This document shows positions 1-64,000 of a DNA stretch of 64,000 nucleotides, piece after piece (position 1 is the stretch's first letter; the number at the start of each line of letters is the position of its first letter). The stretch comes from Bdellovibrionota bacterium. Its GTDB lineage: Bacteria > Bdellovibrionota_C > UBA2361 > JBIKWN01. Location: NCBI GenBank assembly GCA_044356295.1, contig JBIKWN010000002.1, positions 1-64,000 on the forward strand, read 5' to 3'. The notes under the pieces are model-generated. The model was not told where the DNA came from and did no database searches. It worked only from the letters and a program-made list of their open reading frames with translations. The translations under genes were made by a program, and so were the position numbers.

Positions 1-10
1 TAATTATTTT

Positions 11-37
11 CTTCGCGTACTTCGCGACCTTCGCGTT
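11..37. repeat. 9-bp tandem repeat (CTTCGCGnn)x3, REP-like intergenic element
   Basis: cttcgcgta-cttcgcgac-cttcgcgtt at 11-37, intergenic, downstream of the first CDS. Confidence 0.6.
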
Positions 38-98
38 ACTAAAAATGTCTTCAATTATTTTCTACCGATTAGTAGTGGGATCACTCTCGCCCGAAAAA

Positions 99-734
99 TT
101 AAGAGCTGAGTAACCTGCGAATCTCAGTGATGTTTATTTTATTTATCAGCTCATGTGCGTCACGCATAGTTGCTTCCTTTTTTGCACGAACAACAAGCAT
201 GGACTCCATAGGAAGTTTCAAAACAAACGAAAATCCACCATTTTTAATTTGATAATAAATCCAGGAATCATTATCAAACTTTACTGATTCTTTCGATTCA
301 TAATTCAAAGGTAATATTTGAGTTTGCTCAACAAGTGACTCGGTTTTTGCTAAATCAAGTAAAGCAGGGTGTGGAATATAAAGAAGCAATTCAATCGTAT
401 GAACAGATCTATCTGCAAGATAGATAACTGTATATCTTCTAAACTGTTGTGATTTATTAAGATCTGATTTTACAATCCGAAAACCCTCAAGATCTTTTCC
501 TAGGGCTTTGATAAGAATTTCAGCACTTCCACTATTCAAAAGAGAGAAATAATTACTCTCTTTATTTATCCATTGTGGCATTGGAATCGGTCGACCTGAA
601 CGTGATGCACTAGATTTAAATTCCGGGGACTGCATTAAATCACGAAGTGCCTGCGCTGAAAGATACATTGGGTAATTAAGAGCAATAAGAACCGAGGCAA
701 AGACAAAGAGATAGGTAGCTCGAAATCTGTTCAA
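99..734 (-). CDS. Hypothetical exported protein
   Basis: ORF 99..782; TTG at 734 lies just after the upstream gene's stop and is followed by a signal-peptide-like segment (RFRATYLFVFASVLIAL). No family recognised. Confidence 0.55.
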   Translation of the reverse strand: MNRFRATYLFVFASVLIALNYPMYLSAQALRDLMQSPEFKSSASRSGRPIPMPQWINKESNYFSLLNSGSAEILIKALGKDLEGFRIVKSDLNKSQQFRRYTVIYLADRSVHTIELLLYIPHPALLDLAKTESLVEQTQILPLNYESKESVKFDNDSWIYYQIKNGGFSFVLKLPMESMLVVRAKKEATMRDAHELINKINITEIRRLLSS

Positions 735-735
735 A

Positions 736-1518
736 CTATGTAGTCGCATCATCTGAAGCGTCATCCCCATCATCAGCTTCAACTGAACTATCAGGTTTAC
801 CAGTTTTTAAACGTTTACGAAGTCTTCCAAGGCGGCTTGCTGGTCCCTGACTTCTTTCAATACAAAATCGCTCCATCGCTTCTATAAGTGCCATCTCGCC
901 ACCTTTTGCAAAAGTTTTTGCAAGTTCAGCAGATCGACGAAGTACATTGAGTGCACGAGGTAATTCACGCTTAGCAGTTTCAAACTGTTCTGCTTGACGT
1001 TGTAAAAGTGCAGCCTTATCAAGGCTTGTCATTAGAATCGCAACAAGTGCCTCATTTCTATCTTTTGCTTTTAGTACTGCATCTGCAATTGGTTCACCTT
1101 TAGAAGCATGAACTACCGCTTGTTCAACAGTATCAATAGTAAATGGCTTAACAAGATATCCCTTGGCCCCAAGTATTAAAAGATCGAATACATCATCAAC
1201 GTTTGGCTCATATGAAGAAGGCAGAGCAACAATTGAGTCATTCGCTTCAAACACCTTCTTTAGGAATTCCATCGGAGGCATGTTTGTTTTTTTTGCTTCG
1301 AATATGACATGCGTAAAACGGCGCTCGTTCATTTTATCAAGGGCTGCAGCGTGAGTAGGAGCATCGCTTATACCCCCATACCCAAGGGACTTAAGACATG
1401 TTCTTAAGTTATTACGGTCGTTAGCTTCTGATTCAACAATCATAATGCTTGATTTAGTCCGCTCTGCTGGACTCATCGCCAGTGATTCAGTGTTAAGAGG
1501 GGAAATTTTACTGTTCAT
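736..1518 (-). CDS. Atypical response-regulator receiver domain protein with C-terminal helical extension
   Basis: CheY-like pattern IMIVESE...HVIFEA...GAKGYLVKPF. Start placed at ATG 1518 to avoid overlap with the divergent gene. Confidence 0.75.
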   Translation of the reverse strand: MNSKISPLNTESLAMSPAERTKSSIMIVESEANDRNNLRTCLKSLGYGGISDAPTHAAALDKMNERRFTHVIFEAKKTNMPPMEFLKKVFEANDSIVALPSSYEPNVDDVFDLLILGAKGYLVKPFTIDTVEQAVVHASKGEPIADAVLKAKDRNEALVAILMTSLDKAALLQRQAEQFETAKRELPRALNVLRRSAELAKTFAKGGEMALIEAMERFCIERSQGPASRLGRLRKRLKTGKPDSSVEADDGDDASDDATT

Positions 1519-1671
1519 ACCATACTTTTGCGAAACGAACCTAAAGAGTTCAATCGGATAACCTAACAGATATCTTGAGCTTTCCAGAAAAAATATATAG
1601 CTCTTTTTTGGAACTAATGTTCTAAAAATATCGCGCAGTGCACCACTTTCGATCAATAATATCGTAAAGTT

Positions 1672-2310
1672 ATGAATCAGCCTAGTAGAATTGCTCCTCA
1701 CCATGCACGACCTAAGAAGGAAGTTAGAAAAGAATATCGCCTGATTCTCGAGAATCTAGACCGAAGGTGGTTAATGGCAGCTTCTCAAAGACTATCTAGA
1801 AACCTCTCTAATTTCTTTAATCAACCGAGCCAACAAAGTATTAAACATATTCTTTGCTTCAGCGCATTTTTCCCCGGTGAAGTTGATCTATCACCTTTCA
1901 TTTCAAATTTTTTATCTACAAAAAATATTTACCTTCCTCGATGTTCACCTGATGGCACCATGAAATTTATTTCTCTTGGTAAAGAATGGTCGAATAATTC
2001 TCCTTCTGGTTTGTTTGGGATTCAGGAGCCAGATTCTGGTGAGATTTTTAAATGTGAGGAGCCAACAAAAAGTGCAATTCTCATTCCTGGTTTAGCTTTT
2101 GATAAATTAGGAAACCGCTTGGGAAGAGGAAAAGGATATTACGATCGTTTTCTTGGTATGAAAGAAAATCGGTCGATGATGACGATTGGAACCTGTTGGG
2201 ATATGCAAATTCTTCCATCAATTCCTACAGATTCGCATGATATTATGCTTAAGTGGCTTATTTCTGAAGAGCAGACACTTTTTACTGGGTTTGAAATGGA
2301 TGTCGATTAA
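1672..2310 (+). CDS. ygfA: 5-formyltetrahydrofolate cyclo-ligase
   Basis: Motifs EVDL, YLPR, FGIQEP, IPGLAFDKLGNRLGRGKGYYDRFL, HD. Confidence 0.92.
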   Translation: MNQPSRIAPHHARPKKEVRKEYRLILENLDRRWLMAASQRLSRNLSNFFNQPSQQSIKHILCFSAFFPGEVDLSPFISNFLSTKNIYLPRCSPDGTMKFISLGKEWSNNSPSGLFGIQEPDSGEIFKCEEPTKSAILIPGLAFDKLGNRLGRGKGYYDRFLGMKENRSMMTIGTCWDMQILPSIPTDSHDIMLKWLISEEQTLFTGFEMDVD

Positions 2311-2311
2311 G

Positions 2312-2339
2312 TTGCGTAAGTCTTATCTAGTGCTATAAT
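2312..2339 (+). promoter_or_regulatory. Sigma70-type promoter with extended -10 for the luxR-type gene
   Basis: TTGCGT-N16-TATAAT with TG at -15/-14 (tgcTATAAT). Confidence 0.65.
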
Positions 2340-2345
2340 TTCCCC

Positions 2346-2495
2346 GTGGTTCGGCAGTAAATTAAGGTTATTCCCCCTCCAAACCCTTCATATCCCGTGC
2401 ATTAAACTATTATCCTCGCTAGCTATGGTGATTTGGTGTGATGTTTTAATGCACTGGGTATGTTCTAGGACAACGGAGTGTAAGGTTACAAAAAA
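2346..2495 (+). promoter_or_regulatory. Structured ~150-nt 5' leader RNA
   Basis: Long stem catatcccgtgcattaaa (2389-2406) / tttaatgcactgggtatg (2445-2462); 5' end complementary to the 3' UTR. Confidence 0.5.
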
Positions 2496-2744
2496 ATGGT
2501 ACAAGGATTGTTACGTTCTCGCAGTATTCGTCTGACACCTGCTGAAATCAAGGTTTTATCTTTGATTGCAGAAGGTATGACTTCGAAAGAAGTAGCTGAA
2601 AAGCTTTTTCTTTCGAAACGGACGATCGATTTCCACCTCGCAAATATCTACGATAAATTGCAAGTGAATAATCGAATACAAGCTCTTCGTGAAGCAGGTC
2701 GTTATGGTTTAATCCCATCCGTACCTGTCCTCACGACAGCCTAA
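2496..2744 (+). CDS. Stand-alone LuxR/GerE-type HTH transcriptional regulator
   Basis: LTPAEIKVLSLIAEGMTSKEVAEKLFLSKRTIDFHLANIYDKLQVNNR is a typical LuxR HTH; 82 aa with no sensor domain. Confidence 0.9.
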   Translation: MVQGLLRSRSIRLTPAEIKVLSLIAEGMTSKEVAEKLFLSKRTIDFHLANIYDKLQVNNRIQALREAGRYGLIPSVPVLTTA

Positions 2745-2755
2745 GCAGAAAGGAT

Positions 2756-2800
2756 GTTTAAAAGGTTCGCCAATGCTGCCGAACCTCATCCCTTTTAAAC
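2756..2800. terminator. Hairpin between convergent genes, probable terminator
   Basis: gtttaaaagg/ccttttaaac and aggttcg/cgaacct stems. Confidence 0.5.
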
Positions 2801-3517
2801 TATATTATGCTTCGCATAATAATCAGCTAAAAAAGATCCTATTGCTGGATCATTCAACTCATTAGAATTATTTCTTCGAAATATTTCATTCCAAAGATGC
2901 AGAAATGAAGCATTCGAAGTTTTTTGATAACATAATTCACGCTCTGTCACAGTAACGGGCAGCAAAGCATCTGAATAATGAAGAGGAAATGCATTCTGCG
3001 GAGGATAAATAGTATCCCATAATCCATTATCCTTAATGATATTAGTCAAAAGTGTAGGACCAGTTTGTCCCCAGACTACGTCCTTTCCAGCTTGAACACT
3101 TTTTTCATAAAGGGTGCATACAAGAGGATGCCCCTTTGGAAATTTTATTACGGCAGTACCGATGGTATCGTGGCTTTCTCTTTCTATAAATATATCACCT
3201 TCAGGAATTTTGTTTGAAAGACATAAAACATCGGTGTCTACCCACCAACCTCCATGTTCCATTAAGAGTCGGTAGCGAAAATTATTTGTAAAACATGAAA
3301 CGCTGCCCTTTCCATCTCCTCGTTGGTAATAAAATATTTCTTCCTTAGGTAAAATATCACGTGCATCACGCAACCGAACACCATCTGGCACTGATGGAGC
3401 ATCATAGCTAAACAGGTCATAGGTATGACCATTATCGATGAAAGATTTCATACAAAGAATCTGGCACCGAGGCAAAACAGATCCATTCCAGAACGATTGA
3501 AAGTTACTAGGTTGCAT
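2795..3517 (-). CDS. DXD-motif glycosyltransferase (GT32/OCH1-like)
   Basis: FRYRLL..HGGWWVDTDVLCL, WGQTGP.LLT, LHLWNE. Confidence 0.85.
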   Translation of the reverse strand: MQPSNFQSFWNGSVLPRCQILCMKSFIDNGHTYDLFSYDAPSVPDGVRLRDARDILPKEEIFYYQRGDGKGSVSCFTNNFRYRLLMEHGGWWVDTDVLCLSNKIPEGDIFIERESHDTIGTAVIKFPKGHPLVCTLYEKSVQAGKDVVWGQTGPTLLTNIIKDNGLWDTIYPPQNAFPLHYSDALLPVTVTERELCYQKTSNASFLHLWNEIFRRNNSNELNDPAIGSFLADYYAKHNIV

Positions 3518-3535
3518 ATTTTTAGAGAGGAAAAA

Positions 3536-3799
3536 TCAACCTTTTTTAACAACTTTCAAGCGGGCTTCTGCTCCGCTCAATACTTCACGAAGCTTCCCAA
3601 CAAGGAGCGCTCCACGTTCATACGATTGGATTGAAGCTTCAAGTGGAAGCTGTCCTCTTTCAACTGCAGAGACAAGCTGCTCAAGAAGAATCATTCCTTT
3701 TTCAAATGAAATGTCAGCAATCAACTTTTCAGGTTGTGGGGCTGCAAGTAACTGCTCAATCGTGAGTTCTTCAGAGGTATTTTTATTTTCTTTAGCCAT
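3536..3799 (-). CDS. xseB: Exodeoxyribonuclease VII small subunit
   Basis: SFEKGMILLEQLV..VERGQLPLEASIQSYERG; directly downstream of xseA. Confidence 0.92.
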   Translation of the reverse strand: MAKENKNTSEELTIEQLLAAPQPEKLIADISFEKGMILLEQLVSAVERGQLPLEASIQSYERGALLVGKLREVLSGAEARLKVVKKG

Positions 3800-3806
3800 A
3801 TAATTA

Positions 3807-5060
3807 TCAATTTACAATACTTTGTATTTGTCCTTTCGAAAATTTCGTTTCAATAATATCACCTTTTGAAAGATTGTTTGCATCAACAATGACAGCACCA
3901 TTTTTTTGAACGAGCGCAAATCCTCTACCAAGTACGTTTAACGGATTTAAAGATTCGAGTTTCGTACATAATGAATCAAGATTATTTTTATAATGCTGAA
4001 CGGTAATACTTGTTCGGTGATGTAATGACATTTCAAAACGTTCAATTTGTTGCGACACAATTCTTACTCTGTTTTCGGGAAGGAGTATCTTTAATAAACT
4101 TTGTGCTTTTTCAACTTTATTTGAAAGATTCGATATGATTTGATTTCTTGTCTGGAGCAATCTTGCCTCAACTTCATCAAGTCGTTGCTCTTTCTGACTG
4201 AACCACCGCTCGTATTCAGACAATCGAGAGGATAATTCATCAATCCGTGCTAATAAATCTATCACCTTAGGACAAACCATTTCTGCGGCAGCTGTTGGCG
4301 TAGGAGCACGGACATCAGCAACTAAATCACTCAGAGAAATATCAGTTTCATGTCCTACGGAAGAGATTATAGGAATCTTTGAAGCAAAAATTGCTCTGAC
4401 TACTTCTTCTTCATTAAATGCCCAAAGATCTTCAAGTGAGCCACCACCTCTGCCTACAATAATAACATCGACGATAGCTTGCTCATTAAGAAGTCGAATT
4501 GCATCAGATATCTCTTTTGCAGCACCCTCACCTTGTACTTTTACATCAACAAGATACACCTGTAAGAAAGGCATTCGATCTTGAATACGAACCATAATGT
4601 CATGAATAACTGCCCCTGACCCACTAGTTACAACTCCGATTGCTTTTGGGAAATATGGGAGTGATCGTTTTCGAGAAGGATCAAAAAGTCCTTCCATTTG
4701 CAGTTTATTTTTTAACTCTAGAAATTTCTTTTGTAATAATCCTTCGCCCGCAGGTTGCATTTTTTGGACGATCATCTGCAATCGGCCCGTTTGCTTATAG
4801 ATACTCGGGCGCCCTTCGCACAATACTTTCAGACCAATCGTTGGCTTAAAACCAAGGGTAGATACCGAGCTTCTCCACATTGCAGCAGAAAGCTGCGCCG
4901 ACTCATCTTTCAAAGAAAGATAAATGTGACCACTTTTGGCTACAGTCAGCTCACTTATCTCGCCTTCGAACCGAACACCAGTAAAAGAGTCTTCCAAAGC
5001 AAAGTTCATCGCTTCAGAGAGCTCTGATATCGAGAAAACCTCTTTTACCTCATCTGTCAT
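3807..5060 (-). CDS. xseA: Exodeoxyribonuclease VII large subunit
   Basis: GEIS...SGHIYLSLKD OB fold, RGGGSLEDLWAFNEE, VGHETD, DVRAPTPTAAAE, LGRGFA. Confidence 0.96.
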   Translation of the reverse strand: MTDEVKEVFSISELSEAMNFALEDSFTGVRFEGEISELTVAKSGHIYLSLKDESAQLSAAMWRSSVSTLGFKPTIGLKVLCEGRPSIYKQTGRLQMIVQKMQPAGEGLLQKKFLELKNKLQMEGLFDPSRKRSLPYFPKAIGVVTSGSGAVIHDIMVRIQDRMPFLQVYLVDVKVQGEGAAKEISDAIRLLNEQAIVDVIIVGRGGGSLEDLWAFNEEEVVRAIFASKIPIISSVGHETDISLSDLVADVRAPTPTAAAEMVCPKVIDLLARIDELSSRLSEYERWFSQKEQRLDEVEARLLQTRNQIISNLSNKVEKAQSLLKILLPENRVRIVSQQIERFEMSLHHRTSITVQHYKNNLDSLCTKLESLNPLNVLGRGFALVQKNGAVIVDANNLSKGDIIETKFSKGQIQSIVN

Positions 5061-5085
5061 TGCTCTATCGTTACAAAATTCTTCT

Positions 5086-5727
5086 ATGAGCTCAACTACT
5101 AGCCTATCCTTAAAACGAGCATGGAATCTTCTTTGTGCTTCACTATCAATTGATGGTCTGCTTCTTTGCTTAAAGTCTTTCCCTCAGATTATTGGAATTT
5201 CGAGCACCGTTTCATTCGCACATGAAGTCTATTATTCGTGGCTTGGAGCTGGTTTTTTTGTTTCTTTGACTCCAGTCATTTTGTATACGCCTCATTTGAA
5301 ATTCTCAAAGATTCTCTCAAAAAGAAATTTTATTCTTTTTGTTATTCTTCTCTTTGCTTTAGAATTTTTTCTAGCCTCATTGATAGATTCAAGAAAATTT
5401 ATTATCTCTTCAAGTGCGATATTACTTTCTATTATCTTACTTGGCTCTAAAATAATCTCAGTGGTTCTCAATCAAAAAGAGAAAAAACAGCTTTATCAAA
5501 ATGAATTTTCTATTCTTCAAGAACAACGAAAAAAAACTCTCTTTATAGGACTCTTCTGTACCAGAATATTCTTGATGATCTTGACTATTGGTATCTATAC
5601 AGAAATTTTAAATAGTATCTCTGCGATTATCATGTTGGTACTTTCAATGATTCTTGTAGGTCTTTACCGTGAAATGATTTTTCACTCAACGGCTATTTCT
5701 TTGGACAAACAGTACAAGTTACATTGA
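5086..5727 (+). CDS. Hypothetical integral membrane protein (~6 TM)
   Basis: Multiple hydrophobic segments; ATG 5086 avoids antisense overlap with xseA. Confidence 0.6.
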   Translation: MSSTTSLSLKRAWNLLCASLSIDGLLLCLKSFPQIIGISSTVSFAHEVYYSWLGAGFFVSLTPVILYTPHLKFSKILSKRNFILFVILLFALEFFLASLIDSRKFIISSSAILLSIILLGSKIISVVLNQKEKKQLYQNEFSILQEQRKKTLFIGLFCTRIFLMILTIGIYTEILNSISAIIMLVLSMILVGLYREMIFHSTAISLDKQYKLH

Positions 5728-5831
5728 TATTATTCATTTCAGATTTCGTACTTCCTTTTGAAGGTTTTCCATTATTCTTAGGCGAGTACTCTGCAACTTT
5801 ACTAGCGAGTTATGAATTTTGGTTGGCAAGT

Positions 5832-7094
5832 TTATTCAATAGTAACAACAGTACCACAAAGCACTTTTCCATCATCACGTGCAATGACAAGTTCAACTTG
5901 CTTTGGAACTACTGCATTTTCAGGATGAAGATTTAATTCAGATAGATGGATAGCTGTTCCTAATCCATTAAATCTTGCAATATTAGTAAGAGGTTTTAAT
6001 GTATAAAACTCTTCATGGAGTGTCCCCCCATGAGAATCTAGAACTCGCATATCAAATTGTAAATCTTCAGATGCAACACCGAAAACAGTCAGCGTTGAAT
6101 CAACTTTTAATATTTCATCTTCAATCCACGCTTTTACTTTTTCAATGCGATGACCTTGAAGTGAACAAACATCTACCAACCCAGTTTCCATAGGAGATCT
6201 CACTGGAGCACTCTCAGTAACTCCATCTGAATGCATGATACGGAGCGTTCCTGGAATTCGTTCCGATAAAGCGACCGATCCAGTTCTATCAATCACAGAA
6301 ACTAAATAGGTAACCTCTGCAGTTTTTCTGCCAACAAACTCATTACCCCAAAGTAAAGATCGATACGGAATAAAGATATCTATATCATCAACTATAGTGC
6401 GACCAACTTCACGCGACCCTTTTGTTTGGAGCGGTAACTCATAGAACCAATGTCCTGTATCAGCTTCACTCCATCCAGAATAAGTTTCAGATGTTTTCAG
6501 AGGCATCCCTCTCCAAAGAATTTTTACGGTAAGAAAAAGATTCTCTGAACCTCTCGAATCAAGGTTCAGGCAGCTCTTAACGACAGCACCATATTCATCA
6601 TGTCTTAAAACATCAGTGAGAACTTTGGAATTAAAGAAGCCTTCCTCTGCAAGTCTATAGTTACTAGAAATTTGTAAATGGTGTCTTCGTCGCTCTGTCC
6701 AATGAATAAGCTCTTCAAGCTCCTCTATCCATAAAGATGAAGGTAAGCGCTCTTGACTTTCGATATCTCGGTTTACTAAAGCAAACAGATATCTTCTCGA
6801 GTTTTCATAGAGTGTTTTAAACGACTTTTGGATAACTTCGGGAGCAGCTAGTTCATGAAAAAACTCTTCAAAATTATCTCCTCGGGGGACTGCACCAATT
6901 TGGAGACGAACAACTTGCTGAATTGTCGATATAATTCCAAAGGCGATTTCAGCAGGTGAGTTATATTCCTTAAGAAGTGATAGAAATGATTCTTGAACCG
7001 ACGCAATTGAATGCTCAGTCTGAGGAGACTCCAGATTCTTCTGATTAATTTCTCCACTTTGCACTATGGCAAGGGTTGCGGCGTTTGATTCCAT
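5832..7094 (-). CDS. Hypothetical protein (420 aa)
   Basis: Long ORF, helical N-terminus and beta-rich C-terminal part; no family recognised. Confidence 0.65.
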   Translation of the reverse strand: MESNAATLAIVQSGEINQKNLESPQTEHSIASVQESFLSLLKEYNSPAEIAFGIISTIQQVVRLQIGAVPRGDNFEEFFHELAAPEVIQKSFKTLYENSRRYLFALVNRDIESQERLPSSLWIEELEELIHWTERRRHHLQISSNYRLAEEGFFNSKVLTDVLRHDEYGAVVKSCLNLDSRGSENLFLTVKILWRGMPLKTSETYSGWSEADTGHWFYELPLQTKGSREVGRTIVDDIDIFIPYRSLLWGNEFVGRKTAEVTYLVSVIDRTGSVALSERIPGTLRIMHSDGVTESAPVRSPMETGLVDVCSLQGHRIEKVKAWIEDEILKVDSTLTVFGVASEDLQFDMRVLDSHGGTLHEEFYTLKPLTNIARFNGLGTAIHLSELNLHPENAVVPKQVELVIARDDGKVLCGTVVTIE

Positions 7095-7180
7095 AAACGT
7101 TCGAAAAGGTTATATTGTTTGGATAAACTGCGCTATAGAGCATCTTTTGCCGGATTTTGAAGTTCTGAGTGAACTCATTT

Positions 7181-7209
7181 TTGAAAAAAAAGCTCAAATC
7201 CCGTATACT
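7181..7209 (+). promoter_or_regulatory. Sigma70 promoter, probable leaderless transcript for pdhC-lipA-tamB/omp85
   Basis: TTGAAA-N17-TATACT, 8 nt before ATG 7218, no Shine-Dalgarno. Confidence 0.65.
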
Positions 7210-7217
7210 TACCAGCT

Positions 7218-8501
7218 ATGGCTCATGAAATAAAAATGCCCCAGCTTAGCGACACGATGTATTCTGGGAAGATTCTTGTTTGGAATAAAAAAGTTGGTGA
7301 TGACATTAAGCGAGGGGATATTTTAGCTGAAGTTGAAACCGATAAAGCTAACCTAGAGATCGAGTCATTTCAATCTGGAACACTACTTGAAATTAGAACT
7401 CCGGCAGGTCAAACAGCAAATGTTGGAGAAATCATCTGTATGCTTGGTCAAGCAGGCGAAGTTGTTTCAGCACAAGCTCCCTCTAGTTCTGCACAACAAG
7501 CTTCTGCACCTGTTTCTGCACCTGTTGCAAGTTCATCTCCACAAACACAAATTGTTTCTCAACCTGTTTCACCTATCGTCGTTAATTCTTCTTCGCACAC
7601 TGAAACAAGTGACCGTATTATTGCTTCACCACTCGCAAAGAAAATTGCTCAAACCCATTCAGTTGATCTGAATTCTATAACAGGTACAGGCCCTAATGGT
7701 CGTATTGTTAAAAAAGATGTTGAAAGCGCTGTTGGTAACACCGCTCTTCAGGTGTCTCAACAACCTGTGCTTCGTGAAACACCTCCTGTAAGACCCGCTT
7801 CAGTCACTCCAATCCAAGCTGGACAATCAATGACTCCTCTTTCCAAAATGAGAGAGACGATTGCTCGTCGAATGCAAGAAAGTGTTACTGAGAATCCGCA
7901 CTTCTATGTAACTACTTCCGTGCGCATGGAACAAGTAAAACAGCTTCGTGAGGTTCTAAAACTTAAAGATGACTTTAAAGGAATTAGTGTTAATCATTTT
8001 ATTATTAAAGCCTGTGCGTATGCTTTACAAAATGAACCCCGCGTAAATTTTGCTTACCGAGATGGACATCTTTTTAATCCCGGATCAATCAACATTGGAA
8101 TTATCACTTCTATTCCAGATGGACTTTTAATTCCTGTTATTAAAGATACGAATACACTGTCTCTAAAAGATATTGTTTTTGAAGCAAAAGCTGCTGTCGA
8201 CCGAGCTAAAGCAGGACGTCCTACCTCTGCGGATCTTACCGGTGGCACTTTTAGTATCTCTAACATGGGAATGTTTGATGTTGAAAATTTCACAGCAATC
8301 ATCAATCCTGGACAAGGTGGAGTCATTGCCATCTCTGCGACAAAAGAAGTTCCAGTCGTTGACAATGGTGTTGTCGTACCTGGGCTTGTAATGAAGGCGA
8401 CTCTTTCCGTAGACCACCGTGTAATTGACGGCGTGATGGGTGCAAACTTCCTGAAGTTCTTCAAAGAAGGACTCGAAAATCCTGCACTCCTTATGAACTA
8501 G
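7218..8501 (+). CDS. pdhC: Dihydrolipoamide acetyltransferase (pyruvate dehydrogenase E2)
   Basis: Lipoyl domain MPQLSDTM...EVETDKA, E3-binding ASPLAKK...GTGPNGRI, catalytic DHRVIDG. Confidence 0.92.
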   Translation: MAHEIKMPQLSDTMYSGKILVWNKKVGDDIKRGDILAEVETDKANLEIESFQSGTLLEIRTPAGQTANVGEIICMLGQAGEVVSAQAPSSSAQQASAPVSAPVASSSPQTQIVSQPVSPIVVNSSSHTETSDRIIASPLAKKIAQTHSVDLNSITGTGPNGRIVKKDVESAVGNTALQVSQQPVLRETPPVRPASVTPIQAGQSMTPLSKMRETIARRMQESVTENPHFYVTTSVRMEQVKQLREVLKLKDDFKGISVNHFIIKACAYALQNEPRVNFAYRDGHLFNPGSINIGIITSIPDGLLIPVIKDTNTLSLKDIVFEAKAAVDRAKAGRPTSADLTGGTFSISNMGMFDVENFTAIINPGQGGVIAISATKEVPVVDNGVVVPGLVMKATLSVDHRVIDGVMGANFLKFFKEGLENPALLMN

Positions 8502-8526
8502 TATTTTTTTAGCTTTTACGATTTAT

Positions 8527-9429
8527 ATGCCAATTGATGTTCCGCGTAATTCAGAGAAACTAGTAAAGCCTTCATGGCTTAAGGTCAAAGCACCTGGTTC
8601 TCCAGAATATCTTGAAACAAAAAATATCGTAAAATCACTTCGCCTTCATACCGTTTGTGAAGAAGCTCACTGCCCAAACATAGGTGAATGCTGGTCACAT
8701 CATACTGCGACATTTATGATCATGGGGGATCTTTGCACTCGTAAATGTCACTTTTGTGCTGTAAAAAAAGGCGATTCAGAAACTTTAGTTGCACTCGATC
8801 CAAACGAGCCAGAACGTGTTGGTACTGCTGTCAGAGATTTAAAACTAAAACATGCCGTTATAACTTCAGTAGACCGAGATGATGTTGGTGATAATGGGGC
8901 TTCTCACTTCGCCAAAACAGTTGCTGCCATTAAAAAGTATGCACCTGATTGTAAAATTGAACTTCTCATCCCTGACTTGCAAGGCTCGTGGAAAGACCTC
9001 GAAGTTATAGTAAAGAGTGGAATCGATGTTCTTAATCATAATATTGAGACGATCCCACGAATGTATAAAAAAGTCCGACCAGGAGCAGGTTATATTCGTT
9101 CCCTCACTCTTCTAAGTACTGCTAAAGAATATAATCCGAATATTTTCACAAAATCAGGCGTTATGGTTGGTCTTGGAGAAGAAAAAGAAGAGATCTTCCA
9201 AGTCATGGATGATATGAGACATCATAACATAGATATTATGACTATTGGACAATACCTGCGCCCTAGTAATCGACAATTACCGGTGCGTGCATTTGTTACC
9301 CCCGATGAATTTAAAGAATTTGAAACTGTTGGACTTTCAAAAGGATTTAAGTTTGTTGAATCGGGTGCTTTGGTTCGAAGCTCGTACCATGCTTGGAAGC
9401 ATACTGAAGGAGCTGCAGCAGCAGCATAA
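8527..9429 (+). CDS. lipA: Lipoyl synthase
   Basis: CEEAHCPNIGEC, CTRKCHFC radical-SAM motif, VRSSY. Confidence 0.97.
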   Translation: MPIDVPRNSEKLVKPSWLKVKAPGSPEYLETKNIVKSLRLHTVCEEAHCPNIGECWSHHTATFMIMGDLCTRKCHFCAVKKGDSETLVALDPNEPERVGTAVRDLKLKHAVITSVDRDDVGDNGASHFAKTVAAIKKYAPDCKIELLIPDLQGSWKDLEVIVKSGIDVLNHNIETIPRMYKKVRPGAGYIRSLTLLSTAKEYNPNIFTKSGVMVGLGEEKEEIFQVMDDMRHHNIDIMTIGQYLRPSNRQLPVRAFVTPDEFKEFETVGLSKGFKFVESGALVRSSYHAWKHTEGAAAAA

Positions 9430-9435
9430 TATATA

Positions 9436-12400
9436 GTGAGGTGGTTTTTTCGACGCACCCGATCTCCCCTGTCACTATTCTTTCTATCTCTTTCTTTAGG
9501 TATCTTCATAGGACTATTTATTAGTTTTGAAGATTGGACTGCAAGAAAGTTGATGGGGCTTCTTGCTGACGAAATCAAAATTGGCACCGACGGATGTACC
9601 CTGCGATATGATTCTGCTCAATTCTCAATCTTGAGAATGCATGCTGTAACAAAGAATGTAGATGTTATATGCGAAGATAAAAAGAAAACTCGAGATAATG
9701 AATCTGTCGCTATGCACTTTGATGAGATCTCATTACAAGCAGGGCTTCGAAAAATATTATCTCTCGTTATTACCTTTGATGATCTGCGGCTCAAGCATGG
9801 TTATACAAATGGCGTCGCTCCTAAAAGTGCCACGTATAAATTTATAGATTATCTGTCTCAACCAGTTTCTCCTGAAAGAGAGAAGCAAACACGACTTCGA
9901 CTGGAGTTAGTAAAGCTCACTGTTGAAGATTCAAAAATCTATGAATCCTTGGGGAAAAATTTGCTTTACGGTGAAGGTTTTACGCTTGGTGTCACCTATA
10001 ACGAGAATCGAGACGTTATTCTAGCTCCTGCGATTGAAAAGCTTTCGTATATTATAAGAGGAAATAATCAAAGTACTATTCCACTCGGATCATCTGTGTC
10101 AGATGTTCAAATTACAGATGATAAAACTATTTTTCATAGTGCAACGTTAGGAGATAAAAAAGAGATCTCCCTCCACGGTGATGAAACAATCCATAAAGAT
10201 AAAAGTCTTCAAGGAGAAGGAACCCTACAATTCGCTCTTACCTATCTAGGACTACCTGACTGGCTTGCCGCTTCTGTTGTTGGAAAATTTGATGTATCTG
10301 GCGAATTAGGAAGTCCTATTCTCAAAGGTGCATTTCAACTCAACCAAGATACTGTTGCAAAAGTACTGCCCGGTGCTGTCGAAGTTATTACATTCGATAA
10401 ACTTTCTTCTGAATTTGTCGTTGATGTTAATGATGGAGATCCTATCGTTACACTCCCAGCGCTTACAGGATCAAGTCAAGGATCTACACTTGAAACAGTT
10501 ATTCCTGTGAAAATTGAACAGGGAAATATCTCTGGGAAGTTAAAACTCTTTGCTGGCAATATTACTGTTGGGCCAGTCTCTTGGAACAACGTTCAATCAA
10601 CTCTCAGTTTATCTGGGCCACTTTCTGAAATCAAAAGTGATTTTGTCGGTACAGTAGAAACAACTGAAACACTTGGCGCAACAATTCGTAATATTAATTT
10701 TTCTGCACATAGTGAAGAGGGTGTATTTGATGTAAAGGCTAACCACAGAGCAGGGCAAAAAGGATTAGTAAATCTTGCTGCAAAAATTCACGTTTCGACA
10801 AACGAGGCTCTTGTTGAATCATCAGATTTTACAATATCAGATTATCCTGTTGCTGCACTCTACAATGAGTCAGTAACGGTCGAGCAAGAAAATGTATTGC
10901 GCTTAACTGGTACAGGCAAAGCGTCAGGACCATTCGATCCTTCACGAATGAGACTTAATGCTGTCTCGAAAGGGACATCAACTGTTATTCCTCTACAAAA
11001 AAATTCACAGATTAAACTCGATATTGCTCTTGGAGATTTGAAGCTCAATGTTAACGATCCAGATAAACTTTTTATCTCCGACCTTGTTCTTGGACTGACG
11101 AATGAAAAAAATACGGGGAAACTAAATATTCAATTTAAAACTCATAATCAATCACCTTTTACGATGTTTGATTGTTCAGATAGTAGTGGTGGAATTAATT
11201 ACACCTATCCACGACAAGATTTTTTTGGAGGCGATGGCACTATCAATCTTGGATCTCTTTCACTCGGCTGTAATCCTGTTGCTCTTTCACTGGCAGCACC
11301 GAGTGCACTTCCGATAAAAAAAGGGGCAATTCAATTAAGTAATTTAAAATTACTTGCACTTTCCAATCCTCTTTCATTTACCGGTTCACTTGAGCCAATG
11401 AAACAGTTGGCTTTTACAATCAAAGGAATGCTGCCACTGCAAACTGTTGAACCCCTGCTCCCATCAATCGATGAGCTATCTGGCACTGCGGTAGTAAACC
11501 TTTCAGTTGGTGGAAGTCTTTTCTCACCTGAATTTTCTGGTAATGCCGATCTGAAAGATGGTTTGTTAGCATTTGAGCGAAGTCAGCTCCTCTTAGAGAA
11601 TATCAAAGGTTCACTCCTCTTTTCTAATACCGGAATTACTTTCCAAAATATAAATGGTGCAATCAATGGTGGAACCCTTGCTCTGAACGGGGCCGTATTT
11701 CCGCTTAATCCTGATTTTTCAACAGTTTCAGCAACTATACGTGGAGCCGCTTTTTCACCGACTTCAGGCTTTTCTTTTTTAAGCGATGCCGATTTATCTC
11801 TTCAAAATCAAAATGAAAAACCAGTTGTTTCTGGTACCGTTGGGATCACAAGCGCAGACTTTGAAAAAAAACTTGATCTCATTACATTTGCACGTGAAGT
11901 CACTAGCCTTCTGTTTACTTCTAAGAATCCTAATGCAACAAGCGGGCTCAGTAATACAACTTCAAGTGCTTCAAAATATGATCTTCCTTTAGATATTAAA
12001 GTAATCGCTAAAAGAAATATATTTGCAGTCACTAATTACTTTGGTGCTGAGTTAAAAGCTAATCTTTCACTAAAAGGAACACTCTTACGCCCAAATATTA
12101 TTGGAAAAGTAGAAAGTCTTTCTGGATGGTTTGGGCTTCGTGATCAACGGTTTGATTTAACGAATGGTTCAGTGCTTTTTAAAGAAAATAATAGTAATCC
12201 AGAAATCAATGTGAACGGTGAGTCTCTCGTTCGTTCTGGTGCAGGAGACATTGTCACTGTGTATCTTGATGCACATGGAACCATTACTGAGCCAAAGTTT
12301 ACCCTATCGAGTGATACTGGGCTTTCTCAAAAAGATATCTTTACCTTGCTCGCATCTTCGGGACAAACAATGCAACCAACGGCGATAAATTCACTCGGAC

Positions 12401-15237
12401 GTGACGTTCGAGTGGGTGGAATTTCACTGTTAGCTGATGTTCCAATTTTAAGTTATAGCAAATTTTTACGATACCTTGGGCAAGTAGACTCAATTTCAAT
12501 TGAACCACAATTTAACATTCAAACAGGATTAATTGAGCCAACTATTTCTGCTACTAAAAATATTACTGATAATTTTTACCTTCTTGGTCAAGGTTATCTC
12601 GGAAGCCAAATAACTGAAACTAGAATTGGGGGCGTCTATAATTTACTCCCTTATCTTAATGTAGCAGGATTCTTTACGAATGCGTCGTATCAACAAAACG
12701 TTGCTGTTGAAGTAAATTCGACAGTAACACTACTCGCCCAACAGAAAAAATTTGTAGATATATCAGTCAACGATAATGCTCTTTTCTCTGAACAAGAAAT
12801 TTTAAAAAGTGCACGGTTAAATCAAGCATCACGTATTCCTCCTGAAGAGATGCAAAATATTCGTCAAGCAATTCGAAGGTTTTATCGTCAACGTGGCTAC
12901 TTTGACACTCGAATCAAAAGTACCTGTCAATCAGATGGTGAATACTGCAGAGAGATTACACTTTCAATTGAAGAAGGTGAAAAAAGTACTATTAGTAGAA
13001 TCACTATTGAAGATCCTGATAATACAGACCCACTGAGCGCTATACCGCAATCGCTTCTTCCGAATTTAAATGTTGGCGATACTGCCTTAACAGAACCACT
13101 GGTTGATGCGCGTGATGAAATACTACTGTGGCTGAGGAAGAAAGGTTTTATTGGTGCCCGCATTGAAGCGCTCTATGCAAAAAGTGAAACTCCTCTTCAA
13201 CGTTCGATGGTATACAAAATAAATCGCGGCAGAAAAATCACATTCCGCTTCGAGGGCAATACTGCATTTTCTAATGATGAATTACTCGATTCTATAGATT
13301 TATTCAATCGTAAGGTCCCTTTTGGTAGTAATACGATAAATATACTTACAGAGAATATCATTCAGAATTACCGTGAACTTCACTACGTTGATGTCGAAGT
13401 ACAATCTCACATTGAAAATCAATCTTTATCACCTGCAGAAGGGGTCGAATATGCTGTGACTATTAATGAAGGTGTTCGGTATAAGGTGACCCGTTCAGCA
13501 TTACATGGATTAACAACGCTTCAAGAAGAACAATTTGAAAAATTGATAAACAAACAAAGCAGAACTTTTAGCCAATCAATTTTTTATCCTTCATCAATTC
13601 TGGAAGATGCACTATCTCTACTAGCTCGAGACCTCATGAATATTGCTCGAAATGAAGGATATGACCTCGCAACTGTTACAATTGATTATGATAGAAATAG
13701 AGAGCAAAAAACGATTACTCCGATATTTAATTTTGAACTTGGTGAACAGTCACCTGGACTCGAGGTCTCTATAAAGAACACTAACTCTCAAATTGTTTTG
13801 CCAAATCCTCCAAAATCCCCTGTGTATCCACAGGAACTGAGAGAATATAGGCAAGAGATTGAAAAATCTTTACTCGAACAAGGATATCGTTCTCCATCAT
13901 TTATCCAAGAACACCCCTCACCTCATAATTTAGTCATTATCCTTGATGAAGGTCCTGTGACAGAGGCAGGAAGTCTTACCATTATAGGAAATCAAGATAT
14001 TTCTGGTGAAACAATAAAAGAGCTGCTGAACATTACCCCTGGTGAACCACTACACCTTCAAAATATTCGATCAATGAAACAGAAACTTTTAAATCGAGGA
14101 CTGTTCTCGCGTGTTGATATCGAAGAGGTCGATTCAGGTGATCCTACAATTAAAAATCTTCAGATTCGAATCGTTGAAAAACCACTCCATACCCTTGATG
14201 TCGGTGGAGGTTATAACTCTGAGTTTGGAGCTCATATATTTGCGGAAGGCAGCGATCGATCCTTATTTAAAGATGGTCGGTCTTTAACATTACGTTTAGA
14301 TGCTTATGTAAATTCACCAAATGGTGATCCAATCAGTCGTGGGATTGCAGCTTTAAAATTTACGGATCCTAGTTTATTAGGTTCAAAATATGTACTCACT
14401 GAAGATTTACGTTTTCAAAAACTCAATGCTCCTATTCAAGAATTTAACCTCGACAGAGCTTCTTTGACTTCAGGCTTATATCGTAATTGGGATTCAGGGC
14501 TCAGTGTGTCACTCGGTCATACGATTCTCGATGAAAATATTACCGATGTTTCACCTGATGTGGTATTGAGTTCATTAGATTCAGGTGACGTAAAACTCAG
14601 TTACCTCTCTTCTACAATCACTCTTGATAAAAGAGACAATCCATTAAATCCATTCTCTGGATATAGTATTATTTTTGATACCCGATTATCTGATAATAGT
14701 ATTCTTTCAGATGCACAATATTTTGGTACCGGTCTTCGTGTTACAAATACAATTCCTATCACTGTAGGTGAAAATACTTTTGCAATTGCTCAAAGTCTTC
14801 GCGGTGCAATTACGAAACCATTTGGTGGCGATGAATACGTTCCAATCAGTCAACGTTATTATCTGGGTGGAAGAAATTCAGTTCGTGGTTATCAAGAAAA
14901 CTCATTAGGTCCTCGCGGTAAAGATAGTGGTGTATTAGGCGGCGAATCACTTTTATCGGGATCAGTTGAATTTCAATATCGCCCCTTCGAATCACTTTCA
15001 CTGAATATATTTATGGATGCAGGAAATGTTTTCCTCAATTCATTTGATCCGAAATCCAATGCCGTTCCGGATCTTATTCTAAGAGAAGACGACACTTTTT
15101 TAAGATACTCTACTGGTGTAGGACTTCGCTTTCTATCTCCTATTGGTCCAATTGGTCTTGATTTGGGGATTCCTATCAACGGTCGCGAAGAAGATGCTCC
15201 TTGGAGACTTCATTTTAATATTGGGTCAAATTTTTAG
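9436..15237 (+). CDS. TamB/AsmA-like - POTRA - Omp85 (TamA/BamA-like) fusion protein
   Basis: N-terminal TM anchor, long Gly-rich beta-taco region with DUF490-like end, POTRA repeats (FYRQRGYF, FEGNTAFS, IIGNQ...GLFSRV), barrel with YYLGGRNSVRGY and C-terminal GPIGLDLG...FNIGSNF; continuous 1933-aa ORF. Confidence 0.85.
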   Translation: MRWFFRRTRSPLSLFFLSLSLGIFIGLFISFEDWTARKLMGLLADEIKIGTDGCTLRYDSAQFSILRMHAVTKNVDVICEDKKKTRDNESVAMHFDEISLQAGLRKILSLVITFDDLRLKHGYTNGVAPKSATYKFIDYLSQPVSPEREKQTRLRLELVKLTVEDSKIYESLGKNLLYGEGFTLGVTYNENRDVILAPAIEKLSYIIRGNNQSTIPLGSSVSDVQITDDKTIFHSATLGDKKEISLHGDETIHKDKSLQGEGTLQFALTYLGLPDWLAASVVGKFDVSGELGSPILKGAFQLNQDTVAKVLPGAVEVITFDKLSSEFVVDVNDGDPIVTLPALTGSSQGSTLETVIPVKIEQGNISGKLKLFAGNITVGPVSWNNVQSTLSLSGPLSEIKSDFVGTVETTETLGATIRNINFSAHSEEGVFDVKANHRAGQKGLVNLAAKIHVSTNEALVESSDFTISDYPVAALYNESVTVEQENVLRLTGTGKASGPFDPSRMRLNAVSKGTSTVIPLQKNSQIKLDIALGDLKLNVNDPDKLFISDLVLGLTNEKNTGKLNIQFKTHNQSPFTMFDCSDSSGGINYTYPRQDFFGGDGTINLGSLSLGCNPVALSLAAPSALPIKKGAIQLSNLKLLALSNPLSFTGSLEPMKQLAFTIKGMLPLQTVEPLLPSIDELSGTAVVNLSVGGSLFSPEFSGNADLKDGLLAFERSQLLLENIKGSLLFSNTGITFQNINGAINGGTLALNGAVFPLNPDFSTVSATIRGAAFSPTSGFSFLSDADLSLQNQNEKPVVSGTVGITSADFEKKLDLITFAREVTSLLFTSKNPNATSGLSNTTSSASKYDLPLDIKVIAKRNIFAVTNYFGAELKANLSLKGTLLRPNIIGKVESLSGWFGLRDQRFDLTNGSVLFKENNSNPEINVNGESLVRSGAGDIVTVYLDAHGTITEPKFTLSSDTGLSQKDIFTLLASSGQTMQPTAINSLGRDVRVGGISLLADVPILSYSKFLRYLGQVDSISIEPQFNIQTGLIEPTISATKNITDNFYLLGQGYLGSQITETRIGGVYNLLPYLNVAGFFTNASYQQNVAVEVNSTVTLLAQQKKFVDISVNDNALFSEQEILKSARLNQASRIPPEEMQNIRQAIRRFYRQRGYFDTRIKSTCQSDGEYCREITLSIEEGEKSTISRITIEDPDNTDPLSAIPQSLLPNLNVGDTALTEPLVDARDEILLWLRKKGFIGARIEALYAKSETPLQRSMVYKINRGRKITFRFEGNTAFSNDELLDSIDLFNRKVPFGSNTINILTENIIQNYRELHYVDVEVQSHIENQSLSPAEGVEYAVTINEGVRYKVTRSALHGLTTLQEEQFEKLINKQSRTFSQSIFYPSSILEDALSLLARDLMNIARNEGYDLATVTIDYDRNREQKTITPIFNFELGEQSPGLEVSIKNTNSQIVLPNPPKSPVYPQELREYRQEIEKSLLEQGYRSPSFIQEHPSPHNLVIILDEGPVTEAGSLTIIGNQDISGETIKELLNITPGEPLHLQNIRSMKQKLLNRGLFSRVDIEEVDSGDPTIKNLQIRIVEKPLHTLDVGGGYNSEFGAHIFAEGSDRSLFKDGRSLTLRLDAYVNSPNGDPISRGIAALKFTDPSLLGSKYVLTEDLRFQKLNAPIQEFNLDRASLTSGLYRNWDSGLSVSLGHTILDENITDVSPDVVLSSLDSGDVKLSYLSSTITLDKRDNPLNPFSGYSIIFDTRLSDNSILSDAQYFGTGLRVTNTIPITVGENTFAIAQSLRGAITKPFGGDEYVPISQRYYLGGRNSVRGYQENSLGPRGKDSGVLGGESLLSGSVEFQYRPFESLSLNIFMDAGNVFLNSFDPKSNAVPDLILREDDTFLRYSTGVGLRFLSPIGPIGLDLGIPINGREEDAPWRLHFNIGSNF

Positions 15238-15239
15238 TG

Positions 15240-15878
15240 TTAAGAACGATCGAATCGAGAAGAACCAAATAACTCTTCAAGTCTTGCATATCGTGATCGG
15301 AAACTATCAATGTATTCAGATCTTACCATACCTGCCCATCCATCATCGTTAATCATACGTGCTACAAGAGGGATAGAATCACGAACAGCGTGTCGTGCTT
15401 TAAAATAACTCGCATTATTAGCAGCCTCATCTACAAATTTGCTTGCTGCAAAAATAAAATCTGAAGGAAACAGTGGGCTATCGGGAGCTCTTTCTGAAAG
15501 CGCAGTTAAATACTCTAGCGAGTATTGTGCAAGCGATGCAGTAAGTCGATGTTGCCGAATAGCGTACATCTCATTAAACCATTGGCTCTTAAAAGCATCA
15601 GTTAACACCATCGGTCCAAATTTTGCGTACATAAAGTCTTCGACAATATTTTCTATATACGGTGAACCTTTTTCTAGGGATGAGGAAAGACCTTTAAGTG
15701 CACTTGTTGGAGTGATAGCCCAAGATAGGTCTCGACCTTTTCGGTCGACATTAGAATTGTGCGTTGCAAAAACTACGGATACAGCCACGGCTGAGATTAT
15801 ATTTAAAAAAAAGGGAATTTCAAGAGAAAAGAGTCTCTGAAAAAAACTAAGCCCCGCTCGCTTCTTTGCGAACTTCAA
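15240..15878 (-). CDS. Hypothetical protein with N-terminal TM segment
   Basis: 212-aa ORF overlapping the bactofilin stop, likely co-transcribed. Confidence 0.55.
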   Translation of the reverse strand: MKFAKKRAGLSFFQRLFSLEIPFFLNIISAVAVSVVFATHNSNVDRKGRDLSWAITPTSALKGLSSSLEKGSPYIENIVEDFMYAKFGPMVLTDAFKSQWFNEMYAIRQHRLTASLAQYSLEYLTALSERAPDSPLFPSDFIFAASKFVDEAANNASYFKARHAVRDSIPLVARMINDDGWAGMVRSEYIDSFRSRYARLEELFGSSRFDRS

Positions 15879-16431
15879 CTATTTTTTTCTGAGCGCCTTG
15901 AGGCATTGTACACGAACCATTGAAGGTACATCCCTCGTCCATCACAAGAACTGGGGTGACTACTTCACCGATCAGTTGTCCACCATCTTTGATTTCGACA
16001 CGTTCAGAGGCCTTGATGACACCCTTTACCGTTCCTCGAATAACAAGTGAAGCAACTTCAACTGCAGCATCAATAGATCCAGATTTCCCAACGTGAAGAG
16101 CTTTGGAAGAGAAGATTTCCCCACTCAATTTACCGTCTATACTCACAGGAGCATCAAAACTTAATTTACCATGGATTACGGTTCCAGGACCTAAAGCAGA
16201 CCTGATCTTTGTGTCTTCATGATTAACAATAGGTGTAGCTAATGGAGCGGATGATGTGCTTGAAAAGCCAGTGCTGGGTCGGTTGAGAGCTGTACCTATG
16301 GGCTGAGGAGCTTCTTTTCCAATATTTGGTACTGGAGAAGGACTCGTAACTCCAGAATTACCCCCAGTTGAAAAACTGAAAGCAGCCTGATTTTTCTTAT
16401 TTTCTTCGTCTTTTTTACCCCAAAATGCCAT
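15847..16431 (-). CDS. Bactofilin (polymer-forming cytoskeletal protein)
   Basis: SALGPGTVIHGKLSF...IDGKLSGEI...VIRGTVKG.I.A..RVEI...G.V.T..L.MDEGC.FNG.C.M beta-helix; disordered N-terminal tail. Confidence 0.92.
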   Translation of the reverse strand: MAFWGKKDEENKKNQAAFSFSTGGNSGVTSPSPVPNIGKEAPQPIGTALNRPSTGFSSTSSAPLATPIVNHEDTKIRSALGPGTVIHGKLSFDAPVSIDGKLSGEIFSSKALHVGKSGSIDAAVEVASLVIRGTVKGVIKASERVEIKDGGQLIGEVVTPVLVMDEGCTFNGSCTMPQGAQKKIVEVRKEASGA

Positions 16432-16576
16432 TAGGCAAGTATATGCCTATGAAAAAAAAATTTCCACCATTATTAAAGGACAGGCTGCATCTAAAAGGAA
16501 TATTGGATAAAAATTTAACTAATTTAAAGTTTGAGAATTGTTGAGTCTCTATCTGGTTGATACCATAAGATATTTT

Positions 16577-17959
16577 ATGCTCATCTTGCGACGTCCCAGC
16601 CTACTCCTTAGCTCATTGTTGCTTCTCCTTATAGCGACATTACCAACCCATGCTGCGCAACCTGAAACAATTCGTAAAAAAAACAGTACGTCAAAAGTAT
16701 ATAAAGTAGTTGGAAAGAAAAAACCTACTAATAAAAAAGTCTCTAAAAAGGCTCCCTCATACTCTAAAGTAAGTTGGAAAAAACAACGTGGTAAAAAATA
16801 TCAACCATCTGTTACTCTTCCTAACCCTCGAATAAAATTAGATCCACAATTTATTAAATCGGTTACTTCCCCAACAGATCATAATATTGAAAAAATTGAG
16901 CTATCAAAAATCAACTCCGACCTAGCCATGCTTGCGAAAGCACCAGAGTTCTCCTCCTCGTACAGAGGTAAAGTCGCTGCGATTACGAAGAGCCATGATT
17001 TTATACAGTTCTCTGTAGACATTGATCTTCAAGAATACGCCAAACAAGTTCTTGAAAAAGTTCCAGCTCCTCATGTTGCTTTAGTTGCGATGGAACCAAA
17101 GTCCGGTCGTATCCTTGCTATCGCAGGTAAATCACTCACTTTAAAAGATGCAACTACTCATGCAGGATTTCCCGCAGCTTCTCTTATTAAAGTTATCACA
17201 TCAACTGCTGCAATTGAGCACGGCGGAGCACAACCAAACGCTGAAATATTTTTCAGAGGTGGTACTTATGAGCTCAGTCCAAATAATTACAATTCTAATC
17301 CCCGTGCTGATAGAAAAAGTATGACAATGACTGAAGCCCTCGGTCGTTCATGTAATCCAGTTTTCTCGAGAGTTGGATTGAAGTATCTAAACCCAGCTCT
17401 TCTGCGTGCTGAAACTGCTCAATTTGGATTCAATAGCGATCTAGGCTTACAGATGCCTCTTCAAATATCTACTGCAACAATTCCAAACGATGACTTTGAA
17501 TTTGGGAGAACTTCTGCAGGATTTGGTGATATTTATCTGAGCCCAGTCCATGCCGCAGTAATTGCATCAGCGATTGCAAATCAAGGAAGACTACCGCAAC
17601 CATCAATTATTGACCAAGTAATCTCTGAAGATGGAGACATACGGTATCAATTCGAACCACAACTATTAAAACAAGCGACTCCTCCATCCGTTGCAAACCA
17701 AGTGCTTCATATGATGACTGCTACCACAACCATTGGCACATCGCGTAAAGAGTTCCTTGGCAAAGTGCCATGGGAAGTCGCAGGGAAAACTGGCACGTTA
17801 AAAGGAGATAATCCAAAGGGACTTAACAATTGGTTTATAGGAGCAGCCCCTTTAGAAAATCCAAGGATTGCTGTTGCAGTAATCGTTATTAATCCTTCAC
17901 AGGTATCATCTAAAGCGTCTCACATAGGAAGGCTTATATTAGAGCGCTACTTGGGTTAA
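16577..17959 (+). CDS. Penicillin-binding protein, transpeptidase domain only, with Lys-rich N-terminal region
   Basis: SxxK (ASLIK), SxN (SCN), KTG motifs; signal peptide; promoter TTGTTG-N17-TACCAT at 16538-16566 favours ATG 16577. Confidence 0.88.
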   Translation: MLILRRPSLLLSSLLLLLIATLPTHAAQPETIRKKNSTSKVYKVVGKKKPTNKKVSKKAPSYSKVSWKKQRGKKYQPSVTLPNPRIKLDPQFIKSVTSPTDHNIEKIELSKINSDLAMLAKAPEFSSSYRGKVAAITKSHDFIQFSVDIDLQEYAKQVLEKVPAPHVALVAMEPKSGRILAIAGKSLTLKDATTHAGFPAASLIKVITSTAAIEHGGAQPNAEIFFRGGTYELSPNNYNSNPRADRKSMTMTEALGRSCNPVFSRVGLKYLNPALLRAETAQFGFNSDLGLQMPLQISTATIPNDDFEFGRTSAGFGDIYLSPVHAAVIASAIANQGRLPQPSIIDQVISEDGDIRYQFEPQLLKQATPPSVANQVLHMMTATTTIGTSRKEFLGKVPWEVAGKTGTLKGDNPKGLNNWFIGAAPLENPRIAVAVIVINPSQVSSKASHIGRLILERYLG

Positions 17960-17971
17960 ACTACCCAAGAT

Positions 17972-19372
17972 ATGATCGCTAACGTAGCACTCTACAACAC
18001 CCTATCTCGAAAACTAGAGCCTCTTAAAACTGTTAAATCCGGTGAAGTTTCGCTCTATTGTTGCGGACCAACTGTTTATAACTTCCAACATATCGGGAAT
18101 TTAAAAACGTATATATTTGAAGATATTCTTGCACGTGTTTTGAAGCGTGCTGGATATAAACTAACTCATGTAATGAATATTACCGATGTTGGTCACCTCG
18201 TTTCTGACGGTGACGAAGGTGAAGATAAAATGCTCGTCGCTATGAAGCGAGAAGGAAAATCATCTCATGAGATCGCTTCATATTATACCGACATTTTTTT
18301 TGATGATTGTAAAAAACTCAATATCATTCGCCCAGATATCGTTTGTAAGGCAACAGATCACATTCAAGAGATGATTGAACTTAATCAAATGATTGAAAAA
18401 AATGGGTACGCATACTTTGCAAATGGAAATTTATATTTTGATGTTGAGAAGTTTAAAGAATACGGAAAACTTGCATTACTTGATCTCGAAAAATTAAAAG
18501 CAGGAGCCCGTATTGAAGTTGATCCATACAAAAAATCTCCATTTGATTTTGTCCTTTGGTTTACTAACTCAAAATTTGATAATCAAGAACTGCAATGGGA
18601 TTCTCCGTGGGGGCGAGGTTACCCTGGATGGCATATCGAGTGCTCCGCCATGGCTCGGAAATATTTAGGTGATGCAATTGATATTCACTGTGGGGGGATA
18701 GATCATATTCCTGTTCATCATACGAATGAAATTGCTCAAACTGAAGCTGCTACTGGAAAAACCCCCTGGGTATCAGTATGGATGCATTCTGATTTCATGG
18801 TAATCAATAAGCAGAAGATGTCTAAATCAACTGGTGGATTTATAACCTTATCTGACCTTATTAAAGATGGGATCAGTCCCGAGAGTTATCGATACTTTTG
18901 CTTGACCGCTTCTTATCGATCACAGTTAAACTTTAGTACCGATGCTCTGAAATCTGCAGGCGATTCCGTTCGAAAATTAAAAGGGACAATCGAAAGACTT
19001 TTTGAAGAAGAGGTTACTGCTGTAGACACTGATTCAAGAGGTTATATTAATAAATTTAATGAAGCATTATGTAATGACCTTAATACTCCGCAAGCCCTCG
19101 CAGTACTTTGGGCAGTGATTGGGGATAAAGATTTATCATCAGCTGAAAAGCTCGGTACACTTTTAAATTTTGACCAAGTGCTTGGACTTGGCATGTCTTC
19201 TTGGAAAACAGATTCAGATAATGTTCCCGAAGAAATACAAAAGCTTTTACAAGAGAGAATTAATGCGAAAGCAAATAAGAATTTTAGTGAAAGCGATAGA
19301 TTACGAGACGAAATTCAAGCGAAAGGTTTTAAAGTGATCGATGACAAGGATGGGATGCGGGTAAAACGCTAG
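17972..19372 (+). CDS. cysS: Cysteine--tRNA ligase
   Basis: CGPTVY, HIGN, PGWHIECSAM, DIHCGG, HHTNE, KMSKS. Confidence 0.97.
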   Translation: MIANVALYNTLSRKLEPLKTVKSGEVSLYCCGPTVYNFQHIGNLKTYIFEDILARVLKRAGYKLTHVMNITDVGHLVSDGDEGEDKMLVAMKREGKSSHEIASYYTDIFFDDCKKLNIIRPDIVCKATDHIQEMIELNQMIEKNGYAYFANGNLYFDVEKFKEYGKLALLDLEKLKAGARIEVDPYKKSPFDFVLWFTNSKFDNQELQWDSPWGRGYPGWHIECSAMARKYLGDAIDIHCGGIDHIPVHHTNEIAQTEAATGKTPWVSVWMHSDFMVINKQKMSKSTGGFITLSDLIKDGISPESYRYFCLTASYRSQLNFSTDALKSAGDSVRKLKGTIERLFEEEVTAVDTDSRGYINKFNEALCNDLNTPQALAVLWAVIGDKDLSSAEKLGTLLNFDQVLGLGMSSWKTDSDNVPEEIQKLLQERINAKANKNFSESDRLRDEIQAKGFKVIDDKDGMRVKR

Positions 19373-19890
19373 AATTTTTTTGAACAAGAAAGTATAACAA
19401 CTATCGGCAGTGTCAGCCCCCAAACAAATCCGATACACAGAAGAGCAAAAAAATAACCATGTACTTCAGAAATGTGCACCGCACCTAACTTCTCTGCTGC
19501 AATAAAAGTAATGGGCCCCCCAAGCAATCCAAAGAGTGCAGCGATTGGTAATTTCTGTTGCAACCATTTTAAAGAAACAGTCAATGTTGAGGCAAAACCA
19601 AGCCATAACATACTCATCCATGCAGGATAAAAAGGTAATAATGTTGGTTCTGGGGTGGAAAACGTGATCAGTGAAAATCGAGGAAGTAGTGAATCAAACA
19701 AAGAACCTACAAGCATAACAAGGATTCCAAGTTTTAGTTCACGCGTCCAATGATTACGGTGCAATATAAGATGAATAAAGAAGCAGCATAGGGTCACTAT
19801 TGGACCAGAGACGTAATCTTGTTTAGCTGCTCCAAGAATACAGGAAAACCAACACACGTAAAAAAGAGTGATATTTATAAATATTTTCAT
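19369..19890 (-). CDS. DUF2878 family membrane protein
   Basis: N..LF...WF.C.LGA, P.WM..LW.GFA.TL..SL.WL, GGP..F.A..KLGA. Confidence 0.8.
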   Translation of the reverse strand: MKIFINITLFYVCWFSCILGAAKQDYVSGPIVTLCCFFIHLILHRNHWTRELKLGILVMLVGSLFDSLLPRFSLITFSTPEPTLLPFYPAWMSMLWLGFASTLTVSLKWLQQKLPIAALFGLLGGPITFIAAEKLGAVHISEVHGYFFALLCIGFVWGLTLPIVVILSCSKKF

Positions 19891-20042
19891 TTCAGTAAGA
19901 GTACCGAAAGAAACCAATTCATAACAGGGACAAGGTTTAATTATTCTGCTCTATAACTGAGTCATGCTCCATTTTATACTTGTCTTTTCCCCTCCTCTTG
20001 TTGAGACTCCCTCTACATATATTGCTATCTTGGAGCAAAAAA

Positions 20043-23000
20043 ATGAGTGCTATTTCTCTTCTTAAAACCCGCCGATTTTTGCCCTATTTCATTACTCAAT
20101 TTACTGGCGCATTTAATGACAGTCTCGTCCGGAGAGCGGTCGAAATGCTCATAGTTTTTAAAGCATTAAGTGGTTCGATTCCCCCTCAGACCGCAATTTT
20201 TTCTCTCCTTGCGCTGTTTATGGCTCCATTTTTCCTCTGCTCTGCGTTTGCAGGTTACCTTGCTGACTCAACCAGTAAAGAAAAACTAGTGCAGTACATA
20301 AAAATTGCTGAAGTCTCAATCATTCTGATTGCATCAATCGCACTCTATAATCACAGTTTGATACTCTGTGCAGCTGCAATTCTTGGATTAGGAATTCATT
20401 CATCTTTTTTTGGACCAGTTAAATTTTCACTCCCACCTCAACACTTAGAAAAAAACCAGTTGATTGCCGGAAATGGATTAATTGAGGCAGGTACTAATAT
20501 TGCAATTCTTATCGGTACAATTTTAGGGAGCGTGCTTATTCTTATTGATCATGGAGAGTTATATGTTTCTGGTCTGGCAATTTTTGTATCACTTCTTGGT
20601 TTAGTTGCAAGTTTTTATATTCCAATTGCAAAACCTATGTCCAACATTACTTTAAAACGAAAAAGTACTTTTGGATTGTTAAAGAGTATTTTTAAAAATG
20701 AATCTATTTGGAGGATTAGCCTTGGGGTCTCATGGTTTTGGACGCTTGGCGCAGTGCTTATCTCACTTTTTTCATTGATTGTTAAAGATGTACTGCAATC
20801 ACCAGAGATTATAGTCAGTGTATTTTTTGCAATATTTTCTATCGGCGTTGGTACAGGATCAATGCTGTGTAATAAAATTCTCAAAGGTCAGATTGCTGCT
20901 ACTTTTGTTCCTCTTGCTTCTTTAGGCATGTCATTTGGACTTCTATCATTTTACAAATTACTTCATATCGTATCTGGTCAAGCAATACTTCCATCCTTTC
21001 TTTTTACTTCAGTCACTGGAATTCTTATTACTCTATCACTGTTTATCTTGTCACTATCTGCAGGGCTATTTATTGTCCCTTTATACGGACTGCTTCAATC
21101 TTTAACTACTGACGCTGATCGCTCTCAAACCATCGCAGCAAATAACATCTTGAATGCATTTTTGATGGTTACAGGAAGTATTGGACTTACCGTGTACTTT
21201 CAATGTGGTGGAACAGTAGAACAGGCACTCCTCATATTAGCTGCTATTAATCTTATTACTGCTGCTTATACATGCCTCTTAATTCCAGAACATCTCTTTA
21301 GAGGAAGTTTACAGATAATTTTTAATACTTTATTCAAGGCTCGAATTGAAGGATTAGAACATATTAGTTCACTTGAGGGACGTGCCTTGCTCATTGCTAA
21401 TCACCTCTCATTTTTGGATGCAGTTATGCTTGCTGCGTTTCTTCCAGGAAGAGTTACTTTTGCAGTGAATACAGAAATATCAAAACGATGGTGGATGAAA
21501 CCGGTTATGGTCCTTATGGATGCAATTCCACTTGATCCAATGAATCCGATGGCGATTCGAGTGCTCGTTGACCGCCTCAAAGAAGATAAAAAAGTAATGA
21601 TATTTCCTGAAGGAAGGCTTACGACTACTGGATCATTAATGAAAATCTATGATGGACCCGGACTCATTGCTGATAAAGCAAAAGCACCTATTATCCCTAT
21701 TCGATTAGATGGATTTCAATTCACACTCTTCTCTCGAGTATCAAAGATTTTAGGATGGAAACTATTCCCTCAGCTATCACTCTCAGTCAGAGCGCCCCAG
21801 CGACTTCAAGTTCCATTAGAATTACGAGGAAGACAGCGTCGAGACGCTTTAGCACTTGGACTTCACGACGTGATGACAGACCTCATGTATCAAACACATG
21901 AACGAGGACCAACAATTCTGCATAGTCTTAATAGAGTTGTAAGAATGTATGGATTTTCGAAAATTGTTGCAAAAGATCCAATGTTCGGTGAGATTTCGAG
22001 TGGGAATCTTATTAAAAAAAGTTTCGTCTTATCCCGAATACTTTCTCGAATGATACCACAACAAGAAACTACTGGTTTATTACTGCCAAGCGGAGTTCCT
22101 TTACTACTATTTTTCTTATCATTACATTGGCTCAAGAGGCTTCCAGCACTACTAAATTATTCACATACTCCGATGCAAATGGAGGCGACCTGTAAACTCT
22201 CTAAGGTCGAAACAATCGTAACATCCAAAAAATTTGTTTCTGTTGCTAAACTTGAAAAACATATCGATACATTAACTCAGTCTGGAATTCATATAGTGTA
22301 CACTGATGATATAAGTAGCTCTGTCTCTTCAGTAACAAAACTCTCTTTTCTTATTTTATTTTGGGTGCAACGATTTTTTGGATTCTGTACAGGTAAAGAC
22401 CCAATCCCTGGGGATGTCGGCGATAGTGCTGTTTTATTATTTACTTCTGGCTCTGAAGGAACGCCTAAAGGAGTCGTACTGTCACATGAAAATTTGCTTC
22501 ATAACGTTGATCAAGTTACGAGTACTATTCCATTACAAACTACTGATAAAGTTTTCAACGCACTGCCAATGTTTCACTCATTTGGCTTAACAGGTGGAAC
22601 ACTAATGCCTATATTACGAGGAGCTCAAACACTCCTCTATCCTTCTCCCCTCCATTACCGAATTATTCCAGAGCTTGTTTATAACGAAGCATCGACGATT
22701 TTATTTGGAACGCCAACGTTTCTTTCAGGTTATGCAAGAAAGGCTCATCCATATGATTTTAATTCGTTGAGATATATTTTTTCAGGTGCAGAGAGACTTT
22801 CAGATTCAGTGAGAACTCTCTATCAAGAAAAGTTTGGTATTCGTGTTTTCGAAGGATACGGAGCAACCGAAACGGCCCCAGTCATCTCTGTAAATACACC
22901 ATTTCATGCTCGAGCGGGCACTGTTGGACGTCTTGTACCAGGCATTTTGCACCGTCTGGAAGTAGTCCCAGGGATTGATGATGGAGGACGACTCTTTGTG

Positions 23001-23435
23001 AAAGGTTCAAATATCATGAAGGGATATTTCAAGATTGATGCACCGGGCGTGCTTCAACCACTTGCTGATGGATGGTACGACACTGGGGATATTGTATCAG
23101 TTGATGAGAAAGGATTTATTACTATTAAAGGAAGAGCAAAACGTTTTGCAAAGATTGGTGGAGAAATGGTTTCACTTACTGCTATTGAGCAATATTTAGA
23201 AGCTAGTTGGTCAAATGCTAAATTTGCAGTCATTGCAGTTACAGATGAAAGAAAAGGTGAAAAACTTATTTTAATAACAACATTAAAAGATGCATCCCGT
23301 GAATTAGTATCTCAAGTACTTCGGTCAAATGGATGCTCTGAACTTTCTATTCCAAAAGAAATTCGTATTCAAACAACTCTGCCATTATTGGGAAGTGGTA
23401 AAGTTGACATTCAAGCTTTGTCAGCAAATATATAA
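20043..23435 (+). CDS. aas: Acyl-ACP:2-acylglycerophosphoethanolamine acyltransferase / acyl-ACP synthetase fused to LplT-like MFS transporter
   Basis: MFS (RRFLPYFITQFTGAFND, FFGPVK), PlsC (NHLSFLD, IFPEGR), AMP-binding (FTSGSEGTPKGV, EGYGATE, WYDTGD, GRAKRFAKIGGEM). Confidence 0.93.
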   Translation: MSAISLLKTRRFLPYFITQFTGAFNDSLVRRAVEMLIVFKALSGSIPPQTAIFSLLALFMAPFFLCSAFAGYLADSTSKEKLVQYIKIAEVSIILIASIALYNHSLILCAAAILGLGIHSSFFGPVKFSLPPQHLEKNQLIAGNGLIEAGTNIAILIGTILGSVLILIDHGELYVSGLAIFVSLLGLVASFYIPIAKPMSNITLKRKSTFGLLKSIFKNESIWRISLGVSWFWTLGAVLISLFSLIVKDVLQSPEIIVSVFFAIFSIGVGTGSMLCNKILKGQIAATFVPLASLGMSFGLLSFYKLLHIVSGQAILPSFLFTSVTGILITLSLFILSLSAGLFIVPLYGLLQSLTTDADRSQTIAANNILNAFLMVTGSIGLTVYFQCGGTVEQALLILAAINLITAAYTCLLIPEHLFRGSLQIIFNTLFKARIEGLEHISSLEGRALLIANHLSFLDAVMLAAFLPGRVTFAVNTEISKRWWMKPVMVLMDAIPLDPMNPMAIRVLVDRLKEDKKVMIFPEGRLTTTGSLMKIYDGPGLIADKAKAPIIPIRLDGFQFTLFSRVSKILGWKLFPQLSLSVRAPQRLQVPLELRGRQRRDALALGLHDVMTDLMYQTHERGPTILHSLNRVVRMYGFSKIVAKDPMFGEISSGNLIKKSFVLSRILSRMIPQQETTGLLLPSGVPLLLFFLSLHWLKRLPALLNYSHTPMQMEATCKLSKVETIVTSKKFVSVAKLEKHIDTLTQSGIHIVYTDDISSSVSSVTKLSFLILFWVQRFFGFCTGKDPIPGDVGDSAVLLFTSGSEGTPKGVVLSHENLLHNVDQVTSTIPLQTTDKVFNALPMFHSFGLTGGTLMPILRGAQTLLYPSPLHYRIIPELVYNEASTILFGTPTFLSGYARKAHPYDFNSLRYIFSGAERLSDSVRTLYQEKFGIRVFEGYGATETAPVISVNTPFHARAGTVGRLVPGILHRLEVVPGIDDGGRLFVKGSNIMKGYFKIDAPGVLQPLADGWYDTGDIVSVDEKGFITIKGRAKRFAKIGGEMVSLTAIEQYLEASWSNAKFAVIAVTDERKGEKLILITTLKDASRELVSQVLRSNGCSELSIPKEIRIQTTLPLLGSGKVDIQALSANI

Positions 23436-23484
23436 GGAAATCTTCAGAGGCGGCGTCTTGTCGCTCGTTAGATAAATGGTTTTT

Positions 23485-24486
23485 TTAAACCAAGGCTTCA
23501 TCAGCGCCAGCACCAACTGCAATTTTTCCTTCAGCTTCAAGACGACGAACAATATCAACAATACCTTGCTGAACTTTTTCAACATCTTTGAGCTTGACTG
23601 GACCCATATTTTGAAGGTCTTCTTGAATCATTCCAGCCGCTCGTTGTGACATATTTTTATACAATAAATCTCTAAGATTCTGACTTGCAGTTTTAAGTGC
23701 CATGACTAATTGATCGCGAGGCACTTCTTTAAGAATTGTTTGAATTCCTTTGTCATCAATTTTTCCAATATCTTCAAAAGTAAACATCAGATTTCTGATC
23801 TCTTCAGCAAGCTCTGGATAAAGCTCTTCTATCTCGGTCATAATTCGAGTTTCATTATTTCTATCAATAAAGTTTAGAATATCAGCAGCAGATTTTGGTC
23901 CGCTGACTTCTTCTTCAGTTGCTAATCCATCACCTTTTAGCTGTGATCGAAGAACTTCGCGAACTTCATCAATCACTTCGGCTTTTACATTATTTAAATT
24001 TGATATACGAACCAGTACATCAGTTTGCATCTCTTCGCCCATGATTTGTAAAATGACTGCTGCTTGGTCGGGATTCATTTTTGCCATCAAAAAAGCAATG
24101 GTTTGTGGATGTTCCGAGGTAATAAATGAATTAAGTATTTTTTCAGGAATATCTTGAAAAATAGCACTAATTGGTTCTTTTCGTGAACCTGAAATATATT
24201 CTAGAAGATCACCTCCAGCACTTTCTCCAAATGCTCCTGAAATAACATCTTTTGCAAATGCCCTACCGTCAACAAGAAGTGTATCTCTTGCTTTCATTAA
24301 ATTTCGGAATTCATTTCCTATCAGAAGTTGCGTTTCTCGATCGACTTCTGAAACCAACATGAAAGCACGGCTTATCCTCTTAACTTCCATTTCATTGAGG
24401 TGTTGAAGCACAGCTGAAGCAGTGTCTCGCCCTAAACTAAGTAGAGTTAATGCAGCTTTTTCGGTTGGGGAGAGTTCTCGTGGCAC
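23485..24486 (-). CDS. fliG: Flagellar motor switch protein FliG
   Basis: EKAA..LL.LG, EHPQ, GPKSAADILN, IRNLMFTFED, NMSQRA, GPVKLKDVE. Confidence 0.93.
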   Translation of the reverse strand: MPRELSPTEKAALTLLSLGRDTASAVLQHLNEMEVKRISRAFMLVSEVDRETQLLIGNEFRNLMKARDTLLVDGRAFAKDVISGAFGESAGGDLLEYISGSRKEPISAIFQDIPEKILNSFITSEHPQTIAFLMAKMNPDQAAVILQIMGEEMQTDVLVRISNLNNVKAEVIDEVREVLRSQLKGDGLATEEEVSGPKSAADILNFIDRNNETRIMTEIEELYPELAEEIRNLMFTFEDIGKIDDKGIQTILKEVPRDQLVMALKTASQNLRDLLYKNMSQRAAGMIQEDLQNMGPVKLKDVEKVQQGIVDIVRRLEAEGKIAVGAGADEALV

Positions 24487-24721
24487 CCAATTGGGATGTA
24501 CTCAAAGTCTCTATTAGGTGATCTATTACTGATTTCAAGAACTTATCTAAGAAAATAGATCAAAACTAAGGCTAGAAGGAACCTGCATCACATGGCTTGC
24601 AATATGGTGTTTTATTATTATAACACTCCTGACTAATTAAGATTTATAGTAAGTAGCAACATTAAATTCTCATTTTTATACTACAAGCTATACATTCAAC
24701 CTTTTTCACTATAAAGCAATT

Positions 24722-25285
24722 ATGTCTTTCAAAGAAAACATCCTTCTTCAGTTCATCCTATCAGCATGTTTACTTGTTGGTGCTTTCAGTGGCTCTTATT
24801 ATGCCAAAAGATCCATGTACTCATCTTCACCTATATCTGACGTTGAACAGATTATTTCTTCAGGAACAAATGACAAGAAAAAATTGAGTACCGCTTCATC
24901 TATCGCTGCATCAATTCTTTTAACCGAACCTAAAAACTGCAATGTACTTATGCTTTCTGCTTTAGCTCTGCAACGTCAAGGTCTATTGCCCGAGGCAATG
25001 CAGCAATATCAGAAACTCAGTTTTGAATCTGAAAATTTTAATGTTCTTTCTCATTTAAATCTTGCCTCAATTTTTGAGGCATTAGGCAAGAATAGTGAAG
25101 CAGAAGCTCAATATCGTCTAGTGATCTCTCAAAATAATCGTATCCCACTGGTATGGGTTAATCTGATTAAGCTTCTATTAAAGCAGCAGAAAAATACTGA
25201 AGCTTCAAAAGAACTTGCTACTGCTTTAGAGTTATTACCCCAAGTTTCAGAAATACAGGCTTTAAAGAATTTAGTAAATCACTAA
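24722..25285 (+). CDS. TPR-repeat protein with N-terminal membrane anchor
   Basis: TPR-like repeats (HLNLASIFEALGKNSEAEAQY; ALELLP). Confidence 0.75.
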   Translation: MSFKENILLQFILSACLLVGAFSGSYYAKRSMYSSSPISDVEQIISSGTNDKKKLSTASSIAASILLTEPKNCNVLMLSALALQRQGLLPEAMQQYQKLSFESENFNVLSHLNLASIFEALGKNSEAEAQYRLVISQNNRIPLVWVNLIKLLLKQQKNTEASKELATALELLPQVSEIQALKNLVNH

Positions 25286-25303
25286 TATCTTTATTGATGA
25301 TTC

Positions 25304-26518
25304 TCAGGCTTTGCTAGAACTTGCAAATCTCAAAGATGGTTTCTCTAACAACTTCCAACTTATTGCTGATAGTACTCCACTAATCACAGTACATATAATA
25401 AAAAACAGATACGGATTCTTAATAGATGGAAAAAGAATCACTAAAAGTCTTTGGACAATATATCCGTAAACAAATAAACCATAAGAAAGATCGAATTCAG
25501 ACCATTTTCTGAAAATTCTTTTTCCCGAAAAAGCGATAACGATCCCCACTGTCCCAAAAATAAGATAAGAAAGGCTTAGAAGCCCAAATAGTTTTCCTAT
25601 ACACACCAATCCTAAAGCGACCAATGGTAAGAAGTAACCTGGGGTTATAAATTTTGCAAAACTATGCATTAAAACGCCGCTTGCAAAGCAGATAAGAAAT
25701 CTTGGAACATACGGAATCCAATCAAGGTTCTGTAATAGTTTTGGATCCATTGAAAAAACAATAAAAAGAAATGAAATCAGGTACAGATGCGCCCAAGAGA
25801 AAGTCCAATATTTTTTTGGAATCATCATGAAAAGAGCAGCGATAGCATACATTAATAATTCGTATCGAATGCTCCAAATGGATAGATTTAAAAATGGCGT
25901 TTCAAATTCTAAACCAAAGTCACGAATTCCCAATGAAGAACACTGGTGTATATACCCTGACAAAAAAAGAACTCTCGGGTCATTTTTAAAAATAGTAGGT
26001 AAGCCACTAAAAGTTACAACGATTATCAGAAGTAATAAAATTGAGACAACAGTTTTTATGCGAGGAAACTTAATTAACCCTAGAGGGATTACGGCAGCGA
26101 ATGCCAACAGGACAGCCATTGCAAGATATGAAGTTACTCCAAATTGGCAGTAACTAGAAAAGATTTCCACTGGTGAAATATTAAGAGCTATTATTCCTGT
26201 AATGACAGCGAGCAGTATGCTCATCAATAAAGCAGGAAACACTCTCCACCAACGTTTTTTTATGAATGATTCTACTGATGAGGACCGAGTCGCACTTTGA
26301 GCAATTAACAATCCACTCAGTGTAAAAAAAATAGAAACAGCAGCGCTACCAAAATTAATACAAAAATTAGTGAGTAAGTATAAAGGCTCTGGTTGTACTT
26401 GGTTGGGAAATAATAGGGCAAAGCTGTGATTAAACAGCACGCATACAACTAAAATATGACGTAATAAAAGATAATTATTATCATGACTTTGAACAGAATC
26501 AGAAAGGGATCGTAACAC
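25304..26518 (-). CDS. Acyltransferase family 3 (OafA/YrhL-like) membrane O-acyltransferase
   Basis: NNY.LLR...V.FNHS, AVSIFF.LSG.LI, R..RVFP, N.SIWSI.YE, DLSYG.FVY, SW.LLEKP. Confidence 0.88.
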   Translation of the reverse strand: MLRSLSDSVQSHDNNYLLLRHILVVCVLFNHSFALLFPNQVQPEPLYLLTNFCINFGSAAVSIFFTLSGLLIAQSATRSSSVESFIKKRWWRVFPALLMSILLAVITGIIALNISPVEIFSSYCQFGVTSYLAMAVLLAFAAVIPLGLIKFPRIKTVVSILLLLIIVVTFSGLPTIFKNDPRVLFLSGYIHQCSSLGIRDFGLEFETPFLNLSIWSIRYELLMYAIAALFMMIPKKYWTFSWAHLYLISFLFIVFSMDPKLLQNLDWIPYVPRFLICFASGVLMHSFAKFITPGYFLPLVALGLVCIGKLFGLLSLSYLIFGTVGIVIAFSGKRIFRKWSEFDLSYGLFVYGYIVQRLLVILFPSIKNPYLFFIICTVISGVLSAISWKLLEKPSLRFASSSKA

Positions 26519-26660
26519 GCGGGCATTATCACTTTGAGAATCATGTTCGTAAATATGCCAACTTTATTGATTTTTTCTCGGATAAGCGCTTCTCATGAGG
26601 CTTTTATCCTTGATTAGCTTAAAAGCTCGATTCGTGATAGATTGCCTATCTAACCACCGC

Positions 26661-26761
26661 GAGATTCCCCTTCCAATTCCGGCAGCGGCGCCTCCACTCG
26701 TTAGCTATAGCGCTCTGGTGAGTGCAATTTACATTATAAAAAACATTTAAGGGAATCTCCT
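26661..26761 (+). promoter_or_regulatory. Structured 5' leader of DEAD-box helicase mRNA occluding the RBS
   Basis: gagattccc (26661-26669) is the exact reverse complement of gggaatctc (26751-26759), which overlaps the SD just before ATG 26762. Confidence 0.5.
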
Positions 26762-28432
26762 ATGGATACTGGTATATCGTTTGCCAAACTTGGCTTATCG
26801 TCTGAAATTTTAAAAGCAATCAAAGATTCGGGTTACACAAACCCTACTCCTGTTCAACAAGAAGCAATTCCTGAACTTATGGCAGGAAGAGACGTTTTCG
26901 CATCTGCTGATACTGGCACAGGAAAAACAGCAGCATTCATGTTGCCTGCTCTTGAAAAACTTACTAAACCATCTGAATTGCCGGGTAAAGGGCCAAGAAT
27001 TCTAGTTCTTACCCCTACTCGTGAACTAGCAACACAAATTACTAATGCCGCAAAACAATACGGGCGTTTTCTTCCAAGAATTAAAACTGTTTCTATTCTT
27101 GGTGGAATGCCGTACGAGCCACAGCGAAGAGATCTGAAACATTACGTTGATATTCTGATTGCAACTCCTGGGCGACTTCTCGATCACACAAGAGAAGAAA
27201 AAGTTGATTACTCACGTGTTGAAATGTTTGTTCTTGATGAAGCAGATAGAATGCTTGATATGGGATTCTTAGAAGATGTTGAACAGATTGCTTCTTACCT
27301 TCCAGCAGCACGTCAAACTGTACTTTTTAGTGCAACACTGAAGAGAGTTTCAAAATTAGCAAAACAGATTACAAAAGATCCAAAAACAATTGAGATCGCA
27401 CAATCAATTAATACTAATGACAATGTGAAACAACATGTCATCTTTGCTGATGATGAAAATCATAAGAGAAGACTGTTAAAGGAAATACTTAACCGAGATA
27501 ATTTAACGCAAGGAATTGTTTTTTCTGCGACGAAAGCACATACCGAAGTAATTGCTGAGGATCTTGAAAGAGACGGCATGAGCGCAACTGCAATCCATGG
27601 TGATCTTCGTCAACGAAGCCGCGAAGCTATTATTCGTAAACTTCGTTCAAACAGAGTCCAAGTTCTTGTTGCAACAGATGTTGCTGCACGTGGTATTGAT
27701 ATCCCAGGACTTTCGCATGTTATTAACTATGATATTCCGCGTACTGCTGAAGATTATACACACCGTATTGGTCGAACAGGACGTGCTGGCTTAACAGGTA
27801 TGGCGATTACTTTTGTTTCGCGAACTGAAAGACATAAGCTTCGTTTTATTGAAAAAGATTTAGGTCATCCGATTGAAGTTATTGAAATACCTGGATTTGA
27901 AGCTAAACCTGTACAAGAGCGCCCTTTCAACCAACGTGGTGGAAGCAGACATTCCGATCGTAACCGCGGTGGACGTAGCGGTGGTGGCGGTGGTCAATCA
28001 AGAGATCGCGGCAGATTTGGTGGTGGTCAATCTCGTGGCAATAGCAGAGGCGAAAGAAGTGATAGAACTGATTCACCTCGTAGAGAATTTAACCCAAGTG
28101 CAAGACCCCAACGAGATGGAGGTCGACCTGAAAATACTAGATCTGATGCTCCTCGAGGCCGTTCAAGCGATGCTCCTAGAGGACGCACAGGCGATGCTCC
28201 AAGGGGTCCTTCAAGAAATAATGACTCACGCCCAGATACAAGATCTGAATCAAGAAGAGATTCAAGACCTAGCAACACTGGAAACAGTTCAGGACCAAAA
28301 AAACCATTTAGTAGAGAACGTGATCGTAATTCAAGTACCTCAGGTGGAAGTAAACCTGCTGGTAGCGGCGGTGGTTCGAGAAATAACCGAAATAAAAGTC
28401 GTGGTGGTAGTTCTTCTCGATTTACTAGGTAA
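26762..28432 (+). CDS. DEAD-box RNA helicase with RGG/Arg-Ser-rich disordered tail
   Basis: Q motif PTPVQ, TGTGKT, PTRELA, TPGR, DEAD, SAT, ARGID, HRIGRTGR. Confidence 0.96.
   Translation: MDTGISFAKLGLSSEILKAIKDSGYTNPTPVQQEAIPELMAGRDVFASADTGTGKTAAFMLPALEKLTKPSELPGKGPRILVLTPTRELATQITNAAKQYGRFLPRIKTVSILGGMPYEPQRRDLKHYVDILIATPGRLLDHTREEKVDYSRVEMFVLDEADRMLDMGFLEDVEQIASYLPAARQTVLFSATLKRVSKLAKQITKDPKTIEIAQSINTNDNVKQHVIFADDENHKRRLLKEILNRDNLTQGIVFSATKAHTEVIAEDLERDGMSATAIHGDLRQRSREAIIRKLRSNRVQVLVATDVAARGIDIPGLSHVINYDIPRTAEDYTHRIGRTGRAGLTGMAITFVSRTERHKLRFIEKDLGHPIEVIEIPGFEAKPVQERPFNQRGGSRHSDRNRGGRSGGGGGQSRDRGRFGGGQSRGNSRGERSDRTDSPRREFNPSARPQRDGGRPENTRSDAPRGRSSDAPRGRTGDAPRGPSRNNDSRPDTRSESRRDSRPSNTGNSSGPKKPFSRERDRNSSTSGGSKPAGSGGGSRNNRNKSRGGSSSRFTR
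28142..28213 (+). repeat. 24-bp coding tandem repeat x3 (xDAPRGxx)
   Basis: gatgctcc recurs at 28145, 28169 and 28193; peptide SDAPRGRS-SDAPRGRT-GDAPRGPS. Confidence 0.8.
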
Positions 28433-28502
28433 AAATTCGAATTTTGTATCCGTATTTAATGGTTACTAATAGGCAATGTGATTAAGTTACGGTATTTCTA
28501 CT

Positions 28503-28572
28503 CCGTGACCTTGAGCGTAGGCGTGAGCGTGAGCTTAAACTATTTGGGTCACGCACACGCTCAAGGTCACGG
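28503..28572. repeat. REP-like hairpin built of GAGCGT-like hexamers
   Basis: Perfect 16-bp inverted repeat ccgtgaccttgagcgt (28503-28518) / acgctcaaggtcacgg (28557-28572) with inner gcgtga/tcacgc stem. Confidence 0.75.
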
Positions 28573-28605
28573 TAGTTGAGTTCTTCACTTATGGACATTG
28601 GCGTT

Positions 28606-28652
28606 AAAAGGGAGGGAGATATGCATTTTCTGGCATATCTCCCTCCCTTTTT
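28606..28652. terminator. Bidirectional intrinsic terminator
   Basis: 19-bp perfect stem aaaagggagggagatatgc / gcatatctccctccctttt between convergent genes, with U-runs on both strands. Confidence 0.85.
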
Positions 28653-28743
28653 GTATGAGGTTGATGCGCTCATTGAAAGCTGAAACACTAAACGCTCTTC
28701 TATGGATCAAGAAGATCGTTAGTAGCATTTTAATGAGTGATAA

Positions 28744-29778
28744 TTAAAGAATAGAAGGTAATAAAGCTAAACTATCTAACACATACGATGGAGACACATC
28801 ATACATCTTATCTTGTCCACCTTTACCTGTCTTAACCAAGACTCCTTTGCATCCTGCGTTTTCAGCTAATTTGATATCACTCGTCATATCTCCAACACAA
28901 AAGCTTTTTTCAACGATGATATTTAATTCCTTTTTAGCTCGATCAATCATTCCGGTTTTTGGTTTACGACAATTGGTATTGTCAGCTTTACTAAATGGAG
29001 AATAATAAAGTTTTTCGATAGAGAGCCCTACTTTTGAAGCTTGTTTCATCAACTCAAGATTAGTTGCAAACAAGTCTTCTTTTGTAAAATAACCAAGTCC
29101 AATACCAGGTTGATTCGTAACGACTACAATCCTATATCCTTTATCTTGTGCAACTTTTAATGCTTCAAGTGCTCCTGGAATGACCTTTAATTTCTCTGGT
29201 TCATGAAGGTAATCAACAAGCTCAATCATTGTACCATCTCGATCCACAAAGATTGCTGGCTTAGGCTCATAACTAATCGTTGGTGGCACAGAATGATTTG
29301 CACCATACAGAGCGCCGATTTTTTCAATTATCGCCGAGGATGAATAACCATCTATCACAGGGACAAGTTCGACGCGTCCACCATAACTTTCAACAATAGG
29401 TTTCGAGGATAATTTATCAAGTGAATAGTCCCCTGCTTTAAGATAAATATCAGGCTTTAATAATTCAATATTTTTATTGTTGTTTGTTTCATCAAAATCA
29501 AAAACAAAATCTACTACGCCTAGACCAGCAACAACTCTTTTTCTTGCTTCTTTTGATACAATCGGACGGAGTGGGCTCTTATAAGTGCGAACTGAGGAAT
29601 CACTGTTAACACCAACAATCAGAACATCACAAAGTTTTTTTGCATCTTCAAGATACTGGACATGCCCTGGATGAATGAGATCAAAAACGCCAGATGTATA
29701 TCCTATGACTTTTTTATTTGCTTTTAGAGATTCACAAATGGGAATCAAATCATCACGGGTAAAAATTTTATCTAGCAT
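28744..29778 (-). CDS. Fused heptose-1-phosphate adenylyltransferase (RfaE domain II/HldC-like) and heptose-1,7-bisphosphate phosphatase (GmhB-like)
   Basis: GVFDLIHPGH, GVNSDSSV, KAGDY, SSS.II; then HAD motifs FVDRDGT, TNQPGIG, CRKP, GD..SD. Confidence 0.88.
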   Translation of the reverse strand: MLDKIFTRDDLIPICESLKANKKVIGYTSGVFDLIHPGHVQYLEDAKKLCDVLIVGVNSDSSVRTYKSPLRPIVSKEARKRVVAGLGVVDFVFDFDETNNNKNIELLKPDIYLKAGDYSLDKLSSKPIVESYGGRVELVPVIDGYSSSAIIEKIGALYGANHSVPPTISYEPKPAIFVDRDGTMIELVDYLHEPEKLKVIPGALEALKVAQDKGYRIVVVTNQPGIGLGYFTKEDLFATNLELMKQASKVGLSIEKLYYSPFSKADNTNCRKPKTGMIDRAKKELNIIVEKSFCVGDMTSDIKLAENAGCKGVLVKTGKGGQDKMYDVSPSYVLDSLALLPSIL

Positions 29779-29931
29779 TTTATAATTCTACTTCTTTGAA
29801 TTGGTACGTTTTAGCCAATACAACAATTATATACATCTTTAATGAATTTCCCATATCCAACCTTACTATTAGAACGAGCCTGAAATATATGTTCTTGAAT
29901 ATCTATACAAGAAGTCTATTATCATGATTCT

Positions 29932-30960
29932 ATGCAGATATCCGAGTCCCTCGAAGAAGCAATTCTATCCCCACTTTTAAGTATCCCTTACAAAAGGGGT
30001 CATGCCATCTCGCACCAAGATCTTTCGACGTTCCTGCCCCATATACAGAATTTCTCGAAACGATACGTAGAACGCACCACTCTTCATGCATCTATTTCTG
30101 AACTTCAAGCAAAAAGTTATGCAGCGTATTACGGAATAATCAACGCTTATAAATGCCTTCATCTCTATTCTCTGCTTCCAAAAGATTTCACTCCACTATC
30201 ATTATTAGATTTCGGAGCAGGAAGTGGGACAGCTGCAATTGCTGCTAGTATCTATTTTCCCGACACTATTTCTGCTACTCACATTGAAGTAAGTGATGGC
30301 ATGAACATGGTAGCTAAAAAAATCACTTCTCCTCTCGTAAAAAGTCTTACGACCTTAAAGAAATTAGATAGCCTTTCAGTTGAGAGTTCTTTTAATCTTA
30401 TAATTGCTGCTAATTCTTTAAATGAAGTTCCCTTTGATCAAAGAACTGTCCTTGCCCAAGAACTTATCAGTCGTTGCTGTGACGGAGGCTATATTATTTT
30501 TCTTGAGCCAGGAACGATGCAGGCTTCATCCGAACTTATCAAACTTCGGGAAGCACTACTTTCTTCTATGAGTGGCGCTTCGATATTTTATCCGTGCTTT
30601 CATCAATTTCCATGCAAATTGTTATCTGACGGCAATGGATGGTGCCACCGTGAAATACAACTTCAACGTTCACCATATATTCGACAGATTGACCAAGCTC
30701 TGGGATTTAATAAGCATACTATTAGTTTTTCAGCGCTTATTTTTAGAAAAAACGGCACGCATTTGGATTCAAAACAATATCGAGTCATAACAGAAGCTAA
30801 AAAAAATAAGGTAGGCTCTTCGGCTTATCTTTGTGGGGCGGATTATCAAGGATTAGTCAGCCTTGGAAAAAGAGACCGAAACGATGAAAATAGAGGCTTT
30901 GAAAAGCTTCAAATGCATGATCAAACCCAATGGTTCACTGAATATAAGAGGTCTAACTAG
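29932..30960 (+). CDS. Rsm22/METTL17-like SAM-dependent methyltransferase family protein
   Basis: AYY, LLDFGAGSGTA, N.LNE, LEPGT, PCFHQFPC...WCH. Confidence 0.8.
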   Translation: MQISESLEEAILSPLLSIPYKRGHAISHQDLSTFLPHIQNFSKRYVERTTLHASISELQAKSYAAYYGIINAYKCLHLYSLLPKDFTPLSLLDFGAGSGTAAIAASIYFPDTISATHIEVSDGMNMVAKKITSPLVKSLTTLKKLDSLSVESSFNLIIAANSLNEVPFDQRTVLAQELISRCCDGGYIIFLEPGTMQASSELIKLREALLSSMSGASIFYPCFHQFPCKLLSDGNGWCHREIQLQRSPYIRQIDQALGFNKHTISFSALIFRKNGTHLDSKQYRVITEAKKNKVGSSAYLCGADYQGLVSLGKRDRNDENRGFEKLQMHDQTQWFTEYKRSN

Positions 30961-31004
30961 CTGGTTCCTAATCTCTAGAAACTCCTCTATAATTGCAGAT
31001 CGTT

Positions 31005-31892
31005 ATGTCAAAAAATACAGTTAGAAAAGCAATTATCCCCGCAGCTGGTCTTGGCACCCGTTTCCTTCCAGCTACTAAATCTGTGCCTAAAGAGCTCTTA
31101 CCGATCGTAGACACTCCTACGATTCAATATATAGTTGAAGAAGTACATGCTGCTGGCATCGAAACAGTTGTACTTATCACTGCAAAAGGTAAAACGGCGA
31201 TAGTTGATCACTTCGATCTTAATGCTGAGCTGCAAATAAAATTACAAAACGAAGGGAAACATGAACTTGCTACCAAACTTAATCACGCATGTGATCTTGT
31301 AAAAATTGTTTCTGCAAGACAACAAAATCCCCGTGGTCTTGGGCATGCTGTTCTATGTGCAAAGGATATCATTGGTAATGAACCATTCGCTGTACTTCTT
31401 GGAGATGACTTAGTTGATTCTGAAATCCCTTGTACTAAGCAAATGATCGATGTTTACAATAAATACAAAAAATCTGTTGTTGCATTGATGGAAGTCCCCG
31501 AATTAGATGTTCCAAAATTTGGTATCTGCGGTGGTACTGAAATTGCCGAAGGAATTCTTGATTTAAATATTATGGTTGAAAAACCAAAATTTACAGAAGC
31601 ACCATCTAATCTTGCTATAGTAGGTCGATATATACTTACACCAAGAATCTTTGAAATTTTGGAACAGACACCTGCTGGTAAGGGTGGTGAAATCCAATTA
31701 ACTGATGCTATGGCTCAGTTAATGAGAGAAGAAGGATTCATAGGTTATAAATTTAAAGGTGACAGATACGATGCTGGTGATAAATTTGGTTTCGTTCAAG
31801 CCAATATTCACTATGGCCTCAAAAACCCAGAGATTCATGACCGCTTGATTCAATATATGGAAAATATTGTCGAAAAGTCTAAGAAAAACTAA
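31005..31892 (+). CDS. galU: UTP--glucose-1-phosphate uridylyltransferase
   Basis: KAIIPAAGLGTRFLPATK..PKE, GLGHA, LGDD, VEKP, GRY, GGEIQLTDA. Confidence 0.96.
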   Translation: MSKNTVRKAIIPAAGLGTRFLPATKSVPKELLPIVDTPTIQYIVEEVHAAGIETVVLITAKGKTAIVDHFDLNAELQIKLQNEGKHELATKLNHACDLVKIVSARQQNPRGLGHAVLCAKDIIGNEPFAVLLGDDLVDSEIPCTKQMIDVYNKYKKSVVALMEVPELDVPKFGICGGTEIAEGILDLNIMVEKPKFTEAPSNLAIVGRYILTPRIFEILEQTPAGKGGEIQLTDAMAQLMREEGFIGYKFKGDRYDAGDKFGFVQANIHYGLKNPEIHDRLIQYMENIVEKSKKN

Positions 31893-31942
31893 AGACAGAT
31901 AAAAGAGTTTTGAGCCAGAAAGGCGACCGAGATATTCGGATT

Positions 31943-33328
31943 TTAATCTGAATGTATTAAATAAAACCCTCTTACATCGACATTACATGAAATCGCTGCG
32001 TCTAATAATGGAACCGTCTTGTGGTTAATTAAGGCACCACTTGGATCTAAAAAGATGACTCTTTGGATATTTCCAACTTGAGAAATACTTTCTAAGCGAA
32101 GCCCTACTTTTTCGCCCAATGATTGTAACGTTTTCTTAGAGACTAATGATGCATCGCTATGTATTACTTGAAGTTCAATTTTCGAAGTATTAATTGGTTT
32201 ATTAAGACTGAACTCATGTAATGTTACGTGAGGCAATCTGTATTGAGGAAGAGATAAAACTTGGAACCTTTCATCTTCTGGGGATTCATTATTTTGAATT
32301 GCTCGAACAACTGCGTCTGTAAAATCACTTGTCGACGAAGCATGAGGAGTATTTCTTGCTACATCACCAGTTCGAAATTCACCTTGTTCGTAAACAGCAT
32401 ACATACCATTTAACATTCTAATAGCTGATGCTTCTTCACCGAGATAGCTAAGCATCATTACTGAGCTAAGCATTAAGCTTGTTGGATTTGCAATTCCTTT
32501 GCCAGCAATGTCTGGCGCAGTTCCGTGTACTGCTTCAAACATTGCATGTTCAGAGCCAATATTTGCAGAACCAGCCAATCCTAAACCACCAATAATACCA
32601 GCTGCTTCATCACTTAAAATATCACCATGGAGGTTACTCATAAAAATTACTTCAAGGTCATGAGGATTAATCACAATCTGCTGGGCTGCATTATCTACAA
32701 TAAGGTCAGTTGCTAAAACATCAGGATATTCAGGCGCAATTTTTCTAAAAAGGGACAAAAGCATTCCTTCAGTTTGTTTGAGAATATTTGCTTTATGTGC
32801 GCAGCATACTTTTCGATGATCACCTTCTTGTGCGCGCTGTCGCGCCATTTCAAAAGATGCTCTGATTATTCGTTCACAACCTTCAAGCGTCATAACTTTA
32901 TCAGCAACGACAACTCCCGGTGCTATAGTTCTCTCTTGTCCGATATAAAGATCTTCCATATTTTCACGCACTAAAAGAAAATCAATAATTTTTCCTTCAT
33001 TTCTTTTTGAAGGAACAACTCTTGTACCAATACCAGGTAGCTCTTTTATAGGGCGTAAGTTTGCGTAAAGTTGAAGCTGGTTTCGTAACGTTACATTGAG
33101 ACTTTTAAATCCTCCACCAAGAGGCGTACCTAATGGACCTTTAAGAAGTGCATTGCTCTTTAATGCTGAAGCAATAACATCTTCCACGAATCTATTTGGA
33201 TCAGAAGTTGAGGTATTGAGAATATCAAAATCTAGATCGGCTCCGGATGCTTTTAAAACCTTTAATGTACCCTCTGTAATTTCCGGTCCAATTCCTTCTC
33301 CAGGAACTACTGTTACAAGATGTGTCAT
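31943..33328 (-). CDS. icd: Isocitrate dehydrogenase (isocitrate/isopropylmalate family) with C-terminal extension; NAD-type signature
   Basis: PGEGIGPEI, GGGFKSLNVTLR (isocitrate-binding S/N/R), YANLRP, RENMEDLY, HKANI, GDILSD, EAVHGTAPDIAGK; ~120-aa extra C-terminal domain; SD AAGGAG. Confidence 0.8.
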   Translation of the reverse strand: MTHLVTVVPGEGIGPEITEGTLKVLKASGADLDFDILNTSTSDPNRFVEDVIASALKSNALLKGPLGTPLGGGFKSLNVTLRNQLQLYANLRPIKELPGIGTRVVPSKRNEGKIIDFLLVRENMEDLYIGQERTIAPGVVVADKVMTLEGCERIIRASFEMARQRAQEGDHRKVCCAHKANILKQTEGMLLSLFRKIAPEYPDVLATDLIVDNAAQQIVINPHDLEVIFMSNLHGDILSDEAAGIIGGLGLAGSANIGSEHAMFEAVHGTAPDIAGKGIANPTSLMLSSVMMLSYLGEEASAIRMLNGMYAVYEQGEFRTGDVARNTPHASSTSDFTDAVVRAIQNNESPEDERFQVLSLPQYRLPHVTLHEFSLNKPINTSKIELQVIHSDASLVSKKTLQSLGEKVGLRLESISQVGNIQRVIFLDPSGALINHKTVPLLDAAISCNVDVRGFYLIHSD

Positions 33329-33340
33329 ATAAATATCTCC

Positions 33341-34498
33341 TTATGCTGCTAGTTGAAATTTTAGTTGAGACTCTAATCCTTGCATTGCTGCAATTGTGTG
33401 TGAATATTTCAGCTCTTCATGCTGACCAAGAATAGGAAGCATTGCTGCCCCCTCTTCGACTTCATTAAATGAAAATATAGGTCGAATTGGAGCTTGTTGT
33501 TCATCATTAAAACGAGCTACACGAGCTGCTGCAGTTTCAATATCTTGATCTGTACCACCTGTGACAATTGGAGCATGAGGATATTGTCCAGCAAGTGACT
33601 CTATCTTAGATGAATATGTAGCCCTAATACTTGAATCCCAACCAAGAGAGAATGGAGCAAAAAAAGGTAATTTTCCTTCACTAATACTATTCCATTCGTT
33701 GAATGATGCTTCAACTCGTTGATTATAATCTTGTATTGGTGATGCTTTCGGATCAAAAGAAGGTAAATAACAGTATCCTGTTGCTGCATTAAATAGATGT
33801 GATTCTGAAGCTTTGTTAACTCCCTTCTCATCACAAACGACAGCTATAAGATATGGATCTTTTCCCCATTTCTCTTTTGCATAACGCTTGAACTCAGCGA
33901 CTACTTCTGTGATTTTTTCATCACAATTATCAAAACTCAGTGAAAATGCACCAAAAGCAATGACCGGTCGTCCATCAATATGAACAAACTGTGGATGATC
34001 GATTGTCTCTTTTGAAAGATAATCAACCATCCACCGAGCTGTTTCTTTTGTAAGGTCGAAACAGCGATCATGCTCTTTAAAGCCTTCAGGCACTGGTGTT
34101 ACAACACGGGCTCTGTTGTAAGAAAACATTACAGAAAAAGGAACTTCTTCATTCAGTCGAAGCATTACTTGATATGGTTTTTCAAGTTCTACAATTGGTT
34201 TATCGTTAGCACATCCAACAAAAAGATCCCAAAAAAGCCCTGTACCTATTTTTGAAGCAAGCTCTAAATGCTGCGACATTACTTCTACATCAGCATCATC
34301 CCAATCTTCAGATCTATTTGGTAAAACAAACTGAGGATGAACATGATCTTTAAAGAGAGTTTCCTTCTCTAAAAATAGATCTCTGTAGGAATGAAGAGTA
34401 ACACCGTGATCCTTTGCCCTCGCTAAACGCTCAGGGCAAGAATTACTATGAGGATAAAAGTATGCAAGGTGAACGGGCTTTTCTGATGAAACTTCCAC
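33341..34498 (-). CDS. WbsX / glycoside hydrolase family 99-like domain protein (cytoplasmic)
   Basis: AYFYPH, D...M..H..LA...G, HPQF..IDGRPV, GWD.S.R, FNE..EG; GTG at 34498 follows the upstream stop with SD AGGAG; no signal peptide. Confidence 0.72.
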   Translation of the reverse strand: MEVSSEKPVHLAYFYPHSNSCPERLARAKDHGVTLHSYRDLFLEKETLFKDHVHPQFVLPNRSEDWDDADVEVMSQHLELASKIGTGLFWDLFVGCANDKPIVELEKPYQVMLRLNEEVPFSVMFSYNRARVVTPVPEGFKEHDRCFDLTKETARWMVDYLSKETIDHPQFVHIDGRPVIAFGAFSLSFDNCDEKITEVVAEFKRYAKEKWGKDPYLIAVVCDEKGVNKASESHLFNAATGYCYLPSFDPKASPIQDYNQRVEASFNEWNSISEGKLPFFAPFSLGWDSSIRATYSSKIESLAGQYPHAPIVTGGTDQDIETAAARVARFNDEQQAPIRPIFSFNEVEEGAAMLPILGQHEELKYSHTIAAMQGLESQLKFQLAA

Positions 34499-34499
34499 G

Positions 34500-35930
34500 T
34501 TACTCTCCTTGAACAACAACAGGTCTTGAAAATTCAAGAAGCGCATCTTTTATTGAAAGAACGCCCATACCTGAATCTCTTGATCCAGTGAATGGAAGAT
34601 CATCAGGACTTCTTTGGCATTGGGTATTAAAATTGATACGTGAATAAATATTTTTTGCTGCGTTCACAAGCTCTTCATGCCCAGCCTTATTCGTCGTAAA
34701 AATACTAACTTGTTGAGCAAAATTTGAATGCTTCATCCACTCTATGACTTCGCTCTCATCGTCAAACGGTATAATCGGTACAACAGGACCAAATTGTTCC
34801 TCATGAGCAATTCTTGAATCTACTGTCACAGGATATAATACTGCTGGTGTATATAAGTTTCCTTCTGATGTTCCACCGTTATTGTTTATTACTGTAGCGC
34901 CACTTGTAGCGATTGCATCGTTTACAAGCGTTTCCATAAATTCAACTGAACTTGGCTCAATTGGAGTGATCGTTACTCCTTCTTCCCAAGGATTACCGCA
35001 CTGTAATTTTTCAACTTCTTTTTTCATAAGTTTCGAGAATTGTTCAGCAACCGCAGTATGAACAAAGAGAGCTTTTAATGCTGTACAACGTTGACCGTTG
35101 AAACTAAGTGCCCCTTTTACACATTCAGAAGCAGTTTTTTCTAGATCCGCATCAGGAAGAATAATCCCCGGATTTTTTGCACCAAGACCCAATACAACTT
35201 TTAATTTATGCGGGTTAGGATTATTACCAAGTATTCTTTTAGCAGTATTGGTTCCACCGATAAAACAAAGAGCATTTAACTTACCACTTTCAACGATTGG
35301 TGTGATTAGTTCTTGTCCATCACCTGAAAGCATAGAAACAACCCCCTCTGGAAAACATTTCTTAAATCCCTCTTCCAAAGCAAGTACTGCTAATGCTCCA
35401 ACTTTTGGCGTTTTAATAATGACACTATTGCCCATCAAAAGTGATGGAAGCATAACTGTGAGTGTTTCATTGATCGGATAATTTGAAGGACCCATAAGAA
35501 GCATAACACCAAGTGATGCACGCTTGTCTTGATGAGGAGCTAAGGCAGAATCTATTGTTTTTTCCATGTATTCAATAGTTCTATCTACTTCTTTTAGAGC
35601 GTCGGATTTCGTTTTACAGATCTCCCACATCAGTAGATCTGCAATTTTTTCTCGGTTTTCAGATAAGTAATCATTAAACTTTCTTACTGCACTCGCTCTT
35701 GTCTCAAGAGAAGCACGTGCCCATTCACCAGTACCATAATCGTATGACTCAACTGCTTTATTAAGGGCAGCAAGGGCATCGTCTCTATTCATTAATGGAA
35801 CTTCACCTAAATATGTGCGATTACCATCGCTACCTAGTATTGGTGAAAGAACCTGCTGAGATCGTGCGATACTAGTTTGTGGATTATTCCCTGTATGTAT
35901 TGGTAATTGTGGAGCAACTGCTGTTTTCAT
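34500..35930 (-). CDS. Aldehyde dehydrogenase, GapN-like (non-phosphorylating GAPDH family), atypical active site
   Basis: LMWEICK, MGPSNYPINET, FIGG, FNGQRCTA (catalytic Cys), EEQFGPV, QCQRSPD..PF.G..DS; LGLGAKN in place of LELGGK. Confidence 0.82.
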   Translation of the reverse strand: MKTAVAPQLPIHTGNNPQTSIARSQQVLSPILGSDGNRTYLGEVPLMNRDDALAALNKAVESYDYGTGEWARASLETRASAVRKFNDYLSENREKIADLLMWEICKTKSDALKEVDRTIEYMEKTIDSALAPHQDKRASLGVMLLMGPSNYPINETLTVMLPSLLMGNSVIIKTPKVGALAVLALEEGFKKCFPEGVVSMLSGDGQELITPIVESGKLNALCFIGGTNTAKRILGNNPNPHKLKVVLGLGAKNPGIILPDADLEKTASECVKGALSFNGQRCTALKALFVHTAVAEQFSKLMKKEVEKLQCGNPWEEGVTITPIEPSSVEFMETLVNDAIATSGATVINNNGGTSEGNLYTPAVLYPVTVDSRIAHEEQFGPVVPIIPFDDESEVIEWMKHSNFAQQVSIFTTNKAGHEELVNAAKNIYSRINFNTQCQRSPDDLPFTGSRDSGMGVLSIKDALLEFSRPVVVQGE

Positions 35931-35970
35931 TGTGACCTCTTATTATTAATATTGTTGTTTCTTAATTACG

Positions 35971-36669
35971 TTATATAGATATGCCTCGTGGAATTTCTCT
36001 TTCGTTTTTTCCACCGAGGCAACGTTCTAAAGGGGCTATAGATCGTCCTCGCTCTGCAATACAAAATATTTCTCGCGAAGTTTTAAGATTCACTCCTGCT
36101 TGAGTTAACTCTTGAATAGTTTTCTCTTCATCACTTAGAATTCCAAGATTAGCATCACCTTGGTTTAAATTTACTGATTTTGTGGCATCAAAGATAACTG
36201 CAGTATTAAGACCTAATTTCTGTGCATCAAGCGCTGAAAATTTCACACAGTAATCAAAAGCTAAACCAACAATATCAATTTCACAGTCATGTAATGTTTT
36301 ACCTTGGCGTGCTGCGACTTCTTCAAGATATTGAGATAATCCAGTACTTTCTAGTTTGGCATTATCGAAAAATGCGCTATATGAATCGATATTTGGATTT
36401 GTCCCTTTAAGAATGATTTTATCTATCTCTGCAGTCAAAAGGTCTGATCGAAGCTCAGCACCAAGCGTTCCTTGAACACAGTGAACAGGCCATTCATCAA
36501 AACTACAATGATTTGCAGGATGCCAGTCTTGACTAGCAACTATGACATCATACTGACCCTCTGCAATCAATTGATTGACGATTGGAACAATCGTATCACC
36601 ATCGTTAACTCCTAATCCGCCTCCTGGACAGAAGTCATTTTGTAAATCTACAACTAATAATATTTTCAT
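35971..36669 (-). CDS. pncA: Nicotinamidase/pyrazinamidase
   Basis: VDLQNDF.PGG.L, QDWHP..H, WPVHCVQGT.GA, KG....DSYSAF.DN, GLAFDYCV (Asp-Lys-Cys triad). Confidence 0.93.
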   Translation of the reverse strand: MKILLVVDLQNDFCPGGGLGVNDGDTIVPIVNQLIAEGQYDVIVASQDWHPANHCSFDEWPVHCVQGTLGAELRSDLLTAEIDKIILKGTNPNIDSYSAFFDNAKLESTGLSQYLEEVAARQGKTLHDCEIDIVGLAFDYCVKFSALDAQKLGLNTAVIFDATKSVNLNQGDANLGILSDEEKTIQELTQAGVNLKTSREIFCIAERGRSIAPLERCLGGKNEREIPRGISI

Positions 36670-36722
36670 GTATCCCTCTCTTTATTCGTTCGTATTGTTT
36701 GTGAAATAACTTCTCAATCAAT

Positions 36723-36746
36723 ATCTAGAATCTAGATGGAATTATA
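36723..36746 (-). promoter_or_regulatory. pncA-operon -10 box followed by 15-bp palindrome (candidate operator)
   Basis: Minus-strand TATAAT at 36741-36746, then ATCTAGA-n-TCTAGAT at 36723-36737. Confidence 0.45.
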
Positions 36747-36788
36747 GAAAATGGAAAATAATTGTAATTTTTAACAGATTATTAACTG

Positions 36789-37763
36789 TTAACTGATAAT
36801 AATATCACTGGGATACAGTGTCGTTTTTATATCCTGAAACTTTGAAAGCACCTTTAAAGATATAATCTCATCACCAAACTCAGCATAAAGCTCCCGTGCA
36901 ATTTGTGCTGCTTGTTGAGGTCGAGATACTTCAACATTAATTTCATAATCCCAACTCCCAAAACATTCAATAACACTTATCATATTCGGATGCTGTGCAG
37001 CACATGCAAGAAGTTTCTGAGTAAACTGAGGATTAAGCCCTCTTCCAAATACAAGTATCTTAAATGTTTCATAATCAAATTTGGAAGGCTGAACACTGTA
37101 AAAATATCCTGTTAGAATTCCGGCATTTCGGAGTTTAGAGATACGAAGTTCAAAAGTTGAGAGAGGTACTTTTAATTTCTCTGCGAGTTTTCGGTGAGAT
37201 TCATTCCGAAAAGAACTAATTGCAACGAGAATCTTGTGATCTAATTCATCAATCTCTACCCGTTCACCACCTCTATTCATTGTCAAAGGTTTCGCTTTGG
37301 TTTTCGTTTCACTAAGATAACCCCGTGAAAGCAACGTAACAGAAAACTGTGATGAGACACTCTTTTGTTGAAAGATATTTCCAAATTTTTGAGTTAATTT
37401 ACCTAGAATAGTTCGAACTTCAGAGAAGTGTTGGCAGATGATCTCAATACCGAATTCAAATTCAGCACCCATTTCGGCAATCCAAACTACAGAAGGAGTC
37501 TGAATAAGAGCATCAATAAATGACTGGCGATATTTACGGCTTTCAGAGCCGAGTGAGAAAAAAATATTATGGGATGTATAGCCAAGTGCAAAAAGGTTAA
37601 TAAACGGAATTCTTGATATTACTTTTCGCTCTTCAAGCTGTCTCAGAGCATAACGAATTGTATGCTCTCGGAGCCCTACTAGTTTACGTATTTCTGGAAT
37701 TGTTAGATCGGCACGTAATTCAACAGCAGACAGAATTTTGGATTCTTTTGATGATAGCTTCAT
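36789..37763 (-). CDS. Tandem (double) Lrp/AsnC-family transcriptional regulator
   Basis: Two HTH+RAM repeats: LSSKESKIL...EHTIRYALRQLEE...LGY and IDELDHKIL...LAEKLKVPLSTFELRISKL...GIL...CFGSWDY. Confidence 0.82.
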   Translation of the reverse strand: MKLSSKESKILSAVELRADLTIPEIRKLVGLREHTIRYALRQLEERKVISRIPFINLFALGYTSHNIFFSLGSESRKYRQSFIDALIQTPSVVWIAEMGAEFEFGIEIICQHFSEVRTILGKLTQKFGNIFQQKSVSSQFSVTLLSRGYLSETKTKAKPLTMNRGGERVEIDELDHKILVAISSFRNESHRKLAEKLKVPLSTFELRISKLRNAGILTGYFYSVQPSKFDYETFKILVFGRGLNPQFTQKLLACAAQHPNMISVIECFGSWDYEINVEVSRPQQAAQIARELYAEFGDEIISLKVLSKFQDIKTTLYPSDIIIS

Positions 37764-37935
37764 GTGTGAAAATTAACATAGATTTATCAATTTGTATAAG
37801 AATTATCATAATACGAACTTTTCTGAGCGTTAGCATACCTCTACTGGTAGTTTCGCCAAGCCTTGATAACCCTTACATTTGAACTATGCTCTATCTATCG
37901 ATTGATTTAATTAGCTTCAAAATATAAAGAATTCT

Positions 37936-38721
37936 GTGGAAAAATACGACTTCTCTCTTATGATCGAGACTGAAGTATTATGCTCGTTAACTACTATTAA
38001 GATTAAGGATTCTTCCTGGGAAGATAAGCTTCATGAACTTAGCGAGTTACGATTATCCCGGTTTGCACTTTTTGTAACAGGTCTTAATTCATCAGAACGA
38101 ATAAGACTTTATGAAAAATTAAAGATATTAAGGAATCAATTCTTCTTCGAAATCCCTTTCGTGCACGCAACAAGTGATATGACGAATATCGAGTTTCATA
38201 AACTTAGAGATGAATTTGGCACAGATAAATTTAATCTTCATCCGACTCGATGCTATCCAATCAAAGATAACTTAGATTCAACTATCAAAGAAAAAATATA
38301 TATTGAGAACGCAACTCCAGATGGACTGCTTTTAAACACTGACATAGAAGGCTTTGCAGGTCTCTGTCTTGATTTATCTCACTGTGAGGACGCAAAGTAT
38401 TACAAAAAAGATGTATTTCAATCATTGGAAAATCTTACGTATCACTACCAAGTAGGTGCTAATCACATAAGTTCGGTACTACCTTCTGCTCACGCAATCT
38501 ATGAAGGAAGACCTATTCGGTCTAATCATATCTACTCTGGATTATCATCTTTTGATTATGTTTTAAATTATCATCCCAATTTCTGGGGAGCATATGCAGC
38601 TATAGAGCTTGATGATTCATTTGCAACTCAGCTTGAAGTTAAAACGTATATAGAGTCGATGCTCAAGAAAATGAACTCAGAATCTGAGATTGAAAATATG
38701 AATAATCAAGTTGCCGCATAA
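37936..38721 (+). CDS. Hypothetical protein, probable xylose-isomerase/AP-endonuclease-2-like TIM-barrel metalloenzyme
   Basis: Spaced motifs FVHA, NLHP, YIEN, LCLDLSH, NHIS, AIEL; start uncertain (GTG 37936 or ATG 37960). Confidence 0.55.
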   Translation: MEKYDFSLMIETEVLCSLTTIKIKDSSWEDKLHELSELRLSRFALFVTGLNSSERIRLYEKLKILRNQFFFEIPFVHATSDMTNIEFHKLRDEFGTDKFNLHPTRCYPIKDNLDSTIKEKIYIENATPDGLLLNTDIEGFAGLCLDLSHCEDAKYYKKDVFQSLENLTYHYQVGANHISSVLPSAHAIYEGRPIRSNHIYSGLSSFDYVLNYHPNFWGAYAAIELDDSFATQLEVKTYIESMLKKMNSESEIENMNNQVAA

Positions 38722-38749
38722 GAAAGTCTGATTCATCTAATATAGAGCT

Positions 38750-38804
38750 ATAAATATAATTATTACCATAATATTAATGTATTTATGGTAATAATTATAT
38801 TTAT
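38750..38804. repeat. Perfect 22-bp inverted repeat with 11-nt spacer upstream of pncB
   Basis: ataaatataattattaccataa (38750-38771) / ttatggtaataattatatttat (38783-38804). Confidence 0.9.
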
Positions 38805-38833
38805 TTGTTTATAAGTATCTTTTTAGACATAAC
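38805..38833 (+). promoter_or_regulatory. Candidate sigma70 promoter for pncB-nadE-nudix/nadD
   Basis: TTGTTT-N17-CATAAC directly abutting the inverted repeat. Confidence 0.4.
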
Positions 38834-38866
38834 CTTAATCAAGCTCATTTTTTAAGGAAAAAGGTT

Positions 38867-40171
38867 ATGGAAAGATTAATTGGAGATGACTCACATTTAG
38901 ACTTAGCATTAGAATCATTACATCCTAGGACTTCAACTCAAAACGCTAGTAAGGTACCGCTACAACCTCTAGTACTTACAAAAGCTGATATTGCACTTCC
39001 AGCGGATATTGCAACGTATACTGATAAATATTTTTCAAGAACAAAACAAATTCTTCAGGCTTCAGAAATAAATCCAACTGTCCGTGCACAAATTTTTATT
39101 CGAAAAGGTCCAGGAGAAATTGCAGGTATTACAGAGGCTCTCCATTTAATTAACGAAACTTCTGAATTCTTTAAAAACGGCGGCAAAGCCTGGGCACTAG
39201 AAGAAGGTGCAAAATACAATCCAAAAGATACCGTAATAGTATTAGAGGGAAAAATACAAGATATCGTCGAATTAGAAACTCTATACTTAGGTGTTATATC
39301 AAGAGCCACAACTGCTCGTAATGATGGCGTCTCGAGAGTAGATCTTGAATCAGTCAAAAAACGAATGGCCTTGGTCGTAGAAGCTGCTGCGGGACGCCCA
39401 GTTACATATTTTGGAGCTCGGCATTGGCACTGGCAGGAAGATGCAGCAATTGCAAAAGCAGCGATTGAAGGCGGTGCCACTGGAGCATCAACAGATGCTG
39501 GAGCACATGCTATTGGAAAAGCTGGCGTAGGAACCATACCACACATACTAGAAAATGCTTTTGCTGCAGTATATGGAAAAGAAAATGCGGTTGTTGAAGC
39601 AACAATTGCATTTGATACATTCATCGACTCAAACGTACCACGCATTGCATTAATCGATTACAACAATAAAGAAGTCGATGATTCTCTAGCTGTAGCAGAA
39701 AAATTAGGCGAAAAACTGTGGGGAATACGAGTCGATACCTGTGGAGAAAATGTCATGCAGGGAGCACTTGCATCGTTTGATTCTACTGATGTTGATCTAT
39801 GGAAAAAATCTGGAAACCAATTAATTAGCAAACTTCACCCTCATGCAAAATACTGGGTCGGAACTGGTGTAACAATTAGCGGTGTTTATGCAATTCGAAA
39901 AGCATTAAACGATGCTGGTTTTAAAAATGTAAAACTTATTTTGACAAGCGGTTTTGGCAATGCAGAAAAAGTCAAAGCATTTGCATATGCAGAAAAGCTT
40001 TTAGGAGTAAAACTTTTTGATCAACTTGGTGTCGGAGAACTATATCACACGCGCTCAACAACGATGGATATAGTTGCAATTCAAGACACACATAACGAAT
40101 GGAAACCACTATCTAAAGTCGGTCGAAGTTATCGACCAAATAAAAACCTCAGACCAGTTGAATTTAAATAA
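38867..40171 (+). CDS. pncB: Nicotinate phosphoribosyltransferase
   Basis: TDKYF..T, ELETLYLG, YFGARH, GTIPH (phospho-His), ALIDYNN, GIRVDT, TSGF, GVG; context with pncA/nadE. Confidence 0.85.
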   Translation: MERLIGDDSHLDLALESLHPRTSTQNASKVPLQPLVLTKADIALPADIATYTDKYFSRTKQILQASEINPTVRAQIFIRKGPGEIAGITEALHLINETSEFFKNGGKAWALEEGAKYNPKDTVIVLEGKIQDIVELETLYLGVISRATTARNDGVSRVDLESVKKRMALVVEAAAGRPVTYFGARHWHWQEDAAIAKAAIEGGATGASTDAGAHAIGKAGVGTIPHILENAFAAVYGKENAVVEATIAFDTFIDSNVPRIALIDYNNKEVDDSLAVAEKLGEKLWGIRVDTCGENVMQGALASFDSTDVDLWKKSGNQLISKLHPHAKYWVGTGVTISGVYAIRKALNDAGFKNVKLILTSGFGNAEKVKAFAYAEKLLGVKLFDQLGVGELYHTRSTTMDIVAIQDTHNEWKPLSKVGRSYRPNKNLRPVEFK

Positions 40172-40187
40172 ATATAAGGGAGGAAAT

Positions 40188-41921
40188 ATGAATTCTATAC
40201 AAGTACAAAAAATTACAATTAACGATCAAGAAAATGCTTCTTTACATGACCCCGTTAATCGCAAAGTTGCAATGGCTCAAATCCACAGCAACCCAGGCTC
40301 AATTGCTCTGAATACCATTCAAATAATTAAAGCAATAAATGAATCAAGGGAGAAAGGTGCCGCAATTGTTGTACTGCCTGAGCTCGCGATACCTGGATAC
40401 TGTGCAATGGATCTTTTTTATAACAGAGCATTCTTAAAGATGAATCGAGATGCACTAGAGAAAGTCATTCAAGCTAGTAAAGATATGACAGTCATCTGTG
40501 GGTTTGTTGATGAAGATCAGACAAAAACTGCACCAGGTAACAAACCATGGATCTATAATGCTGCTGCAATTATACATGACGGTAAACTCATAGCAGTTCA
40601 ACATAAAGAACTACTTCCTACGTACGATGTTTTTGATGAAAAAAGATACTTTAAACCAGCCCAAACACGTTCGGTTGTAGAGATACAGGGGACAAAAATC
40701 GGGGTAGCTATCTGCGAAGACCTCTGGTCAAAAGATAATGACAGGGACATTGTTGCTGATTTAGTCAATGGTGGAGCCGAAGTGTTACTTTCACTTAACG
40801 CTAGCCCATTTAGTATTGGAAAAACTGAAAGACGATTAGCTGTTCTTGAAGATGCAGCTCAAAAACATGGAATTCCAATTGTCTATACGAATTTAGTTGG
40901 AGCTCAAGATGGATATGATGGCGAAATAATTTTTGACGGTTCGAGCGCTGTTATTGATGGGTACGGAACTGTAGTATCAGTAAGTCAATCTTTTACTGAT
41001 TCAATTTCAATAGTTGATTTAGATGACCTTTCAAAAAACATCACAAATCACAAACCCGAAAGTGATATTGTACAGATTCATGATGCTCTCGTGATGGGAA
41101 TTAAAGAATTCTTTTCTCGAAAAGGATTACATACTGCTTACATCGGATTAAGTGGAGGAATTGATTCTGCCGTAGTGGCAGCACTTGCAGTAGAGGCATT
41201 AGGTGCAGAAAATGTTATCGGCGTTACTATGCCATCACATATTACTTCTTCAGAAACGAAAAGTGATGCTCTCGAACTAGCAGACCGTCTTGGGATTGTT
41301 TGTCATGAACGACCAATTGTTGAGGAGTATAATGCTTGGCTTAGTGGCGCACGAAGTAGCACCCAAAAAGAACCTTCTAGTCTTACAAAACAGAATAAAC
41401 AAGCAAGAATACGGAATTCGATATTACTTGAATATACAAATGAACATTCAGGAAGTTGTCACTTAAATACAGGAAATAAAACTGAGGTTGCTCTTGGATA
41501 CTTTACACTCGGCGGAGATGCTGGAGGAGCAATCTCTGTGCTTGGTGATGTCAATAAATTACGCGTCTATGAATTAGCGAAAACAATCAATCGTATCCAT
41601 GGAAAAGAAACAATTCCTGTAACAACTATTACACGTGCTCCTTCTGCTGAACTTGAAGTTGGACAAACCGATGCAAACTCATTACCGGCTGACTATGACA
41701 TCCTTGTGCCGCTCGTTGATTCAATTATTGAGACAGATTCAACTTTTGAAGAACTCGTAACAATGTATGGGGAAGAAACAGTCACAAGAACATTATCCCT
41801 AATAAGAAAAAATGAAGGAAAGCGTCGACAACTACCACCTGCAATACGGATTACGGATCATTCTTTCGGTATAGAACGTAGGATTCCAATGGATTATCCA
41901 TTAGAAACAATTGCAGCTTAA
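40188..41921 (+). CDS. nadE: Glutamine-dependent NAD+ synthetase
   Basis: Nitrilase triad LPEL, K.LLPTYDVFDEKRYF, ICEDLW; synthetase GLSGGIDS, TMPS, QARIR, TGNKTE, PSAEL; ATG 40188 has SD AAGGGAGG. Confidence 0.94.
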   Translation: MNSIQVQKITINDQENASLHDPVNRKVAMAQIHSNPGSIALNTIQIIKAINESREKGAAIVVLPELAIPGYCAMDLFYNRAFLKMNRDALEKVIQASKDMTVICGFVDEDQTKTAPGNKPWIYNAAAIIHDGKLIAVQHKELLPTYDVFDEKRYFKPAQTRSVVEIQGTKIGVAICEDLWSKDNDRDIVADLVNGGAEVLLSLNASPFSIGKTERRLAVLEDAAQKHGIPIVYTNLVGAQDGYDGEIIFDGSSAVIDGYGTVVSVSQSFTDSISIVDLDDLSKNITNHKPESDIVQIHDALVMGIKEFFSRKGLHTAYIGLSGGIDSAVVAALAVEALGAENVIGVTMPSHITSSETKSDALELADRLGIVCHERPIVEEYNAWLSGARSSTQKEPSSLTKQNKQARIRNSILLEYTNEHSGSCHLNTGNKTEVALGYFTLGGDAGGAISVLGDVNKLRVYELAKTINRIHGKETIPVTTITRAPSAELEVGQTDANSLPADYDILVPLVDSIIETDSTFEELVTMYGEETVTRTLSLIRKNEGKRRQLPPAIRITDHSFGIERRIPMDYPLETIAA

Positions 41922-41935
41922 CAGAGGGTAAAATA

Positions 41936-43681
41936 ATGACACTGTCTTCTTATTCTTTTCTTCAAGTAGGTGAAGCATCTTTCAGACAAGGTGAATTTAT
42001 CAGAACCTTTTTTGAACCTAAAACTACTTGTGATAATTTTTTAATTTGCGAGAGATTAAATAATGGTGAAGTCGAATTATTTATTAATAAATCTAGTAAA
42101 AGCATCGTCACGCAATTACAAACAGATAACCAAGAATTTTGGAGCCTTCCAAAAAGTAACGAATCACCTCAAACGTTTCCAAAATTTCCAACAGCTGGAA
42201 CTGCTTTGTATACCCATGCCTATTCTTTTCAAGATACATTGCCTTTAAGCCAAGGTACATGGGTCAAGGTTGATGAAATTTTTCAAAGATTTTTTGAAGA
42301 TAAACCAATTGGCATCGAACTAGTTCATGCAGCATTAAAAATACTAAACAAACATGAAAAAAGGCTTGAAATAAATGTAAGTAATCTTCCAGAAGCATCC
42401 CTGGGTCAACGATATGAAGAAGTTGAAAACAAACGTATCAAGAAAGAGGATTTAAAAAAGTGGGAGCAGGATACCCTAGATGTATTCCCAATAAACTGTA
42501 CTGAAATTGAGAACCCTGATCGTCCATTTATTTCCGTGGGAAGATATCAAGATGAAGATGGAGTTGAAAATGAATATGCAATCCGAAAAGGTTTAGACTC
42601 TCAAGATTCAGTCTGTTTCTGTTGGCATGGTGGAAATATTTACATGGCGATTCGACTTGGAGTTCGAACTGCACTTTCCCACTGGGAACAGGGACGAAGT
42701 TTAATTTCGATTGAAGGTGTTGCTGGATCTCTTGAAGAAAACGACCTTACTACAGAGGATATAATAAACCGTGCGATGGAAGAGACAAAAGAGGAACTAG
42801 GATTAGAACCAGCCTCACCTGGTATAAAGCTAGGAAGTTTTTTTACCGCATCAGAGGTAACAGCCGAAAAAAGTACTTCTGTTCTTGTCGAAGTAAATCC
42901 AAATAAAAAATGTACTGCTCATCACGCTGCTGATGAAATTCAGGATACCCGCTTTATTGAGCTTGATGAACTTATCGCTGCCTGCGATGAAGGTCTAATT
43001 ATTGATGAGCGTTTAGAGGTCTCAGCACGGTTGTTAAAAGCAATGTATAGGTACCATAACCCTCTCCACATCCCTCAATCAGCAGAGAAGATCGTTTTTT
43101 TAGGTGGAACTTTTGATCCTTTTCACAGTGGTCATTTAGCTCTTGCCAATGCTTGTCTGAATGAATCAACCACAGATGCAGTAATCGTTGTTCCAGCAAA
43201 GCAAAATCCATATAAGGGAAATCCATACATGCAAACATCTGAACGCAGAGATTCAATTGTAGCAACGCTTAGTGAATATCCAGGGCTCTACCTAAGCGAG
43301 CATGAACTTAATCAACGTGATTCTAGTGTATATACAGCGGACTCCTTAAAACTTTTTAAAGAGCAATTTCCTCAGTGTAAAAGCATTTTCCTTGCTGTTG
43401 GGAGTGATCTGCTGGGTTCAATGCATGCTTGGACAAAAAGAGATGAACTCTTTAAACGACTTGACGGTTTATTCATAGCCGCAAGAGATGACTTTTCAGT
43501 ATTTGATCTTAAAAATTATAAAGCAATGTATCCGAAGGAAGCATGGAGTCTCATCCAAAAAGCAAAGTTTCTGACTTTCCAGCAGAATATTTCATCAAGC
43601 TTAATTAAAAAACTACTTTTTAGCTCAGAGGATGTACCGACTGATGGCTTATTGCCAAGACGAGTTAGAAAATTTATTTAA
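41936..43681 (+). CDS. nadD: Nudix hydrolase - nicotinate-nucleotide adenylyltransferase (NadD) fusion
   Basis: Nudix box EGVAGSLEE...RAMEETKEELG; C-terminal NadD GGTFDPFHSGH, VP...NPYK, YTADSL, GSD...W, ISSS.IK; additional ~190-aa N-terminal region. Confidence 0.85.
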   Translation: MTLSSYSFLQVGEASFRQGEFIRTFFEPKTTCDNFLICERLNNGEVELFINKSSKSIVTQLQTDNQEFWSLPKSNESPQTFPKFPTAGTALYTHAYSFQDTLPLSQGTWVKVDEIFQRFFEDKPIGIELVHAALKILNKHEKRLEINVSNLPEASLGQRYEEVENKRIKKEDLKKWEQDTLDVFPINCTEIENPDRPFISVGRYQDEDGVENEYAIRKGLDSQDSVCFCWHGGNIYMAIRLGVRTALSHWEQGRSLISIEGVAGSLEENDLTTEDIINRAMEETKEELGLEPASPGIKLGSFFTASEVTAEKSTSVLVEVNPNKKCTAHHAADEIQDTRFIELDELIAACDEGLIIDERLEVSARLLKAMYRYHNPLHIPQSAEKIVFLGGTFDPFHSGHLALANACLNESTTDAVIVVPAKQNPYKGNPYMQTSERRDSIVATLSEYPGLYLSEHELNQRDSSVYTADSLKLFKEQFPQCKSIFLAVGSDLLGSMHAWTKRDELFKRLDGLFIAARDDFSVFDLKNYKAMYPKEAWSLIQKAKFLTFQQNISSSLIKKLLFSSEDVPTDGLLPRRVRKFI

Positions 43682-46467
43682 ATATTCATCTTACTAATTC
43701 GGATTCGTTCATCAATCATCTTTTCAGCTTCATCTCGATCATATTCCATTTGTGAAACAAATCCAGGAAGCAACATTTCATTCAATGCTTTTCTAGATTC
43801 ATCACTTAAAAAATCTGCATCCAGACAACATGTTTCAAGAATTGGGCGAACTCTCTCTTGAATAATTTCTCGTGCTTTATACAGCGCCTCTCTAGCATCA
43901 AGATTTTCTTTATTCTTGTTGAGCGAAGTGATATTGGAACGAATAATTTCAAGATCTTTCTTTAGTGAAATTAAACAATCTATTGCTTCATACAGATCTT
44001 GATAGTTCTGAGTATCCTCTTTCCCCTGCTTTTTCGCTTCCTGAACAGCAAAGCTTAATCGAAGTGCTGGAATCAATAATTCAACAGTACAAAATGAAGC
44101 ATTTTCTGCTTTTAAAGCATTAACTCCCTCTGGGCTATCTTCTAACACTTTCAAAATAGAATGCATTCTATTCATATACACTTGGTCATCACCGGTAGCT
44201 GTGCCGTATCTAAGAAGAGTCTCTGCAATTACTTCATTTTCCAACCAATTTTGATAGAAAAGATTCAGTTGGAGCTTATCTAAAACTCCAAACTTAACAA
44301 CACGCCGAACCGCATCCTGAATCTCGGGGCTATTGGTGTAGGCTTCTGATGATAGAATTTCTGGTGAAACTTCACCGTAAAGCTCAATGCGACGAATTTC
44401 TGCGGCAGCTTGTTGATGACTTAAACCAAGCTTTTGAAAATTTAGAGCCTGCCTTCCTCTCCAGGTTAGTTTTGCAACTTCTTCAACTGATGCTTCTCTT
44501 GGAATTAAATCATCACTAATAGTGACTGCTTTAATTTCAGACTCAGTTGCAATCTTACTAAAGTGTTCAAGACTACATGCAATTGGTTTTCCATGAATAT
44601 CTTTTTCAAGTCTATCTGTTAAAGTGTCGAGTCGATATGGAAGGAAGCCACCCATTAATTGGTGTGATGCATCATGCGAAGCATTCCCTGCAAATTCGCT
44701 CATTGAATGATGATTCACTCCATGAAGATAAACGGTAAAAAGAGGGATACAATCTCTAAAAAAAACACTCTCTTTTCCTTCGAGCGTCATGGGGACCAAC
44801 CCTATGTCATTTGCTGCTCGACTTAAAAGTTTTCGGTACGTTGCTGAGGTCATGCATAGTCGATGCAAATCAGGTGAAATACGACCGATAACATACTGTA
44901 GCGCACTTCCTTGATTGACCACCTGATCAAATTCATCCAATCGTTCCTGTGAATAAGCATCAAATACTCTTTCATCACGTTGTTTTTCTTTCTGATTAAT
45001 GATTCCAATACGTTCTAGTGATGCTTCAAGTAATCGAACTCCACCAGATAATCGGTGATCTGGAACATCACCTTCATCAATTAAACGTATTAGATCTGAT
45101 ATTTCTAAAGCGAAAACTCCCTGAACATTATCGATGATAGTAGGATTAATCTTAATGAACGCTTTATTTGATGCTTCATTACTATATCCAGGGGACGTAT
45201 ACTCTGGATGACCAATAAAGATTGTAGGGTTATCTTCAATATCTATCCCTGCTTTTTTTCTAAGAACTGAGGCTACACTTTTTTCAATAATCTCTTGATT
45301 CGGTTCAGTTCCCTCAAGAAAACCAGATAAACCGCAGATAATTTTTGCTGGTTGATCTGCTTGAATGACATGGGGGAATAGTTTTCGAGCCACTGCTCCT
45401 AGTACTGGTATGTGGTGACAGACAACGAAAACTTTATCATCTTGAATAAACCATGGAACAACATCTACTGAACGATCAAATGGAGTAACAATTTTTTCAA
45501 ATTCCCAATCCGATAATTCCTCTCCTGATGAATTTACATTAGTAGCAATTTGCGTTTCCATTGAGAGGAATCCGCAATCAAGATCCAAAGGTTCAGCGAT
45601 AGCTATTTGTTTTTTACTTTCACCTACTACTAGTCTGGCTTGATCGTAAGAGTATACAGGAAGCGTTGTTTCTTGGGTGTTGACCCCTTTGAAATCAATA
45701 GATGATTGAAAAAGCCAGTCTGCTAATTTTTCGGAACCAGTAATGTTGATTCCATTTTTTCTACAGAACCTAAGAACACAATCAACGAGCCTTCCGTCTT
45801 GAATCTGCTCCTTGTCATACAGTGAAAAGATCTGTTCTGCGGTTAGTGCTCGTCGTCGAAGCATTGGACGACTTGCGTCATCCCTGAATGACACAACATC
45901 TAGAGTCTGTTTTGAAAGCGGCTCTATCTCTATGCTCATGGCAATCACTGCTTCAGAATGAATAGATGGCGAAGGAAGATAATTTCCAAGTGAAGACGGC
46001 TTGCCTTTCGGAACGAGCCCAAGTTTCTGAGTAATCGTATAATCAATTGCTTGAGAAACCTCGGCACCACCTAACTTCTCTGATAGGTATCCACCAGGCA
46101 AATTAGTAACCATTGATTTTCCAATTGCAGGGCGCACAACATCATAAACAATAAATTTTACTTCGTTTGTTTTTGGACATCGAAACCATGGCAAAAGATC
46201 AAGTGTATCTTGTTGCTGGAAAATCGCTAACTCTTGAGGCAAACCTACTTTTTCTAAAGTACCATCTTCTGAAAGTAGTGAGAGTTGAAATGCTTTTGTT
46301 AATAAGATTTTAGATTGAATGTTTGAAGATTGAGTGCGAACTTCTGCAACGACTCTTGGATCAGTTTTATCCCAGGGATTCCAAACAAGATTATTTGGAT
46401 TTGATACGCCAATTCCTGAGTCATTTTTAGGAAGAAGTGTTATGTCTGCTGGTGGAAAATTAAGCAT
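43678..46467 (-). CDS. 929-aa protein: two degenerate Nudix-like domains plus C-terminal helical domain with HDxxH motif
   Basis: Repeat 1 D.LDLLPWF...RPA...NLPGGYL...KLG...LG.YLPSP...SE...IQDGRL; repeat 2 SVDVVPWF...GLSGFLE...KAG...G..YTSPG.SNE...VPDHRL; HDASHQ at 44662-44676. Confidence 0.65.
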   Translation of the reverse strand: MLNFPPADITLLPKNDSGIGVSNPNNLVWNPWDKTDPRVVAEVRTQSSNIQSKILLTKAFQLSLLSEDGTLEKVGLPQELAIFQQQDTLDLLPWFRCPKTNEVKFIVYDVVRPAIGKSMVTNLPGGYLSEKLGGAEVSQAIDYTITQKLGLVPKGKPSSLGNYLPSPSIHSEAVIAMSIEIEPLSKQTLDVVSFRDDASRPMLRRRALTAEQIFSLYDKEQIQDGRLVDCVLRFCRKNGINITGSEKLADWLFQSSIDFKGVNTQETTLPVYSYDQARLVVGESKKQIAIAEPLDLDCGFLSMETQIATNVNSSGEELSDWEFEKIVTPFDRSVDVVPWFIQDDKVFVVCHHIPVLGAVARKLFPHVIQADQPAKIICGLSGFLEGTEPNQEIIEKSVASVLRKKAGIDIEDNPTIFIGHPEYTSPGYSNEASNKAFIKINPTIIDNVQGVFALEISDLIRLIDEGDVPDHRLSGGVRLLEASLERIGIINQKEKQRDERVFDAYSQERLDEFDQVVNQGSALQYVIGRISPDLHRLCMTSATYRKLLSRAANDIGLVPMTLEGKESVFFRDCIPLFTVYLHGVNHHSMSEFAGNASHDASHQLMGGFLPYRLDTLTDRLEKDIHGKPIACSLEHFSKIATESEIKAVTISDDLIPREASVEEVAKLTWRGRQALNFQKLGLSHQQAAAEIRRIELYGEVSPEILSSEAYTNSPEIQDAVRRVVKFGVLDKLQLNLFYQNWLENEVIAETLLRYGTATGDDQVYMNRMHSILKVLEDSPEGVNALKAENASFCTVELLIPALRLSFAVQEAKKQGKEDTQNYQDLYEAIDCLISLKKDLEIIRSNITSLNKNKENLDAREALYKAREIIQERVRPILETCCLDADFLSDESRKALNEMLLPGFVSQMEYDRDEAEKMIDERIRISKMNI

Positions 46468-46676
46468 TGGTGAAGTAGGAACTATTTTATAATTGTACTT
46501 GTTCCCTAAGCAAAATTTTTGGTGAAAAAGAGCTGTTTTTATTAGTTTTTAAAGGGGAATTTATGATTTTTAGTATCTTTATTTTCTTCTTTCTTTTTAA
46601 AGAATTTTTCAGTCTAACAAAAGTTGATTAAGAATTAGTTATTAGAGACAATTCATAAACCCTGAAGGGTGAAATC

Positions 46677-46856
46677 ATGAACAAGGAAGTATCAGAGGCC
46701 CGCAAATTGCGGACTCGAAATTCGAAAAAGATGATCGGTTTGGGACTTGGAGTTTTGGCCATTGTTGGCATTCTCCTCGTTGTCAAAGATGCTGCTGCAT
46801 TGACCTTTGATCTCGACTTTAGCGATCTTGAAGACCCCGACAACGTAGGAGCCTAA
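46677..46856 (+). CDS. Small single-TM or secreted peptide precursor (59 aa), absent from the ORF track
   Basis: Manual translation MNKEVSEARKLRTRNSKKMIGLGLGVLAIVGILLVVKDAAALTFDLDFSDLEDPDNVGA; SD GAAGGGTG; downstream hairpin. Confidence 0.7.
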   Translation: MNKEVSEARKLRTRNSKKMIGLGLGVLAIVGILLVVKDAAALTFDLDFSDLEDPDNVGA

Positions 46857-46878
46857 AAGATCATCACCTGGAGGTTTC

Positions 46879-46907
46879 CCTAAGCCAAGCGTTTGTCGCT
46901 TCTTAGG
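46879..46907. terminator. Hairpin after the small ORF, probable terminator
   Basis: cctaag-cc-aagcg-tttgt-cgctt-cttagg between convergent genes. Confidence 0.5.
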
Positions 46908-46933
46908 AATTAGGTTTCATTCATGAAATCCCT

Positions 46934-47650
46934 TCAGGTCTTTTTATTATCCTTCCGAAATTTCTTTACATCCTCGCGAATAATTTCGATAGCTTCCTCT
47001 GGTGTATCAACGATCTCAATACATTTAAAATCTTTCTCAGAGATCAATCCACGAGTTAAAGGAAACTCTTTCGCCCACTCCATCATGCCTGACCAGAATT
47101 CTTTATCCATCAAGATTATAGGACGCATTGTAACATGTTGAACCTGTACAAGTTGCCAAACAAAAAATAGTTCAAGAAGCGTTCCTATACCACCAGGAGT
47201 ACAAACTACAGCATGTGATAGCCGCATAAAATCATCTAATCGAGAAGAAAAACGGTGATGATGACGTTTTACATCTAAGTGATTGTTAGCGTCTGGCTCC
47301 CATGGAAGTTCAATTGATAAGCCAATAGATCGTGATTTTGATTTTTTCTCTTCTCTTCCAAGGAGAGCACCACGATTTGCAGCTTCCATAAGTCCAGGGC
47401 CACCGCCGGTAAGAATATCAATACCGTCCCCCGCAAGAATTCGAGAAAGCTCAAAAGCTTTTTGATAATTCGGACCACCTGGTTTTATCCGAGCACTTCC
47501 AAAAATACAAACTCTATAAAAACGATTCTCATCTACTTTGACAAGTTCTTGCTCAACCAAGGTTGCACGGTGATACAATGATTGCAGCCTTTGTTCAAGA
47601 TGAGCACGTCGTTTTCCACGAACTCCTAGTGTCTTAGTTTTTCCTTTCAC
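46934..47650 (-). CDS. LOG family nucleotide phosphoribohydrolase
   Basis: VCIFGSAR, TGGGPGLMEAAN.GA, PGGIGTLLE. Confidence 0.9.
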   Translation of the reverse strand: MKGKTKTLGVRGKRRAHLEQRLQSLYHRATLVEQELVKVDENRFYRVCIFGSARIKPGGPNYQKAFELSRILAGDGIDILTGGGPGLMEAANRGALLGREEKKSKSRSIGLSIELPWEPDANNHLDVKRHHHRFSSRLDDFMRLSHAVVCTPGGIGTLLELFFVWQLVQVQHVTMRPIILMDKEFWSGMMEWAKEFPLTRGLISEKDFKCIEIVDTPEEAIEIIREDVKKFRKDNKKT

Positions 47651-47675
47651 GATTTACTTCTTTGCTCCTTAGGCA

Positions 47676-48083
47676 CTATCCAGCTTTTTTAAGTGGAATA
47701 TCAAGATCTGATTTTTGCAATTTTCGATCTTCTGCTTTTGAAAATTCAATCTGTTCAATGAGAAGCTGTGTCCAACTCTCCCATCCACTCATCGTAGAGC
47801 GCTCCTGAATAATCTCTTGAACTACTGCCGAAGTATCTCCTGGATGAGCTTCATTCAGAGTCTGGAGGCACTCTTCAACAAATTTTAACCCTGTAATAAT
47901 ATCATCAAAATGATCAGGAGTAATTGCACCAATTGATTTTTTGCGGGTTCGTCTTTGAATTCTTTCGATGGCTTTTCGAAGTTCCCCTGCCGCTTGCTCG
48001 AGCTCTCCTAATTCCTGTTGACGCACAGGGGTGGCATTAAGCCTAGGATTATGAAAAGGATAAAAAAATCGGTATAGATCCAA
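47676..48083 (-). CDS. Hypothetical protein
   Basis: 135-aa ORF co-oriented with the LOG gene. Confidence 0.6.
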   Translation of the reverse strand: MDLYRFFYPFHNPRLNATPVRQQELGELEQAAGELRKAIERIQRRTRKKSIGAITPDHFDDIITGLKFVEECLQTLNEAHPGDTSAVVQEIIQERSTMSGWESWTQLLIEQIEFSKAEDRKLQKSDLDIPLKKAG

Positions 48084-48148
48084 GGTTTAACCGGCTTAAA
48101 GTAATTTAGAGTAGTGTACTTAGGCTAAGACTAGTCGACAATAAGAAA

Positions 48149-48496
48149 ATGGAGACAGCGGTATATATATTCTGGGCAGCTATCCCTACTTTCTTCTTTC
48201 TGATGGCACTTTGGCTGTGGTTAGAGGGTATTCGAGGGAAAAAACACACAAATGAAGTCAATGACTTCTTAAAACAGGGATTTTTCGTCCTTGTTTGTGT
48301 AGGGCTTACCTATGGCATTTATGAAATGATTTTTATACCGTATATCAATCCGTCCATTGAAAAATTTGTTCCGACGTTTCTAATTAAATTTTTCCTACTT
48401 CCCGTTGTCCTCTATCTTGCAGCAATTATTGTTGGACCTACGAAAGATATTAAAATCAAAAAAGCCCCTCATCCAACAGAACGGAAGCGTCGATAA
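48149..48496 (+). CDS. Hypothetical membrane protein (3 TM)
   Basis: Three hydrophobic segments; first gene of the rnhB run. Confidence 0.65.
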   Translation: METAVYIFWAAIPTFFFLMALWLWLEGIRGKKHTNEVNDFLKQGFFVLVCVGLTYGIYEMIFIPYINPSIEKFVPTFLIKFFLLPVVLYLAAIIVGPTKDIKIKKAPHPTERKRR

Positions 48497-48515
48497 AAAA
48501 TTTAGGGCTAAATAA

Positions 48516-49148
48516 GTGCACCAAGAAAATCTGTATAAAAGAATTGCAGGTGTAGACGAAGCAGGTCGCGGTCCGCTTGCAGGACCAGTAGTTGCTGCGG
48601 CAGTCATTCTTCCACCTGAATTTAATTACAAAGAAATAACCGATTCCAAGAAACTTACAGAAAAAAAACGCGAACCACTCTTTGAGTATATTAAAGAAGC
48701 ATCAATTTCATATGCAATTGTTGCTGTTGGTCCAAGACGTATTGAAGAGCTCAATATTCGTGAAGCTACCAAACTCGCGATGAAACTTGCAGTTGAAAAG
48801 GTTCATGCTGATAAGGCGTTGATTGACGGTAATATGAAAATTCCTGTGATGTGTGAGCAAGAAACCATCGTTAAGGGAGATTTATTGATACCGCTTATCT
48901 CTGCAGCTTCAATCTTAGCCAAGGTATATCGGGATCGCCTTATGAAGGTTCTTGCAGCGCGCTATCCAGGTTATGGACTAGAAAAACATGCTGGTTATCC
49001 AACTGCATTTCACCGAGCAGCGATTGCTGAACTCGGCGTTAGCCGATGTCACAGAAAAACATTTGCAGGAGTAAAAGAATTTCTTGAGCCAGCAACAGAT
49101 AATTTCCAGATCTTCGGGCAGACTTCATCTGCCATCACTGCCGAGTAA
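48516..49148 (+). CDS. rnhB: Ribonuclease HII
   Basis: GVDEAGRGPLAGPVVAAAVIL, DSKKL, IDGN, KGD...ISAASILAKV.RD, GYPT. Confidence 0.97.
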   Translation: MHQENLYKRIAGVDEAGRGPLAGPVVAAAVILPPEFNYKEITDSKKLTEKKREPLFEYIKEASISYAIVAVGPRRIEELNIREATKLAMKLAVEKVHADKALIDGNMKIPVMCEQETIVKGDLLIPLISAASILAKVYRDRLMKVLAARYPGYGLEKHAGYPTAFHRAAIAELGVSRCHRKTFAGVKEFLEPATDNFQIFGQTSSAITAE

Positions 49149-49608
49149 TAACCGTGCTCTTGGTTCCTTTTTTGAACAGATTAGTTGCAAATACTTAACA
49201 CAAAAAGGATTTCTATTTATTAACAAAAACTGGAGGTGTTCACTTGGCGAAATCGACCTTATTTTTTCAACACCAGATCAAATTACTTATATTTTAGTCG
49301 AAGTTAAAGCAAGAAAGTTTCAGGGTGATTTCTCAGTAAAAGCATCTATTGATTGCCTTAAACGAAGTCAACTCTACCGAGTAGCAGAAGCATATGCTCG
49401 ACCTATTATCCAAAAAAATAAAGAGATCCGTTTTCGAATCGACACCATTCGTATAGTCTATATTCATAAAGATGAGACATTGCAGTTCTCACTTGAACAT
49501 ATTCAATCAGCACTAAGCCATGCCTACACCTTCGAAAAGAAAAAATGGGGTCAAAACAGACCTCTTCGACAAGAGAAGACAGTATTCAGGAAAAATAATT
49601 CCAGATAG
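49084..49608 (+). CDS. YraN/UPF0102 family putative endonuclease
   Basis: G..FE....YL...G....KNWRC..GEIDLI...VEVKAR...RID; follows rnhB; true start probably further downstream. Confidence 0.8.
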   Translation: MSQQQIISRSSGRLHLPSLPSNNRALGSFFEQISCKYLTQKGFLFINKNWRCSLGEIDLIFSTPDQITYILVEVKARKFQGDFSVKASIDCLKRSQLYRVAEAYARPIIQKNKEIRFRIDTIRIVYIHKDETLQFSLEHIQSALSHAYTFEKKKWGQNRPLRQEKTVFRKNNSR

Positions 49609-50176
49609 GACAGATCCTTTTAAATTATTTAAAGAGTGGTTTTCACTTGCTTCAAAAGTAGTCGCCTCGGAGCCTAATGCTATGGCTCTTTCAACAGTCG
49701 ATAAAAAAGGAAAGCCGAGTTCAAGGTTTGTATTACTAAAGGGATTTGACGAGCGAGGGTTTGTATTTTTTACCAATAGTATTTCTCGAAAAGGTAGTGA
49801 ATTAAAAGATAATCCTCATGTTGCTGCTTTGTTTTATTGGCATGAACTACATCGGCAAGTACGAATTGAGGGTAAAGTGTCTGAAATATCGCGACGTGAG
49901 GTCGAAACATATTTCTATAGCCGTCCACGTGATTCCCAAATTGCTGCAATGATTTCAGCGCAAAGTCATACATTAAAATCGCGGAAAGAACTTTTAACAA
50001 AATTTGGGCAGTGCCTCAAAAGTACTCGAGACCCAATATGCCCAAAAACCTGGACAGGATATCGAATTGCACCTGACCAATTTGAATTCTGGTCAGGAAT
50101 GCCAAATCGTATGCATGATAGGGTTAGATATACAAAAAACAGATCCAGCTGGTTAAAAAAGAGACTTTGGCCTTGA
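49520..50176 (+). CDS. pdxH: Pyridoxine/pyridoxamine 5'-phosphate oxidase
   Basis: EPNAMALST, PSSR.VLLK, FFTN..SRKG, RQVRIEG, YF.SRP..SQI.A, EFW.G...R.HDR, RL.P. Confidence 0.93.
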   Translation: MPTPSKRKNGVKTDLFDKRRQYSGKIIPDRTDPFKLFKEWFSLASKVVASEPNAMALSTVDKKGKPSSRFVLLKGFDERGFVFFTNSISRKGSELKDNPHVAALFYWHELHRQVRIEGKVSEISRREVETYFYSRPRDSQIAAMISAQSHTLKSRKELLTKFGQCLKSTRDPICPKTWTGYRIAPDQFEFWSGMPNRMHDRVRYTKNRSSWLKKRLWP

Positions 50177-50189
50177 AGTAAAATAAGAA

Positions 50190-50945
50190 TTACTTAATAG
50201 CTAAGAAACCAGCAAAATTAAACCACTGGAAGAATGTTGATACTGATTCAAATCCTGCTTTCGAAAAAAGTGCTATATTTTCATCTCGTTGATATGGAAT
50301 TAAAACATTTTCAAGAGCTTCTCGTTTATTAGATATCTCTAAATCAGAATATCCCATCTCTTTTTTAAATCGATGATAGTAATCAACATACAGTCCATTT
50401 AAAATCTTATCTGCTTCAACTGTTTTTTCTACAACAATCAAAGCACCACCTTTTTGAAGGGCTTTATAAACATTCTCTATAACTTTTTGCCGCTGAATAG
50501 GACGAATGAACTGTAGTGATAATATAAGTAATACAACATCTGCTGAATCATGGGGCAGAGCCTTACTATCTGTAAAATCTGCAACGTGAAAATCTATTGC
50601 ATGTATTGATGATTCAGATTCAAGTTTCATCTTTGCTTTTGTTATCATTTCAGGGGATGTATCAATTCCAACAAAACGATTTGGCTTGAGACCTACTTGC
50701 TTACCTCTTTGGATAATAGAAGAAATTGTCGTTCCTGTTGAGCAACCAAGGTCGTATATGGTTTTTTGACCCGCAAATTCCAGAGCAAGATCTGCAACTA
50801 ACAATTGAATGGTTTGGTATCCAGGCACACTTCGTCCAACCATGTCATCAAATACATCGACAACCCGTTGGTCAAATTCAAAAGAACCTGATTTTTTATC
50901 TTTTCCTGTTATTGCAAAAATTGTGTCTTTTTTATGATTATTCAC
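50190..50945 (-). CDS. cmoA: Carboxy-S-adenosyl-L-methionine synthase
   Basis: FEFD..V..VFDDM..RSVPGY, YDLGCSTG, LQFI, GYS..EI..KR.ALENVL, QWFNF. Confidence 0.92.
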   Translation of the reverse strand: MNNHKKDTIFAITGKDKKSGSFEFDQRVVDVFDDMVGRSVPGYQTIQLLVADLALEFAGQKTIYDLGCSTGTTISSIIQRGKQVGLKPNRFVGIDTSPEMITKAKMKLESESSIHAIDFHVADFTDSKALPHDSADVVLLILSLQFIRPIQRQKVIENVYKALQKGGALIVVEKTVEADKILNGLYVDYYHRFKKEMGYSDLEISNKREALENVLIPYQRDENIALFSKAGFESVSTFFQWFNFAGFLAIK

Positions 50946-51016
50946 AAAGACAGAATAAATCGAATAGAGCGAAAAGCAAACTCTGTCTTGCTAGAATCTT
51001 TAACCAAGCGAGATTG

Positions 51017-51763
51017 TTACTTTCTTATGATACTTCCGAATATTCCTTGGAAAATTGCCATCTCTCTTTTGGATAATTTTGCGCGTTTCATGACTTGATT
51101 AATTAAGGCTGGAACTTCTGTTGAGGTATGTTCATTGAAAAATTTTGTCTGATGAAGTGATTTATCTATTAATTTTTCGAGTGAGGTATACTCATTGTAT
51201 TCACATAAATCGAAACTCTGATTTTGATAAAATTGGTTCGTAGGTAAATCAGATGTGGCACCATCACTCAATTTTATTGTTTTTAATGCATAAAGAACTA
51301 CTCCTACTGCATGCGATAAATTCATACTTGGATTTTTATCTTCCGTTTCGATAAAGACTAGATCGTTGCATCGTCCAAGTATTTCATTTGAGAGTCCGTT
51401 GTCTTCTGGTCCAAAGACCAGAGCCGTATGGATATTATTTTCAGATATTTGATTCATAAGACTCATTTGGTTTTGTTTTACAAAATCAAAAAGTCCTATC
51501 GGTCTTGGAAGTGCCCTACCATGTCGAGAAGAAAATCCAATGACCTGCTGAAAGCTACCAAGAGTTGTGTCGATACATTCACTTGTTTTTATGTTTTCCA
51601 AGATATCCGTTGCCCAACAAGCAGAACGCTTCGCTACTTCGCTATCAAATCCTCTCGGAGACACAAGAATGAGGTTCGAGAAGGAAAAATTATCCATTAC
51701 TCGCGCGACGCTTCCAATATTAATACTGTCCTTGGGCTCTATTAAAACAACGGATATACTCAT
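51017..51763 (-). CDS. trmJ: TrmJ/LasT-family SPOUT tRNA methyltransferase
   Basis: VVL.EP....NIGSVARVM.NF, ALVFGPE..GLSNE, SMNLSHAV. Confidence 0.8.
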   Translation of the reverse strand: MSISVVLIEPKDSINIGSVARVMDNFSFSNLILVSPRGFDSEVAKRSACWATDILENIKTSECIDTTLGSFQQVIGFSSRHGRALPRPIGLFDFVKQNQMSLMNQISENNIHTALVFGPEDNGLSNEILGRCNDLVFIETEDKNPSMNLSHAVGVVLYALKTIKLSDGATSDLPTNQFYQNQSFDLCEYNEYTSLEKLIDKSLHQTKFFNEHTSTEVPALINQVMKRAKLSKREMAIFQGIFGSIIRK

Positions 51764-51798
51764 ACTGGTAATCTTAAAAAACCACTTGGAAAATTGCT

Positions 51799-52242
51799 AT
51801 GTCAGCACACATGCCTGAGTCCCTTGAATTGCTCCTTACAAATAATTCCTTTGGAATTCTGGGAACTCATTTTAGCGAAGATCGAACATTCCCATTTTGT
51901 TCTCTTGTTCAGTATATAAGAGAAAGCAAAACCTCTTTAATTCTTAAAACAGCCTATATAGCGGAGCACCATAAAAATTTGGAACATACTACCCATGCAA
52001 GCTTGTTTATCAGTGAAGTAGGACAAAATAATCAATCTTCAGGGGCTCGGTTAACACTTCTAATGGAGTGCGAACAGATTCCATCAGAATCAAGAGAAGC
52101 AATTCGAAGCCTCTGGAGTGCTAAGACTCAAAAAACAATTCCTGATGAAATTGAAAATAGTTTTTGCTATTGGCGAGCGACGATAAAAAAAATACGCTGG
52201 ATAGCAGGATTTGGTGAAATGGGTTGGGAGTCATATCTATGA
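51799..52242 (+). CDS. HugZ/pyridoxamine-oxidase-like split-barrel protein
   Basis: G.L.T.....FPF.SLV.Y, AEH.KNL, ASL, RLTL, RWIAGFG.MGW. Confidence 0.78.
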   Translation: MSAHMPESLELLLTNNSFGILGTHFSEDRTFPFCSLVQYIRESKTSLILKTAYIAEHHKNLEHTTHASLFISEVGQNNQSSGARLTLLMECEQIPSESREAIRSLWSAKTQKTIPDEIENSFCYWRATIKKIRWIAGFGEMGWESYL

Positions 52243-52796
52243 AAGATTTTTTTGTACATGAAAGTAGTTTTATTGATGACGGTGCGGTGATTGGTGCAGG
52301 TACTAAGATCTGGCACTTCTGTCATGTGCTTACCAAAACAACAATTGGAAAAAATTGTGTCTTTGGTCAAAACTGTGCCATTGGTCCAGATGTAGTTGTT
52401 GGTGATGGATGTAAAATTCAAAATAATGTATCCCTTTTTAAAGGTGTTACTTTAGAAAATAATGTTTTCTGTGGGCCTTCATGTGTTTTTACAAATGTCA
52501 TTAATCCAAGAGCATTTGTTAATAGAAAGGATAAGTTTAAGAATACTCTGGTCAAGGAAGGGGCATCTATTGGAGCGAATGCAACTATTCTTTGCGGGAT
52601 AACTATTGGGCGATATGCTCTTATCGGCGCGGGAGCCGTTGTAATAAAAGACGTTAAGGATTATGAAGTTGTTATTGGAGTTCCTGGAAAACATGGGGGT
52701 TGGGTTTGTGAGTGTGGTACGACTCTACAAAATATGATGTGTTCAAAATGCAAAACTAAGTATCGACTTGAAGGTGCTATTTTAAAAAAGGAATAA
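52239..52796 (+). CDS. wbpD: WbpD/WlbB-type UDP-amino-uronate N-acetyltransferase (hexapeptide repeat)
   Basis: HESS.ID.GA.IG.GTKIWHF.H, KIQNNVS, FCGPS.VFTNV.NPR, GW.CECG; ATGA-coupled start 52239. Confidence 0.85.
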   Translation: MKDFFVHESSFIDDGAVIGAGTKIWHFCHVLTKTTIGKNCVFGQNCAIGPDVVVGDGCKIQNNVSLFKGVTLENNVFCGPSCVFTNVINPRAFVNRKDKFKNTLVKEGASIGANATILCGITIGRYALIGAGAVVIKDVKDYEVVIGVPGKHGGWVCECGTTLQNMMCSKCKTKYRLEGAILKKE

Positions 52797-52931
52797 GTCC
52801 TTTTAATTGTAGCGGTAATAACAGCTAAAGCATGAGATAATCATCAATAAAATCAGCATATTACGAAAGAAGCGCTTGTTGCCTAACTTGCATCTAAATA
52901 TCTGTATATATTTAGAAATTTCTGAACGTTC

Positions 52932-54623
52932 ATGTCTTTTACTACTTCAAAACCTAGACTTGTATTCTTTACACCTGGAGAAAAATTTAGGGACATCTTA
53001 GCTCCAAACTGCTTTGAACCTATCGTTGAACGTGTAAACGTTTGGCTTGATCACTATTTTGAGGTCATTACCATTTCTGAAAATTGTGATTACAAAAAAG
53101 TAATTGAACAGCATAAACCCGATTACTGTCTTTTTGATGGTCTCATTGAAAGTCTTGCTAGACTTCGATTAGCTATTTCTAATTTAGATTCATATCCTGA
53201 GATCCCACGAGCAGGATTATGTCGTATTGATGCAATTTCACCATCTCGAGGAATTTGTTGGGAAGAATTTGATCGATTTGGTGTGGAAGCACTTTTTACA
53301 CTCGGCGATCTTTGTATGGGTGAATCATATCAAGAAATTGCTGATAAAGTATTTTATGTTCCATGGTTCATTAATCCATCAGTATATAAAGATTATAACG
53401 AACCAAAAAGTATTCCCGTTGTAATGTTTGGTAATTTTGATTCAAAACCTTGCTGCTATCCATGGCGTGCATCTGTGCGAGAGCCACTCTTACAAAATTT
53501 ACCAGCTCTCTACTACCGGCATCCGGGGTATTCAAAACAAGAACAAAAATCAAATTCTCTCGTATTGTACGGGGAATCATTTGCTCGAGCACTAAATGCG
53601 TCTTATGTTTCACCATCAAGTGGAGGCTTTACAAATATTGTAATTTCAAAACAAATTGAGATACCGGCCTGCAATTCTTTACTTATTACAAATGATGTCG
53701 AAGCAGTAAAATTGTACGGATTTAAGAATTTCGAAAACTGCTTGTTTGCAGATCAAGATGATATTGTACATGTGATCGAACGTGTTCTTAATGACAAAAA
53801 GCTTTATAATAATATTTGCTCAGCAGGTTTTGAATTTGCACATTCAAAACATACTCACATGCAAAGACCTCAATTATTACAGTGGTTTATGTTGAGAAAA
53901 AACCTGCAAAAGGGTTATAAAATTATACAACCAGATATTTTTGGCCCGCTCAAAGCTGTTCCTGAAGCATATCCAGAGCAGACGTATCACATTCAATGTA
54001 ATGATGTTTATAAAATCCTACATAAAGTAGATGAATGTATAAAAGAAAAAAAATATACAGAAGCAGATTTTCTTATAGATAAAATGATCGGATTTTGTTC
54101 TTACATGTCTGAGCCTAAAGTAAGGCGAATTATTATCCAGCTTCTGACAAAAAAAGCCAAAGATGCTGCATTATATTTTGGTGAGCTTCTAGATTTTAAA
54201 ACATCTATGGGAGGCATGGCATTTGATCCTCTTGAATGGGCACTATTCTTGGTTACGTTGGGACTATCTGGATACTATAAAGAACTCAACGAGTACATTC
54301 TTGTTGATTCTGATAGTGAAAGAGCAGAGCTCGACACTGTTCGATGGGCATTTCTCTCAATGCTAAATCGCACACAAGAATCGGAACAGTTTTTCTACAG
54401 AATTATCCTTGGAAGAAATGATAAGCATACATCAATACATAATTATCCAAAACATTCTCCTCTAGAAATTCTAAGGCAATTACAAAGTTTATATCAATTT
54501 TATGATAAACAATCAGAAGTCCAAGCACTCAATCAATTGATCGAACATTATCAAAAGGCTCAAAGTGCTCTTGCAGCAGCTGGACAATTAAGCATACCTA
54601 CTCAACAAAGTAATCCAGCTTAA
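52932..54623 (+). CDS. CgeB-like glycosyltransferase with C-terminal TPR-like region
   Basis: YPWR, HPGY, G..FARALNAS, K.IEIPA..SLL, GF...ENC.F, G..F....HT...R. Confidence 0.72.
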   Translation: MSFTTSKPRLVFFTPGEKFRDILAPNCFEPIVERVNVWLDHYFEVITISENCDYKKVIEQHKPDYCLFDGLIESLARLRLAISNLDSYPEIPRAGLCRIDAISPSRGICWEEFDRFGVEALFTLGDLCMGESYQEIADKVFYVPWFINPSVYKDYNEPKSIPVVMFGNFDSKPCCYPWRASVREPLLQNLPALYYRHPGYSKQEQKSNSLVLYGESFARALNASYVSPSSGGFTNIVISKQIEIPACNSLLITNDVEAVKLYGFKNFENCLFADQDDIVHVIERVLNDKKLYNNICSAGFEFAHSKHTHMQRPQLLQWFMLRKNLQKGYKIIQPDIFGPLKAVPEAYPEQTYHIQCNDVYKILHKVDECIKEKKYTEADFLIDKMIGFCSYMSEPKVRRIIIQLLTKKAKDAALYFGELLDFKTSMGGMAFDPLEWALFLVTLGLSGYYKELNEYILVDSDSERAELDTVRWAFLSMLNRTQESEQFFYRIILGRNDKHTSIHNYPKHSPLEILRQLQSLYQFYDKQSEVQALNQLIEHYQKAQSALAAAGQLSIPTQQSNPA

Positions 54624-55433
54624 TTACTTGCGCACTATTATATACCGAAACCAACCATATCTTCGTGCGATTCCCCGTTTGAAAAAATTTGGTATGAGTC
54701 GCGTTATCCAATGGGGAAGACCAAAATAAAATGAAACAGTTTCTATCTGAGAAAATTTTGAAAATAATTTTTTTATATCATTCTCAGTCGTTGGAACGGT
54801 CCAAGCATTTCCTAACTGTTCCCAACCATCAGTCCACCTATTCCAAAGGTCTGCTTTGTTAAGATAGCTACTTTCTCTCTCAAAGACTCCTCTTATGAGG
54901 TGAACAAACATTGAAAAAACGGAATCTTTTGAATAGAGCATCAGCACTGCTTTTGCTCCAGGCTTTAATACTCGATGTACTTCGTCTATAGAATTCTGGA
55001 GATCTGGTGAGTGGTGCAATACACCAATTGAACAAACAAGGCTAAACGTTTCATGAGCAAATGGTAATGTTCTTGCATCACCACGATGTAAATCGGCAGT
55101 AAGCCCTCTTACAGAAAGTCGTTTTGATGTTAGATGAAAGGCTCTCTCTGTGAGATCGATGCCACTCATAACGATACCTTGTCGAATGAGCCATTCAGTA
55201 AGCCATCCACTGCCGTAACCAATTTCTAATCCACGTTGCCCTTGAAGCTCTTCTGGTTTAACAAACTCTCGAATTATATCTTCATAGCGTGGGCCCGCGT
55301 CGTATCTATAATTTAAAATGCAAGCGTCAATATCATCGAAATATTCTTTATTGGTCTCTGTATGGTACGTTTCTCCGTATAGCTGAGGATTTGAATCCCA
55401 CCATGATGCAACTTCTTCAATAGTCTCTGTCAT
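54624..55433 (-). CDS. Class I SAM-dependent methyltransferase
   Basis: LEIGYGSG, GIDLT, GDA..LPF...F..V.S.GVLHH, E..RVLKPG. Confidence 0.9.
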   Translation of the reverse strand: MTETIEEVASWWDSNPQLYGETYHTETNKEYFDDIDACILNYRYDAGPRYEDIIREFVKPEELQGQRGLEIGYGSGWLTEWLIRQGIVMSGIDLTERAFHLTSKRLSVRGLTADLHRGDARTLPFAHETFSLVCSIGVLHHSPDLQNSIDEVHRVLKPGAKAVLMLYSKDSVFSMFVHLIRGVFERESSYLNKADLWNRWTDGWEQLGNAWTVPTTENDIKKLFSKFSQIETVSFYFGLPHWITRLIPNFFKRGIARRYGWFRYIIVRK

Positions 55434-55972
55434 TATTTAAGCCTTTTACATTTTAAATCAGAACTCCAAGCAAAATGACTAAGAAGTCCAAAAATATAAA
55501 TACAGGGTAGACATAGTATAAGTGCAAAATTTAATATCCATCTCCCGACAGTCCGTTGGAGGACGAGAATAACCCAAGACAGAAGAGAGAGCCGAATTAG
55601 ACGAAGTCTGCTACTGATTACATATGAACGACGCAGGGATCCAAAAAGTGCGAATAATTCACGTGAACCACCACCTTCACCAAGCGGCCCACTTTCTGCA
55701 GTAACCACACAATCAAATTTTTTATAAAGCCGTGTCAGAATTTTTTCAAAACTCAGAATATTACAAAGTGTAATCGGTCTACTTGGTTCATACCCACAAA
55801 CGAGCACATTATTTGCTACTGTTTGAGGTATGAGATCTTTATAGTATGGAGGGACAAGAACTGAAATAGAACTACCCGGAAATTTTTTTCTAAGGAAATC
55901 TACCTGATGTAAAAAAAGATGTATATCGCTCCCTTTTAAAACAAGAATATTCTTCACATCAGAATCTTTCAT
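55433..55972 (-). CDS. Hypothetical protein with C-terminal TM segments
   Basis: 179-aa ORF whose stop overlaps the methyltransferase start; N-terminus weakly resembles a GT9-like first domain. Confidence 0.55.
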   Translation of the reverse strand: MKDSDVKNILVLKGSDIHLFLHQVDFLRKKFPGSSISVLVPPYYKDLIPQTVANNVLVCGYEPSRPITLCNILSFEKILTRLYKKFDCVVTAESGPLGEGGGSRELFALFGSLRRSYVISSRLRLIRLSLLSWVILVLQRTVGRWILNFALILCLPCIYIFGLLSHFAWSSDLKCKRLK

Positions 55973-56021
55973 AGAGTGAGCTTACACAAACAGTCAAGAA
56001 TCCCGCAAGGAGTATCCTATT

Positions 56022-56960
56022 TCACAGTAATGCTTCTATTTTTTTCTGAATCAATTTAAAAGTTGCCAGATCGCGCGCAGGGGCACCAACAACGATTGCA
56101 CCTTCTGGTACGTCTTTGGTGATTACTGAAGCAAGACCAACAAAGACATCACTTGAAATATGAACATGATCTCTCACGGCAGTTGAAGGTGCTATCCATA
56201 CTCGATCATCAATAGTAGTACTTCCTCCTATCATTGCATGAGCAATAAGCATCGAATATTTTCCAATGATGACGTTATGAGCTACATGAACGAGATTATC
56301 AATTTTTGAACCTTCACCGATGACTGTCGAACCAAATACTCCACGATCAATTGAAGTGTTTGTTCCAATTTCAACATCATTTTCAATAACAACATTTCCA
56401 ATATGTGGAAAATGTTCAAGCGCACCATGCTCATTTCGTTCATAACCAAACCCTGGAGCTCCAATAACTGTTCCTGATTGTATGCAAACCCCATTACCAA
56501 TTTTTGTATCTTTATAAATATGAACACCTGAGTCAATTTTACAGTTATCACCAATTTCTACATTTTCACCTATAACTACGTAAGCACCAAGAAAACAGTT
56601 TTTACCAATTCTTGCAGACGAATCAATCACTGCTGTCTTATGAACCGAGGCAGTACCTCTCGGAAGAAAAAAATGATTGATGGTACGGATCACGTGTAGG
56701 CGAGGTTGTGGACTAAGAATAAGTTGCTTGTGTAGTAGCGTTTCAAATTCAGCTTTCTTTTCCCATTCCTCAGGTACGATGAAGGCACCTCCTCGACTTT
56801 GAAGAATAAGCGGCATTCCTTCTTCAAGTTTTAATGAACAAAAGCTGATAGAAGAATTCGTTGCTGCTGATAAAGCAGTGACGGCAGTAACTTTAAAATC
56901 TTTATCTGATCCTTTGAAGGGTAATTTTAGAAAGGAGGCAATCTCGAATACAGTTGTCAT
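56022..56960 (-). CDS. LpxD-like hexapeptide N-acyltransferase
   Basis: IG..GFGYE, H.G.V.I..DVEIG.NT.IDRG, KIDNLVHVAHNV.IG; located in polysaccharide cluster, so possibly not the lipid A LpxD. Confidence 0.8.
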   Translation of the reverse strand: MTTVFEIASFLKLPFKGSDKDFKVTAVTALSAATNSSISFCSLKLEEGMPLILQSRGGAFIVPEEWEKKAEFETLLHKQLILSPQPRLHVIRTINHFFLPRGTASVHKTAVIDSSARIGKNCFLGAYVVIGENVEIGDNCKIDSGVHIYKDTKIGNGVCIQSGTVIGAPGFGYERNEHGALEHFPHIGNVVIENDVEIGTNTSIDRGVFGSTVIGEGSKIDNLVHVAHNVIIGKYSMLIAHAMIGGSTTIDDRVWIAPSTAVRDHVHISSDVFVGLASVITKDVPEGAIVVGAPARDLATFKLIQKKIEALL

Positions 56961-57015
56961 TCATGAAGTATAGGCGAGATATATTATTTCTTGAATAGAT
57001 AAATCTGCGCTGCCA

Positions 57016-58938
57016 TTACATCTGTTTAACACCTATCAATTCATGCTTTGGACGATCAATAAATTGCTCTATAAAGGACTCTAAGTAAACAAGCGACCAT
57101 ATCAGTAGCCTCCTGTTAACGGCCCCTGTTAGATGCTCCTGCACCAAGCTTTCGACAGTAGCAAAATCAAGATACTGATAAATTTTAGCTTTTGGTGATA
57201 AGATTTTTCTTCGTACAAACTCAATGCTTTCACCTTTGAACCAACTTGCATCAGGCGCGCTAAATCCTTGCTTACGGCGCTCTGAAACTTCAGGAGGAAC
57301 GAATCGTTTCATAACATGACGAAGAATTAATTTGCCATCAGTAGATTCATTAAAGAACTTAGAAAGCTTTGCTTGATTTTCGTTTTCATTGAATCGAGTA
57401 ATTGTATCAATATTACTGAGCTTCAAATGAACTGGAATAGTCATAGCATAATCGACTAAGTCATTATCTAGAAATGGAACACGCGTTTCTAAGCCATGCG
57501 CCATACTTAATTTATCTTCTACGACAAGTAATCCATGCAAAAATGTTTTAGCTTCAAAACAGAGCGAGCGATTAATATAATCCTCCGCTGAGTTCATCGG
57601 CCCAGGAATCTGTGAAAGTACCGAACGAAAAATCTCTTTAGGATCACCTGTAGCACCACTCGAACGAAGAGGCTGAACAACTTTTGCATATGCTTCACCA
57701 GGCAACATTCTTTGCCAAAAACCAAAATAGTGATCAACATAATCATCAAAAGATTGATCGGCTGATGCTTTAAAATAACGCCATGGATATCCAGCAAATA
57801 GTTCATCACCTCCGGATCCAGATAAACAAACCTTGACAAACTTACTTGCTAATTTGGATGAGTAATAAATGGGATAGGATTGACCAACACGCGGCTCTTC
57901 GAGGTGCCATGTTAAAGCACCCATACACCGCTCCATATCTCCTGCTTTTAATACTATCTCATAGTGCTCACTTTTAAACAGATTTGAAAGCTGCTCTGCT
58001 ATTCGTCTTTCATCAAATGTCAGTTCGATTCCACTTGCAGAGGACAGATCGAAACCACAGGTAAATGTTTGAAGATAGGGCAAATTTCTTGAAGCAATAC
58101 CAGTAATAGATCCCGAATCAATTCCTCCACTCAAATAAGATCCGACGGTCACATCACTCACGAGTTGTTTACGTACAGCATTTTCAAAAAGCGATGCAAT
58201 CTTTTCTTCTGCTTGTTCTGGAGTATCCGAAAAAGATGAAGAATCAAATGAAAAATCCCAATATCGTTTTGCTTCTGTTAATACAGACGATTGTAACGAG
58301 ATACGTCGGTATGAACCCGCATCAAGCATCCGCACATTTTTGAAGAGTGTTTTATCTGTAAAAAAATTCTGGAATCCAAGATATTCGATGAGTCCTTCAG
58401 GATCTATTGCAACATCGAATGAAGGAAATGGGAAAAATGCTTTTACTTCCGATGCAAACAGAAACGCTTGATTTGGTATCTCAACCATATACAGTGGCTT
58501 AATACCATAGCGATCTCGTGCTAAAATAAGTTCTCGTGTTTTTTTGTCCCAAATTCCGAATGCAAACATGCCATCAAAGCGTTCAAGACAAGATATTCCC
58601 CACTTATCAAATGCGGCTAGAATTACTTCGGTATCAGACGTTGAGTGAAATGTATAACCATCTGACTGTAATAGATTTCGAATCTCAATGAAGTTATAGA
58701 TTTCACCGTTGAATGTAATGACCAGTCTGTTATCTGAAGACACCATTGGTTGATGACCATTACTGGTAAGATCAAGAATTGATAAGCGCCTATGACCAAA
58801 ACCAATAGGAGCATCGGAATCTACATAAATCCCCTCATCATTAGGGCCACGGTGACTAAGTTGACGAGTCATCGCCGTAAGAATTTCTGGGGCAACAGGT
58901 TGCCCATTCAAATTCAAAATTCCAATAATGCCGCACAT
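57016..58938 (-). CDS. asnB: Asparagine synthase-like glutamine amidotransferase (polysaccharide amidation)
   Basis: N-terminal MCGI, HRGP, HRRLSILD, NGEIYN, SDTEV, RDRYGIKPL, LSGGIDS, SG.GGDELFAGY, E.RVPFLD, KQGF. Confidence 0.92.
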   Translation of the reverse strand: MCGIIGILNLNGQPVAPEILTAMTRQLSHRGPNDEGIYVDSDAPIGFGHRRLSILDLTSNGHQPMVSSDNRLVITFNGEIYNFIEIRNLLQSDGYTFHSTSDTEVILAAFDKWGISCLERFDGMFAFGIWDKKTRELILARDRYGIKPLYMVEIPNQAFLFASEVKAFFPFPSFDVAIDPEGLIEYLGFQNFFTDKTLFKNVRMLDAGSYRRISLQSSVLTEAKRYWDFSFDSSSFSDTPEQAEEKIASLFENAVRKQLVSDVTVGSYLSGGIDSGSITGIASRNLPYLQTFTCGFDLSSASGIELTFDERRIAEQLSNLFKSEHYEIVLKAGDMERCMGALTWHLEEPRVGQSYPIYYSSKLASKFVKVCLSGSGGDELFAGYPWRYFKASADQSFDDYVDHYFGFWQRMLPGEAYAKVVQPLRSSGATGDPKEIFRSVLSQIPGPMNSAEDYINRSLCFEAKTFLHGLLVVEDKLSMAHGLETRVPFLDNDLVDYAMTIPVHLKLSNIDTITRFNENENQAKLSKFFNESTDGKLILRHVMKRFVPPEVSERRKQGFSAPDASWFKGESIEFVRRKILSPKAKIYQYLDFATVESLVQEHLTGAVNRRLLIWSLVYLESFIEQFIDRPKHELIGVKQM

Positions 58939-58989
58939 AAGATAGAGTATATTCTGATGAGTACTAACTCTAACTCGGTGCAGATCACA

Positions 58990-59739
58990 ATGCATCATTA
59001 TAAAAGAATGCTTTCATTGACGAAGGAGCGATTTAGCTTTGCCTTGATAAGTACGCTTAAAAGCCTTTCTACCCTTCCCACAACGACCTGTTTCTTGCGT
59101 CATGACGTTGATCTCTCACCAGAAAAAGCGCTAGAAATGGCTGAAATTGAGGCTTCTCAGGGTATTTATTCTACATACTATGTTTTACTAAGATCTCCTT
59201 TTTATAATGCCTTAACGAAAAAAAACATTGAGATATGGAAAACAATCCTGAACCTGGGTCATGAAATTGGCCTCCATTTTGATCCCAATGCCTATGATAT
59301 GCTCGATAAAAGAACAGATGCGTGGCTTGAGAAACTTAAACAAGAAGTTGAAATTTTTGAAAAAGAACTTTTTTGCTCTGTTCAATCATTTTCGTTCCAT
59401 AATCCTAACGCCGGCACATGGGACACCCTAAAAAGTAACGAGTATATTAATCTGATAAATGCTTCATGTTCTTTAATACAGCAGGCTTCCTTTTACAGCG
59501 ATTCTAGGGGCGAACTTAAGAAGGGTCCATATGAATCCTTCCTTCAGTCTATTCCAGAACAAGGTTCAATCTACGTTCTCATACATCCTGATTGGTGGTT
59601 CGATGTTGACTTGTCAATGGAAGACAAAATTATTCAAGCTGCAAATTTGCAAAGCGAAAATGCACTTCAGTACTGGGAGAAAATTGTATACGAAGACGGT
59701 GGAACAATTAATTTAAGACAAAGACATATCAAGCAATAA
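58990..59739 (+). CDS. WbmS-like polysaccharide deacetylase (NodB/CE4-like fold)
   Basis: LRHDVD, GHEIGLHFD, SFHNP, YSDSRG, LIHP.WW; start could also be ATG 58957. Confidence 0.78.
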   Translation: MHHYKRMLSLTKERFSFALISTLKSLSTLPTTTCFLRHDVDLSPEKALEMAEIEASQGIYSTYYVLLRSPFYNALTKKNIEIWKTILNLGHEIGLHFDPNAYDMLDKRTDAWLEKLKQEVEIFEKELFCSVQSFSFHNPNAGTWDTLKSNEYINLINASCSLIQQASFYSDSRGELKKGPYESFLQSIPEQGSIYVLIHPDWWFDVDLSMEDKIIQAANLQSENALQYWEKIVYEDGGTINLRQRHIKQ

Positions 59740-61306
59740 TTTGATCTATCACTTTTTCATTCGAGTCATGTGAGTTTCTTAGAATGCCTTGCAATCGTGC
59801 TTGATCCCATAGATAGCCTGAAAGAACACTCATCTGGCATCGCTCTAAAATTACATCGATAATGTTTAATACTTTATCAACTGAAATACTTCCAAATTGA
59901 TGTATTGTCTGTACTTGTTTTTTATTGCTCGTCAATGAATGAGCATAAGAATCTGAAAGCTGCTTTTCATCTAATGCAACCGCCAATACCCATCGAACGA
60001 CATCAAGTTCCGTTCGACGCATCGTCGGATATAACATTAATTGCCCACGTGCACTTTCAAAATCTCTATTTAAGAAAATGCATAAAAGGAGCATTGCCCA
60101 TTGAATTGGATCTGGTTGCTCAGATCCAAGATGAAATCTATTTACAACAAGTGGCGATATAATATTAATCGCTTCACTTGGTAATCCCTGTAAAAGTTTT
60201 ATAAAAGAATGCCTCAGCACCATTCCTGGTGCCCAAGGGACACTTGTTGTTAGTTCACTAGCCAGTCTTTCGGCAAGTTCCAACTCTCCCAGTGCTATCA
60301 GATCGTCAATTCTTCGAGCTGTTAAATCAAGCTTTGAAGCTTCAGAAGAATTCCGCAATTCGTTCCGTACTGATTTACCGTAATACCAATCAATAAGCTC
60401 TGTTCTATTACTTACTAGAAAACGTTTTTTTACTAAATCTTGTCCCTTTTTAGCCATTAATGACAATCTCTCAGGATTTAAAAGGGCGAACTTAATCATC
60501 GAATAGATTTCATCAACTTCCGGCATTAAGCAATTCTCAAGATGTTTAAATCCGAGTCTTTTCAGCGACAATAAAGGCGGCATGACTACTAATGAACCTT
60601 TAGCCGCAATCTGCAATGCCAAGTTTTCTGGTGGCATACCTATAGTATCTAGACATAAACCAATTAAGGTTGCTTTATTGGTAACTTGTAACTGATCTCT
60701 TGTAAAATTATTGATGCCCATCGCGCTCATATCTAAACAAGCAATTGTATCAATAAGTGTGTTTTTTGCGATTTTAGACCATGATGAAAGTGGCGATCCA
60801 TCACTTGAATCATTAAACATTGCTACTGGTATACGACGAGACGCTGGAGAATCAAAAATTTCACACTCATCTATAAATGGCGGTATTGTTACTAATGTAT
60901 CAATAAGCTCATTAAAATCATCAACATCAGCAGTGGGAGCGAGAGAAAATACTTTTGTAACACCATGTAAATTAAATAGTTCGTATGAAGCACCAAACGA
61001 TACAGATTGCGTTCCTTTTCTCGTTAGACCAGCGCGAGGTATTTCGGGGCAAAGATGACTATTACTTATATTAAATCGACATCGATGCATTTCCTCAGTA
61101 ACACCATCAAATAATAACATGTCTGGCTTATGTTCTGAGATAATAGAACTTAAATCACAATTTTCTGAGATAACAATAAGATGAAAAAAAGTCGACAGCC
61201 ACACTTCAACCTTTTCGACATACGATTCGAAGTGAGCAGGACTCATAAGCTCACGCAACCGTTGACTAGGGCTGAAAAAAATTAATGTAGGCTTGCCATT
61301 CATCAT
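59729..61306 (-). CDS. CgeB-like glycosyltransferase paralog (divergent)
   Basis: Clear similarity to 52932..54623: ISENCD, HKPD..LFDG, PEIPRAGL.R, GF...ENCL, DP..WA, R.ELD.VRW. Confidence 0.68.
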   Translation of the reverse strand: MMNGKPTLIFFSPSQRLRELMSPAHFESYVEKVEVWLSTFFHLIVISENCDLSSIISEHKPDMLLFDGVTEEMHRCRFNISNSHLCPEIPRAGLTRKGTQSVSFGASYELFNLHGVTKVFSLAPTADVDDFNELIDTLVTIPPFIDECEIFDSPASRRIPVAMFNDSSDGSPLSSWSKIAKNTLIDTIACLDMSAMGINNFTRDQLQVTNKATLIGLCLDTIGMPPENLALQIAAKGSLVVMPPLLSLKRLGFKHLENCLMPEVDEIYSMIKFALLNPERLSLMAKKGQDLVKKRFLVSNRTELIDWYYGKSVRNELRNSSEASKLDLTARRIDDLIALGELELAERLASELTTSVPWAPGMVLRHSFIKLLQGLPSEAINIISPLVVNRFHLGSEQPDPIQWAMLLLCIFLNRDFESARGQLMLYPTMRRTELDVVRWVLAVALDEKQLSDSYAHSLTSNKKQVQTIHQFGSISVDKVLNIIDVILERCQMSVLSGYLWDQARLQGILRNSHDSNEKVIDQIIA

Positions 61307-61311
61307 GTACG

Positions 61312-62259
61312 TTATAATCGAAGGCCATCAAAAAACTCATGATAGTCTCCTCGCAGTCCAACAGGGGTAGCATTTCGAATTGAAGAAACAAGCTCGATTG
61401 AAGGAGCCGCATCATTCAACCCAAAGCCAGTTCCATCAAGAATATGTTGATAAGAAATAGTATGAAGATCGGTAAAACCATCTGAAAATTCAAGTTCCTG
61501 ACCATTAACAGAAATAGAACGGTACGTTCGTTTACCCTGTGATAAAACTGCCTCAGGAATATCATTACTATTAATTGAAAGAAACCAACGAACACGTGCT
61601 TTTTCAAGTTCTATGTATCCCCCTGCTCTTCGAGGTTCCAATACATGCACAGTACTCTGTTGCACTTTACCAAAAGTATCCATTAGCATATCAAAGAAAT
61701 GAATACCTATGTTGGTAACAACTCCGCCTGATTTTGTTTGATCACCTTTCCATGAAATATCATACCAACGACCACGTGACGTAATGTATGTAAGATCAAT
61801 ATCTAGTTTTGTATTTGATGTATCAGCTTGCATCGTTTTTTTAAACGACTGAATCGCAGGATGATGACGAAGTTGTAGAATTGAGTGAATTTTTTTACCG
61901 GTTTCAATTTCAAGTTCACGAAGTAGATCAAGGTTTCTTGGATTTATAACAAGTGGTTTTTCACAGATAGCATCACTTCCATTTCGAAGTGCGGTACGAC
62001 AATGTGAATCATGTAAATAATTTGGAGAACAAATTGAAATATAATCTGCACCCTGACCTTTACGACGTAATTTATCAATATGTCGATCGAACCTTTCAAA
62101 CTCAACAAAAAATGCCGCCTCTGGAAAGAAGCTATCAATCACGCCAACACAATCATGTGGATCGACAGCAGCAACAAGTTCGCAACCATTATCTTTTATT
62201 GCTTTTAAATGTCTGGGTGCTATGAATCCTGCAGCGCCTGTTAAACCAAACCGCTTCAT
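61312..62259 (-). CDS. wbpB: WbpB/WlbA-type UDP-GlcNAcA 3-dehydrogenase (Gfo/Idh/MocA)
   Basis: GAAGFIAPRHL.AI, EFERFDRH, SICSPNYLHD.H, CEKP, SWKG...KSGG..TNIG.HFFD, EFS.GFTDLH; SD before ATG 62259. Confidence 0.9.
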   Translation of the reverse strand: MKRFGLTGAAGFIAPRHLKAIKDNGCELVAAVDPHDCVGVIDSFFPEAAFFVEFERFDRHIDKLRRKGQGADYISICSPNYLHDSHCRTALRNGSDAICEKPLVINPRNLDLLRELEIETGKKIHSILQLRHHPAIQSFKKTMQADTSNTKLDIDLTYITSRGRWYDISWKGDQTKSGGVVTNIGIHFFDMLMDTFGKVQQSTVHVLEPRRAGGYIELEKARVRWFLSINSNDIPEAVLSQGKRTYRSISVNGQELEFSDGFTDLHTISYQHILDGTGFGLNDAAPSIELVSSIRNATPVGLRGDYHEFFDGLRL

Positions 62260-62493
62260 GTGATACCTTTCCTTGGTAATTTCTAGTGCCATAGGGATTT
62301 AGATGCAAAAAAGTAAAACTGGATTTCGTTGCATTTATACTGCCATCAAATCAAAATATTTTACTTTGGCTGTGGATAGTTCCACGCAATGGCCCTAATA
62401 AACAAAATTATTACAGCTAGTTAGAGATATTTCTCTAACTAGAACTCAATCCTTGAAATTAATCATCTAAATATTGAGAACGGAGACAATGAA

Positions 62494-63660
62494 ATGGAAT
62501 TTATCGATCTTAAATCACAACTCAATCGAATCCGTACTAAAATTGATACTCGTATCAAAAACGTTCTTGACCGAGGTGCCTTTATACTTGGCAGTGAAGT
62601 GCAAGAATTAGAAACACAACTTGCACGATATACCGGAGCAAAACATGTCATAACCTGTGCAAACGGAACCGATGCCATACTTATCCCGCTAATGGCAAAA
62701 GGTATAGGTCAAGGTGACGCAGTATTTGTACCAGCGTTTACTTTTTTTGCGACCGCAGAAGTTGTCTCACTTGCTGGTGCTACTCCAGTTTTTGTAGATA
62801 TTGATCCTGTTACATTCAATATGTGCGCTGACTCACTCGAAGCACAAATTCAAGAAATATTAAAAAAATCTCCTGATCTAAAATTAAAAGCAGTCATTGC
62901 TGTTGATTTATTTGGTCTTGCTGCTGATTATAATAAAATTACGTCTGTTGCCGAGAAATATGGATTATTAGTAATTGAGGATGCAGCACAAGGATTTGGC
63001 GCACAGTATCATGGAAAAACTGCAGGAAATCTTGCAGCAATTGCATCTACCTCTTTTTTCCCAGCAAAACCGCTTGGATGTTTTGGTGATGGTGGAGCGA
63101 TGTTTTGTAATGATGATTCATTAGCAGAGAAATTAAAATCTATCAGAGTTCATGGGCAAGGCAAGCATAAATACGAAAACGTACAGATTGGATTAAATAG
63201 CAGACTTGATACCCTTCAAGCAGCAATCTTGTTAGAAAAACTTGAAATATTTGATGATGAACTTGAGAAACGAAATATAATTGCAGATCGATATACAAGT
63301 GCATTTACAGGAGTGATTCAAACGCCAGTAGTTTCAGAATATTTTTACTCTTCATGGGCACAATATACATTACGTACAACACGCCGTGATGAAATGATTA
63401 CAGCCCTTAAAGCTCATAATATTCCTACTATGGTATATTATCCTGTCCCACTCCACTTACAAAAAGCATATGAGTCACTTGGCTATGTAAACGGTTCACT
63501 CCCACATGCTGAACAAGCATCAAAAGAGGTAATCTCACTTCCAATGCATCCATATCTTTCTGAAGAAGATCAAGAACGTATTATTGATTCTGTACTTACA
63601 TTCCTTAATGATTCGGATGGTAAGAATTACAATTTAGGTACAGAAGTACACACAAAATAA
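62494..63660 (+). CDS. wbpE: WbpE/WlbC-type DegT/DnrJ/EryC1/StrS aminotransferase
   Basis: MEFIDLK.Q, CANGTDA, FTFFATAE, IEDAAQ.FGA, SFFPAKPLGC.GDGG, NSRLDT.QAA, SLPMHPYL. Confidence 0.88.
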   Translation: MEFIDLKSQLNRIRTKIDTRIKNVLDRGAFILGSEVQELETQLARYTGAKHVITCANGTDAILIPLMAKGIGQGDAVFVPAFTFFATAEVVSLAGATPVFVDIDPVTFNMCADSLEAQIQEILKKSPDLKLKAVIAVDLFGLAADYNKITSVAEKYGLLVIEDAAQGFGAQYHGKTAGNLAAIASTSFFPAKPLGCFGDGGAMFCNDDSLAEKLKSIRVHGQGKHKYENVQIGLNSRLDTLQAAILLEKLEIFDDELEKRNIIADRYTSAFTGVIQTPVVSEYFYSSWAQYTLRTTRRDEMITALKAHNIPTMVYYPVPLHLQKAYESLGYVNGSLPHAEQASKEVISLPMHPYLSEEDQERIIDSVLTFLNDSDGKNYNLGTEVHTK

Positions 63661-63716
63661 TTGATCATATTTCTACTCTCGCCTATGAGTGATACACTCA
63701 ACGATGAGCAAATACT

Positions 63717-64000
63717 ATGACTAAAAAAATTATTGTTCTTGGGGCTAATTCATTTTCGGGTCAAGATTTCGTTGACCTACTTCTTTCAAATACTGCCTTC
63801 ACCGAAATCATCGGAGTAAGTCGCTCAGCAGAGCGATCGGCACTGTTTCTGAAATATAAAACTCAACAATCACTTGATCGTTATCGTTATGTTCAAATAG
63901 ATATGAATACACACATGGGCGATCTGCTGACGTTGTGTGATCAAATCCAACCGGATTACATCGTTAACTTTGCCGCACAAAGTGAGGTAGCGCCAAGCTG
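63717..64000 (+). CDS. NAD-dependent sugar epimerase/dehydratase (runs off window end)
   Basis: Manual translation MTKKIIVLGANSFSGQDFV...GVSRS...PDYIVNFAAQSEVAPS, open to the end of the window. Confidence 0.85.
   Translation, partial: MTKKIIVLGANSFSGQDFVDLLLSNTAFTEIIGVSRSAERSALFLKYKTQQSLDRYRYVQIDMNTHMGDLLTLCDQIQPDYIVNFAAQSEVAPS

Follow-up and report, generated by a model that had tools for sequence, protein, structure and literature searches.

A probable accessory NAD+ salvage cluster with double-Nudix proteins in a lake-water Bdellovibrionota bacterium

Introduction

The genome of an uncultured lake-water Bdellovibrionota bacterium (93.6% complete) contains a block of genes for NAD+ salvage at positions 31943-46856 of the analysed stretch of 64,000 nucleotides (hereafter the window). 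The original prediction regarded this block as one system that restores NAD+ after its depletion. Our analysis points to an accessory, self-contained Preiss-Handler NAD+ salvage route that is linked to ADP-ribose, a reading to which we assign a probability of about 0.75.

Gene organization

All ten large ORFs of the original prediction were present with unchanged coordinates and strands (Table 1), and family and structure searches largely upheld the named families, namely pncA, GapN-like aldehyde dehydrogenase (ALDH), WbsX-like, nadE, Nudix-nadD, and tandem-Nudix. The regulator lies on the minus strand at the head of the left row, and the TIM-barrel gene is parted from pncB by a hairpin. Genes of the left row are tightly packed, with gaps of 40 nt between pncA and the ALDH gene, about 1 nt between the latter and the WbsX-like gene, and 12 nt between the WbsX-like gene and the icd paralog. 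In an assembly check, a second lake-water metagenome from a separate study (X2) contained 0.91 of the sampled words, and 5 of 8 X2 contigs among the matches listed crossed gene junctions with 0 differences.

Table 1. Features of the block in window coordinates
Feature	Position	Strand	Remarks
Isocitrate-dehydrogenase-family (Iso_dh) paralog, 461 aa	31943-33328	-	PF00180, E 1e-86; last gene of left row
WbsX-like (PF14307-related) protein, 401-aa ORF	33341-34546	-	Likely start 34498, giving 385 aa
GapN-like aldehyde dehydrogenase, 476 aa	34500-35930	-	PF00171, E 5e-89
Nicotinamidase PncA, 232 aa	35971-36669	-	NF008623, 182 bits, above cutoff of 174
Near-perfect palindrome ATCTAGAATCTAGAT	36723-36737		7-nt arms, one central base; between regulator and pncA
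Regulator, two winged-helix (Lrp/AsnC-type) repeats, 324 aa	36789-37763	-	PF13412 at aa 172-217
TIM-barrel protein (xylose-isomerase/AP-endonuclease-2-like), 261 aa	37936-38721	+	Atlas model only
Inverted repeat, 31-nt arms (strong RNA hairpin)	38741-38813	+	Between TIM-barrel gene and pncB
Archaeal-type nicotinate phosphoribosyltransferase-like protein (pncB-like), 434 aa	38867-40171	+	PRK08662/PRK07188 type
Glutamine-dependent NAD+ synthetase NadE	ORF 40074-41921	+	NF010588, 502 bits, above cutoff of 479
Nudix-NadD fusion, 581 aa	41936-43681	+	Tandem-Nudix-like module aa ~26-373; NadD aa 383-581
929-aa protein	43678-46467	-	Degenerate tandem Nudix aa ~30-490; all-alpha C-terminal domain aa ~490-929
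71-aa ORF	46628-46843	-	Gene status unsupported

The predicted salvage enzymes

Based on family membership, PncA, encoded by the sole pncA copy detected in the genome by tblastn, would deamidate nicotinamide to nicotinate, which the pncB-like enzyme would combine with PRPP to form NaMN. The NadD domain would then adenylate NaMN to NaAD, and NadE would amidate NaAD to NAD+. For NadE, the alignment of the congener protein begins at residue 39, so that 40188 is the likely start. The pncB-like protein scored 159 bits against NF006415 and 157 bits against NF005529, both under the cutoffs, its sole solved relative was 2i14 (80.6 bits), and a genome-wide search for PF04095 (NadV/PncB family) gave no match. 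Since it thus lies below every NCBIfam cutoff and has no PF04095 match, its substrate is a putative one. The C-terminus of the fusion matched PF01467 and TIGR00482, the latter with 90 bits against a cutoff of 112, which counts against the salvage reading.

The double-Nudix proteins

The module at the N-terminus of the fusion and the N-terminal half of the 929-aa protein are homologs; the A3 profile covered aa 26-373 of the fusion (E 1e-103), and its first Nudix domain is reduced, the match beginning at profile position 78. Only 4 close relatives of the fusion were detected among 5.8 billion clusters. Invariant residues of the fusion family include E286, E287, G289, E311, E319, D333, E334, and D337 in 5/5 short-module sequences (A4), and all of these are likewise invariant in the 8 sequences of alignment A1. 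Most of the invariants align in register with the catalytic motifs EEAG, SER, EVD, and DENED of E. coli ADP-ribose pyrophosphatase 1g0s. The Nudix box is non-canonical, as its G-x5-E part does not fit what we take to be the consensus. When 23 representatives of single-domain relatives of the second domain were scanned, 19 matched TIGR00052 (YffH/AdpP ADP-ribose diphosphatase family), all below the cutoff. The proposed ADP-ribose pyrophosphatase kind is thus borne out, with the second domain placed in the YffH/AdpP branch and its catalytic residues kept; by sequence, the module is only weakly linked to ADP-ribose pyrophosphatases of solved structure (E 0.014), which counts against the salvage reading. 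Most likely, the single-chain Nudix pair of the fusion would split ADP-ribose into AMP and ribose-5-phosphate, and the latter could re-enter the route as PRPP. Alternatively, the module may render NadD activity responsive to ADP-ribose.

The predicted tandem-Nudix architecture of the 929-aa protein was confirmed on an AF2 model (pLDDT 89.7). The best match to the whole module was EvaA 4j7g (VIA Z 20.1 over 358 residues, rmsd 4.3 A; Foldseek E 1.6e-8), while the best single-domain matches were ADPRases (Z 13-15). Residues 53-241 matched ADP-ribose pyrophosphatase 1viq (Z 15.4), residues 283-489 matched NUDT14 (Z 11.6), and the Nudix domain of NrtR was also among the structural matches (3gz8, Z 12.6). 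At the family EE.G and DE..D positions the protein carries LRKKAGI and DN..G; as the EE, DE, and D residues are lost in both Nudix domains, the tandem is, judged by its sequence, catalytically degenerate. The C-terminal domain displays invariant H598, D599, H602, E644, and N783 (HDxxH...E...N), and a model of this domain alone (pLDDT 86.6) revealed neither a clear solved relative nor a recognised fold. Here, the double-Nudix module may bind a ligand and thereby control or target the HDxxH domain.

It is possible, though we consider it the weaker option, that the tandem-Nudix modules in general are sensors and not enzymes, binding ADP-ribose or a related nucleotide as NrtR does. In the fusion they would tune NadD allosterically, and in the 929-aa protein the HDxxH domain. 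The lost residues of the 929-aa protein, the reduced first domain of the fusion, and the structural match to NrtR, a Nudix protein that lost catalysis and binds ADP-ribose according to the cited parts of PMC2330246, are all consistent with such a role. However, the invariant residues of the fusion family and their register with the E. coli enzyme argue for catalysis, as does the large genus of the order, in which a canonical PF00293 Nudix domain exceeding the cutoff (54-56 bits) replaces the tandem module as the partner of NadD in 3/3 loci examined (L050, L051, L056).

Further genes of the left row

The icd paralog remained under every NCBIfam equivalog cutoff (best NF006673, 349 bits against 509), whereas the true ICDH on contig C109, with which it shares 40% identity, scored 764 bits. 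No match at E<=1e-90 was found in 90 other genomes of the order. The WbsX-like protein had no Pfam match of its own, and its designation was upheld through a relative (P0013, 52% identical) with a full-length PF14307 WbsX match of 38 bits, above the cutoff of 25.1. Both genes are additions special to the present genome.

All best solved relatives of the ALDH are GapN enzymes (3prl, 247 bits). It keeps the catalytic Cys but has Gly in place of the general-base Glu, with LGLGAKNP at the LELGGK site of GapN, a feature invariant in 4/4 cluster-linked ALDHs; homologs are present in clusters L032, L036, and L053. Without the general-base Glu, these cluster-linked proteins may not be working dehydrogenases of the GapN type. 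The idea that dehydrogenases of the block re-reduce the NAD pool is weakened by this, and also by the confinement of the icd paralog to one genome.

Regulator and intergenic elements

The regulator additionally showed weak TrmB/MarR-type matches at aa 3-52, and in other families its orthologs (40-50% identity) are neighbours of pncB-like or nadD genes; it probably controls both gene rows, that of pncA and that of pncB. The palindrome between the regulator gene and pncA has no second copy in the window, even with one mismatch allowed, and is a candidate operator. A motif search across 21 intergenic regions of related loci revealed none in common. The TIM-barrel assignment is based on an Atlas model (pLDDT 0.87, TM 0.62-0.65 to PF01261 clusters). 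The arms of the following hairpin are 87% complementary, and the 149-nt hairpin region has an MFE of -39.2 kcal/mol (z -6.4), matched by 0/200 shuffles; no Rfam family was matched, and the element is probably a terminator or attenuator.

Copies elsewhere in the genome and distribution

The search for separate copies located nadA on contig C11, nadC on C5, a stand-alone nadD on C69, and a second nadE on C70. Together with the true ICDH on C109, these copies indicate that the block is an accessory route and not the sole one to NAD+. In Pseudomonas, too, a second nadD and a second nadE lie outside the salvage cluster. Of the two nadE types, that on C70 is the one retained widely (61/91 genomes of the order); it often adjoins the stand-alone nadD, with both on the same contig in many cases.

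Presence in relatives, in turn, proved patchy, with the pncB-like gene in 27/91 genomes, 17/55 high-quality genomes, and 11/21 families of the order. The tandem-Nudix module was detected in 12/91 genomes (E<=1e-15), 11 of which also had the pncB-like gene, in 8 cases on one contig. A recurrent core of regulator, pncB-like, pncA, nadE, nadD, and tandem-Nudix proteins was found at L032, L033, L034, L036, L038, L050, L051, L052, L053, and L056, the conserved core loci coming from six other families. Frequent additions are an ALDH and a NAD kinase resembling NADK2, and two relatives' clusters contain a PRPP-synthetase-like gene; with these additions, the module would supply NAD(P) as a unit. Neither the kinase nor the PRPP-synthetase-like gene is present in the window, and tblastn found no NADK2-like kinase in the present genome (93.6% complete); these absences count against the salvage reading. 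The proposed co-localisation therefore recurs across families for the NAD genes, while icd, WbsX-like, and TIM-barrel genes lie outside the core. One congener (G001) retains pncB, nadE, and Nudix-nadD in this order; in the other (G002, 86% complete), no pncB-like, fusion, WbsX-like, or TIM-barrel gene was found with these queries.

A possible role in recovery after NADase attack

Exogenous niacin, NAD+ turnover, and NADase attack are candidate triggers of the cluster, and a role in recovery from NADases is plausible. A module dedicated to this purpose, switched on after NADase cleavage and recycling nicotinamide and ADP-ribose to NAD(P)H, seems unlikely to us. Its NADases could be defence effectors, competitor or prey toxins, or toxins of toxin-antitoxin systems. 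The accessory and patchy nature of the cluster, which duplicates universal steps, would suit such a module, as would the ADP-ribose-pyrophosphatase-type Nudix with catalytic residues and the PRPP-synthetase-like and NADK2-like genes of related clusters. Among the 23 representatives, P0109 combines a TIR-like domain and P0108 a PncA-like domain with a module-type Nudix, and a precedent is given by a Pseudomonas salvage cluster that, as the cited parts of PMC11535050 describe, is de-repressed via ADP-ribose and offsets NAD+ loss from the NADase toxin NatT. On the other hand, neither defence nor NADase nor mobile genes were seen nearby: PADLOC revealed no defence system among 53 window ORFs, its matches being generic only (DEAD-box helicase, wHTH matches, two methyltransferases), and searches of the genome (93.6% complete) for RES, TIR_2, and SIR2_2 gave no match. 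Housekeeping genes flank the block, and the case for a redox function is weak, as outlined for the icd paralog and the ALDH.

Extent of the unit

That the entire block, including icd paralog, WbsX-like gene, TIM-barrel gene, and 71-aa ORF, forms one functional system, as originally proposed, is improbable. The tight packing of pncA, ALDH, WbsX-like gene, and icd paralog on one strand would fit, but the latter two, the TIM-barrel gene, and the 71-aa ORF have no relatives in related clusters (blastp 1e-3), and the hairpin parts the TIM-barrel gene from pncB. Congener G001 keeps its salvage genes together, yet its WbsX-like (71% identical) and TIM-barrel (57% identical) homologs are located in unrelated neighbourhoods, the latter among glycosyltransferase genes. 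The TIM-barrel gene is thus probably outside the NAD unit. The same probably applies to the 71-aa ORF, which had been proposed as a small peptide gene and matched no family. A plain housekeeping locus, the only one for NAD+ salvage and biosynthesis, would agree with the housekeeping flanks, the uniform GC content (0.35-0.41), and the lack of mobile-element genes near the block, but is already contradicted by the de novo genes nadA and nadC, the second nadD and nadE, the other type of the order-wide conserved nadE, and the missing genes in G002.

Comparison with known systems

Phage systems NARP1, NARP2, and NARP3 could share the purpose of the accessory salvage route, as they rebuild NAD+ from breakdown products. 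According to the cited parts of the sources (10.1101/2024.02.11.579819; PMC13464706), NARP1 consists of Adps and Namat, NARP2 is an NMN route, and NARP3 comprises PnuC and NadR; none of these enzymes is encoded in the window, in line with the expectation of different enzymes from NARP1 and NARP2. NAD-jumbo phages harbor Preiss-Handler clusters, with pncB, nadD, and nadE clustered in some, as far as described in PMC11662467. Unlike these, the present cluster is chromosomal in a bacterium with no phage genes nearby, and PF04095 is not found in its genome.

EvaA-type NDP-hexose 2,3-dehydratases (4j7g) also have two Nudix folds per chain and gave the best whole-module structural match. However, the 929-aa protein is only 9-12% identical and has no PF03559 match, the single-domain relatives of the module are ADP-ribose/NDP-sugar pyrophosphatases, and the gene context is NAD+ salvage instead of deoxysugar synthesis. 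Another comparison is offered by the bifunctional NadM-Nudix (NMN adenylyltransferase/ADP-ribose pyrophosphatase) of Synechocystis and others, cited in PMC2330246. Like the fusion, it combines a pyridine-nucleotide adenylyltransferase and an ADP-ribose-pyrophosphatase-type Nudix in one polypeptide, but the transferase here is of the NadD and not the NadM type, and the Nudix part is a tandem pair. The domain order of NadM-Nudix is opposite to that of the fusion, in which the Nudix part is N-terminal.

The gene combination had been considered undescribed, but nrtR-nadD<>pncA-pncB-nadE and nrtR-pncA-pncB-nadD-nadE clusters with ADP-ribose as effector were already published in 2008 (PMC2330246), and the Pseudomonas cluster (PMC11535050) is likewise in print. 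As described in the cited parts of these sources, NrtR clusters share with the present one all four Preiss-Handler genes in divergent rows and a Nudix-fold protein of the ADP-ribose branch, and the Pseudomonas cluster shares an own nadD copy (nadD2). In contrast to NrtR clusters, there is no Nudix-wHTH fusion here but a two-repeat Lrp/AsnC-type regulator, pncB is of the archaeal PRK08662 type instead of PF04095, and relatives of the cluster add an NADK2-like kinase and an ALDH. Moreover, the Nudix folds are arranged in tandem, with NadD as the fusion partner in one protein and a 440-aa HDxxH domain in the other. Altogether, the cluster is not a new system, but differs from NrtR-type clusters in its double-Nudix proteins.

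Organization and surroundings of the cluster

In the host assembly (2.96 Mb, 128 contigs, 93.6% complete; the window is C82:1-64000), the ORFs of the block at 31943-46856 were found arranged as originally predicted, between galU and a LOG/TIGR00730 gene. An independent lake-water metagenome from another study contained 0.91 of the sampled words, and five of its eight listed contigs crossed gene junctions with 0 differences; DNA of the window was also present in lake-water metagenomes. The GC content is even across the window (0.35-0.41), and the flanking genes are housekeeping genes, namely for exonuclease VII, a 2-oxoacid dehydrogenase E2 subunit, lipoyl synthase, CysRS, FliG, RNase HII, and PNP oxidase. 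PADLOC analysis of 53 window ORFs resulted in no defence system, and neither defence proteins, mobility genes nor atypical composition marked the window as a mobile or defence island. A search of the host genome for the RES, TIR_2, and SIR2_2 families gave no hit, and nothing in the sequence connects the cluster with an NADase. The 71-aa ORF, predicted as a gene of the block, has no family match and no relative in related loci and is thus unsupported; the LOG/TIGR00730 gene showed no linkage to the cluster in related loci.

Elsewhere in the window, positions 9436-15237 form one ORF of 1933 aa with TamB, POTRA, and Omp85 domains, i.e., with TamA-like and TamB-like parts within a single polypeptide, and at 28744-29778 an HldE adenylyltransferase domain (rfaE domain II) is fused to a GmhB heptose-bisphosphate phosphatase.

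Features of the cluster in the window and of related proteins at loci (L032 to L056) in other genomes of the order
Feature	Location	Strand	Remarks
galU	30993-31892		left border of block
Iso_dh-family protein (icd paralog)	31943-33328	minus	
401-aa protein (WbsX-like)	33341-34546	minus	
Aldehyde dehydrogenase (GapN-like)	34500-35930	minus	cluster-linked
PncA	35971-36669	minus	NF008623, 182 bits (cutoff 174)
Regulator, two winged-helix repeats	36789-37763	minus	
261-aa protein (predicted TIM barrel)	37936-38721	plus	
pncB-like protein	38867-40171	plus	
Glutamine-dependent NadE		plus	NF010588, 502 bits (cutoff 479); CN_hydrolase and NAD_synthase domains
581-aa protein	41936-43681	plus	NadD at C-terminus
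929-aa gene	43678-46467		convergent with 581-aa gene
All-alpha C-terminal domain of 929-aa protein	43678-45006		aa 488-929 (about 440 residues); HDxxH...E...N
LOG/TIGR00730 gene	46934-47650		right border of block
Cluster-linked GapN-like ALDHs of related loci	L036:18158-19708; L032:2877-4523; L053:12291-13904		
NADK2-like proteins	L036:17152-18177; L033:5965-6981; L032:1891-2874; L034:11085-12704; L050:10880-11929; L056:4074-5111		

Salvage enzymes and housekeeping copies

PncA and NadE of the window passed the models for nicotinamidase and NAD+ synthetase, respectively. The pncB-like protein reached 159 bits with NF006415 (cutoff 243) and 157 bits with NF005529 (cutoff 378), revealed 2i14 as its only solved relative (80.6 bits), and had no match to PF04095, nor did any other protein of the host genome. 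For the NadD domain at the end of the 581-aa protein, PF01467 gave 49 bits (cutoff 21) and TIGR00482 90 bits (cutoff 112); the stretches GGTFDPFHSGH and ISSS, read from the sequence, are presumably its NadD motifs. Judged by family membership, PncA would convert nicotinamide to nicotinate, the pncB-like enzyme would use PRPP to form NaMN, the NadD domain would yield NaAD, and NadE would complete NAD+.

The original prediction depended on the block not being the sole source of nad and icd genes, and in its favour further copies were found. The host genome carries nadA on contig C11, nadC on C5, a stand-alone 221-aa NadD adjoining ddl on C69, and a second NadE (615 aa) on C70, while the true ICDH is located on C109 (NF006673, 764 bits vs. 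349 bits for the copy of the block). The C70-type NadE is present in 61 of the 91 genomes of the order, the host genome included, and in 37 of the 55 high-quality ones; its gene adjoins a stand-alone nadD in many genomes, and it is the copy retained across the order. The pncB-like gene is patchy, occurring in 27 of the 91 genomes (17 of 55 high-quality genomes, 11 of 21 families). Within the genus, a pncB-like gene is present in G001 (62% complete), and the same queries detected no pncB-like gene, fusion, WbsX-like or TIM-barrel gene in G002 (86% complete). The cluster is accessory, not housekeeping. As a side observation, the housekeeping NadE (C70:130039-131886) stays under every NCBIfam NadE cutoff (256 bits vs. 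479), while the accessory copy passes.

Conserved core and accompanying genes

The comparison covered ten loci distributed over six further families of the order; a search with a five-row alignment led to four loci, all in MAGs labelled Bdellovibrionota or Deltaproteobacteria and all already reached by the genome search. Conservation of the predicted neighbourhood extended to a part of it: the regulator (40-50% identical in related loci), the pncB-like protein, PncA, NadE, NadD, and the tandem-Nudix protein recur, but the icd paralog, the WbsX-like and TIM-barrel genes, and the 71-aa ORF are absent from related clusters. The recurring set includes one or more proteins bearing the tandem-Nudix module, either in a stand-alone form of 430-505 aa or in one of 930-1010 aa sharing the C-terminal domain of the window's protein; in the large genus of the order, the module lies in the C-terminal half of a 1020-1070 aa protein, and a canonical PF00293 Nudix domain is fused to NadD at all three loci examined (54-56 bits). 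Altogether, the module (E<=1e-15) was detected in 12 of the 91 genomes, 11 of which also harbor a pncB-like gene. Clusters are often joined by a GapN-like ALDH (L032, L036, L053) and by a protein of roughly 330 aa that a profile comparison matched to human mitochondrial NADK2 (7r4j, E 9e-23) and that is fused to NadD in L034; tblastn of the host genome found no such kinase.

In the congener G001, pncB, nadE, and the fusion gene follow each other as in the window, while the next gene encodes RecQ and not the 929-aa protein. Its WbsX-like gene lies amid genes for an M48 peptidase, a carbonic anhydrase, and a radical-SAM protein, its TIM-barrel gene amid glycosyltransferase genes. Between the TIM-barrel gene and pncB, the window carries an AT-rich inverted repeat (38741-38813, 31-nt arms, fold energy z -6.4) with no match to an Rfam family. 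Based on the locus comparison, the placements in G001, and this hairpin, the block therefore consists of a conserved core plus genome-specific passengers.

Among related loci, PRPP-synthetase-like genes adjoin the cluster in two (L055:6915-7868 and L051:17600-18988), and in L055 this gene immediately precedes a distant pncB-like gene (36% identity). In L036 (12298-13281), regulator and nadE are separated by a SLOG protein (LSDAT_prok, E 1e-10) together with a neighbour of 327 aa.

The solved structures best matching the ALDH of the window are all GapN (3prl, 247 bits). All four cluster-linked ALDHs keep the catalytic Cys (GQRCTA), while the general-base Glu is replaced by Gly (LGLGAKNP vs. LELGGK of GapN structures 3prl and 9dla), so that the window protein lacks one of the two residues defining GapN; these enzymes may represent a non-hydrolytic or stalled clade. 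The icd paralog has GFKSLNVT, LYAN(L/V)RP, and RENxEDLY stretches in common with the true ICDH of the genome, and it found no match at E<=1e-90 among the 90 other genomes of the order. With an ALDH devoid of its general base and an icd paralog unique to this genome, the case for redox enzymes as part of the system is weak. The 401-aa protein itself had no match to PF14307 (WbsX) even at E<=5, while a relative of 52% identity (P0013) matches this family over its full length (38 bits, cutoff 25.1). The 261-aa protein is, according to its Atlas model, a predicted TIM barrel of the xylose-isomerase/AP-endonuclease-2 type. When compared with solved structures by sequence, the 401-, 261-, and 929-aa proteins and a profile of the C-terminal domain yielded no usable match.

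Regulator and non-coding elements

The regulator is composed of two wHTH repeats and has no Nudix match; conversely, no HTH match was obtained for the Nudix modules. Cluster-linked regulators are the best-scoring members of an expanded two-wHTH family. This family of 320-350-aa proteins is greatly expanded, with members in 62 of the 91 genomes of the order and as many as 17 matches in a single one (G017).

At 36723-36737, 54 nt upstream of pncA, we observed a near-perfect palindrome, ATCTAGAATCTAGAT, with 7-nt arms and one central base. It is unique in the window; a crude palindrome search of 24 intergenic regions revealed no shared operator, and no counterpart of it was found in related loci. 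The Rfam scan for riboswitches gave three matches, all far under the gathering scores, and scans for sigma-70 promoters and terminators showed no excess over shuffled expectation.

Tandem-Nudix module and C-terminal domain

Folded together with 43 relatives, the 929-aa protein reached a pLDDT of 89.7. Over residues 33-488, the model matches EvaA, an enzyme with two Nudix folds (VIA Z 20.1, 358 residues, rmsd 4.3 A), and the separate halves match either ADP-ribose pyrophosphatases (Z 15.4) or NUDT14 (Z 11.6); therefore, the predicted tandem-Nudix architecture stands. Its catalytic positions read ITQKLGL, LRKKAGI, and DN..G, i.e., the Nudix fold is present and the catalytic Glu of the Nudix box is not, a pattern suggestive of a ligand-binding pseudo-enzyme.

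In the NadD fusion, the first 375 residues represent the same module (E 1e-103 with A3, the alignment profile of the module; BLASTP E 4e-6). A HMMER search of 1.84 billion representatives led to 443 relatives with E<=0.001, of which 70 reached E<=1e-30; the latter are either about 430 aa or 860-1000 aa long, the longer form carrying a helical domain (HDxxH...E...N) without a recognised fold. Among 23 weaker relatives scanned, 19 match the YffH/AdpP ADP-ribose diphosphatase family, all under its cutoff. Two representatives join a relative of the second Nudix domain to another domain, a PncA-like isochorismatase domain in P0108 (442 aa) and a TIR-like domain in P0109 (685 aa).

The fusion has no match to PF00293 and matches TIGR00052 at E 5e-4. 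Residues E286, E287, G289, E311, E319, D333, E334, and D337 are invariant in its family, and most of them align with EEAG, SER, EVD, and DENED of the E. coli ADP-ribose pyrophosphatase 1g0s in a weak (profile E 0.014) though in-register match; the Glu of DENED we take to be the catalytic base of that enzyme. Based on the YffH/AdpP relatives and these aligned invariants, we read the fusion as NadD linked to a putative pyrophosphatase for ADP-ribose (or a close NDP-sugar), whose pair of Nudix folds would mimic, within one chain, the homodimer usual for such enzymes.

Modelled alone, the C-terminal domain of the 929-aa protein gave a pLDDT of 86.6. Its invariant residues are F570, H598, D599, H602, E644, and N783. 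Foldseek revealed no match to the model at E<=0.001, and the best VIA hits were generic helical bundles (Z 9.5); such an absence of solved relatives does not show a new fold. Wherever found, the domain is attached to the tandem-Nudix module, and the search for shorter stand-alone forms returned just a fragment of the same protein. A Coq4-like HDxxH motif was considered as a candidate and gained support from no tool result.

The family of about 70 representatives could conceivably define a so far undescribed branch of NAD(P) signalling or metabolism; we consider this unlikely, at roughly one chance in seven. In such a branch, the degenerate double Nudix would sense ADP-ribose or a different nucleotide derived from NAD+ and thereby drive a metal-dependent enzyme of a new kind. 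Acting with the Glu-less GapN-like ALDH and the mitochondrial-type (NADK2-like) NAD kinase, this enzyme would transform or detoxify the products of NAD+ breakdown. If true, such a branch would be a bacterial counterpart, built of classical enzymes, of phage NAD+ reconstitution.

Comparison with known systems

Similar clusters are in print. Rodionov et al. 2008 (PMC2330246) list nrtR-nadD<>pncA-pncB-nadE in Pseudomonas, nrtR-pncA-pncB-nadD-nadE in Clostridium acetobutylicum, and prs-nadV operons in which prs is present as an additional, second copy. In NrtR, a wHTH is joined to a Nudix of the ADP-ribose type that is catalytically degenerate, with ADP-ribose as the likely effector. According to PMC11535050, a P. 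aeruginosa salvage cluster (pncB, nadD2, nadE) is de-repressed under the active NADase toxin NatT and offsets it, and PMC11662467 mentions clustered pncB, nadD, and nadE in some jumbo phages. The phage systems NARP1, NARP2, and NARP3 rely on other enzymes (PMC13464706; 10.1101/2024.02.11.579819). Therefore, both the gene combination, predicted to be undescribed, and the recovery idea have precedents. The original observation is confirmed; its interpretation is partly supported.

The cluster nevertheless differs from each of these systems. NrtR combines a Nudix-like effector domain with a C-terminal wHTH, whereas the regulator of the window has no Nudix domain. In NadM-Nudix proteins, an N-terminal NadM-type NMNAT is followed by an ADP-ribose pyrophosphatase, the reverse of the order in the fusion, for which NadD equivalogs were the best models and NF003786 (NMNAT/Nudix) gave just E 1e-4 over 63 residues. 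NARP1 consists of Adps (PRPS-like) and Namat, NARP2 of NadV and NMNAT, and NARP3 of PnuC and NadR; the window matches none of them, and Pfam scans of its ORFs of at least 90 aa (37 ORFs plus the block) detected no PRPS-like, PnuC or NadR domains. PRPS-like genes were confined to two relatives, L051 and L055, and the pair with the pncB-like gene in L055 shows the same fold pairing as Adps and Namat of NARP1. What is distinctive here are the regulator family, the tandem-Nudix architecture with its fusions, the HDxxH domain, the NADK2-like kinase, and the Glu-less ALDH; word searches of open-access text yielded no account of these parts for Bdellovibrionota.

Clusters with which nicotinamide is turned back into NAD+ and ADP-ribose is sensed have a central role in the survival of bacteria and phages facing NAD+-destroying toxins and immunity. 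The cluster overall offers no new principle; its interest lies in uncharacterised protein parts rather than in the pathway, and these are concrete targets for enzymology. Compared with the known clusters, this lineage has a differently wired version, with another regulator family, an ADP-ribose-pyrophosphatase-like double Nudix on NadD, a seemingly catalytically dead copy of the module on a confidently folded domain, and, in relatives, an NAD kinase of the animal mitochondrial type together with a Glu-less ALDH.
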